Of a stretch of 64,000 nucleotides of DNA, positions 1-64,000 are shown piece after piece. The notes under the pieces were generated by a model. It did not search any database. It worked only from the letters and a program-made list of their open reading frames with translations, and was not told the origin of the DNA. The translations under genes were made by a program, and so were the position numbers. Source of the DNA: an uncultured Pirellulales bacterium (GTDB taxonomy: Bacteria; Planctomycetota; Phycisphaerae; Sedimentisphaerales; Anaerobacaceae); contig CAZTDF010000001.1 of NCBI GenBank assembly GCA_964612465.1, forward strand, positions 2,660 through 66,659, in the 5' to 3' direction. Positions within the stretch are counted from its first letter, which is position 1, and each line of letters begins with the position of its first letter.

Positions 1-1185
1 GGATTTGCCCTGTCTGTCAAGAACAAGGTGGCCTTTCCCTTGCGTACGATTTTGAACCTCCTGGGTGCCTTGCGCGAGGGGGATTATTCCATGCGTCTCC
101 GAGGTGCCCGCCGGGACGATGCGATGGGTGAGCTGGCCTGGGAAGTTAATCGTTTAGTCCAGTTCTTACAGCGACAGAGGTTCGACAAAGTCGAATCGAC
201 AGCTCTGCTGAGAAAGATTCTTGCCGAGATCGACGTGGCCCTTTTCGGATTTGATTCAAGGGGCATCTTGCGGTGGATCAATGACAGCGGACGACGATTG
301 CTCAAGCTGAACAATGAGAAGATCATAGGTTGTCACGCCAAGAAATTCGGGCTCGATCTTTGCCTGAGAGGAGCATCACCGCGTATTGTTGATCTTTCAC
401 TTCCGGGAGGCGTGGGACGGTGGGAGCTGCGTCGCGCGACCTACCGGGAGAAAGGTCTGTCACATCAATTGGTTTTTCTGTCCGATATGACCCGTACCCT
501 CCACGAAGAGCAACGCCAGGCATGGAGACGCCTGATTCAAATTCTGCGTCACGAGATTAACAACAGCCTGACGCCCATACAATCCGTGGCTCAGAGTCTG
601 CAAACGCGTCTGAAGCAAAAACCCCGCTCTCAAAACTGGGAGGATGATGTGCGTGAGGGCTTGAAGATCATCGCCGAACGATCCGAGGTATTAGGAGGTT
701 TCATTGCTTCCTATTCCAGATTGACGCGCCTGCCTGATCCGACTTTTGCTGAGATGAACGTTGAGACATGGATACGGCATGTCATCGGTTTGGAGACCCG
801 CTTGTTAGTGGAGATTACGCACGGCCCTGAGCTGTCGATTCAAGCCGACCGCAGCCAGCTCGACCAACTTCTCATCAATATCGTATCCAACGCCGTGGAG
901 GCCAGCCAGGAAACCAAGCGGCAGGCGGACGAACACGTGACGATTACTTGGGGGATCGCCGGATCATTTCTTGAGGTTTGTATCGATGACGATGGCCCCG
1001 GACTCGATACGACTAAGGACCCTTTTGTGCCGTTTTTTACAACGAAATCCCAAGGTTCCGGCATTGGTTTAGCCCTAAGCCGCCAGATTGCCGAGGCTCA
1101 TGGGGGCTATCTGTTGCTCACCAATCATCCGGATCGGCCTGGTTGCCGGGCGCTATTGAGACTGCCCATTGATCGCCGCCCATAG
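1..1185 (+). CDS. Sensor histidine kinase (HAMP-PAS-HisKA-HATPase_c), 5' end cut by the window edge
   Basis: Frame 1 is open from nt 1, with no stop before the GTG at 28. HAMP-like AFPLRTILNLLGALREGDYSMRL; H-box ILRHEINNSLTPIQS; N-box LLINIVSNAVEA; G1 DDDGPGL; G2 GSGIGLALS. Confidence 0.85.
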   Translation, partial: GFALSVKNKVAFPLRTILNLLGALREGDYSMRLRGARRDDAMGELAWEVNRLVQFLQRQRFDKVESTALLRKILAEIDVALFGFDSRGILRWINDSGRRLLKLNNEKIIGCHAKKFGLDLCLRGASPRIVDLSLPGGVGRWELRRATYREKGLSHQLVFLSDMTRTLHEEQRQAWRRLIQILRHEINNSLTPIQSVAQSLQTRLKQKPRSQNWEDDVREGLKIIAERSEVLGGFIASYSRLTRLPDPTFAEMNVETWIRHVIGLETRLLVEITHGPELSIQADRSQLDQLLINIVSNAVEASQETKRQADEHVTITWGIAGSFLEVCIDDDGPGLDTTKDPFVPFFTTKSQGSGIGLALSRQIAEAHGGYLLLTNHPDRPGCRALLRLPIDRRP

Positions 1186-1337
1186 CACGTTCCCTAATTG
1201 GTGAATCCAAAAGAATCTGTCCGATATCGAGCGCGTTTTTTCTAAAATCGGACACTTCATCAAGCATGCGTGGTTGCAAATGCACTTTTTTGACGCCAAG
1301 ATAGCCGATTCTGCAATAAATCGTTCTGGCACGCGAC

Positions 1338-2618
1338 TTGTATATAAGACTCGACATGGATATACCAAGAAAATCTCGAAAAGTCAGGCGTATCGTAATC
1401 CGCATTATTGTTGTGATAATCACGGTCGCAGTCATTACTGTGATTACTCTGGGTCTGTCGCGATTAGAGCCGGCGGCACCATCTGTCGAGCGTCAAACAC
1501 TTCTGATTGACGGTGTTAAGCGAGGTGATATTATCCTTGAAGTCCGTGGTGTCGGCACGCTCATATCGGAAGATATGCTCGTCGTGCCCTCACGAGTTAG
1601 CGGTCGTGCATTGCGCATTTTGATTCAGGCCGGAGCTCCTGTCGAGCCTAATACTGTTATCTTTGAGCTTGGCAATCCCCAGTTGGAATTGAATTGGAAG
1701 GATGCTCAGACCCAACTCAACTCGGCTCAGGCGCAATTTGAGGCTTCAAAGGCCCAACTCCTGAATCAGGAATATACATACAAAGCTGGTATTGCAGCAA
1801 CCGAAGCTCTCGTTAGTAATGCCAGACTCACGTTTGAAGTGGACAAAAAGCAACATGAGGATGGCTTAATTTCCGACCTTCGACTGAAGTTATCAAAAAG
1901 TAACGTTGATCTACTGGAAAACCAGTTAGATGTCGAGAAGAAACAATTTGACGTATGGCTTAACCAGACCAAACCGGCACAGTTGGTGCTGGACAAAGCT
2001 TCGCTCGAGCGGGCGCGGTCTCAGTATAATCTCGCAGAAGAAGACTACATGTCATTGAAGGTGCGTGCAGGAGCAACTGGTGTTCTCGCTCCGATTCAGG
2101 TTCCCATTGAACTGGGTCAGCAGATCGGAGCAGGTCAGATTGTGGCTCGGATCACAAATCCACATCAGCTCATTGCGCGTCTTCAAATCCCTCAAGGTCA
2201 GGCTCGGGATGTACGGATTGGATTGCCCGCAGAGATCGACACCTATAACGGAGTTGTATCAGGCCGTGTTTCGCGTATCGAGCCGACTGTCATGGAAGGT
2301 AATGTGACCGTAGACATATCGCTGGATGGGGAGTTACCCAAAGGATCCCGGCCGGATTTATCGGTGGTCGGGACGATAGAAATCGAACAGCTCATCGACA
2401 TATTATACGTAGGCCGCCCCGTGCTCGCCTCGGCAGACAGCAAGGTCGAGCTATTTAAGCTTATCGAAGACGACCGGTTCGCCGTGCGCGTCCCCGTACA
2501 GTTCGGCAAAACCTCGGTCAGTACTATCGAAGTGCTCAACGGTCTGGTTGTTGGCGATCAGATCATCCTCTCTGATGTATCGCAGTGGGATACGGTGGAT
2601 AAAATACGTTTGAAGTAA
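1338..2618 (+). CDS. Periplasmic adaptor (membrane fusion protein, HlyD/MacA type) of a tripartite efflux pump
   Basis: N-terminal TM helix IVIRIIVVIITVAVITVITLGL. Long coiled-coil segment (QLELNWKDAQTQLNSAQAQFEASKAQLL ... LDVEKKQFDVWL). Beta-rich C-terminal half. Lies 2 nt upstream of the ABC ATPase ORF. The start could also be the ATG at 1356. Confidence 0.75.
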   Translation: MYIRLDMDIPRKSRKVRRIVIRIIVVIITVAVITVITLGLSRLEPAAPSVERQTLLIDGVKRGDIILEVRGVGTLISEDMLVVPSRVSGRALRILIQAGAPVEPNTVIFELGNPQLELNWKDAQTQLNSAQAQFEASKAQLLNQEYTYKAGIAATEALVSNARLTFEVDKKQHEDGLISDLRLKLSKSNVDLLENQLDVEKKQFDVWLNQTKPAQLVLDKASLERARSQYNLAEEDYMSLKVRAGATGVLAPIQVPIELGQQIGAGQIVARITNPHQLIARLQIPQGQARDVRIGLPAEIDTYNGVVSGRVSRIEPTVMEGNVTVDISLDGELPKGSRPDLSVVGTIEIEQLIDILYVGRPVLASADSKVELFKLIEDDRFAVRVPVQFGKTSVSTIEVLNGLVVGDQIILSDVSQWDTVDKIRLK

Positions 2619-2698
2619 TTGTGTGTTCACAGTTATTAGTCCACAGAAAAAAGAAAGTTATGATTACAAACAGTAATCTGGAATCCGGAGAACAAATA

Positions 2699-3412
2699 AT
2701 GAAAGACTCTAATGATGCACTTATCAAGATTGAAGATCTCCACAAGGTTTTTGTCACGGAAGAAGTGGAAACCCATGCCCTTTCTGGGGTGTACCTGAAG
2801 ATCCAAAAAGGTGAGTACGTTTCTATCGCCGGGCCCTCTGGCTGCGGCAAGTCCACGCTGCTGTCAATCATGGGCCTGCTGGATTCACCCACAAAGGGGG
2901 ACTACTGGCTCAACGGCTCTCCAGCGGCAGAGCTGTCGGCCTCGCAGCGAGCGCGTATCCGGAACAGAGAGGTGGGATTCATTTTTCAGAGCTTTAACCT
3001 TATCGGAGACCTGACCGTGCACGAGAACGTGGAGCTGCCCTTGACCTATCGGCGTATGCCCAAGGCCGAACGACAGCAGCGTGTACATACTGCCCTGGAA
3101 CGTGTTGCCATGGCCCACCGTATGAAGCACTACCCCAGTCAGCTTTCCGGGGGTCAACAGCAGCGTGTGGCTGTTGCACGCGCCTTGGCCGGCACCCCGG
3201 CGATTCTGCTGGCCGATGAGCCGACAGGGAATCTCGACTCGGCTAATGGCAAGGCTGTGATGGATCTGTTGGCGGAGCTTCACAGCGAGGGCGCCACAAT
3301 CTGCATGGTTACCCATGATGAACGCTACGCCCACTACGCCCATCGGGCGGTGCATTTGTTTGACGGCCGAATCGTAGATGAAGAGCAAGCGTCAAAAGAG
3401 CAGATAACATAA
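2699..3412 (+). CDS. ABC transporter ATP-binding protein, MacB/LolD type (ATPase 1)
   Basis: Walker A GPSGCGKST, signature LSGGQQQRV, Walker [14 protein letters not shown]-loop MVTHD. Start chosen at ATG 2699, which has GGAG 8 nt upstream. The ORF is open from 2621, and ATG 2660 is also possible. Confidence 0.85.
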   Translation: MKDSNDALIKIEDLHKVFVTEEVETHALSGVYLKIQKGEYVSIAGPSGCGKSTLLSIMGLLDSPTKGDYWLNGSPAAELSASQRARIRNREVGFIFQSFNLIGDLTVHENVELPLTYRRMPKAERQQRVHTALERVAMAHRMKHYPSQLSGGQQQRVAVARALAGTPAILLADEPTGNLDSANGKAVMDLLAELHSEGATICMVTHDERYAHYAHRAVHLFDGRIVDEEQASKEQIT

Positions 3413-3500
3413 AAGTAGATCACAGTTGGATGAAGAGACCCGAAAATTCTGTTGTGATTAGTGATCTTCAATCGGTGAGTTATAAACACGAAGAAATACC

Positions 3501-6029
3501 ATGACGACCTTAATCAACGACTTAAAATATGCGTTTCGTATGCTGGCTAAGCGTCCCGGTTTCACGGCCATTGCCCTGATCACATTGGCGATCGGCATCG
3601 GGGCCAACACGATTATGTTCAGTGTGGTCAATACTCTGCTGTTTCGACCGCTGCACGTCAAAGACCCCGACCGATTGGTGCGCTGTGAGTTTGATAAGTT
3701 CCGTCTCGTCATTTATGCGGGCTATGTCGACCTGCGTGACAATAATCCGGTGTTCAGTGATCTCATCTCCCACAATTATGCCAGAAGAACCTGTACCCTG
3801 GTAAGAGACGGCAGTGCAAGGCATGTGGATCCGCTGTACGTCACGGCCAACTACTTCGACGTCCTGGGGGGTGCACCCCTCTATGGGCGGACTTTCTTGC
3901 CTGAGGAGGAAGTCGCCGGTAGCGAGCCGGTGGTGGTCCTGAGCTACCGAACTTGGCAGCGCCTGGGGGCTGAGCCCGAGATCGTGGGCCAATATGTGCG
4001 TCTCACTGGTAAGCTTTTTAGAATCATTGGCGTTGTACCAAAGACGTTCACAGGCGCATCCGTCATCGGCCCCGACCTCTGGTTGCCTCTGGGCACGTAC
4101 GGTCTTGTGGGCAGATACTATAAAGAGAAGCCGGAGAAGCCGGATGACCGATGGCACTATGCGCCATCGGTCTTAGTGGGACGACTCAAACCTGGCGTGA
4201 GCATATCGGAGGCGCAAGCATGGCTACAATCTATGCTCCCACGCCTGAAGCAGATTGATCCCTGGATGTTTAAAGAGAAGGTCTCGTTTCGCCTCCGCCC
4301 GTTGCCCAGACTCAGCGCCGGTGCTGGCGACAATGACAGGCCCACATTGGGTCGTATCAGCCTGGGTTTGATGGGAATCTCCGGGATCATCCTGCTCATT
4401 GCCTGCCTGAACCTGGCGAGTATGATTGTCGTTCAAGGAGAGGGGCGCCATCGAGAGATCGCCATCCGTGCGGCCATCGGGGGGGGGCGTCTGAGGATCA
4501 TGCGGCAGTTACTTATCGAATCGCTTCTCTTGGCCGTATTCGGAGGTATCCTGGCTGTGGCCGTAGCCCTCTGGGGCATCAGGATTCTCAAGCTGTGGGC
4601 GGCGATGGGTCAGCTTCCCATGCAGTTGGGGGAGGCCATCGCCTCTGGAATCACGCTTGATGTGCGCGTCTTGGGAGCCACATTGAGTTTCTGCCTGATT
4701 GCCACCGTACTCTTCGGCCTGAAACCGGCCCTGCGCCTATCAGGACGCGATCTCTGTGGTGACCTGAAAGAATCCGGTCGAGGTGTACTTCAAGCCACGC
4801 GAACAAGGCGATGGTTCGTACCACGCGGCCTGTCGGTGCTCTGTCAAATGGCCCTGTCTGTTGCGCTCGTCATGTGCGCGACACTCTTGGCTCGAACCGC
4901 GCTGAGGGCCACCCGGACCGAACCAAGTTTTGGCCTGGACGGTAAGCTGATCGTCAGCCTGGAGGCATTCGCAGGAGGGTACAACATTGTTCAAGCAAAG
5001 CAAGCCTGCGAGACCTTGGCCGAGCGATTGCAGGATGTCCCCGAGATTCAGGCAGTTGGCCTGTCTTATAAATCGCCTGTGGACCTGGGGTGGTGGCCTT
5101 GGAGTAAGGAAAGAGTCATCGAGTATGCGCCGGGCCGCGCAGACGAAACGTCAGGCAGCCTATTGACGAAGGCACTTCACGAGTACGAGGTGAACGGCGA
5201 TTACTTCAAGGCGATGGGAATTCGGCTCTTACAAGGCCGGCCCTTTCGCCATCTCGACAGTGCCCCCGATGCAGAGGAAGTCGTGATCATCGATGAGCTT
5301 CTGGCCCGCAAACTCCGGCCGGATGGCAGTGCCCTTGGTTGTCTCATCCAGTATGGCGATGACGGGTTATCGTCGCCCCGCCGAGTGGTCGGAATCGTAC
5401 CGAACCTACAGAGCGTTTGGGGCAATGGGGAAGTTCAACCCCATGTCTATAGCCCACTCAAAGCCCACCATGTACCTGAATCCATCCATCTGCACGCCAG
5501 AAGTACGGCATCGGGAGCCGAGGCCGCCCTCGTGCGAAGCATCGGCGCGCGCATTCGAAAGATCGATCCTCGTCTACCGGTCCTCTCGGTAGCGTCTCTG
5601 GCGGACCAACATCGCAATCATCCCACCGTATTGTTCACGAGAGTCGTTGCCCGACTTGCAGTGATGTTTGGGGCCATGGCCCTGTTCCTGGCCGGTATGG
5701 GCCTTTATGCTGTCAAGAGCCATAGGGTCGCCTCGCGCACCCCTGAGATTGGCATCCGCATGTCGTTGGGCGCCACTCGGCGGGACGTCCTGACCCTGGT
5801 ACTGCGTCAGGGCTCAATATCGACGTTCGTAGGGCTGCTGGTCGGCACGCTACTGGCGATCGTCATGACGCGGGTGATTCGCAGCGTGCTCCACGGCATC
5901 AGTACCATTGATCTTGTGAGCATCGTTGTCACCGTGGCTATGCTCACAGCTACTTCACTGCTGGCCAGTTGCCTCCCGGCGCGTCGGGCTGCGAAGATCG
6001 ATCCGATGGAAGCATTGCGGTATGAATGA
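3501..6029 (+). CDS. Duplicated FtsX/MacB-type ABC permease, ADOP-like paralog 1 (subgroup A)
   Basis: N-term [41 protein letters not shown]. Two FtsX modules ([27 protein letters not shown]; [15 protein letters not shown]), each after a large periplasmic domain. C-term [23 protein letters not shown]-like RBS region before the ATG. Confidence 0.9.
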
Positions 6030-6067
6030 TGAGTAATGATTGTTGAATAAAAACCAAAGGGAATACC

Positions 6068-8536
6068 ATGACAGCCCTTATCAATGACATCAAATATGCC
6101 CTTCGAATGTTAACCAAGAAACCCGGCTTCACGGCCATTGCCCTGATCACCCTGGCGATTGGTATTGGGGCCAATACCATCATGTTCAGCATCTCCGATC
6201 TGTTGTTGCTGGCTCATCCGGGAAAAGTGAAAGCACCTGAGCAGTTGGTGTATTGCGGATTTCAAGACCCGGAAGCACTTGGGTTTCGTTACTCCGAGTA
6301 TCTCACTATCCGTGACAGCGGTCTGGTCTTTAGCGATCTCTTAGCTCAAAGTTTTTGTCCACCTGGGGGAACACTGGTTCATAGAGGATCGGTCCAGCAA
6401 GTTGAGGGATCATATGTTTCAGCGAACTACTTTTCCGTTCTGGGAGTGACGCCGATCCGAGGACGCGGTTTTATGCCGGAGGAAGAGCAGGGTGGCGCTC
6501 GTGTCGTGGTGTTAAGCTGGCTCTGCTGGCAGCGTTTGGGGAGCAATCCTGAGCTTGTTGGGCAATTTGTGAGAGTTGATGGTATTCGTTGTGAGGTCGT
6601 CGGTATCATGCCAAAAGGATTTACCGGTGTCACGTTCAACGGCCCTGACCTATGGCTACCGCTGGGAAGCTACCGGTCTGTCTCTAAAGTGGCTCGACAG
6701 TGGCCGAGACACCAACTGTGGTTTGACCTCGTCGGTCGACTCAAAACTGATTTGACGCTGCCGGTCGCCCAGGGACAGCTCCAGTCGTTGTTTTCGGATT
6801 TCAAACCTGAAGGCCTTGAGCAAGACAGCCGGCCGCCTTTTTTCAAGCTCCGCAAGCCAAGCCGGTTCTGGTTGTTCCTTGAGTATGATGAAGAGGACTA
6901 TTTACGCAAGCCCTTGTTCAATGCCATACTCTTAGCAACGTCCGCTATTATACTGGTAATCGCCTGCCTGAATCTGGCGAATATGTTGATTGTGCAAGGG
7001 GCAGCGCGTCAGCATGAGATAGCTGTACGCCTGGCCCTTGGCGGGGGACGCTGGCGCATCATTCGGCAGTTGTTCACTGAATCGTTGCTCTTGGCCCTGC
7101 TGGGCGGCATGTTAGGTGTGCTATTGGCTTTTGGAAGTATGAAAATCCTTAATACCTGGATAACAACCACTCCGGATTATTACGCAAGAGGTCTGCAGGC
7201 AGGTTTGAATAGTCGTGTCCTGGCGGTCACACTGGGCCTGTGCCTGATCGCCACGCTGCTCTTCGGATTGAGACCTGCGTTATGGTTGTCAAAGCGTGAC
7301 CTTGCCGGCGAGATGAAGGCTTGTGCCGGTAGTGTCCTGGGATCCCTGCGGAGAAAGCGAGATGCACTCGCTGTGATGGGGCAGATCGCCCTGGCTGTGA
7401 CGCTTGTGCTCAGTGCGGTGCTACTGACGCGAAGTGCCCTGCAAATCGCACAGACGGATCCGCGTTTTCCTTTAGATGATAAGTTGATTGTGAAAATCGA
7501 TCCGCTGGCGGCCGGGTACGACCCGGCCCGTAGTGTTCAGGTATGCGAGACTTTGACAGATCATCTGGCATCCCTGCCGGAGGTAAAAGCATTGGGGGCA
7601 TCAATCCGATTGTTCTACGGGGGTGGCGGGCCGATATCGATTAGCGAGAGTTTTCAGAGCGGATGGTGGAGGCCTTTCACCCGGAAAGCTATGCTGGTCA
7701 CGGTCAGTCGGGATTATTTTACGGCCATGGAGATCCCGCTTTTACAGGGGCGATTCTTTACCCCGATGGACCGAGTCCCGAATGCGGAAAAAGTCACGAT
7801 TATCGATGACAGCCTGGCGCGCCGGCTCCGGCCGGACGGTAATGTGCTCGGCTGTTCTATCCGATGGGGTATGTACAGCGAACATTCAGCGCCTTATCGT
7901 GTCGTGGGCATTGTCGCCAACCTGCCGGGCGTAGGAGATCGAGAGGTCTATCCCCAGATATATACATCTGCGGGATCGGAAGAGCTGTCTCCCTGTCTTT
8001 ACGTACATGTCGCCAACAGGGGATCGGTGGATGCCCTGCGGCGGCGCATAGTGGAGGAGATTCGCAGTATTGATGCACGCGTTCCGGTCCTACCGGTGGT
8101 GACTTTGGCCCGGAGACGCGATGGGGATGCAGCCGTATGGCGAGCGAGATTCTGCGCCCGCTTGGGATTGGTAGCTGGGGCTGCAGCGTTGTTTCTATCA
8201 GCACTGGGCATCTTTGCGATCAAGGGCTACATGGTCGCCTCACGCACCTCCGAGATTGGCATTCGCATGGCACTGGGGGCCACGCACGGAAGTATTATGG
8301 GAATGGTCCTGCGGGAGGGCGGCATTGTGACGGTGGTGGGATTGTTGGTTGGGATGGGGCTGGGCCTTGGTGTGGCCAAAGTGTCAGTTCATCTGCTTTA
8401 CGGTGTCAGTCCGATCGACCCGGTCAGCATAGTTGTCACTGTGGCACTACTCGGAAGCGTTTCGCTGTTGGCCAGCTACGTTCCTGCCCGTCGGGCAGCA
8501 AAGATCGATCCGATGGAGGCGTTAAGATACGAATGA
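6068..8536 (+). CDS. Duplicated FtsX/MacB-type ABC permease, ADOP-like paralog 2 (subgroup A)
   Basis: N-term [41 protein letters not shown]. Modules HEIAVRLALGGGRWRIIRQLFTESLLL and EIGIRMALGATHGSI. C-term [17 protein letters not shown]. Confidence 0.9.
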   Translation: MTALINDIKYALRMLTKKPGFTAIALITLAIGIGANTIMFSISDLLLLAHPGKVKAPEQLVYCGFQDPEALGFRYSEYLTIRDSGLVFSDLLAQSFCPPGGTLVHRGSVQQVEGSYVSANYFSVLGVTPIRGRGFMPEEEQGGARVVVLSWLCWQRLGSNPELVGQFVRVDGIRCEVVGIMPKGFTGVTFNGPDLWLPLGSYRSVSKVARQWPRHQLWFDLVGRLKTDLTLPVAQGQLQSLFSDFKPEGLEQDSRPPFFKLRKPSRFWLFLEYDEEDYLRKPLFNAILLATSAIILVIACLNLANMLIVQGAARQHEIAVRLALGGGRWRIIRQLFTESLLLALLGGMLGVLLAFGSMKILNTWITTTPDYYARGLQAGLNSRVLAVTLGLCLIATLLFGLRPALWLSKRDLAGEMKACAGSVLGSLRRKRDALAVMGQIALAVTLVLSAVLLTRSALQIAQTDPRFPLDDKLIVKIDPLAAGYDPARSVQVCETLTDHLASLPEVKALGASIRLFYGGGGPISISESFQSGWWRPFTRKAMLVTVSRDYFTAMEIPLLQGRFFTPMDRVPNAEKVTIIDDSLARRLRPDGNVLGCSIRWGMYSEHSAPYRVVGIVANLPGVGDREVYPQIYTSAGSEELSPCLYVHVANRGSVDALRRRIVEEIRSIDARVPVLPVVTLARRRDGDAAVWRARFCARLGLVAGAAALFLSALGIFAIKGYMVASRTSEIGIRMALGATHGSIMGMVLREGGIVTVVGLLVGMGLGLGVAKVSVHLLYGVSPIDPVSIVVTVALLGSVSLLASYVPARRAAKIDPMEALRYE

Positions 8537-8566
8537 AAATCAATAATTGATGAGTTAAGGACGGCA

Positions 8567-10984
8567 ATGAAGACTTTATGGCAAGATATTCGTTACGGCG
8601 TTCGGATGTTAACCAAACGGCCCGGATTTACTGTTACAGCGGCCCTTGTATTGGCCCTGGGGATAGGTGCTAACACCGCCCTGTTTAGCGTGGTTCACAG
8701 TGTTTTGTTAAGTCCGCTGCCGTTTAAGGATGCCGAACGCATCGTTCTGGTGCAGACGCTCTGGCGTTCCTCTGGTGGAAGGGGAAGCGTTTCCGGGCCG
8801 GACTATATCGACTGGGACGAGCGCAACAGAGTAATGGAAGGATTGAGTGCCTTCGACACCTGCCGGTTAAGTCTTACCGGAGCAGGCGAGCCATTGGCCT
8901 TACAGGGTTTTCGTACAACAGTCAATTTTTTCGATGTTTTAAGGCCTAAACAAATGGCTCTGGGGCGCAGTTTCCGTCCGGATGAATCACAAACGGGGAA
9001 CCACTACGTCACAGTATTGAGTCATAATCTCTGGCGTGACCGCTTTGATTCGGATCCGAATATCATCGGTAAGCCGATCACCCTGGATAGCGCTCCCTAT
9101 ACAGTTGTCGGCGTAGCAGGACCCGCGATGGGCTTTATTGAAGAGATGGTTCGCATCTATGTCCCCCTACAGCGGGAGGAATTGATCAAGGGACACCGCG
9201 GCAGCCATTACCTCAACGTGTTAGGACGTATCAAACCTGATGTCTCGTTTGCCCAGGCCCAGGCCCAGATGGACCAGGTCGCTATGCAGGTTGAAAGAGA
9301 GAATCCTAACTCGAATGTCAATAAGGGAGTGCGCATCGAACCTCTTCACGAGATGTTAATCGACAGTGTACGCACGGCCTTTCTCGTTTTGTATGGAGCT
9401 GTAACGGTCCTGCTTCTGGTTGCCTGTGTGAATGTTTCCAATTTGCTTGTTGCAAAAGCATCGGCACGCAGTCGGGAGATTGCCATACGTCAGGCTTTAG
9501 GTGCAGGCCGGGTGCGGCTAATGCGGCAATTGCTAACCGAAAGCATCTTACTTGGTATACTCGGCGGCATCCTCGGACTCATCTTGGCCTTCTGGAGTCT
9601 GGATATGCTTCAATTGATAGCCCCTAAGATTCAACAAACCGGCGGCGGCGGAATCCCCGGATTTGAGGAAATCCGAGTGAGCCTGCCTGTGCTGGGATTC
9701 ACGATTGGCTTGTCCCTTATTGCCGGATTACTCTTCGGTATGGTTCCGGCATGGCAGGGTTCACGTCACGGCCTGAGCAACACATTGAAGGAAACGGGCC
9801 AAAGTGTCTCTCGCGGCCGCACACGTCACCGCACGTTGGGTACGCTTGTCGTTGCACAAATCGCCCTTGCAATGATTCTGCTGACCGGGGCGGGTTTGCT
9901 AATTAAAAGCTTTATCAAACTACAACAGTCTAATCCCGGATTTAAAGCCGATAGGCTTCTGGCTCTGCATGTGGTGCGTCCCGACAACTCAGAAAATCGT
10001 AATCAACGACACCGCGTTGACTATTTCAATAGAGTTATTGAGAAGTTGGCTGCCATGTCGGGTGTGGAAGCTGCCGGAGCGATTGACATGCATCCCATGA
10101 ATCCATCAAACAGTAATAGCTCGTTCAGTATTGTCGGGAAAGAGGGTTCGCCGTCCGCTGAGAACCGTATGGTGTCTTGCGACTACTTTCGCTGTCTAAG
10201 CATACCCCTGATGCAGGGGCGAACCTTTACACCTCAGGATAACGATCAAAGTCAGCGTGTAGTGGTTGTTAATCGAGAACTTGTACGACGTTATCTCCCC
10301 GATCGGGATCCGATTGGACAGGTGATCAACTTTTGGGGAAGTGAAAGAACGATCGTAGGAGTAGTGGGAGACGTTAAAATCAGAACCTTGCGAAGTGACG
10401 ACTACTCGGCTTTTGTCTATATGCCCATCGCACAGCAATGTAGGTACAACATGACCTTTTTCATTTGTACTACTGGTGATCCCATCCAATGGGCCAGCGC
10501 CGCTCGAAAAGTTTTGTGGGATATTGATCAGAGTCAGCCGATTCTTTATGTGGAAACCATGGATCAACTCGTTCTGAATTCCATCTCGGTCGAACGCTTT
10601 TGTGCGATTCTCTTGACTGTAATGGCCGGCGTGGCCCTGATCATGGCTCTTGTGGGGCTCTATGGCGTGATGGCCTTTGCTGTTACGGAACGTCGTAACG
10701 AGATCGGTATCCGTATGGCTCTCGGTGCACAGGGCACAGATATTCTTCGCTTGGTTATCAAGAAGGCCTTTGTTCTGACAATCATCGGTCTGGCGATTGG
10801 TCTGGCGTGTACTTTAGCCGTCTGTCGTCTTATGACCAGCCTGCTCTACAGTATCAGCGTATACGACCCGGCGACGTTTGTGCTGATTCCTGTGTTGCTC
10901 TTCACTGTGGCTATGCTGGCTTGTTATCTCCCGGCACGCAAGGCCGCGCAGTTGGACCCCCTGGAGACGCTCCGCTATGAATGA
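8567..10984 (+). CDS. Duplicated FtsX/MacB-type ABC permease, ADOP-like paralog 3 (subgroup C)
   Basis: N-term [41 protein letters not shown]. Modules REIAIRQALGAGRVRLMRQLLTESILL and EIGIRMALGAQGTDI. C-term PARKAAQLDPLETLRYE. Confidence 0.9.
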   Translation: MKTLWQDIRYGVRMLTKRPGFTVTAALVLALGIGANTALFSVVHSVLLSPLPFKDAERIVLVQTLWRSSGGRGSVSGPDYIDWDERNRVMEGLSAFDTCRLSLTGAGEPLALQGFRTTVNFFDVLRPKQMALGRSFRPDESQTGNHYVTVLSHNLWRDRFDSDPNIIGKPITLDSAPYTVVGVAGPAMGFIEEMVRIYVPLQREELIKGHRGSHYLNVLGRIKPDVSFAQAQAQMDQVAMQVERENPNSNVNKGVRIEPLHEMLIDSVRTAFLVLYGAVTVLLLVACVNVSNLLVAKASARSREIAIRQALGAGRVRLMRQLLTESILLGILGGILGLILAFWSLDMLQLIAPKIQQTGGGGIPGFEEIRVSLPVLGFTIGLSLIAGLLFGMVPAWQGSRHGLSNTLKETGQSVSRGRTRHRTLGTLVVAQIALAMILLTGAGLLIKSFIKLQQSNPGFKADRLLALHVVRPDNSENRNQRHRVDYFNRVIEKLAAMSGVEAAGAIDMHPMNPSNSNSSFSIVGKEGSPSAENRMVSCDYFRCLSIPLMQGRTFTPQDNDQSQRVVVVNRELVRRYLPDRDPIGQVINFWGSERTIVGVVGDVKIRTLRSDDYSAFVYMPIAQQCRYNMTFFICTTGDPIQWASAARKVLWDIDQSQPILYVETMDQLVLNSISVERFCAILLTVMAGVALIMALVGLYGVMAFAVTERRNEIGIRMALGAQGTDILRLVIKKAFVLTIIGLAIGLACTLAVCRLMTSLLYSISVYDPATFVLIPVLLFTVAMLACYLPARKAAQLDPLETLRYE

Positions 10985-11026
10985 TTATCAAAGAATATGG
11001 AACACATAAGATCGAAGGAATGATAA

Positions 11027-13507
11027 ATGAAGACAATATGGCACGATATGCGTTATGGGCTTCGCCAATTGCGTAAGAGCCCCGGTTTCACTGCGGTCGC
11101 GGTGCTGTCACTGGCCCTGGGCATTGGAGCTAACACGGCGATCTTCAGTATGATCAACGGGATTCTGTACAAGTCTTTGCCGGTTCGCAATCCGCATGAG
11201 TTGCGTGTGATTAACTGGACAAGTCGTAAGTGGCCTCAGATGCGTCATCCTGCAGGGGGCTTCGAACACACCAAGTCTAATGAGTTCTACAGCGGTTCCT
11301 TCCCGTATCCTGCATACCTCGACTTCGCCGAACAGGCACGAGGATTCTCCGATATTTTTGCCTTTTCCCGTACTGATAGTCCCAAGACGATCAATGCAGG
11401 CGGCGTTGCGACTTTGGCAAACGGGCAGATGGTGTCGGGCAACTTTTTCAAGAGCTATGGTGCACGTGTCTTGATTGGAAGACCTATTACGCCCGAGGAT
11501 GACCTTCCTGACGCTCCGCCGGTGGCCGTCCTCACCTATCCTTTTTGGCAACGCGTCTATGGTCTCGATCCTCACGTTTTAGGCCGGACTCTCACAGTAG
11601 GCAAAACAGGTTTTACCATCATTGGTGTACTGCCTCGTCGTTATATAGGTCCACTGGCCAGTGTAATGCACACCGATTTCTATGTGCCTATGATGGCCCG
11701 GCCGCGACTGACAGGCGAAGAAGATGGGTGGTTGAACTCCGATAACGCATGGTGGGTTCAGATGATGGGGCGATTGGCTCCGGGGGCCAATGATGCTCAG
11801 GTGCAGGCATCATTGGAACTTCTTTTCAGTCATGTTGTCAATCGCTCTGAAGCGGAGTTAAACCGGCCCGGGATCTTCTTGCAAAAAGGTCAGCAAGGGG
11901 TATTGGGTGAACGTCGACGAATGGCTGAATCCTTATGGTTTCTGCAGATCGTGGTGGGTCTGGTCCTGTTAATCGCCTGCACGAATCTGGCAGGTCTGCT
12001 TCTGGCCAGGGGGGCAGCCCGTCAACATGAGATGGCCGTGCGTGCGGCGATAGGCGCCGGGCGGTGGCGTCTCATACGCCAGTCACTCACGGAGAGCATG
12101 ATCCTGTCACTGGCGGGTGTTTGTCTCGGGTTGGTATTCTCCGTATGGATAAGAGCGGCACTGACCGGCTTTGTTATCGATCCGTCGAGCAATAGACACT
12201 TCAACCTACAGGTTGATGCGAATGTTTTGATGTTTGCGCTGGCCGTTAGCGTGGTCACTGCCTTATTGTCCGGTCTTTTTCCTGCATTGCGTACTGGCAA
12301 CACCGACCCATCTGCAGGGCTTAAAGACGGCGGGAGCCGCGGCGCCCCCCGGCTTCGCCTGGGGAAAGTGTTGGTCACTGCGCAGGTGGGTTTGTCCATC
12401 GTTCTGGTCCTGTTCGGCGGGCTTCTATGTCGAACCCTGATCAATCTCTATCGAACGGATACGGGATTCGACACGGAGAATCTCTTGTTGGTTCCAATCT
12501 CTCCTGGACAGTCCCTATCCCCACCGAAAGATCGTGAAGGTTTCTTTAATTCCGTGCGTCAGAAGATCACAGGCATCCCTGGCGTCCGGTCGGTTGCCCT
12601 TTCAAATTGGACATTGCTGGAAGGAAGGGGAAAAAGCCCTGACATATCGATCCCCGGCCGTCCCGAGGAAAAGCCGCGCGAGTCCCTTTCACTGTTTGTG
12701 AGTGACGGATACTTTGCGACAATGGGGATCGACCTGCTGCAAGGGCGAGACTTCCGTGCTGCGGATACACGAGGCTCCCAGGATGTCGCCATCGTCAATG
12801 AGGAATTCGTACGTTTGTTTTTCCCGGATGAGAATCCCCTGGGCCAGTTCATAACGGTCGGAAGTGTACAATATCAAATCGTGGGTTTATGCAGTAACCA
12901 CGGATGTCAGAACTTGCGTTTAGACATTTCACCGATTCTTTATAGACCTCATTCACAACATTCACTGTCCAATATGACTTACGCGATACGCACTGTGCTT
13001 CCACCGATGTTTCTGATACCTGTTGTGCGCAAGGCCGTGGCCGATATAGACCGCAACCTGCCGCTGGAGGGGATGACCACACAAAAACTCGCTATCAAGG
13101 AGTCTCTTCGTCTGGAACGCCTCATGACATCGCTTTGTGGAAGTCTTGCCCTACTGGCCCTGGCGCTGTCCTGCATCGGTCTGTATGGGATCATGGCCTA
13201 CAATGTCGCGCGCCGAACCGGCGAAATGGGCATTCGCAAGGCTTTGGGTGCGCAGCCCTCAGATGTGGCCTGGCCGATCCTCCGAGAGGCCCTGATACTC
13301 ACGGCCATAGGTATAGCCATCGGCTTACCTGTCGCCTTGGCTTTGGTCCGCGGGATGCGTAGTGTTTTCTACGGCATCGAACCTCATGATCCTATCACGA
13401 TAATCGGGACCGTCGTGATTATGGTCACGGTCGCGGCCATGGCCGCATGGATACCTGCCCGCCGGGCGGCAAAGGTCGATCCCATGGAGGCGCTGCGGTA
13501 TGAGTGA
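11027..13507 (+). CDS. Duplicated FtsX/MacB-type ABC permease, ADOP-like paralog 4 (subgroup B)
   Basis: N-term [41 protein letters not shown]. Modules HEMAVRAAIGAGRWRLIRQSLTESMIL and EMGIRKALGAQPSDV. C-term [17 protein letters not shown]. Confidence 0.9.
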   Translation: MKTIWHDMRYGLRQLRKSPGFTAVAVLSLALGIGANTAIFSMINGILYKSLPVRNPHELRVINWTSRKWPQMRHPAGGFEHTKSNEFYSGSFPYPAYLDFAEQARGFSDIFAFSRTDSPKTINAGGVATLANGQMVSGNFFKSYGARVLIGRPITPEDDLPDAPPVAVLTYPFWQRVYGLDPHVLGRTLTVGKTGFTIIGVLPRRYIGPLASVMHTDFYVPMMARPRLTGEEDGWLNSDNAWWVQMMGRLAPGANDAQVQASLELLFSHVVNRSEAELNRPGIFLQKGQQGVLGERRRMAESLWFLQIVVGLVLLIACTNLAGLLLARGAARQHEMAVRAAIGAGRWRLIRQSLTESMILSLAGVCLGLVFSVWIRAALTGFVIDPSSNRHFNLQVDANVLMFALAVSVVTALLSGLFPALRTGNTDPSAGLKDGGSRGAPRLRLGKVLVTAQVGLSIVLVLFGGLLCRTLINLYRTDTGFDTENLLLVPISPGQSLSPPKDREGFFNSVRQKITGIPGVRSVALSNWTLLEGRGKSPDISIPGRPEEKPRESLSLFVSDGYFATMGIDLLQGRDFRAADTRGSQDVAIVNEEFVRLFFPDENPLGQFITVGSVQYQIVGLCSNHGCQNLRLDISPILYRPHSQHSLSNMTYAIRTVLPPMFLIPVVRKAVADIDRNLPLEGMTTQKLAIKESLRLERLMTSLCGSLALLALALSCIGLYGIMAYNVARRTGEMGIRKALGAQPSDVAWPILREALILTAIGIAIGLPVALALVRGMRSVFYGIEPHDPITIIGTVVIMVTVAAMAAWIPARRAAKVDPMEALRYE

Positions 13508-13542
13508 GAAAAACAGAATAAAGAATACAGAAGGAATGACAT

Positions 13543-16014
13543 ATGAAGACAATATGGCATGACGTGCGTTATGGGTTTCGTCAGTTGCGTAAGAGCCCCG
13601 GTTTTACTGCCGTGGCAGTAGTATCGCTGGCATTGGGAATCGGTGCAAATACAGCGATCTTTAGTCTGATCAATGGTGTGCTACTCAAGTCCCTGCCTGT
13701 GCGCGATCCGCAAGAATTACGCGTGATCAACTGGGCCTGCTTTGGGTATGAACTCTCCAGCTTTTCAGGAAGTACAAATCGGAGCAAATCCGGCCAGTCC
13801 TCTTCAGGGTCTTTCCCATATCCGACCTATTGCGATTTCCGAGACCAGTCTGCAGGATTCTCGGAAGTCTTTGCTTTTTCTGAACTTGGTAATATGACCG
13901 CTATCGCGAACGGTATGGCTTTTACTGCTGACGGCCTTATGGTCTCCGGTAACTTCTTCAAAGGATATGGGGCACAGACTTTGATCGGACGGCCTATTCT
14001 ACCCAGGGACGACCAGCCTGATTCAGAGCCCGTTGCCGTGATTACCTATAGAGCATGGGAGCGGCGTTTTGGACTTAATCCGAACGTCCTCGGCCAGACC
14101 GTCATCCTGAACAAGTCGGGCTTCAGTGTTGTCGGCGTTCTACCTCGCCGATATGCCGGGCCGCTGGCCGGTGATCAAGCCGACTTCTATGTCCCAATGG
14201 CAGCCCAACCACAACTCAAATCCGGGTACCCACTGGCATCGCGAAATCATTGGTGGCTTGAAATCATGGGACGTTTGTCCCCGGAGGCGAGTGATGCGCA
14301 GGCCCGAGCTTCGCTTGAGGTTCTTTTGGACCAGACTTTAGCCGTCTCAAACTCGAAATTCAAGGAGCCGAGTATCCTCCTGGAGGATGGCAGTCGCGGC
14401 CCTCTGATGCAACGTAAATGGGCTGCTCAGCCTCTTTTGGTATTGCAGGGCGTTGTTGGGCTGGTTTTGCTGATTGCTTGTGCGAACATGGCGGGAATGC
14501 TATTGTCTCGCGGCGCCGCCCGGCAACATGAAATGACGGTCCGCGCAGCTATCGGCGCCGGGCGCTGGCGACTGATCCGGCAATCATTGGTCGAGAGCCT
14601 GGTCCTGTCGCTGGTAGCCGCCGCTTGCGGACTTATCATTTCATCGTGGCTCAAGATCACTATCATGAATTTCGTCACTGGTTCTCTTGGTGAGATCCAT
14701 TTTAATATGGCGCTTGATACGAGGGTTTTGCTTTTTACCCTGGGAGCTGCCGTGGCCACGACTTTGCTGTTCGGATTCCTGCCGGCCCTTCGTGTTTCCA
14801 GGGTGAATCCAGCCACAGGTTTGCAGAACGCTCGTTTGCAGGGAGCATCACGTGTACGACTGGGCAAGGTTCTGGTTGTAACGCAGGTAGCACTGTCCTT
14901 GTTGTTAGTCGCTGGCACAGGTTTACTCGTTCGTTCGCTTGTGAATCTGAAGAATATCGATCCGGGTTTCGATACGGAGAACTTGTTGGTCTTTCGCCTC
15001 AACGCCGGCGATGCCGGATACAACGGAACAGAACGCATAGACTACTACGAAACTGCGAGTCGCTCCATCGCAGCTATCCCCGGCGTGAGCGATGTAGCGT
15101 ATTCAAGTACCAGCCTCTTGGCTGGACGAGTCTCATCCTCCGGTTTTTCCCTGCCCGGGCGCCCGACCAATCCGGATGAAAACTTGCAGGCTAATGAGCT
15201 TACAGTTAGTGAGGCTTTCTTTAGCACTATGAAAATCCCTTTGCTGCGCGGCCGTACATTTGCCGGGACGGACACGCAGACTTCGACTAAGGTGATGATA
15301 ATCAACGATGCTTTTGTCCATACTTTCTTTTCAGATGAGAATCCTATTGGCCACTATGTCAAGATGGGGGAAAACGAGTATCAGATTATTGGTGTCTGCG
15401 GGAATACAAAATATAACAGCGTCCGAAGTGATATCGCACCCACCATGTATCATTCGTATCGACAAGCTCCGTCGGGTAGCGTATCTTTTGAAGTGCGAAC
15501 GGTCCTACCCGAATTATCCCTGGTACCTGCGGTACGTAAGGTCGTTTCCAGTCTCGATGAAAGCATCCCCATTCAGGAGCTGACAACGCAGACCGACTTG
15601 TTCAACCGCTCGATTATCATGGAAAGGCTCTCCACGACTTTGTGTGGTTCTCTTGCTATGCTGGCGGTAGTGCTGGCCTGCATCGGTCTGTACGGCCTGC
15701 TGGCCTACCACGTTGCGCAGCGCATGGGTGAGATTGGTATTCGCATGGCCTTGGGTGCCCGGCCGCAAGACGTGGCCCGGCCGATCCTCCGTCAGGCCGT
15801 GCTGTTGGCGACGTTGGGTGTAGCCGTTGCCATGCCTGTCACGCTGGCCCTGTCCCGGGCGATGCGAAGTGTCGTTTACGGCATTAAATCGCACGATCCT
15901 CTTACCATGATCGGTGCCGCCGTGCTCATGATTGCCGTTGCGGCCCTGGCGGCCTGGATTCCCGCCCGAAGGGCGGCGAAGATCGATCCGATGGAGGCTC
16001 TACGGTATGAATAA
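13543..16014 (+). CDS. Duplicated FtsX/MacB-type ABC permease, ADOP-like paralog 5 (subgroup B, closest to paralog 4)
   Basis: N-term [41 protein letters not shown]. Modules HEMTVRAAIGAGRWRLIRQSLVESLVL and EIGIRMALGARPQDV. C-term [17 protein letters not shown]. Confidence 0.9.
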   Translation: MKTIWHDVRYGFRQLRKSPGFTAVAVVSLALGIGANTAIFSLINGVLLKSLPVRDPQELRVINWACFGYELSSFSGSTNRSKSGQSSSGSFPYPTYCDFRDQSAGFSEVFAFSELGNMTAIANGMAFTADGLMVSGNFFKGYGAQTLIGRPILPRDDQPDSEPVAVITYRAWERRFGLNPNVLGQTVILNKSGFSVVGVLPRRYAGPLAGDQADFYVPMAAQPQLKSGYPLASRNHWWLEIMGRLSPEASDAQARASLEVLLDQTLAVSNSKFKEPSILLEDGSRGPLMQRKWAAQPLLVLQGVVGLVLLIACANMAGMLLSRGAARQHEMTVRAAIGAGRWRLIRQSLVESLVLSLVAAACGLIISSWLKITIMNFVTGSLGEIHFNMALDTRVLLFTLGAAVATTLLFGFLPALRVSRVNPATGLQNARLQGASRVRLGKVLVVTQVALSLLLVAGTGLLVRSLVNLKNIDPGFDTENLLVFRLNAGDAGYNGTERIDYYETASRSIAAIPGVSDVAYSSTSLLAGRVSSSGFSLPGRPTNPDENLQANELTVSEAFFSTMKIPLLRGRTFAGTDTQTSTKVMIINDAFVHTFFSDENPIGHYVKMGENEYQIIGVCGNTKYNSVRSDIAPTMYHSYRQAPSGSVSFEVRTVLPELSLVPAVRKVVSSLDESIPIQELTTQTDLFNRSIIMERLSTTLCGSLAMLAVVLACIGLYGLLAYHVAQRMGEIGIRMALGARPQDVARPILRQAVLLATLGVAVAMPVTLALSRAMRSVVYGIKSHDPLTMIGAAVLMIAVAALAAWIPARRAAKIDPMEALRYE

Positions 16015-16104
16015 GGTGGAGCGGACACAATCCAATGTTTTGAAGTCAAAGAGCCTTAATGTGCTTTACGAATCCTTCAAAGAACTAAGAAAAGGAATCA
16101 CAAG

Positions 16105-18531
16105 ATGATGATACTTGTCAACGACATCAAATTCGGTATTCGCCAGCTACTAAAGTCTCCCGGCATTACGGCGATTGCAGTGCTGACGCTGGCTATTGGC
16201 ATCGGGGCGAATATCACGATATTCAGCTTCTTTAACGCTTATTTACTGCGCCCCTTACCGTATAAGGAGGCTGATCACCTGGTGACCATCCAGGAGCAGG
16301 ATAGAAAGACAGGTGACAGGAGAGGGAATATCTCGTATGCCAACTATCTGGACTGGACCGAACACAACCAATGCTTTGAGGCGTTGGGTTGTTATGGTTT
16401 TGGTAGCTATACCCTTAAGGTCCAGGATGCGTCTGAACGCTTCACCTGTATACAAGCCACCGGCAACCTGCTAACCATGCTCGGTGTGGAACCCATAGCC
16501 GGTCGACTATTCGGGCCGGATGACGATCAGCCGCAGGCAGAAAGGACCGTCATTCTAAGTGATGCAATGTGGCAACGCTGCTTTGGGGGTAAGACCGATG
16601 TGCTTGGCAAATCCATTACACTCAATGAACGTCCTTATACGGTTATCGGCGTGTTACCGGCTTCGTTCGCCTTCCCTCCCATAGGCCAGACGGATCCAGT
16701 GGACCTATGGACTCCCATGGCACCCATGACAGTGATTCCTGGAAATGAGTGGATTGCGGAACGAGGTAACTATGCGGGAACCACAGGTATCGGGAGACTC
16801 AAACCGGGAGTGTCCCTAATGCAGGCTCAGGCCGAAATGGATCTGGTGGCACGGCAATTGGAGCAAGCCTATCCTGCCAATAAAGACAAGGGCATCTTCG
16901 TGGGATCATTCCATCATCGTCTCGTCCAGAACGTTAAGCCTGTGATGTTGCTGTTGATGGGTGCGGTTGCCTGTGTCCTCTTGATTGTATGCGTAAATAT
17001 CGCCAACCTGCTGCTGGCTCGTACAGGTGCACGGGCTCAGGAATTCGCGGTACGTAGTGCCTTGGGGGCGGATCGCTATCAGCTCTTTCGTCAGTTATTC
17101 TGCGAGAGTCTGTTGTTGGCCGGATTGGGGGGCATAGGAGGGCTCATATTGGCCTGCTGGGGTATGAATCTTGTCAAGGGCTTATTGTCGGATCCTCCAG
17201 GCGGCAAATTTGTCGATGCAACTATGGTTCTATTTATACTGGGCGCCACTATGGGCACCGCTTTGATCTTCGGTTTATTGCCGGCGCTGCGGTCATCCCG
17301 TGTGAGCTTAAGCGGCATGCGCCGTGTGACTACCGGGCCGCGCAGCAATCGATTGCGCGATGCCCTGGTGGTCTCCGAGATGGGCCTGGCCCTGATTTTA
17401 CTGGTCGGGGCCGGCTTATTGCTCCGCAGTTTTATTCATTATATAGGGAGTGATCCCGGTTTCAATACTGAGAGTACCCTGGTCATGAGTCTTGACTTGC
17501 CCAAAAGAATCGGTCAAGAACCTCAACAGAAACAGGACTTTTATCGAGAACTCGTACGACAGGTCCAGCCCATCACCGGTGTTGAGCACGTGGGCGCGGC
17601 CTCGAACATCCTGGGGCATTGGGGCCAGACTTACTATGTTGAAGGCAGCCCTATACCAGAGCCCGGTAAGAGCAGTGGGGCCAACATAGGTAATGTCACG
17701 CCAGGATTTTTCCAGTCTATGGGGATTCCACTTTTGGAGGGGCGTTTTTTCACAGAGCATGATCATCGAGACGCGGTCCGGGTGGCTATCGTGGACGAGA
17801 AACTGGCACGCAAATGGTGGCCCGATGAAAGTCCCATTGGAAAACGTCTGCAACGCAATTCGCGACCTGACCCTAATGATCCTTGGTATCAGGTAGTCGG
17901 CATGGTGGCTCACACCAAAAACGACGGTGTCGATCAGGACGCAGGGGAATACCTGTATTTTAGCGCTTATCAGTCCGTTCAGACCTTCTGGGACAGCATT
18001 ACACTCATCGTACGTAGCGACGGTGATCCCATGCGTCTGGTAGGTGGGATTAAACAGGCTCTTGCTGTTGTTGACTCCGAGGTATCCACCAGCAACATCC
18101 GCACCTTGCAGAGGATTGTAGGCAAGCAATCCTATATGCGACGTCTCATCACGACCGTCTTGGGCCTATTCGCAGTCACAGCCCTGGTGCTTTCCAGCCT
18201 GGGTATTTATGGTGTGATGGCCTATTCAATGTCCCAACGGACGCATGAAATCGGCATCCGCATGGCTCTCGGGGCCCACGTTGGTGATGTCCTGCGACTC
18301 GTCCTCACCCATGGAATAAAACTGACACTCTTGGGTATTGGTCTGGGACTTTTAGGCACCTTAGTGTTGAGTAGGCTGGTCGATAGCTTTCTCTTTGGTG
18401 TTACCGCGCGGGACCCGATCACATTCCTTGTGGTCACTGGCATCTTAACCGGAGCGGCCCTGTTGGCCTGTTATCTGCCAGCACGGCGAGCAGCAAGGAT
18501 CGATCCGATGGAGGCGTTGAGGTATGAGTGA
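16105..18531 (+). CDS. Duplicated FtsX/MacB-type ABC permease, ADOP-like paralog 6 (subgroup C)
   Basis: N-term [41 protein letters not shown]. Modules QEFAVRSALGADRYQLFRQLFCESLLL and EIGIRMALGAHVGDV. C-term [17 protein letters not shown]. Confidence 0.9.
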   Translation: MMILVNDIKFGIRQLLKSPGITAIAVLTLAIGIGANITIFSFFNAYLLRPLPYKEADHLVTIQEQDRKTGDRRGNISYANYLDWTEHNQCFEALGCYGFGSYTLKVQDASERFTCIQATGNLLTMLGVEPIAGRLFGPDDDQPQAERTVILSDAMWQRCFGGKTDVLGKSITLNERPYTVIGVLPASFAFPPIGQTDPVDLWTPMAPMTVIPGNEWIAERGNYAGTTGIGRLKPGVSLMQAQAEMDLVARQLEQAYPANKDKGIFVGSFHHRLVQNVKPVMLLLMGAVACVLLIVCVNIANLLLARTGARAQEFAVRSALGADRYQLFRQLFCESLLLAGLGGIGGLILACWGMNLVKGLLSDPPGGKFVDATMVLFILGATMGTALIFGLLPALRSSRVSLSGMRRVTTGPRSNRLRDALVVSEMGLALILLVGAGLLLRSFIHYIGSDPGFNTESTLVMSLDLPKRIGQEPQQKQDFYRELVRQVQPITGVEHVGAASNILGHWGQTYYVEGSPIPEPGKSSGANIGNVTPGFFQSMGIPLLEGRFFTEHDHRDAVRVAIVDEKLARKWWPDESPIGKRLQRNSRPDPNDPWYQVVGMVAHTKNDGVDQDAGEYLYFSAYQSVQTFWDSITLIVRSDGDPMRLVGGIKQALAVVDSEVSTSNIRTLQRIVGKQSYMRRLITTVLGLFAVTALVLSSLGIYGVMAYSMSQRTHEIGIRMALGAHVGDVLRLVLTHGIKLTLLGIGLGLLGTLVLSRLVDSFLFGVTARDPITFLVVTGILTGAALLACYLPARRAARIDPMEALRYE

Positions 18532-18622
18532 AACGTGTAGCGATTTATTAGTTGTTGGTTATTCGTTGTTCATTGGAATTGCTTAGAACTATGAACTACG
18601 AACTAAAAATTGGAGTTATAAG

Positions 18623-21061
18623 ATGACAACCCTAATCAATGACATCAAATATGCTTTACGACAACTGGGAAAAAATCCTAGCTTTATGATGGTGGCTGTT
18701 CTAACACTGGCCATCGGTATAGGGGCAAATACAGCGGTCTTTTGTCTATTGAACTCAGTGTTATTGCGTCCCTTACCTGTACGGAATCCAGATGAATTAC
18801 GCGGAATTAATTGGATTGGAGATTTCTGCCCCGGACATATTCATGGGCGTGTCACAGGTGCATCCAACGGAGAACAGATATCTAATACCTTCACCTACCC
18901 GGCTTTTTGCGAATTTCGTGACCGCGGTGCGAGTTTGGCGGAGGTCTTTGCATATTTGGGATTCAATCCGTTTGGAGTTCCTACAGTCCGGATTCGCGGC
19001 CAGTCTTATACCATGGATGGCATGATAGTCTCGGGCAATTTCTTCCAGGGATTGGGCCTGAAACCTTTATTAGGCCACACAATTATGCCGGAACATGACC
19101 GACCTGGAGTCACACCGGTTGCCGTCATTTCCTTCCACGCCTGGCAAAAGTATTTCGGCGGGGATCCGAATGTCATCGGCCAAACAATTGTTTTGAAACA
19201 GACCAATGCCACGGTGATCGGCGTGCTTGACAAAGGTTTTCTCGGAGTGGAAAAGGGCCGAAGGTGCGATATTTACGTCCCCTTGGCATTGCAACCTCAA
19301 ATAGAGGGTATCTGCGCGCTGGAATCTACTGACCACTGGTGGGTTGAAGTGATGGCCCGTTTGAAACCGTCAGTCGATGAGTTTCAGGTCAGTCGCTTGC
19401 TTGGGGGGGTGTTTGTGCAAACGACCAGTGAAACAGTTGCCAACGCGTCTGAGAAGAACCTTCGCATTGTCCTGACCGACGGCAGCGGCGGCCTGATTGG
19501 TGCTTTAGCACCGCGCAGACTTATGATGGCTAAGCCCCTCTACCTTCTATTCGGATTAGTGGGGATTGTCCTGCTGGTGACCTGTGTTAATCTGGCGGGA
19601 CTCCTTCTGGCTCGGGGTGCGATGCGCCATCATGAATTTGCCGTGCGTGCGGCCTTAGGCGCCCGACGCAGTCGGTTGATACAACAGTTGCTTACAGAGA
19701 GTATAGTGCTGTCAGTGTTCGGTGCAGGTTGCGGATTTCTGCTGGCCTCCTGGATAAAACCAGTTCTGGCCCGTGTTCTTTGGTCTTCGGATACTGTCAT
19801 CAACTTACAGAGCGATCTCTATGTGTGTGGATTTATATTGGCAGTCCTGGTGGTCGCCACGGTTTTATTCGGCCTTTTACCTGCCCTGCGCGTTGTGCGT
19901 ACAAATCCAGTGATCCATTTCAAGAACAGAACGATACTTGGGGAACCACGCTTGCGTTTAAGCAGAATGCTAATCTCTACCCAGGTGGGGCTTTCACTAC
20001 TATTGCTGGTGGGCGCCTGTTTGTTCACCAGGACGTTAATCAATATCCGGCGTATCGAGACCGGTTTCAACATCGAAAATCTGTTGATGTTCCGTGCGGA
20101 AACGGGCGAACGCCAGGCAGAATTTATCGCAGCTATTAGCACCTTGCCCGGCGTGAAGGCCGTAACGTATTCTAATCTTACCTTGTTGGATGGCGGTAGG
20201 AGCAGCACGACAATACCTTTGCCTGGAAGACCTTCCGGAAATCTAAATATTCTAAAATTGGATGTCAGTGAAACGTTTTTGCAAACCATGGGTATACCGT
20301 TGTTGGCCGGGCGTGACTTTCAGACGGTCGATACGCAAGAGTCACAGAGAGCGATTATCGTGAATCGGTCTCTGGTCGAATCCGCTTTCCACGATGAAAG
20401 TCCGATTGGTAAAATCCTGAGAATTAATCAAAAGGATTATACGATTGTGGGAGTTTGCGGAGACACCAAGTACTACGACCTCAAGACGGCCTGCGAACCT
20501 ATTGTTTTCTTTCCCTCCGGCCAGGGAGCAAGTTATGCCGTGCGTACAGCAGGGAATCCGCAACATCTGATCCCGGCCGTGCGCCAGACCTTGGCCAGGA
20601 TCGATCTTGGCGCGGCCTTGTCTGGAATACAAACACTAAAGACCAAAATCGATGAGAATATTATTCAAGAGCGATCTTTTGCCTGGCTTGCCTCGTCTCT
20701 GGCGTTCTTGGCGGTTCTGCAATCCTGTATCGGTCTTTACGGATTGTTGGCCCACAATGTGACGCGTCGTACCGGCGAAATCGGCATTCGGATGGCACTC
20801 GGAGCAACACCGCGGGCCGTTGCATGGCCGATCCTTCGCAGCGCCATGCTGTTGGTGACCGCCGGAGTAATGGTTGGCGTTCCTGCTGTTCTTGCCACCG
20901 TACGAATTGTCCGTAGCTATCTTTTCGGAATCGAACCGTACGATCCGGTCACTCTTATCATTGCTATTATTTTGTTGTTTGCGGTTGCAGTTCTGACAGC
21001 ATGGATTCCAGCTCGCCGGGCGGCGAAGATTGATCCGATGGAGGCGCTGAGATACGAGTAG
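18623..21061 (+). CDS. Duplicated FtsX/MacB-type ABC permease, ADOP-like paralog 7 (subgroup B)
   Basis: N-term [41 protein letters not shown]. Modules HEFAVRAALGARRSRLIQQLLTESIVL and EIGIRMALGATPRAV. C-term [17 protein letters not shown]. Confidence 0.9.
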   Translation: MTTLINDIKYALRQLGKNPSFMMVAVLTLAIGIGANTAVFCLLNSVLLRPLPVRNPDELRGINWIGDFCPGHIHGRVTGASNGEQISNTFTYPAFCEFRDRGASLAEVFAYLGFNPFGVPTVRIRGQSYTMDGMIVSGNFFQGLGLKPLLGHTIMPEHDRPGVTPVAVISFHAWQKYFGGDPNVIGQTIVLKQTNATVIGVLDKGFLGVEKGRRCDIYVPLALQPQIEGICALESTDHWWVEVMARLKPSVDEFQVSRLLGGVFVQTTSETVANASEKNLRIVLTDGSGGLIGALAPRRLMMAKPLYLLFGLVGIVLLVTCVNLAGLLLARGAMRHHEFAVRAALGARRSRLIQQLLTESIVLSVFGAGCGFLLASWIKPVLARVLWSSDTVINLQSDLYVCGFILAVLVVATVLFGLLPALRVVRTNPVIHFKNRTILGEPRLRLSRMLISTQVGLSLLLLVGACLFTRTLINIRRIETGFNIENLLMFRAETGERQAEFIAAISTLPGVKAVTYSNLTLLDGGRSSTTIPLPGRPSGNLNILKLDVSETFLQTMGIPLLAGRDFQTVDTQESQRAIIVNRSLVESAFHDESPIGKILRINQKDYTIVGVCGDTKYYDLKTACEPIVFFPSGQGASYAVRTAGNPQHLIPAVRQTLARIDLGAALSGIQTLKTKIDENIIQERSFAWLASSLAFLAVLQSCIGLYGLLAHNVTRRTGEIGIRMALGATPRAVAWPILRSAMLLVTAGVMVGVPAVLATVRIVRSYLFGIEPYDPVTLIIAIILLFAVAVLTAWIPARRAAKIDPMEALRYE

Positions 21062-21107
21062 TTCCGAAAGAATACAGAATGGAAGAAATAAGATATTTAA
21101 GGAATTA

Positions 21108-23639
21108 ATGATGACGACGATATGGCATGACATGCGATATGGCGTTCGGATACTGGTTAAGAAACCCGGATTCACGATTGTGATAGTCCTGACACTCGCT
21201 TTGGGCATTGGAGCCAACACAACCATCTTTAGTTTTCTGGATCGTGTCATACTTCGGCCGCTTTCTGTGGAGAAACCGCGAGAACTGGTCAAGCTGGAAT
21301 ATCAATTTCAATATCAACATGGTAATCATTCCGGTGTGGGTAAGGATAATAAATTCACTTATCCACTCTACGTGAGTTATCGTGATCAGTCTGAAGTGTT
21401 TTCCGGACTGATAGCTTATACATCTGGCAAGCTGTCATCCGGTGTGCGGGTGGGTGATTCGGTCGAGCACGTTGCATCGTTGGCTGTCTCCAGTAACTAT
21501 TTTTCCGTTCTCGGGATTAAACCTGTGATTGGGCGTTTCTTTCTTCCGGAGCAGGAAACCGGACACGGCGCGCATTCTGCTGCCGTGATCAGTCACAGGC
21601 TTTGGCGTCGTTTATTCCACGGCGATCCGGCGGCCCTGGGTAAAACTATTTCTATCAGTAACCATATCTTCATGGTCGTTGGTGTGACGCCCCCCGAGTT
21701 CACCGGAACCGTGGCGATGATGAATCCAGGAGTGTATATCACCCTTGGTGCGCAAGGGCAGATGGACAATTTCCATTGGGACAATCCAGGTAATTTTTCA
21801 TTCTTTTGTCTCGGGCGTCTTAAACCGGGAGTGAGTCGCGCCCAGGCCGAGGCCAAACTCCTTGTTCTGACAGAGCAGATCAATCAAGTGGATTCTTACA
21901 GAACCGCCTATACGAATTTTATGGTCAAGGATGGAAGCCGGGGCACAAATCCTGTTGCCCACGAAAATTATTATTGGCTGGTCGTCGTTTTGTTTCAGAC
22001 ACCCACGATGCTGGTCCTACTGGTTGCCTGTGCCAATGTGGCGAATATATTACTTGCTCGAGGGATGATGCGCCAGCGAGAGATCGCCATTCGCCGGGCC
22101 ATGGGGGCTAATCGACGTGACATCATACGACAGTTGCTGGTAGAAAGCTCGCTTTTAGCGCTATTGAGTGGTGTATGCGGCGCTCTTTTAGCCCATTGGT
22201 TGACGCTCACACTTCGGTCGGCCCTTCCTTTCATCCAACAGATCGGTTTACCTGTAGGTGTGGATGGACGCGTTCTTTGTCTGACATTGCTGGGATCCTT
22301 GGGCTCCGTGTTTCTTTTTGGCCTGGTACCGGCCTTTCAGGTGTCGCGTCCCAACGTGATGACCGTTTTGAAGGAGGGCGCCGGAACGGTCACTTTCTTC
22401 GCCCGGCGCTTTAGCTTGCGCAACATTCTGGTCGTCATCCAGGTGGCTGTTTCTGTGATTGTATTGTCATTTGGTGTATTGTGCTTTCTGAGTCTCCGCG
22501 CGCTTCGAGTTGCTGATCCGGGTTACGATCCTAAAAGAGTGTTAGCCGTATCCTTCGACGTCAAAGACGAATTGCCCGTAAACATCGACTTTAGAGAACT
22601 GTTTACACATTTGCAGGAACGAGTGACTTCCCTTCCCGGAGTGCAGACCGTCAGTCTAACATCGAGTGTGCCGTTAACGGCAACTGGACGGACTAGAACG
22701 GGTGCCGGACATATTGAAGGTTACCAGAAGCCTGCGGACCAGAACTATATCCCCTGGGATTACAGGACGGTTGGCCCGGGGTACTTTCGGACGCTGGGTG
22801 TTCCTTTGTTACGGGGACGGGACTTCACACCACAGGACGGTTCAGGGACGTCCAGGGTTATGATTATCAATGAATTAATGGCGCAGCGTTTCTGGCCGGG
22901 CCAGAATCCGATCGGCAAGCACGTTAATGTCGGGGGGGGGCCGCGGGAGGTGATTGGCATTGTCAAGGCGGTCAAGTTCAGTAACATTCGAGCAAAGCCT
23001 GAGCCGTTATCGTTCTGGCCGATCGCACAGCAATTGGATAAAAATAGTAAGCCATCGCTGTCGGCCGACAAATGGGGTCTGCTCATCCGTACCCAGGGCA
23101 ATCATCAGTCACTGGTGTCCTTATTACAGGGGGAATTGGAGTCTGCGGGTTTGACGCCGGCAACTTACAAGATAGGTACCCTTGCCGAGCGTGCCAATGA
23201 GTTGCACACAGGACAACGTGTCATCACCGCGCTCTTGAGTGTGATTGGAGCAGTGGGGCTCTTGTTTGTGGCGACCGGGATTGCCGGTGTCATGGCTTTC
23301 GAGGTCAGTCGACGGACTCGGGAGATTGGTGTACGCATGGCGTTGGGGGCCCAATGGAAGGACGTACTGAGATTAGTGTTGCGCAAAGGAGCCATCCTGA
23401 CGGGTATTGGATTAGGGCTTGGCCTGGGATTGAGTTGTATCCCTTGTTATATCTTGACCCGCTTAGTGCCGGATATCCGTTTTGTTGACGAGTACGCCCT
23501 TTACGGCGTGCACATGTGGGACCCATTGACTTACTTCTGTGTCGTGCTCCTTGTATCATTAGTCATGCTCGCGGCCTGCTATATCCCGGCCCGGCGGGCC
23601 GCCAAAATCGATCCGATGGTGGCGCTGCGTTATGAGTAA
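21108..23639 (+). CDS. Duplicated FtsX/MacB-type ABC permease, ADOP-like paralog 8 (divergent)
   Basis: N-term [42 protein letters not shown]. Modules REIAIRRAMGANRRDIIRQLLVESSLL and EIGVRMALGAQWKDV. C-term [17 protein letters not shown]. Confidence 0.9.
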   Translation: MMTTIWHDMRYGVRILVKKPGFTIVIVLTLALGIGANTTIFSFLDRVILRPLSVEKPRELVKLEYQFQYQHGNHSGVGKDNKFTYPLYVSYRDQSEVFSGLIAYTSGKLSSGVRVGDSVEHVASLAVSSNYFSVLGIKPVIGRFFLPEQETGHGAHSAAVISHRLWRRLFHGDPAALGKTISISNHIFMVVGVTPPEFTGTVAMMNPGVYITLGAQGQMDNFHWDNPGNFSFFCLGRLKPGVSRAQAEAKLLVLTEQINQVDSYRTAYTNFMVKDGSRGTNPVAHENYYWLVVVLFQTPTMLVLLVACANVANILLARGMMRQREIAIRRAMGANRRDIIRQLLVESSLLALLSGVCGALLAHWLTLTLRSALPFIQQIGLPVGVDGRVLCLTLLGSLGSVFLFGLVPAFQVSRPNVMTVLKEGAGTVTFFARRFSLRNILVVIQVAVSVIVLSFGVLCFLSLRALRVADPGYDPKRVLAVSFDVKDELPVNIDFRELFTHLQERVTSLPGVQTVSLTSSVPLTATGRTRTGAGHIEGYQKPADQNYIPWDYRTVGPGYFRTLGVPLLRGRDFTPQDGSGTSRVMIINELMAQRFWPGQNPIGKHVNVGGGPREVIGIVKAVKFSNIRAKPEPLSFWPIAQQLDKNSKPSLSADKWGLLIRTQGNHQSLVSLLQGELESAGLTPATYKIGTLAERANELHTGQRVITALLSVIGAVGLLFVATGIAGVMAFEVSRRTREIGVRMALGAQWKDVLRLVLRKGAILTGIGLGLGLGLSCIPCYILTRLVPDIRFVDEYALYGVHMWDPLTYFCVVLLVSLVMLAACYIPARRAAKIDPMVALRYE

Positions 23640-23679
23640 TTGAAAACGAATACAGAAAACAGAATACGGAAGCAAAATT

Positions 23680-24377
23680 ATGATTAAACTTAACCACATT
23701 CAAAAACGTTACAACACACGTGCAGGATTTGTCTATGTGCTGCAACAGATCAACCTGACCATCGAAAAAGGAGAATTCGTCACCATCATGGGCCCATCCG
23801 GGGCAGGTAAAACAACGTTGCTGAACATCATCGGCATGTTGGACGGTGAGTGGGAGGGCGAGTATTATCTTGATGAGAATCCTGTGCACGAACTCAAGCC
23901 AAAGAACCGCCTAGCTCTGAACCGGCAATATATCGGCTTTGTCTTTCAGAACTTCAATCTGCTGGATAGTCTTACTGTATACGAGAATCTGGAGGCCCCG
24001 CTGTCCTATCGCAATGTCAAGGGCTCCGAGCGAGCGAGCATCGTCTGCGATACACTGGATCGTTTCAGCATTGTGGGCAAGAAAGACCTTTTCCCCAGCC
24101 AGCTCTCCGGCGGCCAGCAGCAGCTTGTGGGTGTAGCGCGGGCCGTAGTAGCCAGCCCCAAGCTGATCCTTGCGGACGAGCCTACAGGCAATCTGCATTC
24201 GAGTCAGGGCAAGGACGTAATGGCCCTGCTCAAGAAGCTCAATCGCGAGGGCACCACGATAATCCAGGTGACGCACAATGAAGGTTATGCCGCCTACGGC
24301 AATCGCATAATCAAACTCAAAGACGGCTGGCAGGACGGCGAGGTCGTAATCGAACAATCGGTCAAGAAGGAGAATCT

Positions 24378-24381
<4 letters not shown>
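23680..24381 (+). CDS. ABC transporter ATP-binding protein, MacB/LolD type (ATPase 2)
   Basis: Walker [10 protein letters not shown], signature LSGGQQQLV, Walker [14 protein letters not shown]-loop QVTHN. The stop TGA (24379-24381) overlaps the ATG (24378) of the next permease in an ATGA overlap. Confidence 0.9.
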
Positions 24382-26852
<2,471 letters not shown>

Positions 26853-26901
26853 TTGAGCGAGAATACAGAATACAGGAGACAGAATTCAAAAGGAACAACA
26901 A

Positions 26902-29430
26902 ATGAAGACGATATGGCATGACATACGTTATGGTCTCCGAATGTTGAGGAAGAAACCGGGATTCACGGCGATTGCCCTGATTACCCTTGCTATCGGCATC
27001 GGGGCCAACACGATCATGTTCAGCGTTGTCAATGCACTGGTCTTTCGGCCGGTACAGGTCAAGGAGCCCGAGAAGCTGGTATGCTGCAAGATTCGCAACT
27101 TCGGGCTCGGAATAACACCCTATTCCGCTTATCAGATGATTCGTAACGACAGTCAGGTATTCAGCGATCTGATGGTCCAGGACGATGGTTTGGGATATGT
27201 CACTTTGGCGCATGGGCAGAAAGCCAGGCAAGTCTGCGGGATGTTTGTTTCGGCCAACTACTTTTCCTTCCTGGGCGTTACACCCGAATTCGGACGGGGT
27301 TTTCTGCCTGAGGAGGAGCGTCAGAACGCACCATCTGTTGCGATCCTGAGTTTCCGTGCCTGGCAGCGACTGGGCGGTGATCCGGAGATGGTGGGTCAAC
27401 ATCTCCGCGTCAACGGCGTATCCTGCGAGGTCGTTGGGGTAGCGCCGGAGGGATTCACCGGAGTCACGCACCTCGGCCCGGACCTTTGGCTGCCTCTGGG
27501 GAGCTATCTGCGCGTGGTTCGCCTGTCCCGGGGTATAAACAGGCCCGGCAAAGAAGCGAGTGACTGGGGTTATCCCGGTGTCATACCCGTGGGACGACTC
27601 AAGCCGGGTCTGAGCATGTCGGCGGCCCAGGCACAGTTGCAGGCACTTACCCCCCGGCTCAAGGAGCAATATCTGAGACAATGGAAGGGGAATTGCTCGC
27701 TTTACCTTCACCGTCCGCCCAGGTTCGCCATAATCAATGACGACCGTGAGGGGGCTGCAATGGCCGCTTTCAGTCTGATACTTATAGGGGTTTCTGTTGC
27801 CGTCCTGCTTATCGCGTGTCTTAACCTTGCGGGCATGATGATTGTTCAGGGGACCAGGCGCCATCGCGAGATCGCCGTTCGTTTAGCTCTCGGTGGAAGT
27901 CGTATTCTAATCATAAGGCAGCTGCTAATTGAGTCGATGCTGTACGCACTGCTCGGAGGAGCCTTCGGCCTTTTGCTGGCCTTCTGGGGCACGAGGGCTA
28001 TAAATACATGGATAGCAGCTGTACAAGGGCCTCTTGATGCCGGTGCTGCATTAAGAGTCGGTATAAATATGCCTGTACTGGCAGTTACCCTGGGATTCTG
28101 CTTGATTGCCACCATTCTCTTCGGCCTCAGGCCGGCTCTGGGGCTGTCGCGTCGAGATATCATTGGTGAACTGAAAGAATCGGGCAGTGTTATGCTCCGG
28201 CCCTTTAAAAGAAAACGGGGCCGTTTATCCTTGTTTTGTCAGATCTCGCTGGCTGTTGTGCTTGTGATGGGTGCGGTACTCTTTACGCGTGGTGCGCTAA
28301 AAGCCCTTCGACCTAGTTCCGATTTCAGCTTTAAAGGCAAGCTGCTCGTTAAGCTCGATACGTTCGCCGCAGGTTATGACCTGGCGCAAAGCAGGCAGGT
28401 TTATGAAACACTGGTTGAGCGATTGCGGTCGCTTCCGGGAATACGAACTGTCAGCCTGTCGGCCTCATCCCCCTTTGCCGAGGGCGGCGGCTATGGCGGG
28501 GTTGTTCGCGAATACGTACCGGGCATAGAAAACGACAAAAGCCGAGAAAGTGGAGCGTCTCCGCGTCCCGTTAAAGGCGCACCCCATGTACACACAGTAG
28601 GGGCCGATTACTTCGAGGCAGTGGGAATGCCTCTATTACAAGGCCGGCCCCTGCAACGTCTCGACAGCGTCCCTGATGCGGAAAAGGTCGTGATCATCGA
28701 CGAACAGATCGCTCGACGACTCCGGCCGAACGGCAACGCCCTCGGGTGTCTGATTACATATGGTATGGAGACATCACCATTTCGTGTGGTAGGGATCGTA
28801 CCAACATTGCGAATTGCCACTGACGATGAAGTCCCATCCCCCCAAATCTACTTACCGATGGCGGCCGACAGTCGGCCTACCTTCATTCATATTCGCGCCG
28901 CAGAGACCCTGCCTGAAAATGAAGTCGATCTGCAGGAAAACATTCGCATATTAATTCGAGAGATAGATCCTCAGTTACCAATCCTGTTACTGAAAAGTCT
29001 GGCGGACTGTTACTATGATAATCCTTTCGTTTGGATGGCGACAATAGGTGCAAAGCTGGCAGCCATCTTCGGGGCGATGGCCCTGTTCCTGGCGTCGCTG
29101 GGGATTTATGCGGTCAAGGGCTACATGGTGGCTTCGCGCACTCGAGATATCGGCATTCGCAAGGCCCTTGGCGCAACGCAAAGTGACATCATGGGCATGG
29201 TCATCCGGGAGGGAATGGTACTGACAGTGATAGGATTGATCGTTGGATTGTTTCTGGCCTTCGCTATAGGGCGACTGATTAGTAGCCTGCTCTACGGCGT
29301 CAGCCCGGTGGATCCTTTGAGTATCGCCGTGGCCGTGGCATTGCTTGGAATCGCCTCGATGCTGGCCAGCTATATCCCCGCCCGCCGGGCGGCAAAGATC
29401 GACCCGATGGATGCATTGAGATATGAGTGA
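26902..29430 (+). CDS. Duplicated FtsX/MacB-type ABC permease, ADOP-like paralog 10 (subgroup A)
   Basis: N-term [41 protein letters not shown]. Modules REIAVRLALGGSRILIIRQLLIESMLY and DIGIRKALGATQSDI. C-term [17 protein letters not shown]. Confidence 0.9.
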   Translation: MKTIWHDIRYGLRMLRKKPGFTAIALITLAIGIGANTIMFSVVNALVFRPVQVKEPEKLVCCKIRNFGLGITPYSAYQMIRNDSQVFSDLMVQDDGLGYVTLAHGQKARQVCGMFVSANYFSFLGVTPEFGRGFLPEEERQNAPSVAILSFRAWQRLGGDPEMVGQHLRVNGVSCEVVGVAPEGFTGVTHLGPDLWLPLGSYLRVVRLSRGINRPGKEASDWGYPGVIPVGRLKPGLSMSAAQAQLQALTPRLKEQYLRQWKGNCSLYLHRPPRFAIINDDREGAAMAAFSLILIGVSVAVLLIACLNLAGMMIVQGTRRHREIAVRLALGGSRILIIRQLLIESMLYALLGGAFGLLLAFWGTRAINTWIAAVQGPLDAGAALRVGINMPVLAVTLGFCLIATILFGLRPALGLSRRDIIGELKESGSVMLRPFKRKRGRLSLFCQISLAVVLVMGAVLFTRGALKALRPSSDFSFKGKLLVKLDTFAAGYDLAQSRQVYETLVERLRSLPGIRTVSLSASSPFAEGGGYGGVVREYVPGIENDKSRESGASPRPVKGAPHVHTVGADYFEAVGMPLLQGRPLQRLDSVPDAEKVVIIDEQIARRLRPNGNALGCLITYGMETSPFRVVGIVPTLRIATDDEVPSPQIYLPMAADSRPTFIHIRAAETLPENEVDLQENIRILIREIDPQLPILLLKSLADCYYDNPFVWMATIGAKLAAIFGAMALFLASLGIYAVKGYMVASRTRDIGIRKALGATQSDIMGMVIREGMVLTVIGLIVGLFLAFAIGRLISSLLYGVSPVDPLSIAVAVALLGIASMLASYIPARRAAKIDPMDALRYE

Positions 29431-29472
29431 GAAAAACAGAATAAACAACACAGAAGACAGAAGGAATTAGAA

Positions 29473-31989
29473 ATGAGAACTATATGGCAAGACATGCGTT
29501 ACGGACTTCGCCAGTTACGCAAAAAACCGGGATTTACGGCCATCGCTCTGATTACTCTGGCCATCGGCATCGGGGCCAATACGTTGATGTCCAGCATCGC
29601 CGATTGGCTACTGTTTCTTCAGCCCAGACATGTGAAGAACTACGAGCAGTTGGCGTGCTGCGATGTCCGCGCCGCGTCTGATTATACAACTTACATCACC
29701 ATCCGTGACAGCGTCTCGGCCTTCAGCGATGTCATGGCTCAGAGTCGCGACGGTATGGTAGGAGATGTCACTGTGGTTCGTGAGCAGACGGCCTGGCACG
29801 GCAAGGCAACGTACGTTTCGTCGAACTACTTCTCTTTTTTGGGAGTCGCGCCCGTCCTGGGGCGGGGCTTCCTGCCCGGCGAAGACCAGCAAGGCAGCGC
29901 TCCGGTCGTGGTGCTGAGCTATCCCCTCTGGCAGCGGCTGGGGGGCGATCCGAAGCTCGTCGGCGAGTATGTGAACGTCAACGGCGCTGTTTGTCAGGTT
30001 GTCGGTGTGGCGCCGCAGGGGTTCACCGGCACCTCGCTCCTGGGGCCCGGCCTCTGGGTGCCGCTGGGCAACTGGGTGTCGATGGGCAGCATCGGAACGA
30101 TTCGGATGCGGGAACAGACTCGGCCCGCCAACGCCGGGGCCGGTTGGGGCTATCCTTGGGCGCTTCATGCCATCGGACGACTCAAGCCGGGCGTGAGCAT
30201 GTCGGTTGCCCAGACACAATTGCAATTCCTAATCCCGCGTTTTCGAGCAGAGGATCCGGAAGAGTGGCCGGCTGTTGCTTCCTTTTCTCTTCGCCCGCCT
30301 GACCGGCTCTTCCTTGATTCGATCAATCTTCCGTATCTCACCAAATACAGTCTGATCCTGATGGCCGGGTCCGTGGTCACCCTGCTGATCGTCTGCTTGA
30401 ACTTGGCGAGCATGCTGATCGTGCAGGGAGCCTCGCGCCACCGTGAGATCGCCATCCGATTGGCCGTCGGCGGAGGCCGCCTGCGGATTATTCGGCAGTT
30501 GCTCGTCGAGTCTGCGCTGTTGGCGCTGCTGGGAGGAGTTCTCGGTGTTCTGCTGGCGGTCTGCGGGATGCGGATTCTCAATGTATGGTTCGCCGGCGCC
30601 AATTGGGAAGTGATGAGAGCTATCCGAGTTGGCCTGGACATTCGCATTCTGATGGGCACACTGGGTTTCTGCCTGATCGCTACGTTGCTGTTCGGTCTAA
30701 GACCTGCTCTGAGGCTGTCCCGGCGTGATCTTGCCGAGGAGATGAAGGGATCCGCCAGTGGCGTGCTGGGGTCCGTCCACCGCAAGCGAGGCGGTCTTTC
30801 GGTAGCGGGCCAGATCACGCTGGCCGTAGTCCTGGTCCTCGTCGCTGCCCTGCTGTTGCGCAGTGCCCTGGAGACAGCGCGGCCGGACCCACGGTTCCAC
30901 CTGGAGGACACGCTGGTCGTTCGGATCGATCCGGAATCGTCCGGCTATGACAAGGTCCGGAGCATGCAGGCATGCGAGACCCTGGCTGATCATCTGGCGT
31001 CCCTGCCGCCAGTCGAGGCGCTGGGGACAGCACCCAACCTGTTCTACGGGGGTGGCGGGGAGCAAACGATACGCGAATACCGGCCGGGGGAAGAAGGCGA
31101 GCCCTGGAAGCATCGCGCACGACACGCCAACATGCTCGCCATAGGCCGGGACTACTTGCCGGCGCTGGAGGTCCCGCTGCTGCAGGGGCGCCTCTTCGAC
31201 CGGCGAGACAGTGTCCCCGACGCGGAGAAGGTCGCGATCATCAATGAAACCCTGGCGCACAGGCTTCGTCCCGACGGCAGTGCTCTCGGCTGTCTGGTCC
31301 AATGGGGCGTGCCTGAACTTGGTGGCTACTGGTGTCCCGATGTCTACCGGGTGGTCGGGGTCGTCACCGGCCTGCCGGGCATACAGGACCGGGAAGCGAG
31401 TTTCCAGATGTACGTACCCGCCGCCGGACCGGATGACTTACCTTCTTACTTCTACCTGCACGTCAGAGATCGTGAAGCGGTCGAGACTCTACGGTCGCAG
31501 ATGGTCGAGGAGATCCACCGGGTCGATCCGCGTATCCCGGTTCTGTCGGTGACGACTCTGGCAGAGATACACGATACTGATTTCAGAGTATGGTATGCGA
31601 GATTCCACGCTCGTCTGGCACTGACGGCCGGGGTGGTGGCTTTGTTTCTGGCGGCGCTGGGCATCTATGCCATCAAGGGCTATATGGTCACTTCGCGCAC
31701 GTCGGAGATCGGTATCCGTATGGCCATGGGGGCTACGCGCAGGAGCATCATGGCCATGATCCTGCGAGACGGACTGGTGCTGACGGTGGTCGCACTACTG
31801 GTAGGCTTGCTGCTGGGTTTGGCTGTCGCGCGGGTAGGGGCCAGCCTACTCTACGGCGTCAGCCCGGTCGATCCGGTCAGCATCGTAGCAACCGTGGCCC
31901 TGCTCGGCGGCGTTTCCCTCCTGGCCGGCTACTTCCCGGCCCGCCGGGCGGCAAAGATCGATCCAATGAAGGCACTTAAATATGAATAA
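29473..31989 (+). CDS. Duplicated FtsX/MacB-type ABC permease, ADOP-like paralog 11 (subgroup A)
   Basis: N-term [41 protein letters not shown]. Modules REIAIRLAVGGGRLRIIRQLLVESALL and EIGIRMAMGATRRSI. C-term [17 protein letters not shown]. Confidence 0.9.
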   Translation: MRTIWQDMRYGLRQLRKKPGFTAIALITLAIGIGANTLMSSIADWLLFLQPRHVKNYEQLACCDVRAASDYTTYITIRDSVSAFSDVMAQSRDGMVGDVTVVREQTAWHGKATYVSSNYFSFLGVAPVLGRGFLPGEDQQGSAPVVVLSYPLWQRLGGDPKLVGEYVNVNGAVCQVVGVAPQGFTGTSLLGPGLWVPLGNWVSMGSIGTIRMREQTRPANAGAGWGYPWALHAIGRLKPGVSMSVAQTQLQFLIPRFRAEDPEEWPAVASFSLRPPDRLFLDSINLPYLTKYSLILMAGSVVTLLIVCLNLASMLIVQGASRHREIAIRLAVGGGRLRIIRQLLVESALLALLGGVLGVLLAVCGMRILNVWFAGANWEVMRAIRVGLDIRILMGTLGFCLIATLLFGLRPALRLSRRDLAEEMKGSASGVLGSVHRKRGGLSVAGQITLAVVLVLVAALLLRSALETARPDPRFHLEDTLVVRIDPESSGYDKVRSMQACETLADHLASLPPVEALGTAPNLFYGGGGEQTIREYRPGEEGEPWKHRARHANMLAIGRDYLPALEVPLLQGRLFDRRDSVPDAEKVAIINETLAHRLRPDGSALGCLVQWGVPELGGYWCPDVYRVVGVVTGLPGIQDREASFQMYVPAAGPDDLPSYFYLHVRDREAVETLRSQMVEEIHRVDPRIPVLSVTTLAEIHDTDFRVWYARFHARLALTAGVVALFLAALGIYAIKGYMVTSRTSEIGIRMAMGATRRSIMAMILRDGLVLTVVALLVGLLLGLAVARVGASLLYGVSPVDPVSIVATVALLGGVSLLAGYFPARRAAKIDPMKALKYE

Positions 31990-32000
31990 GGAACCATGAA

Positions 32001-33680
32001 ATGCAAAAAAGAAGACTATGTAAACATATGACAAAGCCTGAGGAACACAAGTGTTGCATTTGTCAATGGCTTGTATCCGCCTTAGCTTTGCTGGCGCTGG
32101 CGGGTTGTCCCGCTCCAACTTTGAAAGAGAATCCAAAGGTCGAGACTTTGACCATGGGACTTGATACGATTGATACTGTCCAACCGAAGGACCTTTCGGA
32201 TTCGCCACCGGTTTCCGTTGAACAGGCCACTGCAGAAGTCACCGAGCAGATCGGCGAGCCCAATGAGTTGATCCCTGTGATTGAGCTGACGCTCGAACAA
32301 GTACGCGCTGCTACTCTGGCCAACAACCTGGATCTCAAGATCGATCTAATCGATCCTGCTATTGCACAGCGAGCAGTTGACATTGAACGCGCCAAGTTCG
32401 AAACGACCTTCTATGGCTCTGCGGTATATAGCACCTCAGAGACAAAAGAAGGGATATCATCCACAAGCAATGAATATGATATGGGTATAGAAAGCCCTCT
32501 GCACACCGGCGGTTCGATCGCGGTAGGTTTGCCTTTCGGAGAGTTTGACTCCGACGATTCCGACAGTATGGCCGATGCTGCGATTAGTGTCTCTTTCATC
32601 CAATCTCTGCTCAAGGGGGGGGGGACTCGCATCAATACCCATTCAATTCGCATCGCCGGTTATCAAAAACACGCTGTCGATGCCCAGACCAAACAGACTA
32701 CTATTTATCTGCTGGCGGCTGCTGACATCGCCTACTGGCGTCTCTATATGGCTTGCCGAGAACTTGATATCCGTCGTGAGCAATACAAGCTGGCCCAGGA
32801 TCAACTCAATCATGCTCGTCTTAAAGTGGCCTCGGGCTCATCTCCCAGGATCGAAATTGTGCGCGCCGAGGCAGGCCTGTCCAGTCGGATTGAGGCGCTT
32901 ATCAACGCCGAGACGACGGTTCAAAACCGCCAGCTTGATTTGCAACGCATTATGAACCAGGAGGATATGCCGCTCAATGCGAACATAAAGATCACTCCGA
33001 AGACCGAACCAAATCCACTGGGACTGGACATCGACGAGGAAAAGCTTGTCGGAATCGCGCTCGGAAATCGCATGGAGACCGTCCGGCTTGAATTGCAGTT
33101 GGCTATAGATGAGCTGGACGTCGAATTAGCGCATAATGCAATGCTGCCCGACCTTAAGTTCAATTACAGTTACACCACTCAAACGCAGGCTGGTGATGCT
33201 GGCCATGCCCTTGGAGATTTTGGGGACAAAAATTCTGATTACCATTCCATCGGTCTTTCCGCAAGTATTCCCCTGGGTAACCAGGCTGCCAAAATGCGTG
33301 TGGAGAGGGCGAAACTTCAGCAGCTTCAGGACCAGGCTAGTTACGCCAGGCTCCGTCAGATGATCCAGCAGGAAGTATATAACACGGTCAGGGCATTGCG
33401 AAATAGCTGGCGACGTATTCTGGCCGCTGAAAAGTCTGTTGATGCCGCATACCGTGACTATAAGGTTGAACAATCGCAGTTTCAGCTTGGTCGGAGTAGG
33501 AGTACGGATGTATTATACTCCGCAACGGGTCTGGCGGATGCACAACTGAGCAGGATTCGTGCTCTTACCGAATACGAAATTGCTCAGATTTATCTTGCCC
33601 AGGCGACAGGGACACTGTTGGGATACAGCCGGATAATTTTAGAGCCGACAGATATTCAGGCTCTGAGTGACATTCGCTAA
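32001..33680 (+). CDS. Outer-membrane efflux protein (TolC/NodT-type lipoprotein)
   Basis: Signal peptide with lipobox LLALAGC. Two internally similar alpha/beta halves with long helical segments typical of OEP-family proteins. It is the last gene of the efflux block, 11 nt after permease 11. Confidence 0.8.
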   Translation: MQKRRLCKHMTKPEEHKCCICQWLVSALALLALAGCPAPTLKENPKVETLTMGLDTIDTVQPKDLSDSPPVSVEQATAEVTEQIGEPNELIPVIELTLEQVRAATLANNLDLKIDLIDPAIAQRAVDIERAKFETTFYGSAVYSTSETKEGISSTSNEYDMGIESPLHTGGSIAVGLPFGEFDSDDSDSMADAAISVSFIQSLLKGGGTRINTHSIRIAGYQKHAVDAQTKQTTIYLLAAADIAYWRLYMACRELDIRREQYKLAQDQLNHARLKVASGSSPRIEIVRAEAGLSSRIEALINAETTVQNRQLDLQRIMNQEDMPLNANIKITPKTEPNPLGLDIDEEKLVGIALGNRMETVRLELQLAIDELDVELAHNAMLPDLKFNYSYTTQTQAGDAGHALGDFGDKNSDYHSIGLSASIPLGNQAAKMRVERAKLQQLQDQASYARLRQMIQQEVYNTVRALRNSWRRILAAEKSVDAAYRDYKVEQSQFQLGRSRSTDVLYSATGLADAQLSRIRALTEYEIAQIYLAQATGTLLGYSRIILEPTDIQALSDIR

Positions 33681-33777
33681 GCAGCCTAACGATTTCGCTA
33701 TCATCTATGTTGAATGCCCTATTTAATCCATCCCAAACGAAGCCGATGCGATGTCAAGCATCTTCAGTGATAATTCT

Positions 33778-33827
33778 GGTTCATCCGATTAATGCGTAGG
33801 TTGAGCTATGCATTAATTGGATGAACC
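33778..33827. repeat. Long inverted repeat / hairpin (18-nt arms with 1 mismatch, 14-nt loop) downstream of the TolC-like gene
   Basis: GGTTCATCCGATTAATGC - 14 nt - GCATTAATTGGATGAACC, read directly. There is no T-run after it (TAAAAAG), so it is not a canonical intrinsic terminator. Confidence 0.5.
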
Positions 33828-33979
33828 TAAAAAGTATAAGGAAATTCGAAAGATTACGGCATGACCCAATCCTGTTCGGCACAAGGATTGCTGTGTGATT
33901 TATGGGGGGTAGAAATACCCAAAACTTTTTTTACATATTACCTATTTTAAACTGGCGCGCTGTATGCGCTTGTGTTTAA

Positions 33980-35176
33980 ATGCCTTTCATGAGCAAAAAA
34001 AGGCATAAAATTAAAGAACGCGAACTCCAAGGCTTTAAGTACTTCAAGACCATTTCCAAAATCCTGGAGTCTCTTCATGACGTTGGATGTCAGAGAGATC
34101 TTGCCGGCAACCGAATCCTGCACATGGATCAATATATTTCCTTACTCTTGTTGCATATGTTCAATCCCATCTGTACGTCCCTGCGATCCCTGCAGCAGGC
34201 CAGTGAGCTGAAGAAAGTACAAAAGAAGCTCGGTGTCCCCCGCGCATCCCTGGGTAGTCTGTCAGAGGCAGCGAGGGTCTTCGACAGCCAAAGCATGCTG
34301 GAAATCATCGGACAGCTCGGTGAGCAACTCGAGCCGGTCGCTCAACACGACAAACTCAAAGATTTACCCGGGATCCTCACCGCAGCCGACGGCACCCTTT
34401 TGAAGGGTTTACCCAAGATTGCCTGGGCCCTGTGGATCGACGATAAGCATAAAGCCATCAAGAACCATGTCCACTTTGAAATCCTCAAGGGTGTCCCTGT
34501 CAAGGCCACGATAACAGAGGGCAATGGCAATGAGAAAGATGTCCTGGCCGAGACCCTGGACGCCGGCCGGATCTATGTTCTGGATCGAGGGTATGCCAAA
34601 TACAGCCTTCTGCAAAAGATTCTGGATCACAACAGTTCCTTTGTTTGCCTGATACGAGACAATTACGTCTGTCAGGTCATAGAGGAACGTCCTGTCACCG
34701 CAGACGCCGAAGCGGCCGGCGTTGTACGAGATCGTATTGTTCGATTAGGTTCTAACGCCAAAAGCGACGAAATCCCCGGAGCGGTTCGTGTTGTTGAGGT
34801 GAAATGCCAGCCACATGTCAAACGTATGCACACAGGACGCAGTGGTCCGGAACAGTTAGAGACAATTGTCATAGCAACGGATTTGCTGGATATTGAAGCG
34901 GATGTGATTGCGTTGATCTTCCAATATCGCTGGACGATTGAAATCTTCTTTCGTTTCTACAAACACATTTTAGGCTGTCGTTACCTGCTAAGCTACAATC
35001 AGAACGGCATCGAATTACAGACCTATGCGGTCATCATTGCGTGTATGTTGATATCGCTTTGGATGGGTCGTAAGCCGACCCTGCGAACATATAAAATGCT
35101 CTGTTGGTATTTCACAGGCATGGCCGATGAAGAAGAGTTGTTGTCTCATATTCATCGTCTGCAAAAAATTGGCTAA
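33980..35176 (+). mobile_element. IS4/IS5-superfamily DDE transposase gene (DDE_Tnp_1 type)
   Basis: 398-aa ORF. DDE-region strings YVLDRGYAKYSLL and IATDLLD. C-terminal R-x3-E-x6-K signature in FQYRWTIEIFFRFYKHILG (the YREK-type motif of IS4-like enzymes). Terminal inverted repeats could not be identified by eye. Confidence 0.75.
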
Positions 35177-35274
35177 TTCATACATTGGTTCGTCCTTGGA
35201 GAGAACGAGCGTGGGCTTGGGAATTCGATAAAAGAACGCACTCTCTCGGCTACGACATCACATTGCTCTGATGG

Positions 35275-36354
35275 TCAAGCGGCTAATCTGTGGTACGACT
35301 TCAGCAGGCCACCCAAACGTTCGATGCAGACAATCTCCGCCGTTTCTTCAATAGTGTGTTTGGGCTCAATGATTCTGTCCAGCGATTGATGAATCCGTTC
35401 GTGATGATAATATTCACTATACTGCGCAATCACATATTCAAACTGCTCCACAGATGACAGAATCAAATGATCCAAACGCTCGGATTTTACGGATTTGACA
35501 AAGCGTTCGGTGTAGCAATTCAAATCTGGGCTTCGGGCAGGAAACTTCACCGGTTCTATCCCGGAATTCTTCAGTATCTCATGGAATCCTTCTGTGGTAT
35601 ACAGCGGATCTCGATCATGGATTAAATACCGTTTCCCATGGAGAAAACCATCCTCAAAATCCGTCAGAATCTTCGCCACTTGCTTCATATAGGCCCCATC
35701 CGGCTGAAGCTTGATAGGAGCAAAAAAGACCTTCCGGGTAGCAAGCTCTATAACAAAGAACACTTTACAGCGGACTATTTTGCGGCTCACAAGAAGCTCA
35801 ATGGTAAAGAAGTCACAGGCGGCCAATACGTCCCAATGACTCTTGATATATACATGCCATGTTGATCTGACGGTTAAGTCTGGCTCAAGATCATAACCGT
35901 TTTCGATCAATATATTCTTTACACTGGATTTGCTGATCTTGTCGCCCAGGTAAACGATCTGGTCGGTGATCTTCTGGCATCCCCAACGGGGATTTTCTTC
36001 TTTGAATCGTATCACAAGATTGACAATCTCCTGACCTATTTGTGGTCGACCAGGTGACGTTCGGTTCTGAGACCCATCATACTTCCGGGCAATGAGTTCC
36101 CGAAACCACCGCATGATAGTGTCTGGCGTGAACAACTCTGTACATTGCTCCAGCATCTTTCGGCTGAACCGTTTGGCCTTAGCCGCCAGCCTCATCCGCT
36201 GGCTGTTGTTCAGTCGAATACGTTTATTCTGCTTTTCCTGACGCTCCACAAGGACTCGGACCTGTTCTCGGAGATAGTCAATGGCTTTGTAGAGTTCTTT
36301 ATCGATGCAATAGGCCAGGCAAGTGGTGAGTGTAATCCACATTTTCTGTTTCAT
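35275..36354 (-). mobile_element. IS481/IS3-like DDE transposase gene (HTH plus integrase-core rve domain)
   Basis: 359-aa single ORF. N-terminal HTH-like region, then rve-type catalytic strings WDVLAACDFFTIEL, YLIHDRDPLYT, NCYTERFVKSVKSERL and YYHHERIHQSL. Confidence 0.75.
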
Positions 36355-36719
36355 AGTCCGGATACATTACGAAATCCTCCTTCAACAGGCAATTACTTTC
36401 ATCCGCGACGACCTTATGTCACTTTTGTAGAAGGAGTTATGTGGGTATAATATATGCACCCTATGCCCTTCGGGGTAATTCTGATGAAGAGAGTTAAACA
36501 TTCTTTAAAGCTTCCCGATTCAATTAGGGAGCATTCACACGGGAATGGTTCGGCCGCAAATAGATACGAATATGAGTTTCATCATGGTCGAGTTTGGGAG
36601 AAATTATCTGCGGGGAAAACCGAACTTTCAGCAGGCAGAAGCTTAAGAAATTTTCATGGGGTTTTCTCGGGAATATCACCTCTCAATAAAGGGTTCTCAA
36701 GAGAAGGGTGGCGACTAAA

Positions 36720-36909
36720 AGCTGTTAGTACAACGAAGGCTGTGGCCGGTCCTTTAGTGCCGCGAGCGTTGCCTATAGTATCGATGGCAGTTAGTGCACA
36801 TTCGAATCATGAAATTATAGAACATTCGGGTAACGCAACTGTTATGGTTTATAGAAAGCGATTCATTGAAAGAAAAAAGGAAGATATCCCTATGAAATAT
36901 GCAGGTTAA
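36720..36909 (+). pseudogene. 3' remnant of an EcsC-family gene (paralog of 62398..63279), truncated upstream next to the IS elements
   Basis: The C-terminal about 50 aa of ORF 36454..36909 (LVPRALPIVSMAVSAHSNHEIIEHSGNATVMVYRKRFIERKK) match the C-terminus of the full-length EcsC-like protein (LVPRALPVVSMAVSAHSNHEIIEHSGKAAFMVYRRRFIERKK). The N-terminal 90 aa of the ORF have no counterpart. Confidence 0.6.
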
Positions 36910-38372
36910 GCGAATGAGTCGATTTTCTTTTTGCAGATTTCCTGGGTTAATTCCATAAGCTTTTGGACACATTGCTCAAGATGGGCCATGTCGACTTTTG
37001 TGATATTATATGAGTCTTCGCTATAAATATAAACTTGAGCATTGTTCAGGAGGTTGAAGATTTTGTCCTGTCGCTCGGTTGTACACGGAAAAACAGTAAG
37101 AAAAACAGGTTCGTAACTTGCGACGTACCTGCCAAGCTTTTCAAGGTCACAGCTTTGGGGGTTATAACCGCTAAATACCAGTAGTATCGCTGTATAAAAG
37201 CATTTTATAGACTGGTGAAGTTCAAGGAGGGCTTCGTTGTACCATTTTTTTTCTAAATCATATTGGAAATGAGCATAGAAATGTTTTGCCTTTTCATTCC
37301 ACGCATCGAAATTTTGCTGGGCGATTTGTTTTCTTTTCTTGAGGTTAGTTTTTCGTTTTTTTGCAAATCGGAATCTTCCGGAGTCATAAAGCATTATTCC
37401 TTCTTCTATTATATCGGAGAAGAAGTATTGGTCATTGTTTAGCTGAGCGTTAATATACTGAATATCGTGAAAGATGAGATTTACGGTTGTTTCCGCACGG
37501 TTAAGCTTGCCCTCGACTTTATTCTGCAGTTCCGGGTTATTGGCAGATTCGGCATACTTAGTGACAACCAGGATGTCAAAGTCGGATTTGTATTCGTATG
37601 TGCGATCCTTCTCGTTGCAGACATCTTCAACCCATTTACCACGGGCATAAGAGCCAAACAGGATTACCATCTGAACGTCATCCAGTTCCTTAAGAATAAT
37701 CTCTGTTATGGTAGATAGCTCATTGACCTTGTATTCTGGCAGGTGTGACAAGGATTTCGTCATACTGCTCTTATGGACGACTATCGCAGAAGGATTTTCT
37801 CTTAGACCAGCAGCAGGATTTTTTATCCTGTCATTACCCTGAGCGACATCATGAATAAAATTATCGAGAAAATTTTTCTTTTCAACAGTTGCCCCCATAG
37901 ATTTTCCATCTGGCGTTGCTTCAATCGCGGCAGCGTTGCCGTGAGAACCGAAAAACTTCTCGAAATAGGCGCAACTCAAACAATCTCCCATGCAGCGAAT
38001 GACACCTTTGCCGAATTGTCGCACAACTACGAAGCAGTAATCTATTTCTCTTCCATATATCAGGCAGTTCTTACACTCCCTCTCGCAGTTTGTTTTTTGC
38101 AGATATTCCCAGCAATGTCCTAATGCGCCAGATGTTGCGACCTTCTTCTCTTTGGGAGAACTCTTACGTTGCAGGGTTTCCAGAAAAGATATGGCTTCGG
38201 AGATGGGGATTCTGTGCTTGCCTCCTACGGTTCTGATCGTACTGATTTTGCCCTTGTCGATCCAGCTAAGAATGGTAAAACGCGAGACGCCGCAAAACCT
38301 CGCAAGCTCGGTCGTAGTCAAATACTCTTTCCGCGGACCGGTTCCACTATAAATTGTATTTCTTACTGCCAT
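36906..38372 (-). CDS. Fusion protein: excisionase/MerR-type HTH + 8-Cys domain + minimal nucleotidyltransferase (Pol-beta fold) + HEPN-like domain
   Basis: HTH: TTTELARFCGVSRFTILSWIDKGKISTIRTVGGKHRIPISEAISFL. Cys cluster: CWEYLQKTNCERECKNCLIYGREIDYCFVVVRQFGKGVIRCMGDCLSCAYFEKFF. NTase: ILFGSYARGKW...KSDFDILVV. C-terminal helical HEPN-like: WYNEALLELHQSIKCFYTAILLV. Confidence 0.75.
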   Translation of the reverse strand: MAVRNTIYSGTGPRKEYLTTTELARFCGVSRFTILSWIDKGKISTIRTVGGKHRIPISEAISFLETLQRKSSPKEKKVATSGALGHCWEYLQKTNCERECKNCLIYGREIDYCFVVVRQFGKGVIRCMGDCLSCAYFEKFFGSHGNAAAIEATPDGKSMGATVEKKNFLDNFIHDVAQGNDRIKNPAAGLRENPSAIVVHKSSMTKSLSHLPEYKVNELSTITEIILKELDDVQMVILFGSYARGKWVEDVCNEKDRTYEYKSDFDILVVTKYAESANNPELQNKVEGKLNRAETTVNLIFHDIQYINAQLNNDQYFFSDIIEEGIMLYDSGRFRFAKKRKTNLKKRKQIAQQNFDAWNEKAKHFYAHFQYDLEKKWYNEALLELHQSIKCFYTAILLVFSGYNPQSCDLEKLGRYVASYEPVFLTVFPCTTERQDKIFNLLNNAQVYIYSEDSYNITKVDMAHLEQCVQKLMELTQEICKKKIDSFA

Positions 38373-38636
38373 TTAAAACATCTTTCGTTCAAATCAACAT
38401 ACATTTTCTGTTTTTTCAATCCTGCTAAATCAACCAAAGAAGTAGATATGGTGGAAATAGTAGGTCAAACAAGACGAAGTATCAAGTTATTTCTCCGAAG
38501 ATATGTGAGATGAAAAAATCTTTCAAATGACTCATAAGTAATGTCCTGACAATATCTAAGGGGTCAACAGTACCTTTGTCGAGGTTGCATTTTCTTTAGG
38601 TTGATTGATGTTTTTGTTGAATCTTCTAAAAATAGT

Positions 38637-38665
38637 TTGACAGGTATTGTTGGTGTAATTAAATT
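38637..38665 (+). promoter_or_regulatory. Candidate sigma70-type promoter (TTGACA - 17 nt - TAAATT)
   Basis: Exact -35 TTGACA at 38637-38642, 17-nt spacer, -10 TAAATT at 38660-38665. It lies in a 790-bp non-coding region and points toward the + strand cluster. Confidence 0.4.
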
Positions 38666-39023
38666 GTGCATGTTGTTGATTTGGACAGAGTTGGAAGGTT
38701 GCAACAACGGGTACCGCCAAATGTGTGGTTTATTGCCTTTCGACAAGCTAAAATGAATTACGATGTCAGGCTTGATCGAAAATGGTGCAGGGTATTACTG
38801 TAACCGACGGGGACGGAGTGCGGGATAAGACCGAATGAGTCGAAAAACGAAAACTAGGACGATGCAATTAGACAGGATGTTTTTATGCCGAATAAAAGGC
38901 TTTCGAGAAAATAATGGCTCAGTGATTATCGTTGCGCTATCCATTGATATATGATAACGACCCAATTCTGTAACTTATAGCATAATTGGGCTTGGCCTCA
39001 TAATATCGAGCATGGATAGAATA

Positions 39024-39047
39024 CCAGCAAGGACTGCTGGAGTTTTT
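39024..39047 (+). terminator. Terminator-like hairpin 1 (CCAGCA-AGGAC-TGCTGG followed by AGTTTTT)
   Basis: 6-bp GC-containing stem, 5-nt loop and a short T-run, read directly. Confidence 0.4.
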
Positions 39048-39089
39048 AATACTCCCCGGGGTGTGGCAGGAAAGGTTAGAAAGATATAA

Positions 39090-39130
39090 CCCAGCTGGTT
39101 ATGCAAATGGATAGCCGACTGGGTTTTTTT
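39090..39130 (+). terminator. Rho-independent terminator-like hairpin 2 followed by T7
   Basis: CCCAGCTGG ... CCGACTGGG stem (5+3 bp with an internal mismatch) followed by TTTTTTT at 39124-39130. It ends 35 nt upstream of the first small ORF of the cluster. Confidence 0.5.
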
Positions 39131-39164
39131 AATAGAGAAAAATCAACAGAGAAAGGATTTAGTG

Positions 39165-39320
39165 ATGGCAGTAATAGGGTTGGCTATATTGGGTGTACTT
39201 TTAGGAGCAGCAGGAATGCAGTTTCTTCGTTCAAGTAAGCCGGAACTGGTGGAAAAGGCCGAAGATGGCATAAAGCGATTTTGGAATTCAATGCCTTTTA
39301 CGAAATCGGATGACAAGTAA
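39165..39320 (+). CDS. Small membrane-anchored protein (51 aa), below the ORF-track cut-off
   Basis: ATG 39165 preceded by GAAAGGA. MAVIGLAILGVLLGAAGMQFLRSSKPELVEKAEDGIKRFWNSMPFTKSDDK, stop TAA 39318-39320. Same architecture as the next ORF: an N-terminal Gly-rich TM helix plus a charged helix. Confidence 0.5.
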   Translation: MAVIGLAILGVLLGAAGMQFLRSSKPELVEKAEDGIKRFWNSMPFTKSDDK

Positions 39321-39377
39321 GAAAACAAAAGCCAAATAAAGCAAAACAATTTTGTGTTGACAAGGAAAGGAAATGCC

Positions 39378-39569
39378 ATGCTTAAGAGTTTAGGAATTCT
39401 GATAGGCGGAGTATTCGTCGGTGCTGTAAGTGTAGAAGTTGTTCGCAGGAAGTGTCCGGATGCACTGGACGATCTGTATGTAAAAATCCGTGAAGTAGCC
39501 TCTGAAGTAAAGGAGGCTTTCAAAAATGGTTACGAAAAAGCCGGTCAACCAAAACCGGCTGCCGCTTGA
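39378..39569 (+). CDS. Small membrane-anchored protein (63 aa)
   Basis: ATG 39378 with AAGGAAAGGAAA upstream (the track ORF is open from 39354). MLKSLGILIGGVFVGAVSVEVVRRKCPDALDDLYVKIREVASEVKEAFKNGYEKAGQPKPAAA. Confidence 0.55.
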   Translation: MLKSLGILIGGVFVGAVSVEVVRRKCPDALDDLYVKIREVASEVKEAFKNGYEKAGQPKPAAA

Positions 39570-39683
39570 AGAGCGAGGAATCTATAAAGTTTGAAGAATC
39601 CGGCCTGCAGTTTATTGGCCGTGGTGACTATTGTGGATATTGTTTAAAAGAAAATCTCAGGCTGGAAAAGAAAGGCACCGAGA

Positions 39684-40016
39684 ATGGACAACCATAAATC
39701 AGAGCTTTTGGGAACCGTGGAGACTGTATCTAAATTTGCGGGCACTTTGGCGGGAAAGGTGGTGGTTCGCAGCAGGGAAATCAGCGATTGTGTCAAAAAT
39801 ATGATGACAGAAAAGCTAGAACCCAAACCAAAGCCATCCACCAAGGCAACCGAATCCATAAAGAGCCAGACAAAAAAGAAACTTGCTGAGTTGGAAAAGG
39901 AAAAACCAGCAGCTAAGCAAGACAAGTTGGAAGAAAAACCGGAGAAACTTAAACCGGCGGTTACCAGAGCAAAAAAGACAAGCGTCAAGCCCAAGGGTAA
40001 GATAGACAGGAATTGA
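39684..40016 (+). CDS. Lys-rich hypothetical protein sharing an N-terminal motif with the coiled-coil/HEAT protein
   Basis: MDNHKSELLGTVETVSKFAGTLAGKVVV resembles MDNEKQYLEFVGNASERAGALAGKVAS of ORF 41605. Followed by a low-complexity K/E/P tail. Confidence 0.55.
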   Translation: MDNHKSELLGTVETVSKFAGTLAGKVVVRSREISDCVKNMMTEKLEPKPKPSTKATESIKSQTKKKLAELEKEKPAAKQDKLEEKPEKLKPAVTRAKKTSVKPKGKIDRN

Positions 40017-40111
40017 TTAATAAACCAAGGTTCATCTAAGCTGTTCCTTAAAGACATCATTTTAGGAAAAGAACAATTCGGCCGGTCTCGCCTGAATGGG
40101 CGCATGTAGAT

Positions 40112-41578
40112 ATGACCATATTTGACTATTTAATATTCGCTTTGTATATGGCAGGTGTTTTAACAGTTGGTCTTTATCATTATACTCGTAACAAGAATAT
40201 CGAAGATTATTACGTCGGCAGCCGGTCAATAGGGTCTTCTTATGTTGGGCTTTCAATTGTTGCTACGGATGTCGGAGGGGGCTTTTCCATTGGTTTGGGC
40301 GGCCTTGGTTTTGTGATGGGACTTGCAGGAAGCTGGCTTTTGTTTACCGGTCTGATCGGAGCATGGCTAAGTGCCGTATTTATTATTCCACGAATCAAGA
40401 AAATTGATGCAAAATATAAATTCATGACCTACCCCGATTTCCTTCGGTACAGATATAACGATGAAGTAGCCTTAGTCGCCGCGATAATTTCCGGCATTGC
40501 ATATCTTGGTTTTGCCGGTGTTCAAATGCTCGCCGGTGCCAAGTTGGCTTCCGTGACAATCATCCAGAACAATCCTTTTGGAGTTGAGCCAATAACATTT
40601 GCATTGGTTTTTATGGCGGTTATTACCATAACTTACACGGTTGTCGGCGGCCTTAAGGCGGTCATTTATACCGATGCCGTTCAATGGGTACTGCTGCTTG
40701 GCGGACTGCTCATTACGATCCCTGTAGCGTTGTATAAAATCGGAGGCATGGATGCCCTCAGACAGAAACTGCCGCCGGAATATTTTTCTCTTTCAAACAT
40801 TTCGCCGGCAACATTTATTAATTGGATGCTAACGATTATTCCCGCCTGGCTGATCGGCAATACGATATACCAGCGAATGTATGCTTGCAAAGATGAGTAT
40901 GAGGCCAAACGCGCATGGTATATTGCAGGTTTTCTTGAGTATCCGGTTATTGCATTTGCCGGTGCATTTCTTGGTATGTGTGCCCGTGTTGTCGCTCCTG
41001 GCGCCGAGCCGGAAATGGCAATGCCGATACTTATTCGCGATGTTCTGCCGGCAGGCGTAACTGGGATAGTCATCGTGGCATATTTTTCAGCGATAATGTC
41101 AACAGCGGACAGTTGCCTTATGGCGTCTTCCGGCAACTTCGCGACTGATATTATAGAACGCTATTTTTTTCGCAGAATTTCAACTAAAGCATCGATTCGT
41201 TTGTCGATGTTGATAACTCTTATTATCGGCACTCTTTCGGTTGTTATGGCCGCCCAGTTCACTTCGGTTCTACATGCCGCTCTCTATACATATGCCTTTA
41301 TGGTTTCAGGGCTGTTTGTGCCGACCCTTGGGGCTTATTTCTGGGAGAAGGGCAGTTGCTCCGGTGCTATGGCTGGCATGCTTGCCGGAGGAATAACCAC
41401 AGTTTTGTTGTTAACCAATACCCTTGTTCTTCCGGAAAAACTCGAATCTTTAGGTTTGTATGATGGTTTGTACGGCATAGCCTGTTCCACTGTAGCGTTC
41501 GTCGGCGTGTCATTACTTTTTCCGGATACAACAACTGATTTTGGGGATTTCGCTGTTGCTCAGAGCAACGCAGTATGA
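40112..41578 (+). CDS. Sodium:solute symporter family (SSF) transporter
   Basis: 488 aa and about 13 TM helices. N-terminal SSF-type strings [36 protein letters not shown], plus [17 protein letters not shown]. Confidence 0.8.
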
Positions 41579-41604
41579 TTCATTGTAAATTATAGGTATT
41601 AACG

Positions 41605-43728
41605 ATGGATAATGAAAAACAGTATTTAGAGTTTGTTGGGAATGCATCCGAACGTGCAGGTGCCCTTGCCGGCAAGGTGGCAAGTATTAGCAATAAAATC
41701 GCGAGTCGTGCAACCGGAAGTATCTCAGCGGGAAAAGAAATGCTTGGCTTAGCTGACGAAAAGGTCAAACACAAATCTGAAAAGAAGTCGGACAATACCA
41801 AAACTTCTATACTCAAATCCGACCTTGCCGCAGTCCAACGAAAGTTGACTAACATGGAAAAAACACAATCAAAGCTCGAATCACAGATCAAGAAACTGAA
41901 AACAGAGAATCACTCATTAGTATCCCAGATGGATCAAATGCGAAGTGAACTGAGTGAGACGAAATCCCGCGAAAGTGCGGTAAGGGCACGAGCAGCAGCA
42001 CTGGAATCGGAGCTTGATGATATTAGAAGCCAACTCGAAGAAACACAGAGCAAACCTGCAAAGACAACTGCTGTGGGAGTTGGCCGAAGTAAGCGGGTAG
42101 CCGAGTTGGAATCTGAGCTTGCTGCAACTCAGTGTGAATTGGAAGAGACGCGAAAGAAAGCTGAGCAGGCTCAATCTGAGTTTGCATCGCAACTCGAGGC
42201 TATACAGGTGGAAAACAAATCCTTGAGTTCTGATCTGGAAAAAACTAAAAGTAAAGCAAACCAAGATCAGGCTGACCTCAAGTCTCAAATAAGTAACCTT
42301 CAATCGGAAAATAATTCTTTGAAGTCTGAGCTGGAAAACCAGCGAACTGGGGAAAATAAGATGCTGAATTTAGAAGAGGAATTAAAAACACGGGCAGCCC
42401 AGTTAGAAGCTGACCTTGCCGCAACGCAGAGTGAATTGGCTGAAGCACAAAATCAGGCTGAAAAAGATCAAAATGATATTGCATCGCAACTCAAAGATAT
42501 AAAGGTTGAAAAAGAATCCCTGATTTCGGATTTGGAAAAAACACAGAATAAAGTTAATGAGATAACTTATCGAGAAGAACAAGTGAGCAAACAAGCGGCT
42601 AAGTTAGAATCAGAACTTGCCGCGACACAACAGGAACTGGCCGAAACACAGAATCAGGCTGAATATTCCCAAACTGAACTTATAAAACAACTTCAGAACC
42701 TGCAGGCAGAGAATAAATCTTTGATTTCTGAGCTTAACCAGGCTCGCAAAAAGGCTGACGATGCAGGAATACGAGCCGATTTGATTGAGTCAAAGATAGC
42801 TACATTGGAATCTAATGTCAGCGATGCTCACCTTAAGTCAGAAGAAGAATCAGGTATAGACATCACTTTACCACAAACAGATTATCAGGATGAACCTGCT
42901 GTTGTACCGACTGTGGAAGAAATCAAACCTTTAATTGAATCTGATGTTGTTCAGGACGAGCTCATAAATGCAGACATTGAAAATATTGAAGTGCCGGAAC
43001 CGGAGCCGGAACCGATACTTGAGTCTGATACTGAGATAGATGTTGAAAAAATAGAACCTGAGCTGCTGCCGGAGGTTGAGTTAACAGAGCCAGTGAAAGT
43101 GACAATCGAGGATGTGCAGGCATCTGATTTTAAAAATGAGGCGGAAAGAATAATCTTTACAAAAGCTCTTTCTGATTTTGCCAGCGCCGATACAGCAATC
43201 CGTGTGGATGCAGCTAAAACAATCGGCGGCATTTCTCATGAACTGTCAGCCCGGATCATTGTTGCTCATATAGCCGATGAAAAGTCAGCGGCGGTACGTC
43301 AGGAATGTATCAAGGCATTGTTAACACTTGAAATGGCTGAAGGACTAAGTGCTGTTGAAAGTGCTTTGACAGACGAGACTGCTTCTGTACGTTTAGCTGC
43401 TGTGTGGGGGATATATCGCTTGGCTGGGATCAAGAGTCTGCCGAAACTTTTAGCGATGTTATCTGACGGAGACGTAAGTGTTCGGCGAAGAGCTGTTACA
43501 TGTATCGGCTGGTTAGGCGGACAACTCAAGACCATCGGCGACTCCCGACTTCGTCGAGTTATCTCGGCCTTGATTGAGTGTTTGAACGACTCTGCTGAAT
43601 CAATGAGGAAAGCTACCCTTGATGCCTTACAAGCTGTCACCGGTAAAACTATTTCAATAGGTAAGAGTTCACCCGAGTTTCTGATTGACCAATGGCGTAT
43701 TTGGTGGAAAGAGGAGCTTCTAAGCTAA
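41605..43728 (+). CDS. Large coiled-coil protein with an acidic linker and C-terminal HEAT (PBS-lyase type) repeats
   Basis: About 400 aa of heptad-rich sequence with four copies of the motif LE[SA][ED]L[AD][AD][TI][QR].[EQ]L.E[TA][QR]. Acidic E/P/D linker (VPEPEPEPILESDTEIDVEKIEPELLPEVE). HEAT-like repeats (AIRVDAAKTIGGI, AAVRQECIKALLTL, ASVRLAAVWGIYRL, VSVRRRAVTCIGWLG). Confidence 0.75.
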   Translation: MDNEKQYLEFVGNASERAGALAGKVASISNKIASRATGSISAGKEMLGLADEKVKHKSEKKSDNTKTSILKSDLAAVQRKLTNMEKTQSKLESQIKKLKTENHSLVSQMDQMRSELSETKSRESAVRARAAALESELDDIRSQLEETQSKPAKTTAVGVGRSKRVAELESELAATQCELEETRKKAEQAQSEFASQLEAIQVENKSLSSDLEKTKSKANQDQADLKSQISNLQSENNSLKSELENQRTGENKMLNLEEELKTRAAQLEADLAATQSELAEAQNQAEKDQNDIASQLKDIKVEKESLISDLEKTQNKVNEITYREEQVSKQAAKLESELAATQQELAETQNQAEYSQTELIKQLQNLQAENKSLISELNQARKKADDAGIRADLIESKIATLESNVSDAHLKSEEESGIDITLPQTDYQDEPAVVPTVEEIKPLIESDVVQDELINADIENIEVPEPEPEPILESDTEIDVEKIEPELLPEVELTEPVKVTIEDVQASDFKNEAERIIFTKALSDFASADTAIRVDAAKTIGGISHELSARIIVAHIADEKSAAVRQECIKALLTLEMAEGLSAVESALTDETASVRLAAVWGIYRLAGIKSLPKLLAMLSDGDVSVRRRAVTCIGWLGGQLKTIGDSRLRRVISALIECLNDSAESMRKATLDALQAVTGKTISIGKSSPEFLIDQWRIWWKEELLS

Positions 43729-43734
43729 ACAAAA

Positions 43735-44130
43735 ATGAAGCAACTTGAGAAAAGAAAAAAGACACTTGCCTATCAGGTGCTAAATCTGGAGGGTAAAGCA
43801 TCGCAGATAAACCAGCTATGTGTTGAGTTAGTTAAGTCAATAGGAATCTGCGAAGCTTTTAATGAGTTGTTATCCGACTTATTGGGTTATTTACAATTTA
43901 CCAACACACCGGAGTTTGCCTTTGAGACAGAACTGATGAAGGCTCGCAAGGCCATACATTTTCTACGTAGCCAGACAGAAAACATCCAGGCAAAACTTGG
44001 AAATGCTGCTTCCCTGACAGTTGATATAGGTCTTCATCTTGAATGGTTGCGGGCTGTTAATAAACATCTTTTGGCAATTAAATTTCGCCTTGAAAGTGAG
44101 ATAACAATTTTTAACGTTAGAGAATTTTGA
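43735..44130 (+). CDS. Hypothetical helical protein (131 aa)
   Basis: ORF 6 nt after the previous stop and 4 nt before etfB. No recognisable motif. Confidence 0.5.
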   Translation: MKQLEKRKKTLAYQVLNLEGKASQINQLCVELVKSIGICEAFNELLSDLLGYLQFTNTPEFAFETELMKARKAIHFLRSQTENIQAKLGNAASLTVDIGLHLEWLRAVNKHLLAIKFRLESEITIFNVREF

Positions 44131-44134
44131 GTAG

Positions 44135-44923
44135 ATGATGGATATAATTGTTTGTATTAAACAGGTTCCCGACACCCTTGAGGTAAATATTAACAGGGAT
44201 ACCAATACACTTATTCGCGAAGGCGTAGATAGTGTCATAAATCCTTTTGATTTATATGCTCTCGAAGAGGGTCTGCGTCTCAAGGAACAATATGGCGGAA
44301 TGGTGACAGTTTTATCTATGGGGCCGCCTCAGGCAGTTGAGACTTTACGGCAGGCTTTGAGCTTAGGAGCGGATAATGCTGTTTTGCTTAGCGATATCGG
44401 TTTTGCGGGTTCCGACACACTGGCTACTTCTTATACATTGGCCAAAGCGGTGAAAAAGATAGGCCGCTTCGATTTGGTTTTTTGCGGCAGACAAGCCGTC
44501 GATGGCGATACCGCACACGTTGGGCCTTCACTGGCGGAAAAATTGGGTGTTGGTCATGTCTGTTGTGTTATGAAGATAAGTGAAGTGGGTGATGGCAATA
44601 TGACTGTGGAGCGTATGACCGAAGAAGGTATTGAACGGATAAAGCTTTCACTTCCGGCACTGATTACGGTTTCCAAAGGGATTAACGAGCCGCGGTTTCC
44701 CTCATTGAAATGGAAAGTAAATGCAGCAAGGTCCGAGATTGAAGTCTGGTTTGCTCAGGATATCGGTGCGGACGAAAACAAAATTGGGTTGAAAGGCTCT
44801 CCCACAAGAGTTGTCAAAATGACTACCTCTCAACATAACAGACAAGGTCAGATTCTGGAAGGTTCGACTGCCGAACAGGTAACGGATTTGGTGTCTAAAC
44901 TCCATCAGGCAGAAATATTGTGA
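44135..44923 (+). CDS. etfB: Electron transfer flavoprotein beta subunit (EtfB/FixA)
   Basis: MMDIIVCIKQVPDT... N-terminus. LVFCGRQAVDGDTAHVGP and GINEPRFPSLK strings typical of EtfB. Confidence 0.85.
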   Translation: MMDIIVCIKQVPDTLEVNINRDTNTLIREGVDSVINPFDLYALEEGLRLKEQYGGMVTVLSMGPPQAVETLRQALSLGADNAVLLSDIGFAGSDTLATSYTLAKAVKKIGRFDLVFCGRQAVDGDTAHVGPSLAEKLGVGHVCCVMKISEVGDGNMTVERMTEEGIERIKLSLPALITVSKGINEPRFPSLKWKVNAARSEIEVWFAQDIGADENKIGLKGSPTRVVKMTTSQHNRQGQILEGSTAEQVTDLVSKLHQAEIL

Positions 44924-44934
44924 AGGAGCACAAG

Positions 44935-46194
44935 ATGGGTATACGTATTATTGAGGAGAACTGTAAGGGCTGCAAACTTTGTGTTGCTGCGTGTCCTTTC
45001 GGTGCCATTACCATTACAGAAAAGCTGGCCCGGATTGATATAGCTAAATGCAATCTTTGCGGAGCATGTGTAGATGCCTGTAAAAAGTTCGCAGCTATTG
45101 AGTTGATTCGCGAAGAGACACCGATTATTGACAAGACTCGATATCGAGGTGTTTGGGTATTTGCCGAGCAGAGAGAAGGTCAAATCGCCAATGTTACGCT
45201 TGAGCTTCTCTGTGAGGGCAGGAAATTAGCCGACAAGTTAGGTGAACCTCTTTGTGCGATTTTGTTAGGAGAGGCGGTTGCAAAGGTTGCTCGCGATTTG
45301 GTCTGTTTCGGTGCCGACAAGGTTTATCTGGCTCAGTCGCCGCAATTGGCGGTGTTTATCGAAGAGGCCTTTACAGAAGTAATAACCGGACTGATTAAAG
45401 AGCATAAGCCAAACATTGTTTTACTTGGCGCGACAGCTATCGGGCGTTCATTAGCTCCGAGAGTAGCCAGCCGACTGGAGACCGGATTAACCGCGGACTG
45501 TACAGGCCTTGAGATAGACACTAAAACTAAAAATCTGTTGCAGACAAGGCCGGCCTTTGGCGGCAATCTGATGGCTACTATAGTTTGCCCGAACCACCGT
45601 CCGCAGATGGCAAGTGTGCGTCCGAAAGTTTTCAAACCTGCCCAGCGAGATCAGATGCGTATCGGGAAAATCATCGGATATAATTATAAAGATTATTGCT
45701 TAACTCAAAGAGCCCAACTGCTTGCGGTGGTTAAAGGGGTTGCCGAAGCAGTTAATATAGCTGAAGCTGATGTTATAGTTGCTGGCGGTCGAGGTCTGGG
45801 ATGTGCCGAAAACTTCAAAATTATTGAACGATTGGCGGATGTACTGGACGGTGCAGCAGGAGCTTCCCGTGCGGTTGTAGATGCAGGATGGGTTCCTTAC
45901 GCTCGTCAGATAGGACAAACGGGCAAGACAGTGCGTCCAAAGCTTTATATTGCCTGTGGTATCAGCGGTGCCATTCAGCACCTTGTTGGGATGCAGTCTT
46001 CGGAAACAATCGTAGCTATTAACAAAGACCCAAAGGCGCTGATTTTCAATGTGGCTGACTACTGTATTGTCGGGGATGCACTTGAAGTAGTTCCGGCTTT
46101 AATCAGAGAAGTAGAAAAGATACAACCCCGGGAGCAAGCCGAGCCTGTTGTAACGGATAGCAAATTGGAACATCAGTTTGCTTTGGGCGGTTAA
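44935..46194 (+). CDS. etfA: Electron transfer flavoprotein alpha subunit (EtfA/FixB) with an N-terminal 2x[4Fe-4S] ferredoxin domain
   Basis: Ferredoxin motifs CKGCKLCVAACP and CNLCGACVDAC. The EtfA core has VVAGGRGLG and LYIACGISGAIQHLVGM. ATG 44935 has AAGGAG 6 nt upstream; the track ORF opens at GTG 44920. Confidence 0.85.
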   Translation: MGIRIIEENCKGCKLCVAACPFGAITITEKLARIDIAKCNLCGACVDACKKFAAIELIREETPIIDKTRYRGVWVFAEQREGQIANVTLELLCEGRKLADKLGEPLCAILLGEAVAKVARDLVCFGADKVYLAQSPQLAVFIEEAFTEVITGLIKEHKPNIVLLGATAIGRSLAPRVASRLETGLTADCTGLEIDTKTKNLLQTRPAFGGNLMATIVCPNHRPQMASVRPKVFKPAQRDQMRIGKIIGYNYKDYCLTQRAQLLAVVKGVAEAVNIAEADVIVAGGRGLGCAENFKIIERLADVLDGAAGASRAVVDAGWVPYARQIGQTGKTVRPKLYIACGISGAIQHLVGMQSSETIVAINKDPKALIFNVADYCIVGDALEVVPALIREVEKIQPREQAEPVVTDSKLEHQFALGG

Positions 46195-46237
46195 GTAATC
46201 TGCGTATAAATTTTATTGTAGGAGGATTATTTCTGCC

Positions 46238-46852
46238 GTGCTAAAAGAAACCATAACTAAAAATAAGATCGAGTTGCGGAAGGATTGTCTGACAACGACT
46301 GAACTTGCAAAACTCTGCGGTGTTTCTCGTTTTACTATTATCAATTGGGTTAACCGAGGCAAAATTAGAACAATGAAAACTGTCGGAGGCCATTGCAGGA
46401 TTCCGGTATCCGAAGCAATCGCTTTTTATGAGACTTTTCATGAAGAAAAGACTGGCTTTATATCTGAATCATTGTGCCATTGCTGGGAATATCCACAAAA
46501 GGCCAAGTGCAATAAAGAGTGTAAAGACTGCCTGCTATATAAAAGCCGGATTAATTACTGCTTCGTGGTGGTACGCGAATTTGGCAAAGAAGTGGTCCAT
46601 TGTAAAGGTGATTGTTTGAATTGTGATTATTTTGAAGAGTTTTTCAGTTCTTACAGCAAAATCGAGCAGCTAAACGAGACGGAAGATGGCGAAAGTAAAA
46701 AAAGAGCCAAAGACAAGAAAAGCTTTCTGTATAGTGTCGTATACGGTGTTGGGCGCGGCGTCCAGGAAGTAAAGGAAAGAGTCACGGATATTAAAGAGGT
46801 GTTTGGAGGCAGAGGCTCTCGAACCAAACAGATGGAAGATAGCGATGTCTAA
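46238..46852 (+). CDS. HTH (excisionase/MerR type) + 8-Cys domain transcription factor; short paralog of 36906..38372
   Basis: TTTELAKLCGVSRFTIINWVNRGKIRTMKTVGGHCRIPVSEAIAFY, then CHCWEYPQKAKCNKECKDCLLYKSRINYCFVVVREFGKEVVHCKGDCLNCDYFEEFF. Collinear with the N-terminal 150 aa of the NTase-HEPN fusion. Confidence 0.75.
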   Translation: MLKETITKNKIELRKDCLTTTELAKLCGVSRFTIINWVNRGKIRTMKTVGGHCRIPVSEAIAFYETFHEEKTGFISESLCHCWEYPQKAKCNKECKDCLLYKSRINYCFVVVREFGKEVVHCKGDCLNCDYFEEFFSSYSKIEQLNETEDGESKKRAKDKKSFLYSVVYGVGRGVQEVKERVTDIKEVFGGRGSRTKQMEDSDV

Positions 46853-48158
46853 GTGTGAAGTGGTTATTGTTGGGGCGGGGCCGGCGGGAATTGCCTGTGG
46901 GTATGTCCTTGCCAAAGCAGGTGTGGATGTTGTCATTCTCGAAAGGGGACAGTATCCCGGTGCTAAAAATATGTTTGGTGGGACATTTTTTGCCGACCAG
47001 ATGTGCGAATTGATTCCTGAATTTTATACCGAAGCACCGGTCGAAAGATTTATAGCCAAAAAGCGCTATGCATTGCTGATAAATAATTCAGAAGTTTCTT
47101 TGAATATCGACGCAGAAGAACATAAAAAGTCGCCCTACAATCATTCATTTATCGTCAGACGTTCTGTTTTTGATAAATGGTTTGCTAAAAAGGCAGAAGA
47201 ACAGGGAGCTACAATTATCTGCGGCACCGCGGTAACAGATTTTGTATGGGACGGCAAAAGAATTGTCGGTGTAACTGCCGGTACTGCCGATGACCAGGAC
47301 AATGTCTTGTTAGCCGATGTGGTGGTCTGTGCTGAGGGGGCCAATTCCATGCTCTCGGAAAAGACGGGGCTTCGCAACAGGTTATCGATGCGTGCTCGAT
47401 GTATTTCTGTTAAGGAAGTGATAGAACTGGGGAAAGACGTAATTGACGAAAGATTCGGATTAACAGCCAGAGAAGGTGCGGCATACGAGTATTTTGCCGA
47501 TGCCACACCTGGTATGTTAGGTGATGGTTTTATCTATACTAACATGAATTCGTTGTCGGTAGGTGTCGGCGTTATTATCAGTGAGTTATATGGACGCAAA
47601 AACCCTCCTTCGCCAAACCAGCTGCTGGACAGATTTAAGAGTCATCCGTGTATTTGGCCTTTAATAAAGGGCGGCAAAACGCTGGAATATTCAGCTCACA
47701 TGATTCCGATGGACGGCTATAAAAATCTACCGAGCTTTTATACCGATGGTCTTATGCTGGTCGGCGATGCTGCTGGATTTGTTAATAACAGCATATGCCA
47801 CGAGGGTGTGAACATGGCTATGGCTTCAGGGATGATGGCTGCTGAGACAATATTGGAAAACAGGGGCCAAAGGCGATACGATACCAAGGCACTTCGGCAG
47901 TACGAACGACGACTGAAGAATTCTTTTGTCCTTCAAAATATGAAAAGCAGCAGGGATTTCATCGACATACTGCGTACGCACAAAGAGCTGCTCAACGACT
48001 ATCCACACCTTATAAAAGAGGTGATAACGAAATATTTTGAGGTGAGTGATGTCCCCAAAAGTGCCGTTAAGCGAGATATTGTTCGTATGATACGCGGCCG
48101 AGTAAGTTTAGTTAAAGCTGCCAAGACAGTCATGGCATTGGTGAAGGGCGGAATCTGA
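46845..48158 (+). CDS. fixC: FixC/EtfC-type FAD-dependent ETF:quinone oxidoreductase-like protein
   Basis: Rossmann motif VVIVGAGPAGIACGYVLAKAG immediately after ATG 46845. This start overlaps the regulator stop by 8 nt; the track start at 46803 was rejected. LVGDAAGFVN near the C-terminus. Confidence 0.85.
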   Translation: MSKCEVVIVGAGPAGIACGYVLAKAGVDVVILERGQYPGAKNMFGGTFFADQMCELIPEFYTEAPVERFIAKKRYALLINNSEVSLNIDAEEHKKSPYNHSFIVRRSVFDKWFAKKAEEQGATIICGTAVTDFVWDGKRIVGVTAGTADDQDNVLLADVVVCAEGANSMLSEKTGLRNRLSMRARCISVKEVIELGKDVIDERFGLTAREGAAYEYFADATPGMLGDGFIYTNMNSLSVGVGVIISELYGRKNPPSPNQLLDRFKSHPCIWPLIKGGKTLEYSAHMIPMDGYKNLPSFYTDGLMLVGDAAGFVNNSICHEGVNMAMASGMMAAETILENRGQRRYDTKALRQYERRLKNSFVLQNMKSSRDFIDILRTHKELLNDYPHLIKEVITKYFEVSDVPKSAVKRDIVRMIRGRVSLVKAAKTVMALVKGGI

Positions 48159-48159
48159 T

Positions 48160-48453
48160 ATGGCGACGGCAGAAAAAAACCAACTTAGTCTGAATGATAA
48201 GCTTTTTACTGTTCGCAGAAAGCCGCTCAAAGAATCACATATCAGGCTCGATAAACAGTTGTGTAAAAAGTGTCTCAATAGAATATGCACATATATATGC
48301 CCGGCAGAGGTTTATATTTGGAGTGAATCCAAAAACGAAATTGATATAAGATATGAAAACTGTCTCGAATGCGGCGCCTGTCGCGTAGCGTGTGACAGCA
48401 TAGAATGGGCAAATCCTGTATGGGGAACAGGGATTGCATATAAGAACAGTTAA
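48160..48453 (+). CDS. fixX: FixX/EtfX ferredoxin-like protein
   Basis: 97 aa. CKKCLNRICTYICPAEV and CLECGACRVACD. Starts 1 nt after fixC. Confidence 0.85.
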   Translation: MATAEKNQLSLNDKLFTVRRKPLKESHIRLDKQLCKKCLNRICTYICPAEVYIWSESKNEIDIRYENCLECGACRVACDSIEWANPVWGTGIAYKNS

Positions 48454-48486
48454 TATAAAAACAAAAAGAGGTTAGGTGAAATTGAT

Positions 48487-49179
48487 ATGCTGACAGGACT
48501 TTATACTATATCCGGCTTTGCGGTTGTTTTTTTTGTTGTTTACGGCTTATACGCTCATATCAAGGTTAATCGGCTATATGAAAGATATTCGAAGGAACCT
48601 GTTAAAAAAGGGATTACAGGCAGTCGTCTTGCCAGGACTATGCTCAATTCCGCTGGTTTCAACGAGGTCGTTATCGAAGAGGTTGGGGGTGCTCTCAGTG
48701 ACCATTATGACCCACGCCAAAATGTTGTCAGGCTTTCCCGGCATGTTGCGAGAAACTCCTCTATTGCTGCGATAGGAATCGCCGCACATGAAGCGTCGCA
48801 CGCAATACAGCACGGCAACAACTATCCGCCGGCAAAGTTCAGAAATAATATCGCCCCAATTGTGGAAAAGGCAGGATACTTCATATTGCCGCTTTTGTTT
48901 TTAGGGATAGTGTTGTCCAGGGTCGCCCTGGCATCGTTTTTTATAAACATAGCGTTGCTTTTATTCCTTGCCATAGTCGTTTTTTACCTTGTTACTCTGC
49001 CTGTAGAATTGGAAGCCTCAGCCAGAGCTATGCGATATATCAAAGAGAACAATGTAGCCGACGAGAAGGAGCTTGAAGGTGTCAAAAAGGTGCTCAATGC
49101 CGCAGCACTTACCTACATAATTGCGACGGCCCTTGCCATAGTGCAGTTCCTCAGCCTCCTGGGGATGAAAAGGAAATGA
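48487..49179 (+). CDS. Membrane zinc metallopeptidase (YugP / Zn_peptidase_2-like)
   Basis: HExxH motif in AAHEASHAIQH. N-terminal TM helix and two C-terminal TM helices. 230 aa. Confidence 0.75.
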   Translation: MLTGLYTISGFAVVFFVVYGLYAHIKVNRLYERYSKEPVKKGITGSRLARTMLNSAGFNEVVIEEVGGALSDHYDPRQNVVRLSRHVARNSSIAAIGIAAHEASHAIQHGNNYPPAKFRNNIAPIVEKAGYFILPLLFLGIVLSRVALASFFINIALLLFLAIVVFYLVTLPVELEASARAMRYIKENNVADEKELEGVKKVLNAAALTYIIATALAIVQFLSLLGMKRK

Positions 49180-49269
49180 TAAAACAATGAATCAAGATCA
49201 AAGTCTATCATTCCCGCGAACGCAGGAATCTATTATATTTCAATAAAGTTTAAAGAAAGGAGTTATCGT

Positions 49270-49401
49270 ATGACACTCGGACAATTATTACTTTTAGTGC
49301 TGATCGTTGCAGTATTCTGGATCGCAAGCAAACTGAAAAAACATGACCAAAAAATCGATAAACTGGAAGGCAAGCTTGAAGGCAAGAACGAAAATGAATA
49401 G
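49270..49401 (+). CDS. Small single-TM protein (43 aa), below the ORF-track cut-off
   Basis: Strong RBS AAGGAG 7 nt upstream of ATG 49270. MTLGQLLLLVLIVAVFWIASKLKKHDQKIDKLEGKLEGKNENE, stop TAG 49399-49401. Confidence 0.5.
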   Translation: MTLGQLLLLVLIVAVFWIASKLKKHDQKIDKLEGKLEGKNENE

Positions 49402-49412
49402 GGGTAAAAGCC

Positions 49413-50408
49413 TTGAGGGTTGATAAAAAACAGGTCGGTAAAAGTTCGAAGCGATACTACTGGTTGGCTTTTGTTATCGGCGGGATGACGGCTGCTTTAA
49501 TGGGTTGTTTAGTATATTCGTACGTAACCAAAGGTAACCACAGTCTTTTGAGTAGTGCTGTCGGTAATCCCAAGGCGGATGAAGCGAACGTTCGGACTGA
49601 CCCGACGGAGGAGAAGTCTGTTTCGCCATCCGCTTTTCTCGGAGTAGAGATTATGTCTGTGAATGCGGTTATTGCTGAGCAGTTTGGCCTGTCGAATCCG
49701 TGCGGTGTTCTTGTAAACAGCGTTGTTGACGGCTCACCAGCTCAAGAGTCGGGACTTCGAAGAAGTGATGTTATTCTATCCCTGAATAGCATTGCAGTTG
49801 AGGACGTAAACAGCTTCAGAAGTATTATGAGCACTCTAAATCCCGGTGACAATGTGAAAATTGTGTACATAAGAAACAGGCAAAAAGATACAGTCTATGC
49901 CACATTAGCCGACTCATCCGCCGTTCTGAATGTCGCGAAAGATACAAGTGGTTCTGACTGGGGTGTATTGCTGTCTGTTCTCAATTCGGATTTGCGCAGT
50001 TCGCTGCGTATTCCGGCCAATATCGATGGGATTGTGATTCTGTCGGTAACACCAGGTGGCCTGGCGGATCAGGCTGGTTTGCTGCCCGGCGATGTGATTA
50101 CCGGGATTAACAATACGCCAATTGCAGATATGGGCGACTTCTTCGGTGCATTGTCGTCAGACAAAGACGACAAAGTACTTCTGGATGTTTACAGTCAGGG
50201 CACATTACGTTATGTGGCGTTGGATTCATCCGGTGTCGTCACAGCGGTTGCCAGTACACAGACAAGTCTGCTGGACAGAATACTTTCGGCATTTACTGAC
50301 AACGATAACGTCATACTTACCGAACATACAAATGAAGAGGATGATTATGAAAAGCCGGTATGCAAACGGCTCGAGGAATCAGGGGAACGTTATGAAGATG
50401 AAGACTGA
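49413..50408 (+). CDS. Membrane-anchored double-PDZ protein (the PDZ half of a split HtrA; MamP/MamE-C-terminal-like but without heme motifs)
   Basis: TTG start, TM helix YYWLAFVIGGMTAALMGCLVY. PDZ1: GVLVNSVVDGSPAQESGLRRSDVILSLN. PDZ2: GIVILSVTPGGLADQAGLLPGDVITGIN. No CXXCH. Confidence 0.75.
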   Translation: MRVDKKQVGKSSKRYYWLAFVIGGMTAALMGCLVYSYVTKGNHSLLSSAVGNPKADEANVRTDPTEEKSVSPSAFLGVEIMSVNAVIAEQFGLSNPCGVLVNSVVDGSPAQESGLRRSDVILSLNSIAVEDVNSFRSIMSTLNPGDNVKIVYIRNRQKDTVYATLADSSAVLNVAKDTSGSDWGVLLSVLNSDLRSSLRIPANIDGIVILSVTPGGLADQAGLLPGDVITGINNTPIADMGDFFGALSSDKDDKVLLDVYSQGTLRYVALDSSGVVTAVASTQTSLLDRILSAFTDNDNVILTEHTNEEDDYEKPVCKRLEESGERYEDED

Positions 50409-50423
50409 TAAAAAGGTGTGCAG

Positions 50424-51359
50424 ATGAATTTCAAAAAATGGCTTTCGGAAAATATCTTGTGGGTGCTCGTAGCACTTGTCGTAGTTAACTTTCTCATAGT
50501 GTACTGGGGTACTATCAATCTGGGAATCTATGGCACGCGCAGCTCCCTCCTGAGGTGGGACCTGCTGCAGCGCAAGAAACCGCTCTTACAGGAGCAGACC
50601 ACAGCAGCAAATGTAGAAGTTGATACGCTTACAATGCCGGGTCAGCGTCCGAGTACGGTTGCAAGTAATAATCTTGTATTAACATGTGCGGATGATGATT
50701 TGGCCTCTGCCTTTGCGTCTGTCAGGCCTGCGGTTGTCAATATAACTGCGGACAAGGTAACACAGAGAAGAGGCGGGCCGGCTTTGGCAAGTTCAGTTGC
50801 TTTCGATGACCCGTCCATACAATTCGTTGAAGAGGCATCTCTTGGGTCAGGAATTATCGTTGACCACAGGGGTTATATCGTGACCAATGCTCATGTAGTA
50901 GCCAATGCCACAAGTATCAAGGTTGTAACCTTCAGTTCGGCAAGAGTGGTTTATCCAGCCGTAATCATTCGCAAAGACCTGGAAAATGATATTGCCATTT
51001 TGAAGATCGAACTCGACTCGTCTATGCCTACTGTGATTCTCGGAGACTCCGATATGATAAAAGTGGCTGATATAGTTCTGACCGTAGGCTCGCCTTTCGG
51101 GTTAGAGCAAACCGTTACGGCAGGGATTATAAGCGATGATTCAAGAAACCTTGTCATAGACGGCCAAACCTATGATGATATGATTCAGACAGATGCGGCT
51201 ATTAACAGGGGCAATTCCGGCGGACCGCTTATCAACGTAAAAGGCGAGGTCATAGGCATAAACACAGCCATCTACGCTCCTACCGGCGTATTCACAGGTG
51301 TTGGATTTGCGATTCCTATTAACAAGGTAAAACCAATTGTCAAAGAAACAATCAGGTAA
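50424..51359 (+). CDS. Trypsin-like (HtrA/DegP-type) serine protease domain protein with an intact triad and no PDZ (MamE-N-terminal-like)
   Basis: TM anchor ILWVLVALVVVNFLIVYW. His in YIVTNAHVV, Asp in ENDIAILKI, Ser in NRGNSGGPLIN. GTG 50418 is an alternative start. Confidence 0.85.
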   Translation: MNFKKWLSENILWVLVALVVVNFLIVYWGTINLGIYGTRSSLLRWDLLQRKKPLLQEQTTAANVEVDTLTMPGQRPSTVASNNLVLTCADDDLASAFASVRPAVVNITADKVTQRRGGPALASSVAFDDPSIQFVEEASLGSGIIVDHRGYIVTNAHVVANATSIKVVTFSSARVVYPAVIIRKDLENDIAILKIELDSSMPTVILGDSDMIKVADIVLTVGSPFGLEQTVTAGIISDDSRNLVIDGQTYDDMIQTDAAINRGNSGGPLINVKGEVIGINTAIYAPTGVFTGVGFAIPINKVKPIVKETIR

Positions 51360-51364
51360 AAAAT

Positions 51365-51571
51365 ATGTGGCGAACGATAATAGTTGTAATTGTTGTATTG
51401 ATTATTTTCCTGTTTATTGGCGACAATATGCACACAACACGGGTAAATATGCCTTTCACAAACGGCTTTGAGATAAGAACGGTTTTTCTTTTGGCCTTGA
51501 GCTTTATTGTCGGTTACGGCACGGCGTCCCTCGTAGGTTTTATAAAAAACTCCAAAAATAACAAAAAGTGA
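51365..51571 (+). CDS. Small 2-TM protein with a basic tail (LapA/DUF1049-type; MamL-like by architecture)
   Basis: MWRTIIVVIVVLIIFLFIGDNMHTTRVNMPF...FLLALSFIVGYGTASLVGFIKNSKNNKK. Two TM helices and a Lys-rich C-terminus. Lies between the protease and CDF genes. Confidence 0.55.
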   Translation: MWRTIIVVIVVLIIFLFIGDNMHTTRVNMPFTNGFEIRTVFLLALSFIVGYGTASLVGFIKNSKNNKK

Positions 51572-51582
51572 ATTAATTGCAA

Positions 51583-52455
51583 ATGAGCACAATTAAATTA
51601 TATCCAAATCCTGACGATTCAGTTCAACCATTTCTGGCAGGGCTGCTGGCTAATCTGGCGATTGCCATTCTGAAGTTTGGAATAGCCTTACTGGGCGGCA
51701 GCAGGCTGGTTTTGATGGACGGCCTTTTCTCCTTTATGGCGGCAGTGGCTTTTTTGATTCCATGGCAAGCACAGGTTATAGAAAAAAAGCCTCACGATGA
51801 GAGATACCCGTATGGCTTAGGCAAGGTACTGTTTATAAGTATGGCAGTGATCGGCTTTCTTGGTCTGGTTATTTCTGTTCATATGATTTACTACAGCCTG
51901 GTGGTCATGGCTGGACTACAAATGCATGGTTTATACACCCTGGCGATAATGGTCACGATTATATCTGTAATAACCAACGAGGTTCTTTATCGATATCTTG
52001 CGGAGAAAACCAAAAGTTGCTCAAGTACAGTGTTGGCCATGTCCGGGCGTTACAATCGCATCGGTGCGTGGATTTCGTCTTTTGTCCTGTTATTTTTAAT
52101 TCTTTCTTATCTCGGTGGTGCGTATCTTGAGAGGATTGGTGTCGCAATCATTTCAATCGTTGTGTTTTTTATCAGCCTTCGAATGCTTTTTGTGGGCTTT
52201 AGCGGGATTATGGACAAGGTTCCATCACCCAAAATCCTGGAGCGAATAAGGGTATGCACGCAAAAGGTAAGCGAGGAAAAAGAGATTATAAACGTAAAGG
52301 CCAGGTACGTTGGAACACTGCTGCATATTGATATGTGGATAAGAGTAGATGATGAGCTCAGTATGGAGCAGGCCGATAGAATTGCCCGCCGCGTCAAAGT
52401 ACAGTTAATGGAGAAAATTCCTTTCGCAAGAGAAGTGAATGTTATTATCGCATGA
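51583..52455 (+). CDS. Cation diffusion facilitator (CDF) family protein with a degenerate transport site (MamM-like position)
   Basis: CDF landmarks KKPHDERYPYGLGKV and a C-terminal domain (NVKARYVGTLLHIDMWIRVD). TM2 reads LVLMDGLFSFMAAV and TM5 reads LAMSGRYNRIGAW, so the usual HxxxD/[HD]xxxD pairs are missing. TTG 51577 is an alternative start. Confidence 0.7.
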   Translation: MSTIKLYPNPDDSVQPFLAGLLANLAIAILKFGIALLGGSRLVLMDGLFSFMAAVAFLIPWQAQVIEKKPHDERYPYGLGKVLFISMAVIGFLGLVISVHMIYYSLVVMAGLQMHGLYTLAIMVTIISVITNEVLYRYLAEKTKSCSSTVLAMSGRYNRIGAWISSFVLLFLILSYLGGAYLERIGVAIISIVVFFISLRMLFVGFSGIMDKVPSPKILERIRVCTQKVSEEKEIINVKARYVGTLLHIDMWIRVDDELSMEQADRIARRVKVQLMEKIPFAREVNVIIA

Positions 52456-52934
52456 TAACGACTAAGAAAAAAGTTTTTATTTTAGTAGTTGTTTTGGCTT
52501 TAGCTGTCTTATTAATAGCTGGAAGATTGGTAGTATGCGCCAGGACTGCAGGGGTGGCCCAATCTGCTGACAGTTTTGTTTTTAACTTGCCCAATGAGGC
52601 CGGTTTCTACAATATTACCGTCGTTGAATTGAAGACCAGGATAGACAACAAATCCGATAAGAATTTTATAGTCGTCGATATCAGAGATAACGCATCTTAT
52701 GCCCAGGGTCATATACCCGGGGCGATAAACATACCTTTAAATGAACTGGGCTACCGCGTATTCAGTCTGGATAAAACAAAGGACATAATCGTGTATTGCT
52801 TTACCGGCGTAACAAGCCAGGTTGCATGCCAGATACTTGTAAATGCCGGGTTTAAAGATGTGTATAACGTGATAGGCGGAATAAAAGCGTGGAATTATGC
52901 TGTTGAAACAAGCGATGGCAGAGTAGATATTTAA
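52452..52934 (+). CDS. Membrane-anchored rhodanese-domain protein (sulfurtransferase-like)
   Basis: N-terminal TM helix VFILVVVLALAVLLIA. Rhodanese strings VVDIRDNASYAQGHIPGAINIP and active-site loop IIVYCFTGVTSQVA. ATGA overlap with the preceding CDF gene. Confidence 0.8.
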   Translation: MITTKKKVFILVVVLALAVLLIAGRLVVCARTAGVAQSADSFVFNLPNEAGFYNITVVELKTRIDNKSDKNFIVVDIRDNASYAQGHIPGAINIPLNELGYRVFSLDKTKDIIVYCFTGVTSQVACQILVNAGFKDVYNVIGGIKAWNYAVETSDGRVDI

Positions 52935-52970
52935 GAAAAATGAAGAAAAATTTAGTAGAAAGGAGCAAAA

Positions 52971-53168
52971 ATGTTGCACATTGTTGTAGGAATCATCGCA
53001 ATCGTGATTGGACTGTGGGGGATAATGGGCAACTGGTATATGTTCAAAGATATACTGGTTACTATCGTGCCGCTGGCAGTGCTTTTATTTGGAATAGTGG
53101 CAGTATTAGCCGGTATTCGCAAAATGAAAGCAAACTTGGCTGCCAAAGAGAAAAGTGAGGAGGCATAA
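52971..53168 (+). CDS. Small 2-TM protein, MamI-like
   Basis: Strong RBS AAAGGAG 5 nt upstream. MLHIVVGIIAIVIGLWGIMGNWYMFKDILVTIVPLAVLLFGIVAVLAGIRKMK.... The length, hairpin topology and IGLWG...W...VP...G pattern match my recollection of MamI. Sits directly upstream of the MamA-like gene. Confidence 0.55.
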   Translation: MLHIVVGIIAIVIGLWGIMGNWYMFKDILVTIVPLAVLLFGIVAVLAGIRKMKANLAAKEKSEEA

Positions 53169-53171
53169 AAG

Positions 53172-53834
53172 ATGACAAAGAAGAGCGAAACGAAAGAGCC
53201 CAAAAAGGATCAGGCGGTGCCGCTGACCCTTCGGACGCAGAGTTTTTTCGGCAAACTCAGAGGGTGCCTTGATGGTCTTGTTAATGGCTACTGTAATTTA
53301 ACACATATTGAAGCTGTTGAGGCAAAGGAGCTGGTCTTCAAAAAAGCTGCTGCATTGATGGAGCGTGGTCAGTACGGAAAGGCCATTGACCACTACAACA
53401 AATTGATTGGCATGGGTAAAGAAGAAGCGAATATTTATTACAACCTCGGTATCTGTTGTGAGCGGGAAGGTATGGATGAGGAGGCACAGGAGGCTTATAA
53501 GAAGGCATCTGAGATGGACAAATCCCATACGGATGCTGTCTATAGATTAGGACTGTTGGCCATAAAAAACGATGATTCTGAGGCGGCAGTTAAATATCTC
53601 AGTTCTCTTGCCCGCAAGGATAAAACGTCGTTCGACATTATGTATAACCTCGGTGTTGCCTATGACAAGCTCAAGAATTATGAAAAAGCGATAGAGAGCC
53701 TTATCAAGGCGACAAAAATTGAACCAAACTACTCCAAGGTTCACAAACGACTTGGTTACACCTATGAGGCAATGGGTAAGCGTGAAGAAGCTATGGAATG
53801 TTTCAAAAAGGCTATGGAGCTTGAAGAGATTTAG
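53172..53834 (+). CDS. mamA: TPR protein, MamA-like (220 aa)
   Basis: Five or more TPR units. The C-terminal stretch YNLGVAYDKLKNYEKAIESLIKATKIEPNYSKVHKRLGYTYEAMGKREEAMECFKKAMELEE aligns closely with the remembered Magnetospirillum MamA C-terminus (FRLGVALDNLGRFDEAIDSFKIALGLRPNEGKVHRAIAFSYEQMGRHEEALPHFKKANELDE). Its size equals MamA (about 217 aa). Confidence 0.7.
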   Translation: MTKKSETKEPKKDQAVPLTLRTQSFFGKLRGCLDGLVNGYCNLTHIEAVEAKELVFKKAAALMERGQYGKAIDHYNKLIGMGKEEANIYYNLGICCEREGMDEEAQEAYKKASEMDKSHTDAVYRLGLLAIKNDDSEAAVKYLSSLARKDKTSFDIMYNLGVAYDKLKNYEKAIESLIKATKIEPNYSKVHKRLGYTYEAMGKREEAMECFKKAMELEEI

Positions 53835-53845
53835 AAAGGTTCTTT

Positions 53846-54616
53846 ATGGCGATTCCCTTTAGAAAATCAGCCAGCGAAAAACGTCAGGAAAAGGTGCGAG
53901 TGGTCTTAGGTTCAGAGCATTTTCAGAAGAAGCGGTGGCTGCATTTATTTGGCAGGTTTATTGCTGACTATTACATGCCCATTACCATAACGGTACTGAC
54001 GGTAGCTTGTATATATGCTCATATATACTTTTACAACACATTTACCATGATGAAACAGCAGATAGACAATCGGTTAGCGCAGATAGAAGCCGGGCTTCAG
54101 ATGAGAGAAAATATTGTTACCGGCCTGACGGACGTGGTGAAAGGGTTCGTAGCCCATGAAGAGGACATATTCACATCCGCGATAGAGACAAGGAAAGATT
54201 CCATGACCGTCTCAAATGATTTGAAGAAACTGATCGAGGGCGCAAAGCAATTTGCCGGAAACGAATTTTCGCCGACTGGCTTAACAAGGCTTATGGCTGT
54301 GGCGGAGAATTACCCGCAATTAGTCTCAAGCCAGCCGTACAAAGAGCTCGTTGTTCAAATTGCGAAAGTGGAAAGCCAGATTTATGACAAAAGGCTCGAG
54401 TACAGTGACGTCATGAACATTTATAACACCCAACTGGCCACTTTTCCCGGCAATATTTTCGGGAAGATTCTGCGTTTCCAAAAACAGCCGTACTATAGCT
54501 GGGAAAATGAGGCTGAATGGGTGTTTGAAGCAAATTCACAGTTAGCTAAACCACCAGCAAATGTGGAGTCCGAGGGCATTGGCAAGAAATTAGAAGTTGA
54601 GGCTGATTCTAAATAA
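53846..54616 (+). CDS. mamQ: LemA-family membrane protein, MamQ-like
   Basis: N-terminal TM helix YYMPITITVLTVACIYAHIYF, then LemA-type helices (QIDNRLAQIEAGLQMRENIVTGLTDVVKGFVAHEEDIFTSAIETR). Located between the MamA-like and MamB-like genes, as in mamA-mamQ-(R)-mamB synteny. Confidence 0.7.
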   Translation: MAIPFRKSASEKRQEKVRVVLGSEHFQKKRWLHLFGRFIADYYMPITITVLTVACIYAHIYFYNTFTMMKQQIDNRLAQIEAGLQMRENIVTGLTDVVKGFVAHEEDIFTSAIETRKDSMTVSNDLKKLIEGAKQFAGNEFSPTGLTRLMAVAENYPQLVSSQPYKELVVQIAKVESQIYDKRLEYSDVMNIYNTQLATFPGNIFGKILRFQKQPYYSWENEAEWVFEANSQLAKPPANVESEGIGKKLEVEADSK

Positions 54617-54762
54617 AGGCAGCCTGAGTAAACAAAATAGAAAGTGATGTACCCTTGAAGGGTAATAAAATCCCGCGAGCGGAATTGTAAATTGTTGTAA
54701 AGTACCTTATCCGCGAACGAATGGGGGAATTCAATTTGGAGCACCATATAAAGGTCTGATCT

Positions 54763-55653
54763 GTGGCGATAGTGTGTAAACAATGTAATTGGTGTGTCAA
54801 GCATGTTGGCGGTTTGAATCTGTTTGGCAATATTCTTCTGCTTGCCATAAAGCTTTTAGGTGGAATATTCGGCAGAAGCCAGGCATTGATTGCCGATGCC
54901 TTGCATTCTCTAGGTGATGTTGTTGTGGCACTTATGTTACTGGTTAGCTTGAAGGTATCTTCTGTTCCACCGGATGAGGATCATCACTGGGGCCATGGCA
55001 ATATTGAGTATATCACCTCGGTCATAATAGGTGTATTGCTTATCTGTGCGGCCATTATGATTTCCATATCCGCGATATTTACTATCGTCACAGGAAGGAT
55101 GGATGATCCGGGCATTCTGGCGGTATGGGCGGCTTTGATATCTATTATTGTCAACGGAATTTTATGCAAACAGGGTATTTGTGTCGGCGAACAAATAAAT
55201 TCGCCCGTGATGATAGCAAACGCCCGGGAGAAAAGGTCAGATGCTTACACTTCTCTTGCCGCTCTGATAGGTGTTTTCGGTGCAAAGATGGGGTTTATAT
55301 TCTTAGATCCTGTTGCTGCTATTGTTGTTGGTTTTATGATTGCCAAATTCGGATTAGATACGCTTCTTGAAGGGGTCAAAGGCATATCCGACCGGTCTTT
55401 TGACAAAGAGACCCTTGCCAGCGTGAAAAGACTGGTCTTAAAGAAGGAAAGTATAAAAGATATAGGCCGATTAAGAGCCAGGCAAATCGGCCAGAAAAAT
55501 TGGATCGATCTTGAAGCGATTTTCGCTCCTGAAGTGAAAGTCTCGGAAGTAAGAACTACAATCGCAAGTCTTAGAAAAGACATAATGGAGCGATTCGAGG
55601 GGATAGCTGACGTGGTGATCATATCCCGTGCGTCAAAGCCGGAACTAAAGTAA
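54763..55653 (+). CDS. mamB: CDF transporter, MamB-like, copy 1
   Basis: GTG start. N-terminal CKQCNWC. TM2 ALIADALHSLGDVV. Loop PPDEDHHWGHGNIEYITS. TM5 CVGEQINSPVMIANAREKRSDAYTS. These are collinear with the remembered MamB strings ALVADSLHSGADVV, KPADERYPFGYGNIQYISS and CVGNENNSPAIIANAWDNRSDAISS. Confidence 0.75.
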   Translation: MAIVCKQCNWCVKHVGGLNLFGNILLLAIKLLGGIFGRSQALIADALHSLGDVVVALMLLVSLKVSSVPPDEDHHWGHGNIEYITSVIIGVLLICAAIMISISAIFTIVTGRMDDPGILAVWAALISIIVNGILCKQGICVGEQINSPVMIANAREKRSDAYTSLAALIGVFGAKMGFIFLDPVAAIVVGFMIAKFGLDTLLEGVKGISDRSFDKETLASVKRLVLKKESIKDIGRLRARQIGQKNWIDLEAIFAPEVKVSEVRTTIASLRKDIMERFEGIADVVIISRASKPELK

Positions 55654-55692
55654 ATACAGTTATCATACTTATCACATAACGAATTTAAAACT

Positions 55693-56595
55693 ATGGCAGT
55701 TGTTTGTAAAAGATGTTACTGGTGTGCCAAGCATGTCGGAGGGCTAAACTTTTGGGGCAATCTCGCCCTTCTGGTCGTAAAGCTGTTGGGCGGCATATTC
55801 GGCAGAAGCCAGGCTCTAATCGCCGATGCTGTTCATTCTCTAAGCGACGTTATCGTATCGATATTGCTTATAATCAGCTTAAAGGTCTCTTCGACGCCGC
55901 CGGACGAAGATCATCCATGGGGCCATGGTAATGTAGAATTTATCGTATCAGCCATATTTGGGGTGTTGCTTGTTTGTGCGGCTGTGGCTATTACCGCAGT
56001 GTCGATTACCTCGATTATTCAGGGAAATGTATACAATACAAGTATTTTGGCTGTGTGGGCGGCGGTCATATCCGTTGTCGCTAATGATATAATGTTCAGA
56101 CATTCCTTTTGTGTAGGCCAGAAGGTGAATTCTCCTGCAATGATAGCAAATGCCTTGGAGAACAGGGCCGATGTGTGGTCGTCGCTGGCAGTATTAGCAG
56201 GTGTTTTTGGTGCAAGGATTGGGTTTCCGGTTCTTGACCCCATTGCTGCCGTTATTGTAGGTTTTATGATTGCTAAAAATGGGATAGAAACATTGGTTTT
56301 AGGAATTAAAGGCATGACTGACCGGTCTTTTGACAAGGGAATGCTTGCCCAGGTAAAAAAAATAGTCCTGGAAGAAGTCGCCATAAAAGATGTAAGCAGG
56401 CTGCGTTCCAGACAGATCGGACAAAAAAACTGGATAGACATTGAGGCAATGTTTGATCCACAGATAAAAGTTTCAGAGGTAAAAAAGATAATCGAGAGAA
56501 TTAAGAAAAACATAATGGAAAAATTCGAAAAGATCGGGGATGTGGTAATTGTGTCCCGTGTATCAGAACCCCAGTTAAAGTTAAAGGAAATATAA
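55693..56595 (+). CDS. mamB: CDF transporter, MamB-like, copy 2 (tandem paralog)
   Basis: N-terminal CKRCYWC. ALIADAVHSLSDVI. PPDEDHPWGHGNVEFIVS. CVGQKVNSPAMIANALENRADVWSS. Roughly two-thirds identical to copy 1 by eye. Confidence 0.75.
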   Translation: MAVVCKRCYWCAKHVGGLNFWGNLALLVVKLLGGIFGRSQALIADAVHSLSDVIVSILLIISLKVSSTPPDEDHPWGHGNVEFIVSAIFGVLLVCAAVAITAVSITSIIQGNVYNTSILAVWAAVISVVANDIMFRHSFCVGQKVNSPAMIANALENRADVWSSLAVLAGVFGARIGFPVLDPIAAVIVGFMIAKNGIETLVLGIKGMTDRSFDKGMLAQVKKIVLEEVAIKDVSRLRSRQIGQKNWIDIEAMFDPQIKVSEVKKIIERIKKNIMEKFEKIGDVVIVSRVSEPQLKLKEI

Positions 56596-56597
56596 CT

Positions 56598-59500
56598 ATG
56601 ATATGGGCAAAGAATAAGGATAAAAAGAAAAAGTTAAAAACAATAACTGATGACATGACGCCCAGAGAAAAAGAACAGGTGCTGGAATATAAGAAGCGGG
56701 TAATCAGGCGATGGGCCATAGTGGTAGGGCTTCTGGCTCTTGCAACCTTTGGCTTCCTTTTTATGACGCTGCTTGACCATGTGATTAAAGGTACCCCTGA
56801 CGGTGGGCTTGAGATAAACTACAATAAGCTGGATGCAAAGCTCGCCTGGCTCGGTGCTGAGATTCGGGATTTAGACGCTACTATCAGTAGTGCACTTGGT
56901 TTAACCTCAAGCGAGGGGGTCCTCGTAAACAATGTAACATCAGGTTCACCGGCAGATCAGGTGGGTTTGCAGAGAGGCGACGTTATTATTTCCCTTGATG
57001 GAAGCAAGGTAGTCGATACCTTACAGATACAGGACCGGCTTCGGAAACTTAAACCTGGAGATACTGTCAAGCTTGTTTTAGATAAAGTAAATGGCGGCAA
57101 GAAAAATGTTTATGTTACACTTGGCGTCAAACCGGACGATGATGCTGCAACAACTGATACAAAGATTAAAAAAGTAGCAGGAACCACCGATACTGCTGTT
57201 AATCCGGTATTGTCCACGCATTGGGGAATATCGGTGTCGCCGCTGACAGATGATGCAAGGGTTGCATTCAAAATACCCGAGAAAGTTCAAGGCGTTCTTG
57301 TTGTTGCAGTCGTGCGGGGCAGTCTTGCCGATTCGCAGGGCATTAAGGTTGGAGATGTTATTGTAAGTATCAACCAGGTTTCTACGCCTAACCTGCAGGT
57401 TTTTTATCAGGCTCTCAAAGATGTTGAGAGTGTTTTGATGGATGTTTATTCATCTTCTGACGATAAAAGATTCTTTGTAACGTTTCCTGACGAAGGTGAT
57501 TCACCGCCACAAGTTGTGATGATGAGTTTTGATGAAAAAGTGGCCGAAACCCATCGTATTATCATTCCTTCTGACATGGCAGGCTTGAACGGTCAGGTTT
57601 ATTCCCGGTTTGCATCTGCTCCATATTTTATTCTGTATGATTTCAATACAAATCAGCCGACCGTAATCACTAATCCGTATGCATTACAGGTTCGCGGTGC
57701 GGGGATACCCTTAGCGCAAATGCTGATAGAACAAAAAATTGATGCCGTAATAGTAGGCGGAATAGGTCCGCAGGTATTTGATATCTTTTATCTTGCCAAA
57801 GTTAAAATCTATGGACCAGTTACAGGCAGTGTGCGAACCGCGATAACTAATTATCAGTTAGGCAAATTGCCTGAATTAAAGGAAGCTAACCTTGCCGGAT
57901 ACGGCAATTCATCGACAGCCACAATTCCGACAGGCGGCTCACCTAGGACAGAGACGGATGATACCGCTGATGATGAAGAAAGTGATGGTCTGTCCGGTCA
58001 GCCTTCGGTTATTCCACCTAAAGGCAAACCCCTCGAACTTACTGCCCAGGGCGATGCCCGTGCAAGCAGGCCGGAAACCTGCGTCTGCCCCAGATGTGGC
58101 ACAGAAGTAACTCATCCGGCAAGTACTGCCTGTGCTGATATGGTATGTCCCATTTGCGGTTCTCAGCTTATGACAGCATCGCCTGGAACTGATTCAATTA
58201 CCGGCACGGATATGACAACCCAGCTTCCAGCGACACAGATACCAACCCAGTTGAGACCTATTTCCTTAGCGGCAGGCAGTACAGTAGCACCGACAAGCCC
58301 ACCCAGCAGAATAGCAGCGATACCAACAGCCGCCAATCTATGGGCAATAAGCAATCAGCCCTCAACTACACCGCCTACAACAACACCAGTACAACAAACG
58401 GCGGGTTCTTCAACAACGGTTTGTATATGTCCTCTTGATGGCACAACAGTGACCCATCCGGTTGGTATTCCATGTTCTGCTCTTCAGTGTCCAGTTTGCG
58501 GCGGCAGAATGGTAAGTGCCAGCAGTGCAATCATTGATGGCAGCCAGATATCCAAAACTGCCGGGGTGGTAGTTGGCGGCAAACCCGATGATGTCCCACC
58601 GGTTCAGCAGGTATTTTACATACTTCCTGTTGGCGGCAAACCGGATGACATACCGCCGTCAATGGGTGGCTCGGCACAAACCGTTTCACTTGTTACGATT
58701 GGCGGCAAACCGGACGATGTACCGCCTGTTCAGCAGACATTCTACTTACTGCCAGTAGCCGGCGGACCTCCTGAGGGTATGGGCAGCGCTCCGACTGATA
58801 CCGGCAGTGCTCCGGCTGATGTGGGAGGCTCATCGCAGAGTGCTCGTTCGACAACATGTATATGTCCTGTGGATGGCACAACGGTAACCCATCCGATAGG
58901 TGTTCCCTGTTCGCAGCTTAGCTGTCCTATATGTGGTTCTCGTATGGTTAATGCCGCCCCCGGCGGTGATACTGCCGGCGGTGCAATTCAAACAGGCGGC
59001 AAACCCGATGATGTTCCACCGGTTCAGCAGGCATTTTACTTACTTCCTGTCGGCGGCAAACCGGATGACGTACCGCCTGTCCAGCAGGCCTTTTTCTTAG
59101 TGCCGGTATCGAGCCAGCCTGATGGTGTGCCGCCTTTAGGCCAGAGCACACAGTCGGTAACTCAAGCTCAAAGGACGTCGCTTGTTACGATAGCCGGCGG
59201 ACCTCCGGAGGGTATGGGTATGGGAGGGGCAGCTGATACAGGCACTGCCGTAGATGGGCCGGCACAGGGTGGTGGTCAGTCTGGCTCCGGTGCGGCCCAG
59301 ACTGGTCGCTCAGATTTATGTGTGTGCCCAATGTGTGGCGTAACCGTAACGCATCCAATATCTGTTCCGTGTTCCTCACTTACATGTCCCGTCTGCGGCT
59401 CTCGATTGGTTAACCAAACCCCTGGAGGCACAAGCGGCAATACAGCCGGCAGCAGTTTAGTACCGACAGCGGCAATTACAGTTGCTGCGACATCGAACAT

Positions 59501-59963
59501 AGTTCATGTAGCGGGGAGTTCTAAAAAATTGGTTATCCCATCCACAGGCAGAACTCTTAAATCTAATATTGCGCCGTTACTCGACGATGCTCGTTATTTC
59601 TTAATGTTCGGATTAGGAACATATGAAGCGGTACCCAATCCATATTACAGGGACAAAAGGGCAAGTGGAGATGAAATCGGTCAGTTCATAGTGGCTGAAG
59701 GCGGTTCGATTGTTATTTGCAATAACGTAAGTGCCACAGCACTCAAAGCACTCAAGGACCTGAAAGTCAAGGTATACACCGGCTTTGTGGGCACAGTTCA
59801 GCAGGCTCTTGACATATACAATGATGGCAGGATCAAGGATTCATCGACAGGGAGTGTTCTTGATGATGAAGAAGAACATGGCGGCGGTGGGCCGCCTTCA
59901 TCAAAAACCAAGTCTTCTAAAGAAAAAGACAAAGACAAAGATAATGACACGGAGGTATTTTAG
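56598..59963 (+). CDS. 1121-aa membrane-anchored multidomain protein: TM - PDZ - PDZ - NifX/NifB-type (Nitro_FeMo-Co) domain - four Cys/His knuckle modules interleaved with GGKPDDVPP repeats - second NifX-type domain - acidic/basic tail
   Basis: TM helix WAIVVGLLALATFGFLFMTLL. PDZ: GVLVNNVTSGSPADQVGLQRGDVIISLD and GVLVVAVVRGSLADSQGIKVGDVIVSIN. NifX-like 1: FASAPYFILYDFNTNQPTVITNPY...GAGIPLAQMLIEQKIDAVIVGGIGPQVFDIFYLAKVKIYGPVTGSVRTAITNY. NifX-like 2: LDDARYFLMFGLGTYEAVPNPYY...GDEIGQFIVAEGGSIVICNNVSATALKALKDLKVKVYTGFVGTVQQALDIY. Confidence 0.8.
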   Translation: MIWAKNKDKKKKLKTITDDMTPREKEQVLEYKKRVIRRWAIVVGLLALATFGFLFMTLLDHVIKGTPDGGLEINYNKLDAKLAWLGAEIRDLDATISSALGLTSSEGVLVNNVTSGSPADQVGLQRGDVIISLDGSKVVDTLQIQDRLRKLKPGDTVKLVLDKVNGGKKNVYVTLGVKPDDDAATTDTKIKKVAGTTDTAVNPVLSTHWGISVSPLTDDARVAFKIPEKVQGVLVVAVVRGSLADSQGIKVGDVIVSINQVSTPNLQVFYQALKDVESVLMDVYSSSDDKRFFVTFPDEGDSPPQVVMMSFDEKVAETHRIIIPSDMAGLNGQVYSRFASAPYFILYDFNTNQPTVITNPYALQVRGAGIPLAQMLIEQKIDAVIVGGIGPQVFDIFYLAKVKIYGPVTGSVRTAITNYQLGKLPELKEANLAGYGNSSTATIPTGGSPRTETDDTADDEESDGLSGQPSVIPPKGKPLELTAQGDARASRPETCVCPRCGTEVTHPASTACADMVCPICGSQLMTASPGTDSITGTDMTTQLPATQIPTQLRPISLAAGSTVAPTSPPSRIAAIPTAANLWAISNQPSTTPPTTTPVQQTAGSSTTVCICPLDGTTVTHPVGIPCSALQCPVCGGRMVSASSAIIDGSQISKTAGVVVGGKPDDVPPVQQVFYILPVGGKPDDIPPSMGGSAQTVSLVTIGGKPDDVPPVQQTFYLLPVAGGPPEGMGSAPTDTGSAPADVGGSSQSARSTTCICPVDGTTVTHPIGVPCSQLSCPICGSRMVNAAPGGDTAGGAIQTGGKPDDVPPVQQAFYLLPVGGKPDDVPPVQQAFFLVPVSSQPDGVPPLGQSTQSVTQAQRTSLVTIAGGPPEGMGMGGAADTGTAVDGPAQGGGQSGSGAAQTGRSDLCVCPMCGVTVTHPISVPCSSLTCPVCGSRLVNQTPGGTSGNTAGSSLVPTAAITVAATSNIVHVAGSSKKLVIPSTGRTLKSNIAPLLDDARYFLMFGLGTYEAVPNPYYRDKRASGDEIGQFIVAEGGSIVICNNVSATALKALKDLKVKVYTGFVGTVQQALDIYNDGRIKDSSTGSVLDDEEEHGGGGPPSSKTKSSKEKDKDKDNDTEVF
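58575..59109 (+). repeat. In-frame tandem/interspersed coding repeats encoding GGKPDD[VI]PP[VS]QQ.F[YF][LI][LV]PV (six copies)
   Basis: The DNA unit ggcggcaaacc(c/g)ga(t/c)ga(t/c)gt(a/c/t)cc(a/g)cc(g/t)gt(t/c)cagcag recurs at about 58575, 58632, 58701, 58995, 59052 and, degenerate, at 59110. Read directly. Confidence 0.8.
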
Positions 59964-60871
59964 TGACGGAAAGTAAGCTCGAAAAACTTATAAAAACAAA
60001 GAAACACTCAAAAGCTAATGTGATTATGATCATAATAGTTGTCGGATTTATTATTCTCATAGTGTGCCAATCGGCTTTTATGGGTTTCACAATGAAGGAA
60101 CAAACCAGAACGACTACTGCCCCTCAGGATGGTTCTATCCGAAGCAGCAACATTGCACTGACGGCTTCGAATATACAGCTTGTTGCGTGCACGGATGACG
60201 ACCTTACAGATGCGGTTTCTGCAGTAAAGAGAGCAGTTGTGAATATAGACGTAGCCCCGGCTGATGTTGGTTCTGCGAATAGAAGGGGTGAGCCTGCTTT
60301 GAGTTTTGATATGCCCTCGACAGCAGCCCTGCAAACAAACGAAGAAACTCTTGGTTCAGGTGTTATCGTTGATGCACGTGGGTATATTCTTACCTGCTAC
60401 CACTTAATAAAAGATTGCCCGAACGTTAATGTGAGTGTTTTTAGTTCTGTGCGTCAGATATACAAAGCCCAGGTTGTTGATGTCGATATTACAAATGACC
60501 TTGCAATCCTGAAGATAGAATCGGACAGGCCTTTGCCGGCAGTAAAACTGGCAAACTCCGATCTGGTCAAGATAACCGATGCGATTCTTGCTATCGGTTC
60601 GCCGTTTGGTTTCGAGCACACAGTAACCGCTGGGATAGTCAGCGATAACAAGCGAAGTATCGTCATTGGTAATACTGTTTACAAAGATATGTTACAGACG
60701 GATGCGGCAATAAACCGCGGTAGTGCCGGCGGTGCTTTGATAAATGGTGCCAGCGAAATCATTGGTATTAATACCGCCATCGCGTCTCCATCGGGATATT
60801 TTTCAGGCGTCAGTTTTGCCATACCAATAAACAAGGCCAGGCCGCTGTTGCTGAAGGCAATTGATGGCTGA
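59963..60871 (+). CDS. Trypsin-like (HtrA-fold) pseudoprotease: His and Asp retained, nucleophile Ser replaced by Ala (MamO-like logic)
   Basis: TM anchor VIMIIIVVGFIILIVCQSAF. YILTCYHLI (His) and TNDLAILKI (Asp). DAAINRGSAGGALIN aligns column for column with DAAINRGNSGGPLIN of the active paralog at 50424. GTG start overlaps the upstream stop by 1 nt. Confidence 0.8.
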   Translation: MTESKLEKLIKTKKHSKANVIMIIIVVGFIILIVCQSAFMGFTMKEQTRTTTAPQDGSIRSSNIALTASNIQLVACTDDDLTDAVSAVKRAVVNIDVAPADVGSANRRGEPALSFDMPSTAALQTNEETLGSGVIVDARGYILTCYHLIKDCPNVNVSVFSSVRQIYKAQVVDVDITNDLAILKIESDRPLPAVKLANSDLVKITDAILAIGSPFGFEHTVTAGIVSDNKRSIVIGNTVYKDMLQTDAAINRGSAGGALINGASEIIGINTAIASPSGYFSGVSFAIPINKARPLLLKAIDG

Positions 60872-60882
60872 GAGACAAGTCG

Positions 60883-62070
60883 ATGAAAAAGTTTATACAA
60901 TGGATAGCAGCGAAAGCCATTAAAGATCACCAGAGCGTTAATGATCTGAAGGTCAGGTCACGTTATGGAGCACTTGAAGGCTGGACAAGTATTGTTATCA
61001 ATTTGCTGCTGTTTATTGTTAAGATAGTCCTTGGTCTTTCGATAAGAAGCGTATCTTTGATTGCTGACGCTGTTCATACATTGGCCGATTCCGGCACTTC
61101 AGCGGTAGTTATAATCGGATTTAAAATAGCACGAAAGCCGTCGGATAAAGAACACCCGTTTGGCCATGGGAGAATGGAATCAGTAGCGGCCCTGGTCGTT
61201 TCGGTGTTACTATTTATGGCGGGTTTGGAACTATTGGAAAAGTCGATTCATGCCATTATCAAACCGCAAAGCTCTACAGCTCCGACCGGTGTGATTTTAG
61301 TAATCATCGCAACTATTGTGATAAAGGAACTGATGGCGAGGTTTTCCTATCAGCTTGGCGAGATTATTGATTCGCAGGCTCTTAAGGCAGACGCCCTTCA
61401 TCATCGAAGTGATGTAATCGCTACCGCTCTGGTAGTCGTTGCACTTATCGCAACGCGATTCGGTTATAATAATATTGATGGTATAATGGGCGTTGGTGTT
61501 TCTCTGATTATTTTTTACTCAGCCTTCTTGATTGCCAAAGAAGCGGTCAATCCTTTGCTGGGCGAGGCGCCTTCAAAAGAAAAGATTAAGGAAATAGAAA
61601 AACTGGCAATGACTCACGAAGGAGTTTTGGGCGTTCACGACATAATCTTTCACAAATACGGCCAAACGAGTGTGATCTCTTTGCATATAGAGGTATCGGA
61701 TAAGGATTCTGCTTTCAAGCTTCATGAGCTTGCAGAGCAAGTGGAAGATACAATCACTCAGAAGATTCCTGGAATGGCGGTTGTCCATGTCGATCCGTTA
61801 AACAAGGACCACCCTCAGTATGAGCAAATCACCATGGCTATAAAAGATATTATCTCTGAAGACATAAGAGTAAGTGCTTTTCATGATTTAAGAATCGTCG
61901 GTTGTCGTGCGAATAGATGTAACGTGGTTTTCGACATTGTTTTGGAGCAAGACGCTGATGAGCAGGAAACTCACGACATGATCCATTCTATAGCCGAGAA
62001 GTTCAAAACGAAGTTCCCTGAAATGAAGACAGTTATTAAAGCTGAACCGAAATACGCGTATAATATTTAG
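60883..62070 (+). CDS. CDF transporter with a canonical HxxxD/HxxxD site and an extended (duplicated) C-terminal domain
   Basis: TM2 LIADAVHTLADSG. Loop KPSDKEHPFGHGRMES. TM5 LKADALHHRSDVIAT. 395 aa with two successive CTD-like segments (GVHDIIFHKYGQTSVISLHIEV and AFHDLRIVGCRANRCNVVFDIVL). Confidence 0.85.
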   Translation: MKKFIQWIAAKAIKDHQSVNDLKVRSRYGALEGWTSIVINLLLFIVKIVLGLSIRSVSLIADAVHTLADSGTSAVVIIGFKIARKPSDKEHPFGHGRMESVAALVVSVLLFMAGLELLEKSIHAIIKPQSSTAPTGVILVIIATIVIKELMARFSYQLGEIIDSQALKADALHHRSDVIATALVVVALIATRFGYNNIDGIMGVGVSLIIFYSAFLIAKEAVNPLLGEAPSKEKIKEIEKLAMTHEGVLGVHDIIFHKYGQTSVISLHIEVSDKDSAFKLHELAEQVEDTITQKIPGMAVVHVDPLNKDHPQYEQITMAIKDIISEDIRVSAFHDLRIVGCRANRCNVVFDIVLEQDADEQETHDMIHSIAEKFKTKFPEMKTVIKAEPKYAYNI

Positions 62071-62080
62071 CACTATTATC

Positions 62081-62425
62081 ATGAATCTAATAAAGAAGAA
62101 ACTGGCCGATTTCTTAAACGAGATGAGTAACAAGGGTATAGATAAGATGGATCCGAAGAGTTCTTGCGCTAAATCTTTAAAGGATTTAGATAGAGAGACG
62201 CTCCTAAAAGAGGATATCGAGCGAATTTGCGATGAGATGCGAGTCTTGGAGGCAGGAAAAATCTTGAGATTATCCAACAAACTCATGTGGTCAGGCACAG
62301 CAAATAAGGATGAATTTAGAAAAGAAATAAAATCGATGGCTTCTAAAGTATTGAAACGTGTGGAAAAGAAAGGCGGAAAACTAAATCTTCCACGACAATG
62401 TCGAGATTTGCTGATGAATTTGTAA
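62081..62425 (+). CDS. Hypothetical soluble helical protein (114 aa)
   Basis: ORF 10 nt after the CDF gene. Its 3' end overlaps the EcsC-like gene by 28 nt. No recognisable motif. Confidence 0.45.
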   Translation: MNLIKKKLADFLNEMSNKGIDKMDPKSSCAKSLKDLDRETLLKEDIERICDEMRVLEAGKILRLSNKLMWSGTANKDEFRKEIKSMASKVLKRVEKKGGKLNLPRQCRDLLMNL

Positions 62426-63279
62426 GAGGATTACCAGTGAAGCTAAGTGAATATGAGATCAAAAGCTTGCGAGAAATAAAAAAATGGGAGAAGGACAAAC
62501 ATAAGGGCTTTCATAAGAAAGTCCTCGATGTTGTTTCCAGACCAGTGGATTATGTCCTCGGTAAGATTGGGCAAAGAAAACTCAAAATTTTTGAAGATGC
62601 TGTTGAGAAAACCGTCAATAATCTGCTAACTACTTCAACCTCTACAGTTGATGCCGAAGATCTGATAAAAAGGGCTCATGCTCATGGTGTGATGATAAAA
62701 GACCTGTCGGAACTGAAAGATTGTGATTTGGGATTGTTAGACAATTGTAACCGAAAACATATAAAATTCCACGAGAAGGCGAGTGCTATACAAGGTGCGG
62801 TAGGTGGTCTTGGGGGCATAGTGGTAGCAACAGTGGATCTAACAGCACTTTTGGTCCAGGATTTTCATATGATTCAGGAAATCGCATTTTGCTATGGTTT
62901 CGATCCGAACGATATTATCGAGAAAGAGATAATACTAAGAATAATCGAAATCGGTGTTGGCGGCTCAGAGATAAAATTCAAGGCATTACAGGAAATAGAC
63001 GCCTTAAAAAAAATAAAGACCAAAGTAAGTAAGAAAAAAACAACAAAAAAAGGTGCTTCGGTTCTGGGTTCAAAAGCCTTGGAGGAATACATCGAACAAC
63101 TGACCACAGCTTTGATCGTTCGCCTGGTGCCGCGTGCCCTGCCTGTAGTATCAATGGCGGTAAGTGCTCATTCGAATCACGAAATAATAGAGCATTCGGG
63201 AAAAGCGGCTTTTATGGTTTATCGAAGGCGATTCATTGAAAGGAAAAAGAAAACAATAGAACGACGATATAAGAAATAG
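62398..63279 (+). CDS. EcsC-family protein
   Basis: 293 aa. The central GAVGGLGGIVVATVDLTALLVQDFHMIQEIAFCYGFDPND and the C-terminal LVPRALPVVSMAVSAHSNHEIIEHSGKAAFMVYRRRF are typical of EcsC-family proteins as I recall them. Confidence 0.65.
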   Translation: MSRFADEFVRGLPVKLSEYEIKSLREIKKWEKDKHKGFHKKVLDVVSRPVDYVLGKIGQRKLKIFEDAVEKTVNNLLTTSTSTVDAEDLIKRAHAHGVMIKDLSELKDCDLGLLDNCNRKHIKFHEKASAIQGAVGGLGGIVVATVDLTALLVQDFHMIQEIAFCYGFDPNDIIEKEIILRIIEIGVGGSEIKFKALQEIDALKKIKTKVSKKKTTKKGASVLGSKALEEYIEQLTTALIVRLVPRALPVVSMAVSAHSNHEIIEHSGKAAFMVYRRRFIERKKKTIERRYKK

Positions 63280-63303
63280 ACCAAATAGAAAGGGGAATTA
63301 GCA

Positions 63304-63723
63304 ATGGATGTAACTGATTATTACTGTCCGACAACCGTAACAAGTACGCTTGGTTACTCCATGGGTCGGGCCGTCGGAGCTGCGAGGATAATAACAGTCG
63401 ATGCCATCAATCCTGTTAAAGCCGGTGCCGCCGTAGCTATTTTGTGGGGAAGTATAGCTGCTCTGGTAAATGTAAAAAAATATAAGCAGGGCAAAATAAC
63501 AAAACGGGATGCTGTTGTTGATACAGGAGGCGAAGCGGTAGGCCTGGGACTGGCTGCCGGCCTTGGCTTATTGGCAAGTAATGCAGTAAGAGCTTCGGTC
63601 CTGGTTGCCTCTACCACTTCGCTTGTTCCGTTTACCGTAGGTGTCGCAGTAACATCAGGTATGAAGGTGATGTGGAATTGCAGCACAAAGAAACATCTCA
63701 AATGTCAACCAAAACCATCGTAA
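63304..63723 (+). CDS. Small 2-3 TM protein with a MamC/Mms13-like inter-helix loop
   Basis: AGAAVAILWGSIAALVNVKKYKQGKITKRDAVVDTGGEAVGLGLAAGLGLLASNAV compared with the remembered MamC [55 protein letters not shown]. Shared pattern K..IT...A..DTG.E.VG.GLA. Confidence 0.5.
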   Translation: MDVTDYYCPTTVTSTLGYSMGRAVGAARIITVDAINPVKAGAAVAILWGSIAALVNVKKYKQGKITKRDAVVDTGGEAVGLGLAAGLGLLASNAVRASVLVASTTSLVPFTVGVAVTSGMKVMWNCSTKKHLKCQPKPS

Positions 63724-64000
63724 ATACAAATGTGTGTATTGTCTACCATAGCCTAAAAAAGGTGAGTCTCTGTAAAACACCACGTTTGGTTATACGGGTT
63801 ACTTTTTAATCTCATTTGTAATATCCAGTACGGCAATAATTAGCTTTTATAAATCAGCGACAACAACATTATTGTATGTCGAAGGTGCTTTTATTTGTAA
63901 ACGCAAGATAAAATGGACAAGCATAATTCAAAATAAACAAGTGAGGTAATTACGCCGTGAAAGAGAAAATGGAAAAGAAAAAAAGTAAGTTAAGCGCTCT

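Follow-up and report, generated by a model that had tools for sequence, protein, structure and literature searches.

The window analysed here, a 64,000-nucleotide stretch of contig CAZTDF010000001.1 from an uncultured Pirellulales bacterium, carries between positions 1338 and 33680 a genuine tandem array of genes for ADOP permeases (TIGR03434, 'acidobacterial duplicated orphan permease'). All genes lie on the forward strand, in the order HlyD-type adaptor, ATPase-1, permeases P1–P8, ATPase-2, permeases P9–P11 and TolC-like lipoprotein, and the ORF layout bears out the bracket described in the initial annotation. The adaptor (1356–2618, 420 aa) is a membrane fusion protein of the MacA/HlyD type with an N-terminal transmembrane (TM) anchor; it is recognised by HlyD_3, HlyD_D23 and RND_mfp, and matches DarC, as well as MacA and MexJ in the PDB, weakly. 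Its ORF opens at 1338, and the ATG at 1356 is the likely true start, giving 420 aa as in the orthologues. The ORF of ATPase-1 spans 2621–3412, with a likely true start at ATG 2699, where the ribosome-binding site is the same as that of its orthologue; the resulting protein of 237 aa (2699–3412, ABC_tran) has intact Walker A, signature, Walker B and H-loop motifs. ATPase-2 (23680–24381, 233 aa, ABC_tran) also has intact catalytic motifs, and is 45% identical to ATPase-1. The array closes with a TolC/NodT-like outer-membrane factor (32001–33680, 559 aa) that has two OEP domains, matches to the TolC/NodT family and the lipoprotein signal LALAGC.

The permeases before ATPase-2 are, with their scores against TIGR03434, P1 (3501–6029, 842 aa, clade A, 702.8 bits), P2 (6068–8536, 822 aa, clade A, 679 bits), P3 (8567–10984, 805 aa, 914 bits), P4 (11027–13507, 826 aa, clade B, 874.6 bits), P5 (13543–16014, 823 aa, clade B, 889.9 bits), P6 (16105–18531, 808 aa, 903.9 bits), P7 (18623–21061, 812 aa, clade B, 776.1 bits) and P8 (21108–23639, 843 aa, 790.5 bits). 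Those after it are P9 (24378–26852, 824 aa, GC3 0.74, 949.5 bits), P10 (26902–29430, 842 aa, clade A, 703.7 bits) and P11 (29473–31989, 838 aa, clade A, GC3 0.72, 669.5 bits); P3, P6, P8 and P9 are each a lineage of their own. All 11 exceed the curated NCBIfam cut-off of 622.3 bits, at about 669–950 bits over model positions 1–803, and in Pfam each has two MacB_PCD and two FtsX domains in one chain without a nucleotide-binding domain (NBD). They are full length and retain every family-invariant residue, and no frameshift or internal stop was found in any of the 11 genes. Their 9085 codons amount to ~27.3 kb, in line with the ~27 kb of coding sequence estimated earlier, and they are all the ADOP genes of the host genome.

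Ahead of the adaptor lie a sensor histidine kinase with HisKA and HATPase_c domains (1–1185, forward strand; 443 aa at full length, its 5′ end 143 nt before the window) and, just upstream of the window (genome C1:1144–2514), its cognate NtrC-type response regulator, composed of REC, Sigma54_activat (E 6e-64) and HTH_8. The two TM helices of the kinase are ~7 residues apart, which is the intramembrane-sensing type. A sigma-54-type −24/−12 promoter, TGGCAC-N5-TTGT, is predicted on the forward strand at 1327–1341, 15 nt before the adaptor ATG, with one mismatch to TGGCAC-N5-TTGC. Every sister-species locus that reaches the array head, three in all (L083, L085 and L086), has the exact TGGCAC-N5-TTGC between its kinase and the gene that opens the array, regardless of which gene that is. 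The predicted promoter element, the adjacent enhancer-binding protein and rpoN (397 bits in the host genome) are what a sigma-54 operon comprises. From ATPase-1/P1 to P11/outer-membrane factor the spacers measure 88, 38, 30, 42, 35, 90, 91, 46, 40, −4, 49, 42 and 11 nt, the negative value being the overlap of ATPase-2 with P9, and neither terminator-like sites nor sigma-54 motifs were found in any of them. Because the genes share one strand with spacers of at most 91 nt and a 4-nt overlap, and lack a terminator or internal sigma-54 motif, we infer from strand, spacers and promoter that 1327–33680 is probably co-transcribed as one sigma-54-dependent operon. The three ~90-nt spacers could, however, leave room for non-sigma-70 internal promoters, a point against a single transcription unit.

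An AlphaFold model of P9 (pLDDT 89.6, pTM 0.86) has eight TM helices and, besides two periplasmic domains, a pair of coupling helices (318–326 and 729–737). Its first half consists of H19–48, a periplasmic domain at 49–275, H276–316, H318–326, H331–368 and H382–409; a cytoplasmic linker (410–425) connects it to the second half, in which the same pattern recurs, with a C-terminal H817–822. The four-helix module, periplasmic domain and coupling helices are those of a type VII ABC transporter (MacB/FtsX fold). Foldseek places YbbP (9GE6) first over the full length of the model and MacB next, and also finds LolE, BceB and HrtB. Both halves of an ADOP can be aligned to the permease part of MacB, periplasmic domain included, in sequence (E 1e-44) as well as in structure (Foldseek E 1e-13 to 1e-15), and the adaptor and outer-membrane factor that complete the gene set of a MacAB-TolC system are encoded with the permeases. 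A MacB-like mode of working is predicted, yet the permeases fall outside the MacB equivalog NF007826 (just 70–158 bits against a cut-off of 966 bits) because each is a fused 8-TM chain without an NBD, the ATPases being encoded by separate genes. A canonical MacB permease, a homodimer with fused NBDs, was ruled out on the same grounds.

Several known systems resemble parts of this assembly. In MacAB-TolC (PDB 5NIK, 5LIL, 5GKO), MacA-like and TolC-like components are likewise encoded with a permease to which the ADOP halves align; MacB, however, forms a homodimer from 4-TM subunits that each carry a fused NBD, and its pump has a single permease gene, whereas here a fused 8-TM pseudo-heterodimer is accompanied by two separate and different NBD proteins, with 11 permeases per bracket. 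MacAB-TolC works by mechanotransmission and expels periplasmic substrates (PMC5985334), and by analogy this is the likely mechanism of the array's machine. YbbAP-TesA of E. coli (PDB 9GE6–9GE8) resembles the ADOP units in that YbbP is a double permease, pseudo-symmetric and made of one chain; it carries two coupling helices along with its two Porter/Sabre periplasmic domains, and two separate ATPase subunits bind it (PMC12646458). Yet YbbP is only 13–14% identical and counts 10 TM helices, two of them linker helices, against eight in the ADOP model, and YbbA is a homodimer in a system with one permease and a periplasmic hydrolase, without adaptor or duct. Membership of the YbbAP-TesA type was rejected in view of the eight helices with the cytoplasmic linker 410–425, and there is no hydrolase gene in 1338–33680. 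In BceAB-BceS (PDB 7TCG, 8G3A) a type VII ABC permease is similarly linked to an intramembrane-sensing kinase almost devoid of an extracellular loop; BceB differs in having one periplasmic domain and 10 TM helices, and BceRS is of OmpR type in Firmicutes, which lack an outer membrane, whereas the regulator here is of NtrC/sigma-54 type.

The permeases agree with the ADOP family in length (~800–840 aa), in their 2x(MacB_PCD + FtsX) architecture and in their terminal motifs, but they are no orphans, all of them lying in a single operon alongside the adaptor, ATPase and duct genes, and their host is a planctomycete, whose phylum seldom carries the family (3 of 251 sampled genomes). Pairwise identity among the 11 is 29–57%. 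Of the four subgroups proposed initially, P1/P2/P10/P11 (48–57%) and P4/P5/P7 (45–55%) stand, as does P8 on its own; P3/P6/P9 is weak (36–39%), and in the tree each of the three is placed separately, P6 with genes of another array (L008). The contrast reported between a conserved N-terminus, TM helices and C-terminal tail (per-column identity 0.55–0.78) and divergent periplasmic domains (0.09–0.4) is real. However, the N-terminal helix and the 17-residue tail, PARRAxKxDPMxALRYE, are hallmarks of the whole ADOP family and not evidence specific to this array; since these cytoplasmic contact elements are conserved family-wide, they provide no specific argument for chassis sharing. Nor does the evidence support the suggested diversifying array, if this means diversification still under way in situ: the paralogs form at least six ancient lineages interleaved in the tree with sequences from other phyla, and long DNA repeats, gene-conversion tracts and a reverse transcriptase were all absent from the array. 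Orthologue dN/dS of 0.10–0.41 indicates purifying selection overall, and hence that all permease copies are maintained; the ATPases are lower (0.03–0.07), and clade A periplasmic domains reach 0.5–1.2.

Orthologous arrays with the same regulator–kinase head were found in four independently assembled metagenome-assembled genomes (MAGs) of the same genus. The bracket is kept between these species, and permease content and order differ. P1 has orthologues in G004 and G007 (87–92% identical), P2 in G008 (90%, dN/dS 0.22) and P5 in G001 (91%, dN/dS 0.10), and the G008 array has only three permeases. ATPase–permease adjacency is also exchanged: P2 follows ATPase-1 here and ATPase-2 in G008, P10 and P11 show the reverse, and in G007 the gene after ATPase-2 is P6-like. 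The P2 and P11 orthologues (dS 0.16–0.25, 90–91% aa identity) fit the G000–G008 baseline dS of ~0.2; adaptor, outer-membrane factor and kinase of those same arrays are ~55–62% identical. The array is thus modular, with mosaic turnover of permeases between species. The same arrangement, including the linked regulator–kinase pair, occurs in Acidobacteriota (adaptor 41–45%, ATPase-1 71–76%, ATPase-2 57–67%, regulator 56–58%, kinase 39–51% identical), and linkage of adaptor and TolC-like gene to the array is kept across phyla and within the genus.

In Acidobacteriota MAGs it is common to find 14 to at least 18 ADOP genes in tandem, in some cases within the same bracket, and a comparable cluster was published in 2014: genomic island 43 of Psychroflexus torquis ATCC 700755, acquired horizontally and located beside transposases, where some ten ADOP paralogs share ~42 kb with ATP-binding genes and other genes for transporters (PMC3914696; Feng et al., 2014). 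The array is therefore not the unusual object it was taken for, but a common design in environmental bacteria; commonplace as arrays of ten or more genes are, several of them with this bracket, they are not characterised. By its published description, the P. torquis island resembles the present array in its clustered paralogs, ATP-binding genes and adjacent transposases; it differs in belonging to Bacteroidota and in carrying a thioesterase and an addiction module, and the publication describes neither a two-component sigma-54 head nor a chassis with two ATPases, nor a model in which the chassis is shared. New here are the sigma-54 regulator–kinase head, the conserved promoter, the two cross-phylum ATPase orthogroups, the imbalance between ATPases and ADOP genes, and a bracket kept amid permease turnover.

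Every array-linked ATPase belongs to type 1 or type 2, orthologous across phyla (in Acidobacteriota arrays 66–76% and 57–71% identical, respectively). Eight loci have one of each type and none has two alike; in some, such as L014, L029 and L062, the two genes are directly adjacent. In genomes whose ADOP genes number from 11 to more than 46, there are just one to three type-1 and none to two type-2 ATPases, and ADOP genes outnumber dedicated ATPases by ~5–20:1 in every genome examined. G033 has three type-1 ATPases and one type-2, and no type-2 ATPase was found in G001, a MAG 78% complete; these unequal numbers speak against a heterodimer in every case, although MAGs are incomplete. The initial proposal that two ATPases, one adaptor and one duct serve 11 permeases holds in so far as few chassis genes accompany many alternative permeases (supported by the excess, by the swapped adjacency and by adaptors and ducts only ~55% identical around near-identical permeases), whereas an assignment of one ATPase to eight permeases and the other to three does not, given two conserved, co-occurring orthogroups. 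Judged from the sequences, a heterodimer, or a pair of generic partners, is likelier than a division of eight to three, and ATPase-1 and ATPase-2 may act as a heterodimer.

On balance we consider it probable that the operon encodes a MacAB-TolC-like, type VII ABC tripartite machine in which the chassis stays constant and the permeases are exchangeable. The intramembrane-type kinase and NtrC-type regulator would turn the operon on, and the chassis would consist of a single adaptor anchored in the membrane, a single duct (the TolC-like lipoprotein) and the two different ATPases. Each ADOP would be a complete transmembrane unit, a head-to-tail fusion of two four-helix MacB modules, whose single chain combines eight TM helices with two coupling helices and a pair of unlike periplasmic domains; such a double unit would therefore need a pair of nucleotide-binding subunits, most probably one ATPase-1 and one ATPase-2. 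The common chassis could accept any single permease, whose two periplasmic domains would select the periplasmic or membrane-borne compound expelled through the duct. Expression has a precedent in the P. torquis cluster, whose ADOP proteins rank with the most abundant of that organism (PMC3914696). Against this reading, the highly divergent periplasmic domains must all dock one adaptor, and YbbP, the nearest solved fold, is a membrane extractor that works with a hydrolase, without adaptor or duct (PMC12646458).

In a different view, ADOP–ATPase complexes are no efflux pumps but extractors or mechanotransmitters like YbbAP, LolCDE and BceAB, pulling lipids, lipopeptides or antimicrobial-peptide targets from the inner membrane or passing them to periplasmic partners, with adaptor and duct used by one or a few permeases. 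We think this unlikely, though it draws on YbbP being the top full-length fold match, on the 2 YbbA : 1 YbbP stoichiometry of a complex lacking adaptor and duct (PMC12646458), on the BceS-like kinase, and on most Acidobacteriota ADOP genes lying apart from adaptor and duct genes (7 of 11 outside the chassis locus in G035). The conserved linkage of adaptor and TolC-like gene to the array speaks against it, as do the lack of a gene for a hydrolase or other periplasmic partner in the operon and the eight TM helices, against 10 in YbbP and BceB. A quite improbable variant of the pump keeps adaptor and duct common and divides the motor, an ATPase-1 homodimer driving P1–P8 and an ATPase-2 homodimer P9–P11; gene order in the window and the translational coupling of ATPase-2 to P9 suggest it, but the exchanged neighbours in G008, the P6-like gene after ATPase-2 in G007 and the retention of both ATPase types in other phyla, sometimes side by side, do not fit.

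That just one or two permeases work, the rest being drifting duplicates or recent imports without a distinct role, is very doubtful. Permeases do have a higher dN/dS than ATPases, above all in the clade A periplasmic domains, and permease content varies between species, G008 having only three; against this, paralogs of such age remain full length above the curated cut-off, with invariant residues kept, and their orthologues are under purifying selection overall. It is hardly credible that assembly or binning fused a foreign, higher-GC array to a planctomycete contig at insertion sequences. The array does have a GC content of 50–62%, against 42–47% for the remaining contig, two transposases mark the junction, and the family is rare in the phylum. 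The four same-genus MAGs nevertheless carry orthologous arrays with the same head, near-identical NCBI proteins are labelled Sedimentisphaerales or Planctomycetota, the array spacers bear the host's genome-wide heptad leader motif, and contigs of this genome range over 42–56% GC (mean 49.7%).

On its 3′ side the array is bounded by the two transposase genes (33980–35176, forward strand; 35275–36354, reverse strand), and a homologue of the second (88% identical) follows the outer-membrane factor gene in G008. The pair lies between the array and a lower-GC magnetosome cluster.

The pump genes occupy positions 1338-33680 of the window, all on the + strand, and our list of open reading frames reproduces exactly the gene order and single strand given in the initial annotation. 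An adaptor (MFP; 1338-2618; Pfam HlyD_3) is followed by ATPase-1 (2621-3412; ABC_tran), eight permeases (P1 to P8; 805-843 aa), ATPase-2 (23680-24381; ABC_tran), three further permeases (P9 to P11; 824-842 aa) and a TolC-like outer membrane duct of 559 aa with two OEP repeats (32001-33680), with spacers of -4 to 91 nt. Each permease carries two MacB_PCD and two FtsX domains (Pfam). Their proposed membership of the ADOP family was borne out by an HMM search, in which 11 of 11 matched TIGR03434 end to end with 669-950 bits, above the curated NCBIfam cut-off of 622.3 bits. The adaptor most likely starts at ATG 1356, which yields 420 aa, the same length as its orthologues, and ATPase-1 most likely at ATG 2699 (237 aa), where the context GGAGAACAAATA-ATG is identical in a sister-genome orthologue.

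An AlphaFold model of P9, computed from a 95-sequence alignment (pLDDT 89.6, pTM 0.86), predicts an N-terminal amphipathic helix, eight TM helices, a C-terminal helix, two alpha/beta periplasmic domains (residues 49-275 and 463-683) and two short coupling helices (318-326 and 729-737). As modelled, P9 consists of two MacB-type 4-TM modules joined by a cytoplasmic linker. Its top full-length Foldseek match is Escherichia coli YbbP (9GE6, E 1e-19), followed by MacB, Spr0695, LolE/LolC, BceB and HrtB, and in sequence searches each half matches MacB (E 1e-44 for 5LIL). YbbP has 10 TM helices and binds two separate ATPase subunits via two coupling helices, in a 2:1 arrangement (PMC12646458); ADOP proteins differ from it in lacking the two linker helices. 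The layout of the model and the comparison with YbbP together imply that one ADOP chain would be a full transmembrane unit needing two NBDs. At its C-terminus (26838-26852) P9 ends in ..KALCCE, compared with ..ALRYE family-wide, and in no other copy does the C-terminal minor coupling helix contain cysteines.

The eleven permeases are 29-57% identical to one another. Per-column identity is 0.55-0.78 in four stretches (N-terminal helix plus TM1; TM2 plus first cytoplasmic loop; second cytoplasmic loop; C-terminal tail) and falls to 0.09-0.4 in the two periplasmic domains, which agrees with the conserved termini and membrane helices and divergent periplasmic domains described from the sequence alone. 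The four subgroups proposed at that stage fared less evenly: by pairwise identity, P1, P2, P10 and P11 (clade A) and P4, P5 and P7 (clade B) are clear and P8 stands alone, whereas the grouping of P3, P6 and P9 is weak. In a maximum-likelihood tree of 244 ADOP sequences the window's copies fall in at least six lineages (clade A, clade B, P3, P6, P8 and P9), each with non-planctomycete sisters of its own. P9 is up to 47% identical to acidobacterial proteins, but no more than 39% to any paralog of its own operon; clade A has many relatives of 60-67% identity in public data that are labelled Phycisphaerae or Sedimentisphaerales.

These relationships bear on how the array arose. A single recent transfer from Acidobacteriota followed by expansion in situ is ruled out by the six or more lineages with different outside sisters. 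Programmed or recent diversification was rejected too: direct repeats above about 80% identity between paralogs, or any long DNA repeats linking them, are missing, and neither a reverse transcriptase nor a template repeat was found with the array. Only the junctions from tail through spacer to head are alike in DNA, at 61-79%. Judged by phylogeny, the diversity of the paralogs is old, imported and assembled, with local expansion in the planctomycete lineage in clades A and B only. Within this one operon GC3 ranges from 0.53 (P7) and 0.54 (P3) to 0.72 (P11) and 0.74 (P9), and such strongly unequal values suggest cassettes of different ages or donors.

Sister species of the same genus show turnover of the array. 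Their genomes keep the head of the locus (a sigma-54 response regulator, a histidine kinase and the promoter) and the duct, and differ in content and order. The array of one sister species (G008) has three permeases only, and reads adaptor, ATPase-2, P2 orthologue (90% identity), ATPase-1, P11 orthologue (91%), P10 orthologue (84%) and duct. In a second (G001), two permeases lie between kinase and adaptor and at least six more on another contig, some of them without a close counterpart in the window (35-43%), and in a third (G007) the P1 orthologue comes first, before the adaptor. This turnover allows two accounts of the pump to be weighed: each ATPase might power only the permeases encoded after it, or a chassis of adaptor, two ATPases and duct might form one shared machine with exchangeable permeases. 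P2 follows ATPase-1 in the window and ATPase-2 in G008, and P10 and P11 show the reverse; this swapped adjacency counts against fixed pairing in cis. In G008 the P11 and P10 orthologues are separated by 226 nt (L086:11378-11602) that encode the C-terminal remnant of a type-1 ATPase (..TICMVTHDPRYTKHAQRTIHLFDGRIVEDE), which we read as the scar of a cassette rearrangement.

A shared chassis is further indicated by substitution rates. Between the window's genome and G008 the housekeeping baseline is a dS of about 0.2 (rpoN region), and the P2 and P11 orthologues match it (0.16-0.25), whereas identity in the same arrays is only 55-62% for adaptor, duct and kinase, and the dS of ATPase-2 is about 1. 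Chassis and permeases therefore have different histories, and a near-identical permease thus appears to serve clearly different chassis. All copies are under purifying selection, with orthologue dN/dS of 0.10-0.41 for permeases and 0.03-0.10 for ATPases and adaptor. Domain-wise dN/dS, examined for signs of positive selection, is higher in the periplasmic domains of clade A (0.3-1.17 in P1, P2 and P11 against the loci L085-L088), where constraint may be looser, at dS values that are small and uneven. Across clade A orthologue pairs the periplasmic domains have a 2-4x smaller dS than the membrane and cytoplasmic parts (P1: 0.046 vs 0.194), which could reflect within-gene recombination or selection.

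ATPase-1 and ATPase-2 share 45% identity, with all catalytic motifs retained in each. In 80 loci that were retrieved from other genomes together with the permease alignment, every array-linked ATPase sorts cleanly into type 1 (66-76% identical to ATPase-1) or type 2 (57-71% identical to ATPase-2); eight loci have one of each type and none has two of one type. The same module is found in loci of Acidobacteriota (L048, L042 and L030, for example), with several ADOP genes among the components, and there identity to the window's proteins is 71-76% for ATPase-1, 57-67% for ATPase-2, 56-58% for the sigma-54 regulator, 39-51% for the kinase, 41-45% for the adaptor and 27-28% for the TolC-like gene. 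Whole-genome searches found 1-3 type-1 and 0-2 type-2 ATPases in genomes with 11 to >46 ADOP genes; type 2 was absent from the search of G001, a 78%-complete MAG. 'Orphan' permeases therefore outnumber dedicated motors several-fold everywhere, and motor sharing appears to be the rule of the ADOP family. The core idea of the initial annotation, that few motors serve many permeases, is thereby backed by comparative evidence, these counts included. The two halves of every ADOP are unlike and have coupling-loop sequences specific to each half; together with the joint retention of both ATPase types, this suggests a heterodimeric motor of ATPase-1 and ATPase-2, although the counts of the two types are not always 1:1.

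The regulatory genes and the promoter motif ahead of the array are conserved. Immediately upstream of the window lies a response regulator of 456 aa with REC, Sigma54_activat (E 6e-64) and HTH_8 domains, followed by a histidine kinase of 443 aa, the two TM helices of which are only ~7 residues apart, as in the intramembrane-sensing type. Between the kinase and adaptor genes, TGGCACGCGACTTGT (1327-1341) has one mismatch to the sigma-54 consensus TGGCAC-N5-TTGC, and at that position three sister-species loci (L083, L085 and L086) have the consensus without a mismatch. In the sister-species loci the motif is kept whether an adaptor or a permease opens the array, no further sigma-54 motif is present in any array spacer, and rpoN is present in the window's genome. 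None of the array spacers contains a terminator-like or sigma-70-like site, and the counts of such sites are at chance level, which is weak negative evidence. From these features we infer that the array is read as a single sigma-54-dependent transcript that starts at about 1353 and runs past 33680.

These elements could be combined into one broader model, of ADOP as a regulated repertoire machine of the envelope, which taken as a whole we consider unlikely. An obligate heterodimer of ATPase-1 and ATPase-2 would fit the two unlike halves of every ADOP, and one adaptor ring with one duct would form a universal socket. The intramembrane kinase would sense pump activity, as BceS does, and drive the sigma-54 promoter. 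Species would acquire, lose and exchange permease cassettes with one another by recombination at the conserved junctions from tail through spacer to head, such that the envelope of each lineage would hold a particular set of periplasmic modules for recognising the antimicrobials or metabolites found in its habitat. Were this true, the ADOP 'orphans' of soil and sediment bacteria, tens of thousands of proteins, would all be clients of one small conserved engine. ADOP permeases are among the largest uncharacterised transporter families of these bacteria, with dozens per single genome. The planctomycete locus is compact and complete, with all ADOP genes of its genome, adaptor, two ATPases, duct and regulator in about 34 kb. 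It is thus a convenient template for asking how a single ABC motor might work with many membrane partners, and whether the asymmetry of a fused permease is matched by a heterodimeric motor; its worth lies in the general model, not in uniqueness.

Comparison with other genomes shows that the array is not exceptional. In whole-genome searches, ADOP genes form tandem runs of 14 on G038:C10, of at least 18 on G033:C99 and of at least 15 on G031:C22, and 30 of 40 fetched loci of at least 19 kb carry two or more, many being filled edge to edge. A search with P9 returned 72,566 cluster representatives at E <= 1e-30 from a library of 1.84 billion. About one quarter of the best representatives (P0121-P0270) are 870-900 aa long and match from residue ~70-85 onward, having an N-terminal extension of ~75 aa that is missing in the window's copies. 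The complete 6.5-Mb genome of a member of the Phycisphaerales (L091; CP070782.1:473110-495590) has a clade-A ADOP beside a 146-aa ABC_tran fragment and a second, truncated ADOP (607 aa), with no adaptor or duct nearby, and looks like a decayed mini-array. The family was reportedly first described by Ward et al. in 2009. Our literature search found one description of such a cluster, 42 kb with about ten ADOP paralogs and ATP-binding transporters on an acquired island of Psychroflexus torquis, highly abundant in the proteome (PMC3914696); Dyadobacter genomes have 28-33 copies in RAST annotations (PMC11573002). The array is a clean case, from a planctomycete, of a widespread and conserved system. 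New here are the conserved sigma-54 promoter with an intramembrane-type kinase, the two ATPase orthogroups with the heterodimer hypothesis, the predicted 8-TM fused fold and, within one genus, the swapped ATPase/permease adjacency and the mosaic of chassis and permeases.

The window spans C1:2660-66659 of a MAG (4.77 Mb in 375 contigs, 93% complete, 49.7% GC) that has 11 of its 11 ADOP genes in this array, the GC content of which is 50-62%, compared with 42-47% in the remaining contig. In public data, near-identical permeases carry the labels Sedimentisphaerales, Phycisphaerae or Planctomycetota. Among 30 relatives, ADOP genes are present in four of eight sister genomes of the genus (five genomes with the window's own), always in tandem, and are missing from all 22 genomes that represent other genera of the order; across the phylum they occur in 3 of 251 sampled genomes, the window's own counted in. 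This patchy occurrence marks the array as an accessory island. An assembly chimera is unlikely, since four independent MAGs of the genus have orthologous arrays with the same head and the array spacers share the genome-wide GAATACAGAA. Two transposase genes (DDE_Tnp_1 and rve_3/DDE_3 types; 33980-36354) lie at the GC boundary, between the pump operon and a magnetosome cluster. In G008 the duct gene is followed by a homologue of the second transposase with 88% identity (L086:16160-17041), so that the IS either travels with the array or repeatedly lands at its end. A functional link to the magnetosome cluster was rejected because in G001 and G008 the duct is followed by an IS element or by other genes, and the adjacency is treated as coincidental.

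Several array spacers (13512-13537, 21069-21080, 23648-23668, 26860-26885 and 29435-29467) are filled by a purine-rich heptad, GAATACA or GAAGACA (for example, GAATACAGAATACAGGAGACAGAA), which also occurs on contigs C2, C12, C21, C22, C44, C50, C93, C126 and C163. Exact GAATACAGAA is present 29 times genome-wide, with about 9 expected, and lies on more than 20 other contigs of the MAG, often directly after a TATAAT-like box; as a genome-wide leader it is ruled out as an array-specific signal. Tandem heptads are often found directly 3′ of a conserved promoter-like box, TTCGTATAAT..AACAAA, and the motif is probably a host-specific 5′-leader or translation element. The spacer between P6 and P7 (18532-18622) has three tandem GAACTAN heptads (GAACTATGAACTACGAACTAA), a short repeat unlike those of the other spacers.

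Follow-up and report, generated by a model that had tools for sequence, protein, structure and literature searches.

A probable displaced left end of a low-GC magnetosome gene island in an uncultured Pirellulales bacterium

Magnetosome gene clusters of Alphaproteobacteria are carried on magnetosome islands (MAIs), as in Magnetospirillum and in Rhodovastum atsumiense G2-11, which has a tRNA-adjacent MAI (PMC9938234). These islands are regions of deviating G+C content and tetranucleotide usage with mobile-element genes at the edge, a patchy distribution and evidence of horizontal transfer, and they can lie directly after a tRNA gene. The island described herein shares all of these features, the last of them in sister genomes. 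Several differences are also observed. The host is a Pirellulales planctomycete with a Planctomycetota-type cluster including Etf/Fix-like genes, IS elements occur both internally and at a single edge, without a matched end pair, and the island contigs sampled from three genomes yielded no integrase. In the genome studied, the island borders on an IS481-like gene, and the tRNA site is unoccupied. In addition, near-identical copies occur in several species-level lineages, suggesting that the transfer was very recent. The magnetosome island is a known kind of feature, and its recent spread between Planctomycetota species is new. The second group for comparison comprises the tRNA-targeting integrative genomic islands in the outline of Williams (2002), given through PMC9938234, which insert at a tRNA 3' end and leave an intact tRNA on one side, a degenerate partial repeat on the other, and an unoccupied site in close relatives.

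In the present study, a window of 64,000 nucleotides on contig C1 of an uncultured Pirellulales bacterium (G000) was compared with two other species of the same genus (G008 and G006, the main comparison genomes), with the genomes G001 and G012, and with three independent JGI metagenome contigs. IS families were called using NCBIfam models with score cut-offs, and other domains using Pfam. Tetranucleotide usage was compared as a z-scored correlation, with 30-kb segments of G000 as controls, and synonymous divergence (pS) between G000 and G008 was computed gene by gene. Herein, we propose, with a probability of roughly 0.6, that the interval between an efflux locus and the magnetosome genes of the window is the left end of a low-GC magnetosome island displaced from tRNA-Ser(GCU).

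The island and its usual site

The preliminary description regarded the low-GC side of the interval as the left border of a magnetosome island prone to transfer, and gene content, identity between species and distribution among relatives bear this out. The island is at least 38 kb long and starts with an EcsC remnant, followed by an HTH-nucleotidyltransferase-HEPN gene and then by Mam-like genes (MamA-, MamQ/LemA-, MamB/M-, MamE- and PDZ-type) and Etf/Fix-like genes. The nucleotide identity to G008:C9 is 96% over 36738-39978 and 98% over 39866-50999, and that to G006:C79 is 98%, compared with a baseline of about 91% (typical 20-kb stretches of G000 are 90-93% identical to G008 and 91-94% to G006, and the sulfatase flank is ~89-90% identical). 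The left neighbours of the island differ from genome to genome. These comparisons show the island to be a discrete unit that has moved between species of the genus in recent times.

The usual location of this unit, as shown by the aligned contigs, is directly after tRNA-Ser(GCU), since the island end lies 50-75 nt right of this gene in G008:C9 and in the three JGI contigs. On G000:C146, an intact tRNA-Ser runs straight into the flank, and the site is empty, as the unoccupied site of a tRNA-targeting island would be. A flank matching G000:C146 (94% nucleotide identity) is carried by G006:C125, where it follows a 28-nt repeat that is a degenerate version of the tRNA 3' end. Before this repeat lies an 11-kb low-GC stretch with genes for iron handling (FeoB, DtxR/FeoA, a cation-efflux protein and PDZ proteins). 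The content and GC of G006:C125, a separate contig, suggest that it may represent the right end of the island, and the tRNA-derived repeat, seen in G006 only, is what site-specific integration would leave. Unlike in typical tRNA-targeting islands, however, the sampled contigs gave no tyrosine integrase, and the window copy lies away from the tRNA.

Structure of the junction

Table 1. Features of the window from the efflux locus to the island
Feature	Position	Strand	Evidence or remark
Histidine kinase, HlyD-type fusion protein and ABC ATPase upstream of the array	28-3412		ABC_tran, HlyD_3 matches
Left flank, native	3501..31989	+	Eleven tandem ORFs, 805-843 aa
Second ABC ATPase gene, within the tandem array	23680-24381		ABC_tran match
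TolC-type outer-membrane efflux protein, 559 aa	32001..33680	+	Pfam OEP, E = 2.6e-39
Hairpin 3' of TolC, 22-nt arms	33778..33827	.	Inverted repeat I2, 91% complementary
IS4-family element	33855..35178	+	Intact transposase ORF 33980-35176
IS481/IS3-like DDE (rve) transposase gene with 110-nt upstream region	35272..36466	-	ORF 35275-36354
Orphan stretch between IS481-like block and island, 271 nt	36467..36737	.	Unmatched elsewhere
EcsC 3' remnant (last 56 codons), 172 nt, first bases of the island	36738..36909	+	
Leftmost intact island gene, 488 aa	36906..38372	-	HTH_17, nucleotidyltransferase and HEPN (Pfam, NCBIfam)
Low-GC magnetosome gene island	36738..64000	+	Continues beyond the window, at least to the end of contig C1

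MacB_PCD and FtsX matches were obtained in all three of the tandem ORFs scanned, and the final 986 nt of this MacB permease array, in the last permease gene, are 92% identical to G008:C85. The TolC protein shares 56-68% amino acid identity with relatives in the same family and genus, and the hairpin behind its gene is a short repeated element with copies in G008:C263, G006:C95 and G000:C10. The IS481-like protein contains HTH_32 and rve_3 domains and scores below the cut-off of the IS481, IS3, IS630 and every other NCBIfam IS model. Its gene is present once in the G000 assembly, and no terminal repeats were found for the element, the limits of the block being set by G008:C85 (89% nucleotide identity) and the end of G008:C15 (93%). 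An IS481-like gene likewise follows a TolC gene in G008, 338 nt downstream, with a pS of 0.295 and a pN/pS of 0.20 between the two genomes. These alignments indicate that the MacB array, the TolC gene and the IS481-like gene belong natively to the genus, the last having long resided on the efflux side. A different ancestry of the efflux locus, as initially suggested, is not demonstrated, as the 92% identity of its MacB/TolC DNA in G008 is core-like.

The IS4 copy has the DDE_Tnp_1 transposase of its family, scoring 163 bits against NF033592 (cut-off 115), and a left inverted repeat common to multiple copies in the genus; six copies located at contig ends in G008 and G006 align with its left end. 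The ~170 nt at the right are missing, and with them the right inverted repeat, as homology to other copies ends at the stop codon, beyond which those copies extend to an inverted repeat. The G000 assembly contains a single IS4 inverted repeat in total, and no target-site duplication was found for the element. The copy is thus an insertion that has lost its right end, situated between TolC and the IS481-like gene, and is unable to transpose as a unit. IS4-like and IS481/IS3-like transposase genes on the plus and minus strands are indeed present, but the island is not bounded by them as a matched pair, and the search for terminal repeats and target-site duplications revealed none linking either IS mechanistically to the junction.

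Comparison with relatives sets the border at 36738 and not at the previously proposed ~33.7 kb. At this position, G000 and G008:C9 are unrelated leftward and abruptly near-identical rightward, and the window copy lacks the first ~45 nt of the island. The orphan stretch, for which no match was found elsewhere in G000, nor in G008, G006, G001, G012 or the three metagenome contigs, provides the first 93 codons of a chimeric ORF at 36454-36909. The truncated EcsC paralog noted earlier is present in this ORF, which is EcsC-like only in its final 56 codons, and these are 73% identical in amino acids to the end of a full EcsC gene at 62398-63279. Truncation of EcsC by the two IS elements was considered and rejected, since the same remnant opens the island in G008 and the three metagenome contigs; a full-length EcsC gene is found at the equivalent position in G012:C67. 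As the usual tRNA-Ser(GCU) site is empty in G000, position 36738 is probably a genuine island border, but a secondary and IS-associated one.

The composition changes stepwise along the same interval. The GC content of the efflux permease genes is 51-62% (GC3 53-74%) and falls from 61.5% in the last permease to 50.7% in TolC, which equals the genome mean, 48.6% in IS4, 46.2% in the IS481-like gene and ~42% from 36.45 kb; individual magnetosome genes have 39-49%. The steepest single drop is located at 32.0 kb, from the last permease to TolC, and not at the IS genes. A coding GC of 60-75%, first reported for the left side, was not reproduced; the genes range from 50 to 62%, and 72-74% is reached only as the GC3 of two permease paralogs. 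The 5-kb windows reach 57-58% GC on the left, above the 99th percentile of the genome, and 43-44% on the right, at the 1st-5th percentile. The tetranucleotide correlation between island and left flank is 0.445, below the 1st percentile (0.58) of control-segment pairs. Against the rest of the genome, the correlation is 0.546 for the left flank, the stronger outlier, and 0.738 for the island, lower than for all 33 control segments. Hence the GC, GC3 and tetranucleotide profiles are not uniform and the contrast is real, but the "sharp" break of the preliminary description is a smaller, graded fall. The same GC drop is observed in G008 at its own tRNA-Ser junction. In G000, however, a core ribosomal-protein contig (C9, with rpoA, rplQ and secY) has a GC of 43-47%, as poor as the island, and therefore low GC alone is no marker of foreign DNA in this genome.

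Origin of the junction

In G000, the island joins the IS481-like gene through the orphan DNA. We propose that the island, or its left-hand part, might have been relocated to or acquired at this place by illegitimate or IS-associated recombination and not by normal tRNA-directed integration. The truncated IS4, the absent target-site duplication and the orphan stretch would be scars of the relocation or of later deletions, and the GC step would result from the position of a GC-poor island next to a paralog array of unusually high GC. The 28-mer of the G000-type junction was not found in metagenome and genome collections, and an exact look-up of the three junction proteins gave no match in protein records, which may not include this genome. 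The G000 bin lacks the FeoB module and a closely matching MamK-like part of the island; this fits a partial relocated copy, and also a contig of a foreign population that has been mis-joined or mis-binned.

Artefacts of assembly therefore have to be weighed. An assembler might have walked through a two-copy IS481-like (or IS4) repeat, located after TolC and beside the island, in which case the island would still belong to the organism, flanked by IS and the orphan stretch, but would not adjoin the efflux locus. Consistent with this, G008:C85 and G008:C15 both stop inside the IS481-like element, as at repeats, IS4 has several copies in the genus and interrupts contigs, and beyond the other end of the G008 IS481-like element lie tRNA-Met and the rpoA cluster, which in G000 is on the separate contig C9. 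Such a mis-join within G000 is nevertheless rather unlikely, because the assembly has only a single IS481-like gene and a single IS4 inverted repeat, short-read contigs normally break at a two-copy repeat and do not usually bridge it, and IS481-like sequence is found near tRNA-Met at neither end of C9, where a different transposase is present instead. We consider it quite unlikely that the island half of C1 is derived from a co-occurring Pirellulales population. The unique junction, the empty tRNA-Ser site, the missing remainder of the island and the outlying composition of both halves relative to the bin argue for such a chimera or mis-binning, but the flanks differ up to 36738 and share no repeat with the island there, so a chimera would have to lie inside the IS481-like or IS4 element. 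Moreover, the left half is 92% identical to G008, a core-like divergence consistent with the bin, and the island copy is not of the G008 type; a 600-nt segment is 100% identical in three members of the set formed by G008:C9 and the JGI contigs, compared with 98.5% to G000, which also lacks the terminal 45 nt. Even if chimeric, the contig would thus show that some organism has a non-canonical island end next to an IS.

The island might also have been inherited vertically, its similarity and low GC being maintained by strong constraint and the border being a rearrangement breakpoint. The equally GC-poor rpoA/rplQ/secY contig is 97% identical to G008, and the nucleotidyltransferase-HEPN gene of G001 diverges approximately like its core DNA (82% versus 75-83%), both in line with vertical descent. 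However, two island genes have pS values of 0.038 and 0.036 against G008, compared with 0.091 for rpoA and 0.328 for a sulfatase gene; the island value (0.037) is 2.5 times below rpoA and 8-9 times below neighbouring core genes, and pN/pS is higher in the island (0.40-0.54), whereas strong constraint would predict the reverse. The 600-nt segment is 100% identical where the sulfatase-gene flanks, ~1-1.7 kb to the left of the island end, differ by 7% (7-8% for the flanks of G008:C9 and the three JGI contigs). In addition, the site is empty in G000, the tRNA-derived repeat in G006 precedes the sequence that follows the tRNA in G000, and only 5 of 41 related genomes encode the HEAT-repeat protein of the island. 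Vertical inheritance without transfer is therefore highly improbable.

The leftmost intact island gene

The 488-aa protein consists of an HTH_17 domain (excisionase/MerR-type), a Cys-rich segment, a Pol-beta-type nucleotidyltransferase and a HEPN-like domain, in this order, and shares 99% amino acid identity with its counterpart in G008 and 81% with that in G001. The domains of the proposed MNT/HEPN-type fusion are thus present. As in the MntA/HepT type VII toxin-antitoxin system, a nucleotidyltransferase with the GS...DxD motif adjoins a HEPN-fold domain, and relatives of the gene are multi-copy, as mobile defence and addiction genes are. Unlike MntA/HepT, the gene encodes one fused polypeptide with an HTH and Cys-rich module added at the N-terminus, the score against the MntA model is 24.6 bits (cut-off 60), and the Rx4-6H nuclease motif is absent from the HEPN part, which makes the toxin-antitoxin reading weak. 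Among PDB entries, 4nqf matches best (E = 5e-6). In other genomes of the order, the part comprising residues 203-488 is encoded by a separate gene present in multiple copies, and residues 13-192 are paralogous to 46238-46852 within the island.

The left end of the island

In the DNA alignment of G000, the genome carrying the window, with contig C9 of its same-genus relative G008, no similarity was observed left of window position 36738, and near-identity was observed rightward of it (96% over 36738-39978 and 98% over 39866-50999; 98% to contig C79 of G006, another genus-mate). The preliminary description was right to see here the left border of a magnetosome island with mobile elements involved: the island start is read at 36738, with two transposase genes, one IS4 and one IS481-like, less than 3 kb away. 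Because the similarity to EcsC also begins at 36738, the EcsC remnant is the first sequence of the island itself; a full-length EcsC gene stands at the equivalent place in G012, a relative from another genus. The homology spans 56 codons, the last of the 151 in the ORF, and matches only profile positions 204-240 of the 240-position domain (E = 1.2e-3), and this part is a remnant and not a gene. The truncated EcsC paralog reported earlier holds for these 56 codons. The ORF is a chimera: the end of the IS481-like block and orphan DNA account for its first 93 codons and the remnant for its last 56. Its stop codon has a 4-nt overlap with the stop of the 488-aa gene, which is convergent with it. 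In G001, a third genus-mate, no EcsC remnant was found, and different genes come after the 488-aa gene: those for a glycosyltransferase, a radical-SAM enzyme and a further DDE transposase.

Positions and base composition of the features discussed (window positions unless a contig is named)
Feature	Position	Strand	GC (%)	GC3 (%)
Phage_integrase-type gene with internal stop	G000 C1:362-826
Integrase fragment	G008 C85:13-270
Eleven tandem permease ORFs (805-843 aa)	3501-31989		51-62	53-74
Permease paralogs within the array	24378-26852 and 29473-31989			72-74
Other array ORFs				53-65
TolC gene			50.7
Hairpin (22-nt arms)	33778-33827
Hairpin copy in G000	C10:35615-35668
IS4 transposase gene	33980-35176	+	48.6
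IS481-like conserved block	35272-36466
IS481-like transposase gene	35275-36354	-	46.2
ORF with EcsC remnant	36454-36909
All genes from 36454 on			39-49	35-51
Orphan stretch	36467-36737
488-aa gene	36906-38372	-
Region with a relative at the second locus	38994-39532
Island region compared with G008 C9	40112-43728
Small HTH/Cys protein gene	46238-46852
Second IS4-family copy (outside window)	G000 C1:74231-74767
Orthologue of the second IS4 copy	G006 C93:4118-5167
IS481-like, 3' side of tRNA-Met(CAT)	G008 C15 end (L048:6728-6956)
Different rve-type transposase, 3' side of tRNA-Met(CAT)	G000 C9:6685-8563
Second, diverged locus	G000 C144:about 2471-11811
Sulfur oxygenase reductase gene	G012 C67:3214-4152

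Exchange between species and the tRNA-Ser(GCU) site

Nucleotide identity, synonymous divergence and distribution all indicate that the island was exchanged recently between species. Ordinary 20-kb stretches of G000 are 90-93% identical to G008, 91-94% to G006 and 75-83% to G001, and the island is 96-98%, 98% and 82% (one gene) identical, respectively; that is, the island is more alike than core DNA (96-98% versus about 91%). Synonymous divergence (pS) from G008 is 0.038 in the HEAT gene and 0.036 in the symporter gene of the island (pN/pS 0.54 and 0.40), compared with 0.091 in rpoA (0.14), 0.328 in the sulfatase gene beside the G008 island (0.21) and 0.295 in the IS481-like gene (0.20). The HEAT protein is present in only 5 of 41 related genomes; within the genus, its copies in G008 and G006 show 95% amino acid identity, and for the 488-aa protein the figure in G008 is 99%. 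The horizontal transfer suggested earlier is thus supported (pS of about 0.037 in the island versus 0.09-0.33, together with this patchy distribution). As a separate observation, the island region compared with G008 combines few substitutions with a high amino-acid-changing share (pN/pS 0.40-0.54; core genes 0.14-0.21), the HEAT protein being 95% identical at 97.5% nucleotide identity.

On contig C9 of G008, about 50 nt separate the end of tRNA-Ser(GCU) from the island, and before the tRNA come a sulfatase gene and a pair of M16 peptidase genes (50-59% GC); the copy in the window lacks about 45 nt found between the tRNA and position 36738 in this canonical arrangement. A 30-mer of the island end matched three JGI metagenome contigs, all of which carry the same tRNA-Ser(GCU) junction (one with 25 extra nt). 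Divergence among the sulfatase flanks of these contigs is 7-8%, and relative to G000 it is 7.4-9.6%, apart from one contig that is equal to G008. A 600-nt island segment is 100% identical in G008 and two of the metagenome contigs and 98.5% identical to G000. Island copies of 98-100% identity are found beside flanks differing by 7-9%. In G000, an M16-M16-sulfatase-tRNA-Ser region is present on contig C146 (89% identical to G008), and 7 nt after the tRNA the sequence is unrelated to the island. This downstream sequence recurs at 94% identity on contig C125 of G006, an island-bearing genome, where GATTCGAATCCCGACCTTTCCGTTCTTT, matching the tRNA 3' end except at three positions, stands before it, and 11 kb of low-GC iron genes (porin, FeoB, DtxR/FeoA, cation-efflux, FMN/Fe-S and PDZ proteins) lie further left. 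Such an arrangement of tRNA-Ser and degenerate repeat is what site-specific insertion at a tRNA gene would leave behind, and it marks the C146 site of G000 as unoccupied. Thus, the tRNA stands at the left end in G008 and the three metagenome contigs, and the degenerate repeat in G006; neither the adjacent tRNA nor a far-side repeat of its 3' end was observed in the window or in G000. A repeat of the tRNA 3' end was not found inside C9 of G008 or C1 of G000, and no match to PF00589 (Phage_integrase) was obtained on the sampled contigs of the island, itself sampled in part, from G000, G006 and G008. A second tRNA-Ser match, on contig C215 of G000, was considered as an att repeat and is simply tRNA-Ser(CGA).

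The evidence adds that the island has a defined end, normally sits at tRNA-Ser(GCU) and has moved between species recently, and that the window's copy, next to native IS genes, is displaced and cut short at its end. A further reading, with a probability of roughly 45%, is that the whole magnetosome island is now spreading among species of one uncultured Pirellulales genus by site-specific insertion at tRNA-Ser(GCU), and that G000 represents a second mode, in which a truncated copy was carried to an IS-rich site and the tRNA site is empty. Descent versus horizontal transfer of magnetosome genes is a long-running question, for which most of the evidence is phylogenetic and concerns ancient events. 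If true, this reading would provide unusually direct sequence evidence of ongoing magnetosome-gene transfer outside Pseudomonadota, with identifiable ends. In several uncultured Planctomycetota lineages the island ends are resolved to the single base, and the set available comprises an occupied tRNA-Ser site, a degenerate repeat at the presumed far end, an empty site in a sister species and a displaced, truncated copy beside IS genes; an excised circular form and an integrase are testable predictions. Magnetosome islands of Alphaproteobacteria are known to deviate in composition, to have mobile elements and to stand next to tRNA genes (PMC9938234), and the island of G000 and its relatives is the same kind of feature; Planctomycetota are known carriers of magnetosome clusters (PMC7602337). 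What is added here to the known islands is the base resolution of the ends and the very recent spread between species.

The IS genes and the junction in G000

A search of the window for inverted repeats and target-site duplications of both IS elements gave nothing convincing, and the ends of IS4 were defined from other copies. The left end (from about 33855) aligns with six contig-ending copies in G008 and G006 (consensus TAGGGACGGACCCAATCCTGTTCGGCAC). On the right, similarity to other copies ends at the stop codon (35176-35178), and those copies run about 170 nt further to an inverted repeat. The second inverted repeat is absent from the whole G000 assembly, which holds one repeat copy only, and the flanking bases are not duplicated; because the right end and this repeat are missing and no target duplication is present, the IS4 of the window is truncated. 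Of the two transposases described earlier in opposite orientations, the IS4 family assignment stands (NF033592, 163 bits versus a cut-off of 115; PF01609, E = 1e-17). The other, called IS481/IS3-like there, does not qualify as an IS481 family member by its model: this rve-type protein, encoded on the opposite strand, falls under all NCBIfam cut-offs (NF033577, 76.8 bits versus 224), with IS3 and IS630 models scoring similarly.

The limits of the IS481-like block were taken from G008 (the left from C85, 89% nucleotide identity; the right from the end of C15, 93%), and no inverted repeats are present at them. In G008, too, the block follows closely on a TolC gene where a MacB array ends, the last shared permease gene being 92% identical. 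Because its pS is core-like and it is under purifying selection, the block is an old resident of the efflux side and not island baggage. Its other end in G008 leads to tRNA-Met and the rpoA cluster, and in G000 the rpoA cluster is found on contig C9 beside a different transposase; since the far neighbour differs from that in G008, a rearrangement breakpoint lies at 36466 in G000. At tRNA-Met(CAT), near HIT/rplQ/rpoA/secY, the 3' side carries the IS481-like element in G008 and the gene of another rve-type transposase in G000; this is one more tRNA-linked hot spot, besides that at tRNA-Ser(GCU).

That the junction stems from a mis-join, be it inside one genome by way of an IS copy or across two organisms, is the less likely reading, and it retains real weight because the junction is present nowhere else in the collections searched (neither exact look-ups of the proteins nor a scan of the two large collections with a 28-mer from the junction gave a match) and because the G000 bin lacks the rest of the island. 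The 271-nt orphan stretch and two spacers matched nothing in G000, the genomes of relatives and the metagenome contigs compared. Even if mis-joined, the interval 36466-36738 still represents the island end fused to the IS481-like block in some genome. The two sides have no repeat in common at that point, and G008 confirms the synteny of TolC and the block. According to the preferred reading, in which a truncated island copy lies at an IS-rich site, the island would have been relocated or acquired here through illegitimate or IS-associated recombination.

Base composition and gene content of the two sides

G000 is a metagenome-assembled genome of 4.77 Mb in 375 contigs (49.8% GC, 92.9% completeness, 3.2% contamination), and the window covers positions 2660-66659 of its contig C1. 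GC per kb is 50-62% over 1-32 kb and 41-48% from 35 kb rightward. The 60-75% stated previously for coding DNA on the left was too high, judging from the permease ORFs. Likewise, the sharp break placed at the IS genes is upheld as a contrast, but not in its sharpness or position, as the drop is a staircase whose biggest step is at 32.0 kb. The efflux side and the island lie in opposite tails of the genome's 5-kb GC distribution (percentiles 1, 5, 50, 95 and 99 at 43.2, 44.7, 49.9, 54.8 and 56.5%), and the island, at 43-44% versus the genome mean, falls in the 1st-5th percentile. Z-scored tetranucleotide correlations (r) with the rest of the genome are 0.738 for the island and 0.546 for the efflux array, both under all 33 control segments of 30 kb (minimum 0.742), and the island-array correlation is 0.445 (1st percentile of control pairs, 0.58). 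The composition of the island is thus deviant in both GC and tetranucleotides. The contrast is real, yet the efflux side is the stronger outlier. Contig C9 of G000 (rpoA, rplQ, secY) is nearly as deviant as the island (r = 0.751), and because this core contig has only 43-47% GC, low GC by itself is not foreign in G000. With a ribosomal-protein cluster equally GC-poor and the efflux array a stronger outlier, GC content by itself is, as a practical caution, a misleading guide in this genome.

Rightward of the border, the island encodes a sodium:solute symporter, a coiled-coil/HEAT protein, EtfB/EtfA-ferredoxin, a small HTH protein and an ETF-QO-like oxidoreductase, and then MamP/E-, MamE-, CDF-, MamA-, LemA/MamQ- and MamB/M-like genes, a 1121-aa PDZ-NifX protein, a full-length EcsC and others. 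A magnetosome gene cluster is therefore present, with best NCBIfam matches to MamA (148.6 bits), MamB/MamM (238 and 213 bits) and MamE (207.9 bits), and with LemA (MamQ-type), PDZ and trypsin domains. Because all Mam scores fall under the equivalog cut-offs, which were trained on Pseudomonadota, the cluster is of a distant type. A second IS4-family copy lies inside the island at the end of contig C1. A composite transposon between the two IS4 copies was considered and rejected, as the second copy is only 65% identical in amino acids to the first and its G006 orthologue is degenerate, split in two ORFs, within the magnetosome cluster, with a MamK-like gene beyond. A second, diverged locus, common to all three island-bearing species (also G006 C45 and G008 C53), carries paralogs of island genes (HEAT-like protein, 56% amino acid identity; MamK/actin-like gene, 73% nucleotide identity; one region 66% identical to the window).

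The 488-aa gene has an HTH_17-Cys-nucleotidyltransferase-HEPN architecture. Residues 13-192 and the small HTH/Cys protein are paralogs with 50% amino acid identity, and elsewhere in the order residues 203-488 exist as stand-alone genes of about 290 aa, often multi-copy. The protein has the GS...DxD motif of nucleotidyltransferases, no Rx4-6H motif is found in residues 357-478 (HEPN region), and the best solved relative is the nucleotidyltransferase 4nqf (E = 5e-6). In MntA/HepT, a HEPN RNase with Rx4-6H is neutralised by a separate nucleotidyltransferase, whereas here the two are fused in one gene, the motif is absent and NF047752 scores 24.6 bits versus a cut-off of 60. The MNT/HEPN-type toxin-antitoxin reading is not sustained, and the gene fits the description of a fused regulator-nucleotidyltransferase better than that of a toxin-antitoxin pair. 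Anti-phage defence models gave two weak matches, both to this gene (E = 6e-5 and 3e-4), and none to the other three junction genes scanned. In G012, a sulfur oxygenase reductase gene (PF07682, E = 7e-132) occupies its place, between the full-length EcsC and the cluster.

On the left, a histidine kinase, an HlyD-type protein, an ABC ATPase, eight MacB-type permease ORFs, a second ATPase, three permease ORFs and TolC form one locus, and all three array ORFs scanned matched MacB-type permeases. The array is the strongest tetranucleotide outlier of the genome, and two of its permease paralogs stand apart in GC3. An integrase-type gene lies about 1.8 kb left of the window, at the left extreme of the efflux locus, and G008 has an integrase fragment on the corresponding side; the array itself may lie within an old island. 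The genes after TolC differ among G016, G007 and G001, three of the genomes compared, and TolC followed by a sodium:solute symporter was rejected as a conserved order, the G001 symporter being only 28% identical to that of the window, a coincidence. The hairpin after TolC, with 84-91% identical copies in G008 (C263), G006 (C95) and G000 (C10), is either a small palindromic element dispersed through these genomes or a terminator that they share.

Follow-up and report, generated by a model that had tools for sequence, protein, structure and literature searches.

Magnetochromes act in the lumen of the magnetosome, and the classical role of FixABCX in diazotrophs is to supply an Fe-S enzyme system with ferredoxin or flavodoxin. 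The FmpB/MamP* protein of Desulfovibrio magneticus has a magnetochrome-PDZ-NifX architecture with two N-terminal magnetochromes. The EtfABCX reaction of T. maritima runs from NADH to menaquinone and ferredoxin (PMC10734219), and in published phylogenies (PMC5955933, PMC7449369, PMC7602337) Planctomycetota clusters branch within the Mam families. Here we describe a 64-kb stretch of DNA (the window) from an uncultured Planctomycetota (Pirellulales-binned) bacterium, in which the block at 39.2-63.7 kb is identified by its sequence as the 5' part of a magnetosome gene cluster (MGC).

The block comprises approximately 30 genes in one run, with every plausible gene between 39162 and 63723 on the + strand, as the preliminary description had stated. 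The short or overlapping junctions that it reported were also recovered, with overlaps at 44920 (GTGA, 4 nt), 46845 (8 nt), 52452 (ATGA), 59963 (1 nt) and 62398 (28 nt). The seeming 233-nt gap at 49179/49413 contains a conserved ORF (49270-49401) that encodes a 43-aa single-span membrane protein behind a strong ribosome-binding site (AAAGGAG), and its counterparts are called as 38-39-aa genes in loci L038, L049 and L051. The widest true gaps are therefore 146, 114, 95 and 90 nt, in keeping with the range of about 90-150 nt given earlier. A short GC-rich hairpin (49210..49229, +), which alignment places in only some relatives, could represent a minor insertion or a structure akin to an attenuator. 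A single co-transcribed unit of 24.5 kb is doubtful, because some relatives tolerate a reverse-strand transposase that splits etfA from fixC, and others a 5-kb insertion that splits the peptidase gene from the PDZ gene. Position 63723 does not mark the end of the cluster; in a relative with ~96% identity in the anchor PDZ protein, the cluster runs at least 10 kb further and encodes PDZ, Metallophos, HEAT and Rrf2 proteins, a PDZ-H+-PPase fusion and MamK.

The MGC sits in a low-GC island with transposases at its border (Pfam: DDE_Tnp_1, 33980-35176, +; rve/DDE, 35275-36354, -), where GC falls from ~53% to ~44%. The GC3 of the etf/fix genes (0.39-0.45) is like that of the mam genes (0.37-0.51) and unlike that of the flank (0.51-0.74). 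An HTH_17 and Cys-rich domain protein fused to nucleotidyltransferase and HEPN domains is encoded at 36906..38372 (-, Pfam), and over its N-terminal 180 aa this protein is paralogous to the regulator encoded at 46238-46852 (BLASTP, 50% identity, E 6e-63).

All features of the block described from here on lie on the + strand. It opens with three small ORFs of 52, 71 and 110 aa (39162..40016, ORF calls), the last of which is kept in relatives and has an N-terminus resembling that of a 707-aa coiled-coil protein with C-terminal HEAT repeats (41605..43728; Pfam, tblastn). The latter is similar to coiled-coil/HEAT scaffold proteins from deep-branching MGCs, and its position upstream of etfB is kept in relatives (tblastn). 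A sodium:solute symporter (SSF; 40112..41578, Pfam) was found by tblastn only in the closest relatives and thus belongs to the variable part of the cluster. A 131-aa protein without known domain (43735..44130) lies 4 nt upstream of etfB.

The complete set of EtfB, ferredoxin-fused EtfA, FixC and FixX proposed earlier was confirmed gene by gene from protein domains. EtfB (FixA-like; 44135..44923, PF01012) is of the bifurcating type and contains GRQAVDGDTAHVGP; EtfA (FixB-like; 44920..46194, Pfam ETF + ETF_alpha) carries an N-terminal 2x[4Fe-4S] ferredoxin domain and two CxxCxxCxxxC motifs. FixC, an ETF:quinone oxidoreductase-like flavoprotein (46845..48158; Pfam, PDB match) whose true start lies at about 46845, is followed by the ferredoxin-like FixX (48160..48453, PF05187 Fer4_ETF_QO) and a membrane Zn-metallopeptidase with an HExxH motif (48487..49179, PF04298). 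Between etfA and fixC is a gene for an HTH_17/excisionase-type DNA-binding protein with a Cys-rich domain (46238..46852), a candidate Fe-S or redox-sensing regulator whose place beside fixC is kept in relatives. The top five PDB matches of EtfB are all bifurcating Etfs (E 5e-66 to 5e-62), whereas non-bifurcating Etfs score 1e-30 or weaker. Fd-EtfA best matches CarE (6FAH_A, E 4e-127, full length), then 5OL2, 7QH2, 7KOE and 4KPU, and FixC matches T. maritima FixC over its full length (7KOE_C, E 4.5e-84). These matches uphold the earlier assignment to the bifurcating family, and the EtfAB-FixCX (EtfABCX/FixABCX) set is, as judged from sequence, complete and of the electron-bifurcating type.

Downstream of the peptidase, the Mam-like genes noted in the preliminary description gave best NCBIfam matches to MamB, MamI, MamA, MamQ, MamE and MamC. 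They begin with a membrane-anchored 2xPDZ protein without heme motif (49413..50408; Pfam, NCBIfam, topology), which is like MamE-Cter/FmpA in being PDZ-only and heme-free. Next are a membrane-anchored trypsin-like protease with a MamE-like protease domain (50418..51359, domain searches), whose HtrA-type His/Asp/Ser residues (TNAHV, NDIA, GNSGGP) are invariant in seven relatives, a 68-aa membrane protein (51365..51571), a MamB/MamM-like CDF transporter (51577..52455, domain searches) and a membrane-anchored rhodanese (sulfurtransferase), predicted to face the lumen (52452..52934). A 65-aa MamI-like protein (52971..53168; NCBIfam MamI, 69.9 bits against a cut-off of 80; PF26391 in the L001 gene call) precedes a MamA-like TPR protein (53172..53834), a MamQ-like LemA protein (53846..54616) and two MamB-like CDF transporters (54763-55653 and 55693-56595), both with a conserved N-terminal CxxCxWC motif. 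After a 1121-aa MamP*/FmpB-like protein without magnetochrome (56598..59963), the block ends with a second membrane-anchored trypsin-like protease (MamE/O-like; 59963..60871), a 395-aa FieF/MamM-like CDF transporter (60883..62070), a 114-aa protein of no assigned function followed by an EcsC-family protein (62081..63279), and a MamC-like membrane protein (63304..63723; PF26373 in gene calls, NCBIfam MamC E 1.5e-7).

Every Mam-family NCBIfam match falls below its curated cut-off, no magnetotactic planctomycete has been shown in the literature searched, and the accessory genes (PDZ-H+-PPase fusion, Metallophos, rhodanese) are odd. The cluster might instead make or maintain a different membrane-bounded iron or iron-sulfur compartment with a storage or detoxification role, a setting in which a bifurcating redox module would make sense. 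We consider this quite improbable, given that the full hallmark set (MamI, A, Q, B/M, E, P-like, C-like and K) is clustered in typical order and that Planctomycetota clusters fall within the Mam families in the phylogenies cited above.

By tblastn, the synteny is kept in 8 genome loci and 27 metagenome loci. FixC-FixX-Zn-peptidase lies directly upstream of mamE/B/I/A/Q-like genes in four diverged MGC lineages, with MamQ down to 38% identity, and in the MGC family of this locus the Zn-peptidase always follows fixX. The suggestion that etf/fix genes flank MGCs in relatives is thus supported, with FixCX in every related MGC with enough upstream DNA and EtfBA in many. EtfBA adjoins FixCX in two of the four lineages. 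The order in L040/L048 (MamQ 38% identical) is HEAT-EtfB-FdEtfA-[IS]-HTH-FixC-FixX-peptidase-mam genes, whereas L049/L050 and L051 (MamQ 39-48%) have FixC-FixX-peptidase-mam genes with no EtfBA alongside; on the L043 contig, MamK (411 bits, cut-off 400) is followed by EtfB and FdEtfA. The flanks vary by lineage: this locus adjoins an ABC permease array, L040 DtxR/FeoAB, L050 OprB/Rrf2 and L051 a two-component system. Over 22 loci, the distances of FixC are correlated with those of Tryp1 and CDF1 (r 0.92-0.93, Mantel p 0.001). The four-lineage linkage, the EtfBA adjacency and the tracking of Mam divergence by FixC indicate that the fix/etf module is a conserved, co-inherited part of this Planctomycetota MGC family. 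It is not an obligate single operon, because EtfBA stands apart from FixCX in two lineages and insertions break it up in others. No report of a fix/etf linkage to MGCs was found in the searchable literature.

Because the sampled lineages may all belong to a single phylum, common ancestry could account for part of the conserved synteny. The etf/fix genes might have a role in general energy metabolism, for instance in quinone-linked oxidation alongside an Etf partner, and owe their place beside the mam genes only to vertical descent in a single lineage. Ordinary Etfs share 61-68% identity with the MGC-linked Fd-EtfA, a modest divergence that does not obviously mark a specialised clade, and the 66% relative, in a spore-former-type genome, is an ordinary Etf adjoining acyl-CoA dehydrogenase. 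The sampled MGCs may all stem from related organisms, and any vertically inherited neighbour would pass the Mantel test. However, the etf/fix genes lie inside the low-GC island with MGC-specific genes on either side, they have no gene for an Etf client such as acyl-CoA dehydrogenase close by, and EtfBA adjoins mamK on another contig. Furthermore, the linkage persists down to 38% MamQ identity amid unrelated genomic flanks, and insertions have not dislodged the module. Such passive linkage seems quite improbable.

A six-frame scan of the whole 64 kb found eight CXXCH motifs, none in a plausible gene; the only one inside the block lies in an off-frame 35-codon stretch. The earlier observation that the block's genes, including those for the PDZ/protease proteins, lack CXXCH thus stands. 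Magnetochrome genes just outside the window had been named as a possibility, and none was present in the 10 kb past its end in the ~96% identical relative; across ~0.6 Mb of related loci, that region included, no gene carries the motif. The chance expectation is 0.03 in the block's 7,687 residues, so the absence matches chance and is notable only against canonical MGCs. With no magnetochrome in the window, downstream or in diverged relatives, the MGC family of this locus has none at all.

The preliminary description had proposed that a flavin/Fe-S redox supply could replace the c-heme one. On that reading, FixABCX would set the Fe(II)/Fe(III) ratio of the growing crystal. Its premises hold, in that CXXCH is wholly absent across the MGC family, FixCX is invariably present and the Etf is of the bifurcating type. 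Direct functional replacement is nevertheless unlikely. Topology prediction finds neither a signal nor a membrane segment in EtfB, Fd-EtfA or FixX, which are therefore taken as cytoplasmic, the side on which solved relatives act. The PDZ, protease, rhodanese and MamP*-like proteins are predicted N-in single-span, which would place their bulk in the lumen. Etf/Fix is not a like-for-like substitute because magnetochromes act inside the lumen, and the window shows neither a transmembrane electron carrier nor any other protein able to pass quinol electrons into the lumen.

The MamP*-like protein offers a Cys-rich candidate on the lumenal side that the preliminary description overlooked. Its architecture (TM, PDZ, PDZ, NifX-like, four Cys-knuckle modules, NifX-like) is common to ~17 further 50%-identity clusters, and all but one of its Cys residues sit in the four repeats (C-x-C-P-x-[CD]-G-x3-T-H-P-x5-C-x4-C-P-x-C-G). 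Every lineage keeps 2-5 copies of the module, and paired CXXCH is absent from all of the top 149 relatives. Most top structural neighbours of the AF2 model (pLDDT 75) are zinc-ribbon or rubredoxin-type domains; the Foldseek matches of the Cys module fall short of significance (best E 0.18) and do not distinguish Zn from Fe. The modules are putatively rubredoxin/zinc-ribbon-like. With these modules in a protein whose D. magneticus counterpart, FmpB/MamP*, has two magnetochromes, the MamP*-like protein is a better like-for-like candidate than Etf/Fix.

Taken as a whole, the evidence somewhat favours an MGC-dedicated cytoplasmic EtfABCX redox module together with a lumenal, Cys-module MamP*-like protein. 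The module would work like characterised EtfABCX at the cytoplasmic face of the membrane, coupling NADH oxidation to the reduction of menaquinone and low-potential ferredoxin, or running in reverse. The organelle would thereby gain a dedicated means of setting the redox state of the quinone pool in its membrane, and the module could act as a source or sink of ferredoxin electrons in iron and sulfur chemistry. The lumenal task would more probably be done by the MamP*-like protein plus the lumenal rhodanese, because the former has 2-5 Cys modules and two NifX-like domains, of a type that binds Fe-S clusters, and its D. magneticus counterpart has two hemes.

Alternatively, FixABCX may mainly feed low-potential ferredoxin to sulfur and Fe-S chemistry, for example by driving the reductive release of sulfide as the rhodanese processes persulfide or thiosulfate, or by helping to assemble Fe-S units, the greigite precursors with which the NifX-like domains would be loaded. 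The diazotroph precedent points this way, as does the co-occurrence of rhodanese and NifX-like domains with FixCX in four of four lineages. The NifX/NifB domain has, in addition, been described as binding redox-active Fe-S clusters (PMC4287615). This reading is possible, although we give it limited weight: the rhodanese and NifX-like domains are predicted lumenal but the ferredoxin cytoplasmic, the cluster encodes no ferredoxin-dependent sulfur enzyme, and greigite is itself presumed, from where the literature places most Planctomycetota MGCs and from the sulfur/Fe-S character of the genes. Fe3O4-type MGCs have also been reported in Planctomycetota (PMC7602337). For the favoured pairing of a cytoplasmic EtfABCX module with a lumenal MamP*-like protein, a heme-free MGC with bifurcation genes points to a different, putative mode of electron handling during crystal formation.

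Fix/Etf genes are coupled to a heme-free family of magnetosome gene clusters (MGCs), and this coupling is real, conserved and apparently unreported. No paper linking magnetosomes with electron transfer flavoprotein or Fix genes was found in the searchable literature, and the supplement of Uzun 2020 contains no flavoprotein or ferredoxin entries. In the window, all plausible genes from 39162 to 63723 (the block) lie on the + strand, with tight junctions and overlaps at 44920, 46845, 52452, 59963 and 62398. What looks like a gap of 233 nt at 49179/49413 harbours a conserved membrane ORF of 43 codons, preceded by a strong ribosome-binding site, so the largest true gaps are 146, 114, 95 and 90 nt. 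The layout given in the preliminary description (a one-strand run, tight or overlapping junctions, and the gap sizes) is thus correct by gene calls and junction table.

The block opens with three small ORFs, a sodium:solute symporter, a 707-aa coiled-coil/HEAT protein and a 131-aa protein. These are followed by EtfB, a ferredoxin-fused EtfA (Fd-EtfA), an HTH_17 + Cys-rich regulator, FixC, FixX, a membrane Zn-peptidase (PF04298) and the 43-aa ORF. The remaining genes encode, in order, a 2xPDZ protein, a trypsin-like protease, a 68-aa protein, a CDF transporter, a membrane-anchored rhodanese, MamI-, MamA- and MamQ-like proteins, two MamB-like CDFs, a 1121-aa PDZ-PDZ-NifX...NifX protein, a second protease, a 395-aa CDF, a 114-aa protein, an EcsC protein and a MamC-like protein. 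Between the peptidase gene and the 43-aa ORF lies a GC-rich hairpin (ATTCCCGCGAACGCAGGAAT, 49210-49229) that some relatives share and others cleanly lack; it resembles a small mobile or attenuator element. Both MamB-like CDFs start with a Cys motif (MAIVCKQCNWCVKH at 54763-54810 and MAVVCKRCYWCAKH at 55693-55740), which the examined relatives conserve as CK[QR]C[HNY]WC and which may be an extra cytoplasmic metal site. The regulator (46238-46852, + strand), which stands alone within the etf/fix module, has a paralog at the island border (36906-38372, - strand), which is fused to a nucleotidyltransferase-HEPN pair. The two are 50% identical over 179 aa and have eight conserved Cys, and no Pfam or NCBIfam model matched their Cys-rich domain.

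By composition, the window comprises two halves, with about 53% GC and a GC3 of 0.51-0.74 over 1-33.7 kb, then about 44% GC and a GC3 of 0.36-0.51. The high-GC half encodes a histidine kinase, an HlyD-type adaptor, two ABC ATPases (2621 and 23680) and an outer-membrane efflux protein. It also holds eleven tandem co-directional MacB_PCD/FtsX ABC permease paralogs of about 805-843 aa (3501-31989; flanks 28-3412 and 32001-33680), whose copies differ in GC (0.51-0.62). Two transposases (33980-36354) lie between this half and the block; after them comes the HTH-nucleotidyltransferase-HEPN gene, which the GC drop follows. The codon-position GC of the etf/fix genes is that of the low-GC island. Rfam and tRNA scans of the window found nothing. 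Promoter and terminator scans of 38-57 kb gave counts at or below shuffled expectation and no + strand terminator in the gaps, and such simple scans are uninformative on operon structure.

The preliminary description had identified a complete EtfB-EtfA(Fd-fused)-FixC-FixX set of the bifurcating type. This was borne out, as all four subunits have the expected domains and the closest PDB matches of EtfA and EtfB are proven bifurcating Etfs. The top five matches of both Etf subunits were CarDE, Bcd-Etf (5OL2), LctBC, T. maritima EtfAB and the A. fermentans Etf (4KPU), with non-bifurcating Etfs 30 to 70 orders of magnitude worse in score. The best solved relative of EtfA is CarE (caffeyl-CoA reductase-Etf), which was matched over the full length including the ferredoxin domain (E 4e-127). 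EtfB matched bifurcating Etfs at E 5e-66 to 5e-62 and non-bifurcating ones at 7e-30 or weaker. In the alignments of EtfB, its segment GRQAVDGDTAHVGP falls opposite GKQTTDGDTAQVGP in LctB and GKQAVDGDTGQVGP in T. maritima EtfB; it is a candidate for the EtfB signature of the second (bifurcating) FAD / NADH site, which is of the G-x-Q-x-x-DGDT-x-QVGP type. FixC matched 7KOE_C over its whole length (residues 4-425, E 4.5e-84), while its NCBIfam subfamily scores were under cut-off. Pfam matches of FixC and FixX were ETFQO_UQ-bd and Fer4_ETF_QO, together with PF26311 ETF-QO_FixC_C in homologues; the pair consists of an ETF-QO-type FixC C-terminal region followed by a FixX ferredoxin with an ETF-QO-type signature.

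T. maritima EtfABCX (7KOE) and diazotroph FixABCX have four subunits with the same domain content as the block (EtfB against 7KOE_A, E 1.3e-65; EtfA against 7KOE_B, E 1.2e-89). However, the EtfA of the block carries an extra N-terminal 2x[4Fe-4S] domain relative to T. maritima, as do CarE and LctC, and a regulator gene is placed between etfA and fixC. The block also differs from both systems in its context, which is a biomineralisation cluster and not nif genes or central catabolism, and in that two lineages of the MGC family have FixCX without adjacent EtfAB. CarE/CarD (6FAH) and LctC/LctB (7QH2) of Acetobacterium woodii are the closest solved relatives of Fd-EtfA and EtfB and share the ferredoxin fusion, but their partners are a CoA-reductase and a lactate dehydrogenase, whereas those in the block are FixC and FixX. 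In T. maritima, EtfABCX couples the oxidation of NADH to a joint reduction of menaquinone and ferredoxin (PMC10734219), and we infer from subunit sequence that the EtfABCX of the block would catalyse a reaction of this type. A specialised MGC-only clade of EtfA was considered and is not supported by pairwise identity, which falls smoothly from 97% to 61%; the 66%-identical relative is an ordinary acyl-CoA-dehydrogenase-linked Etf.

The genes downstream of the module identify the block as part of an MGC, given that hallmark mam homologues (mamI/A/Q/B/M/E/P-like) are clustered in it and MamK lies downstream in a relative. The top NCBIfam models for these genes were MamB/M, MamI, MamA, MamQ, MamE and MamC, all below curated cut-offs that were tuned on cultured magnetotactic bacteria, and Pfam MamI and MamC were found in the gene calls. 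No Etf/Fix or Mam protein of the block received an equivalog-level NCBIfam assignment, with all scores under the cut-offs, and the Mam-like proteins appear to be divergent family members, not close copies. The cluster runs past the window end in the related locus L047, which is about 96% identical by the anchor PDZ protein. There, the MamC-like gene is followed by a 2xPDZ protein, a metallophosphoesterase, a HEAT protein, an Rrf2 fragment, a PDZ-PDZ-H+-pyrophosphatase fusion, a transposase and a MamK-family actin (339 bits, truncated gene); the window itself has no MamK. The fusion of PDZ-PDZ with a membrane H+-translocating pyrophosphatase (about 960 aa) occurs downstream in three lineages (L047 14552-17440, L048 12460-15351 and L051 18305-20753) and could energise or acidify the compartment.

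The exact MamQ-like protein was found on JGI metagenome contigs, and all sequences of the family come from metagenomes, metagenome-assembled genomes (MAGs) and one single-cell genome. Eight genome loci carry relatives, almost all of them in Pirellulales/Planctomycetota MAGs or the single-cell genome. The one in an Aegiribacteria-labelled bin (L009, JAIVYN010000051.1, a Candidatus Aegiribacteria MAG) is a near-syntenic cluster including the etf/fix genes, and since all other genome hits are Planctomycetota its placement reflects either mis-binning or horizontal transfer. The genome and metagenome scans for relatives returned only this MGC family, as did a MamQ search from a diverged locus (84 hits), in which P0326 (37%), on a contig of 6 kb without the upstream region, was the most distant. 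One locus, L036, is not counted among the MGC loci; a trypsin-like match of 34% identity is all that it shares with the window.

Putative greigite-type MGCs are known from Planctomycetota metagenomes (PMC5955933, PMC7449369, PMC7602337), and the cluster as such is therefore of a known kind. These MGCs (for example in Planctomycetes bacterium SM23_25 and in MAGs described by Uzun et al. 2020 and by Lin et al. 2018 and 2020) come from the same phylum, share the hallmarks mamI/A/Q/B/M/E/P-like/K and are likewise known only from metagenomes; the searchable literature on them mentions neither etf/fix genes nor the absence of magnetochrome. Most Planctomycetota MGCs are assigned to the greigite group in the literature, but Fe3O4 (magnetite)-type clusters have been reported in this phylum too (Lin et al. 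2020, PMC7602337). The rhodanese and NifX-like domains of the block are only suggestive of a putative Fe3S4 (greigite) type.

Whether etf/fix genes flank MGCs in relatives, a check proposed at the outset, was answered in the affirmative, as FixC-FixX-peptidase precedes the mam genes in the window lineage and three more. In every close or moderately diverged relative with enough upstream DNA, the order EtfB-FdEtfA-(HTH)-FixC-FixX-peptidase lies directly 5' of the PDZ/protease/CDF/rhodanese/MamI/A/Q genes. At least part of the module (FixC, FixX and/or peptidase) is directly upstream in five of the six testable genome loci and in fifteen metagenome loci, and the complete EtfB-to-peptidase set is found at fourteen loci in all. 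In locus L029, a 5-kb insertion (MerB-like, radical SAM, P-type ATPase, GNAT) parts the peptidase from the PDZ gene. The sole exception among the six genome loci, L005, has much of the same insertion 5' of its PDZ gene, and the module may thus lie beyond the fetched stretch. This insert of about 5 kb (L029 1134-5461, L005 10-5357) encodes a radical-SAM protein that ends in a poly-Cys tail.

The diverged lineages vary in how much of the module they carry. In L040/L048 (MamQ 38% identical to the window), DtxR/FeoAB genes lie upstream of a HEAT-EtfB-FdEtfA-[reverse-strand transposase]-HTH-FixC-FixX-peptidase-mam series. In L049/L050 (MamQ 39-41%), FixC-FixX-peptidase is followed by mam genes with no EtfBA nearby, and in L051 (MamQ 48%) a two-component system precedes HTH-FixC-FixX-peptidase-mam genes, again with no EtfBA nearby. 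In L043, where the MamQ comparison is not applicable, a bona fide MamK (411 bits against a cut-off of 400) is found immediately 5' of EtfB-FdEtfA, beside a coiled-coil/HEAT gene. The genes flanking the cluster are different in every lineage. FixC distances track protease and CDF distances across 22 loci (r 0.92-0.93, Mantel p 0.001), a result that would hold for any vertically inherited neighbour too. From this gene order, FixC-FixX-peptidase is an invariant component of the MGC family and EtfBA a frequent one, and all loci with this linkage may fall within one phylum. Transcription of the block as one single operon is doubtful, since in relatives the module can be interrupted by a transposase on the reverse strand or followed by an insertion of 5 kb.

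The absence of CXXCH from the block, reported in the preliminary description, was confirmed by a six-frame scan of the window, which gave eight CXXCH motifs and none in plausible genes. Scanning 51 related loci (about 0.6 Mb) in six frames along with the window likewise gave no paired CXXCH or magnetochrome in Mam-type genes. The related loci reach 10 kb past the window end (L047) and include the overlapping L040 and L048, whose joint span is about 37 kb of a single contig, with FeoAB at one end and housekeeping genes at the other. In-gene CxxCH across the 51 loci was single only, in a CDF N-terminus or in a Cys-knuckle module. The CXXCH motifs in L049/L050 and at 20806 of the window were dismissed as antisense to real genes. 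The chance expectation is 0.03 motifs per 7,687 block residues, and the absence is statistically unremarkable; it gains meaning only from the contrast with canonical MGCs, in which MamP/E/T/X are present, or MamP*/Mad1 in the case of Desulfovibrio magneticus. No paper in the searchable literature names magnetochrome together with Planctomycetes or Latescibacteria, and the name 'MamT*' (PMC9145555) only hints that Desulfobacterota greigite clusters keep magnetochromes.

According to PMC3971196, the magnetosome has no associated redox proteins other than magnetochrome hemes. MamP, MamE, MamT and MamX share PDZ and trypsin domains, lumen-facing membrane anchoring and a presumed need to manage iron redox state (PMC3971196, PMC3840617) with the block proteins, but their defining CXXCH is found in none of the block's genes. 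The preliminary description held that the Etf/Fix proteins could take over this role, which is not supported as stated, as the predicted topology is contrary and the cluster holds a better candidate. EtfB, Fd-EtfA and FixX have no hydrophobic segment in topology predictions, and the sole one in FixC is its FAD-binding fold. A single N-terminal span, flanked by positive charge on its N-terminal side, is predicted for the PDZ proteins, both proteases, the rhodanese and the 1121-aa protein, and the bulk of these proteins is thus expected to face the lumen or periplasm. This predicted topology argues against a like-for-like replacement of magnetochrome by Etf/Fix.

The better candidate is the 1121-aa protein. 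It shares PDZ and NifX-like (PF02579) domains with FmpB/MamP* of Desulfovibrio magneticus RS-1 (magnetochrome-magnetochrome-PDZ-NifX), but it is without the two magnetochromes and has a second PDZ, a second NifX-like domain and, across the family, 2-5 Cys-knuckle modules. It is an architectural relative of FmpB/MamP* that falls outside that family as defined. In the window protein, 22 of 23 Cys fall within four repeats of C-x-C-P-x-[CD]-G-x3-T-H-P-x5-C-x4-C-P-x-C-G placed between the two NifX-like domains. Each module has two CPxC(G) knuckles plus a further invariant Cys pair and His, and the first knuckle is CP-x-D-G in modules 2 and 3. The Asp of module 2 is found in all lineages examined, and module 3 has Cys or Asp; the 2-5 modules of every lineage keep the same invariant Cys and His. 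When 1.8 billion representatives were searched with the PDZ-PDZ-NifX part, about 17 more clusters of this architecture came up at 29-35% identity, and no paired CXXCH was found among the top 149 relatives. An AF2 model of one module had a pLDDT of 75, and its Foldseek neighbours were mostly zinc ribbons, rubredoxin, desulfoferrodoxin and rubrerythrin, none of them significant (best E 0.18). Each module may be of the rubredoxin-like or zinc-ribbon kind, in which two CPxCG-type knuckles make up a tetrahedral metal site. The modules are the preferred candidate for a lumenal metal (Fe or Zn) or redox site. In the most diverged lineage (L048 5549-8600), the MamP*-like gene is seemingly reduced to a 163-aa NifX-like ORF, before which about 2.5 kb has only a reverse-strand ORF; the gene may have decayed.

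Non-heme Fe-S redox proteins encoded in MGCs have a forerunner in Mad6, a NapH-like Fe-S protein of deep-branching MGCs (PMC4287615), to which the Etf/Fix proteins are unrelated; no Mad6-like gene was found in the window or its close relatives. One diverged MGC (L049, 19904-20753) ends with a NosR/NapH-like membrane protein (FMN_bind + Fer4_5), a possible transmembrane electron conduit like Mad6.

The proposed mechanism divides the work between the two faces of the membrane. At the cytoplasmic face, the cluster-encoded EtfABCX would couple NADH with the membrane menaquinone pool and ferredoxin, and would thereby poise the quinone pool and/or supply low-potential electrons. In the lumen, iron and sulfur would be handled by the Cys-knuckle/NifX-like protein, the rhodanese and the proteases. 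A heme-free redox chain, in which EtfABCX at menaquinone/ferredoxin and the lumenal rubredoxin-like Cys modules, NifX-like domains and rhodanese fill the iron/sulfur redox and nucleation role that magnetochromes have in magnetite producers, is a tentative proposal that we consider rather unlikely.

For the magnetosome field, the finding of Fix/Etf genes in a heme-free MGC family is clearly of interest, and it can be tested directly. Magnetochromes underlie present models of iron redox control, and this widespread and diverse MGC family lacks them. It always carries FixCX, in many cases along with a bifurcating EtfAB, and a Cys-knuckle/NifX MamP-like protein, which offers a testable alternative for the poorly understood greigite-type clusters. 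The fixC, fixX, PF04298 peptidase and Cys-knuckle MamP*-like genes are new markers for such clusters in metagenomes, and they name parts that heterologous reconstruction would probably need. If the heme-free chain is true, magnetosome formation would have a second and independent means of redox control, and Fe-S mineral organelles could be linked in evolution to the Fe-S cofactor machinery of the nif/fix type.
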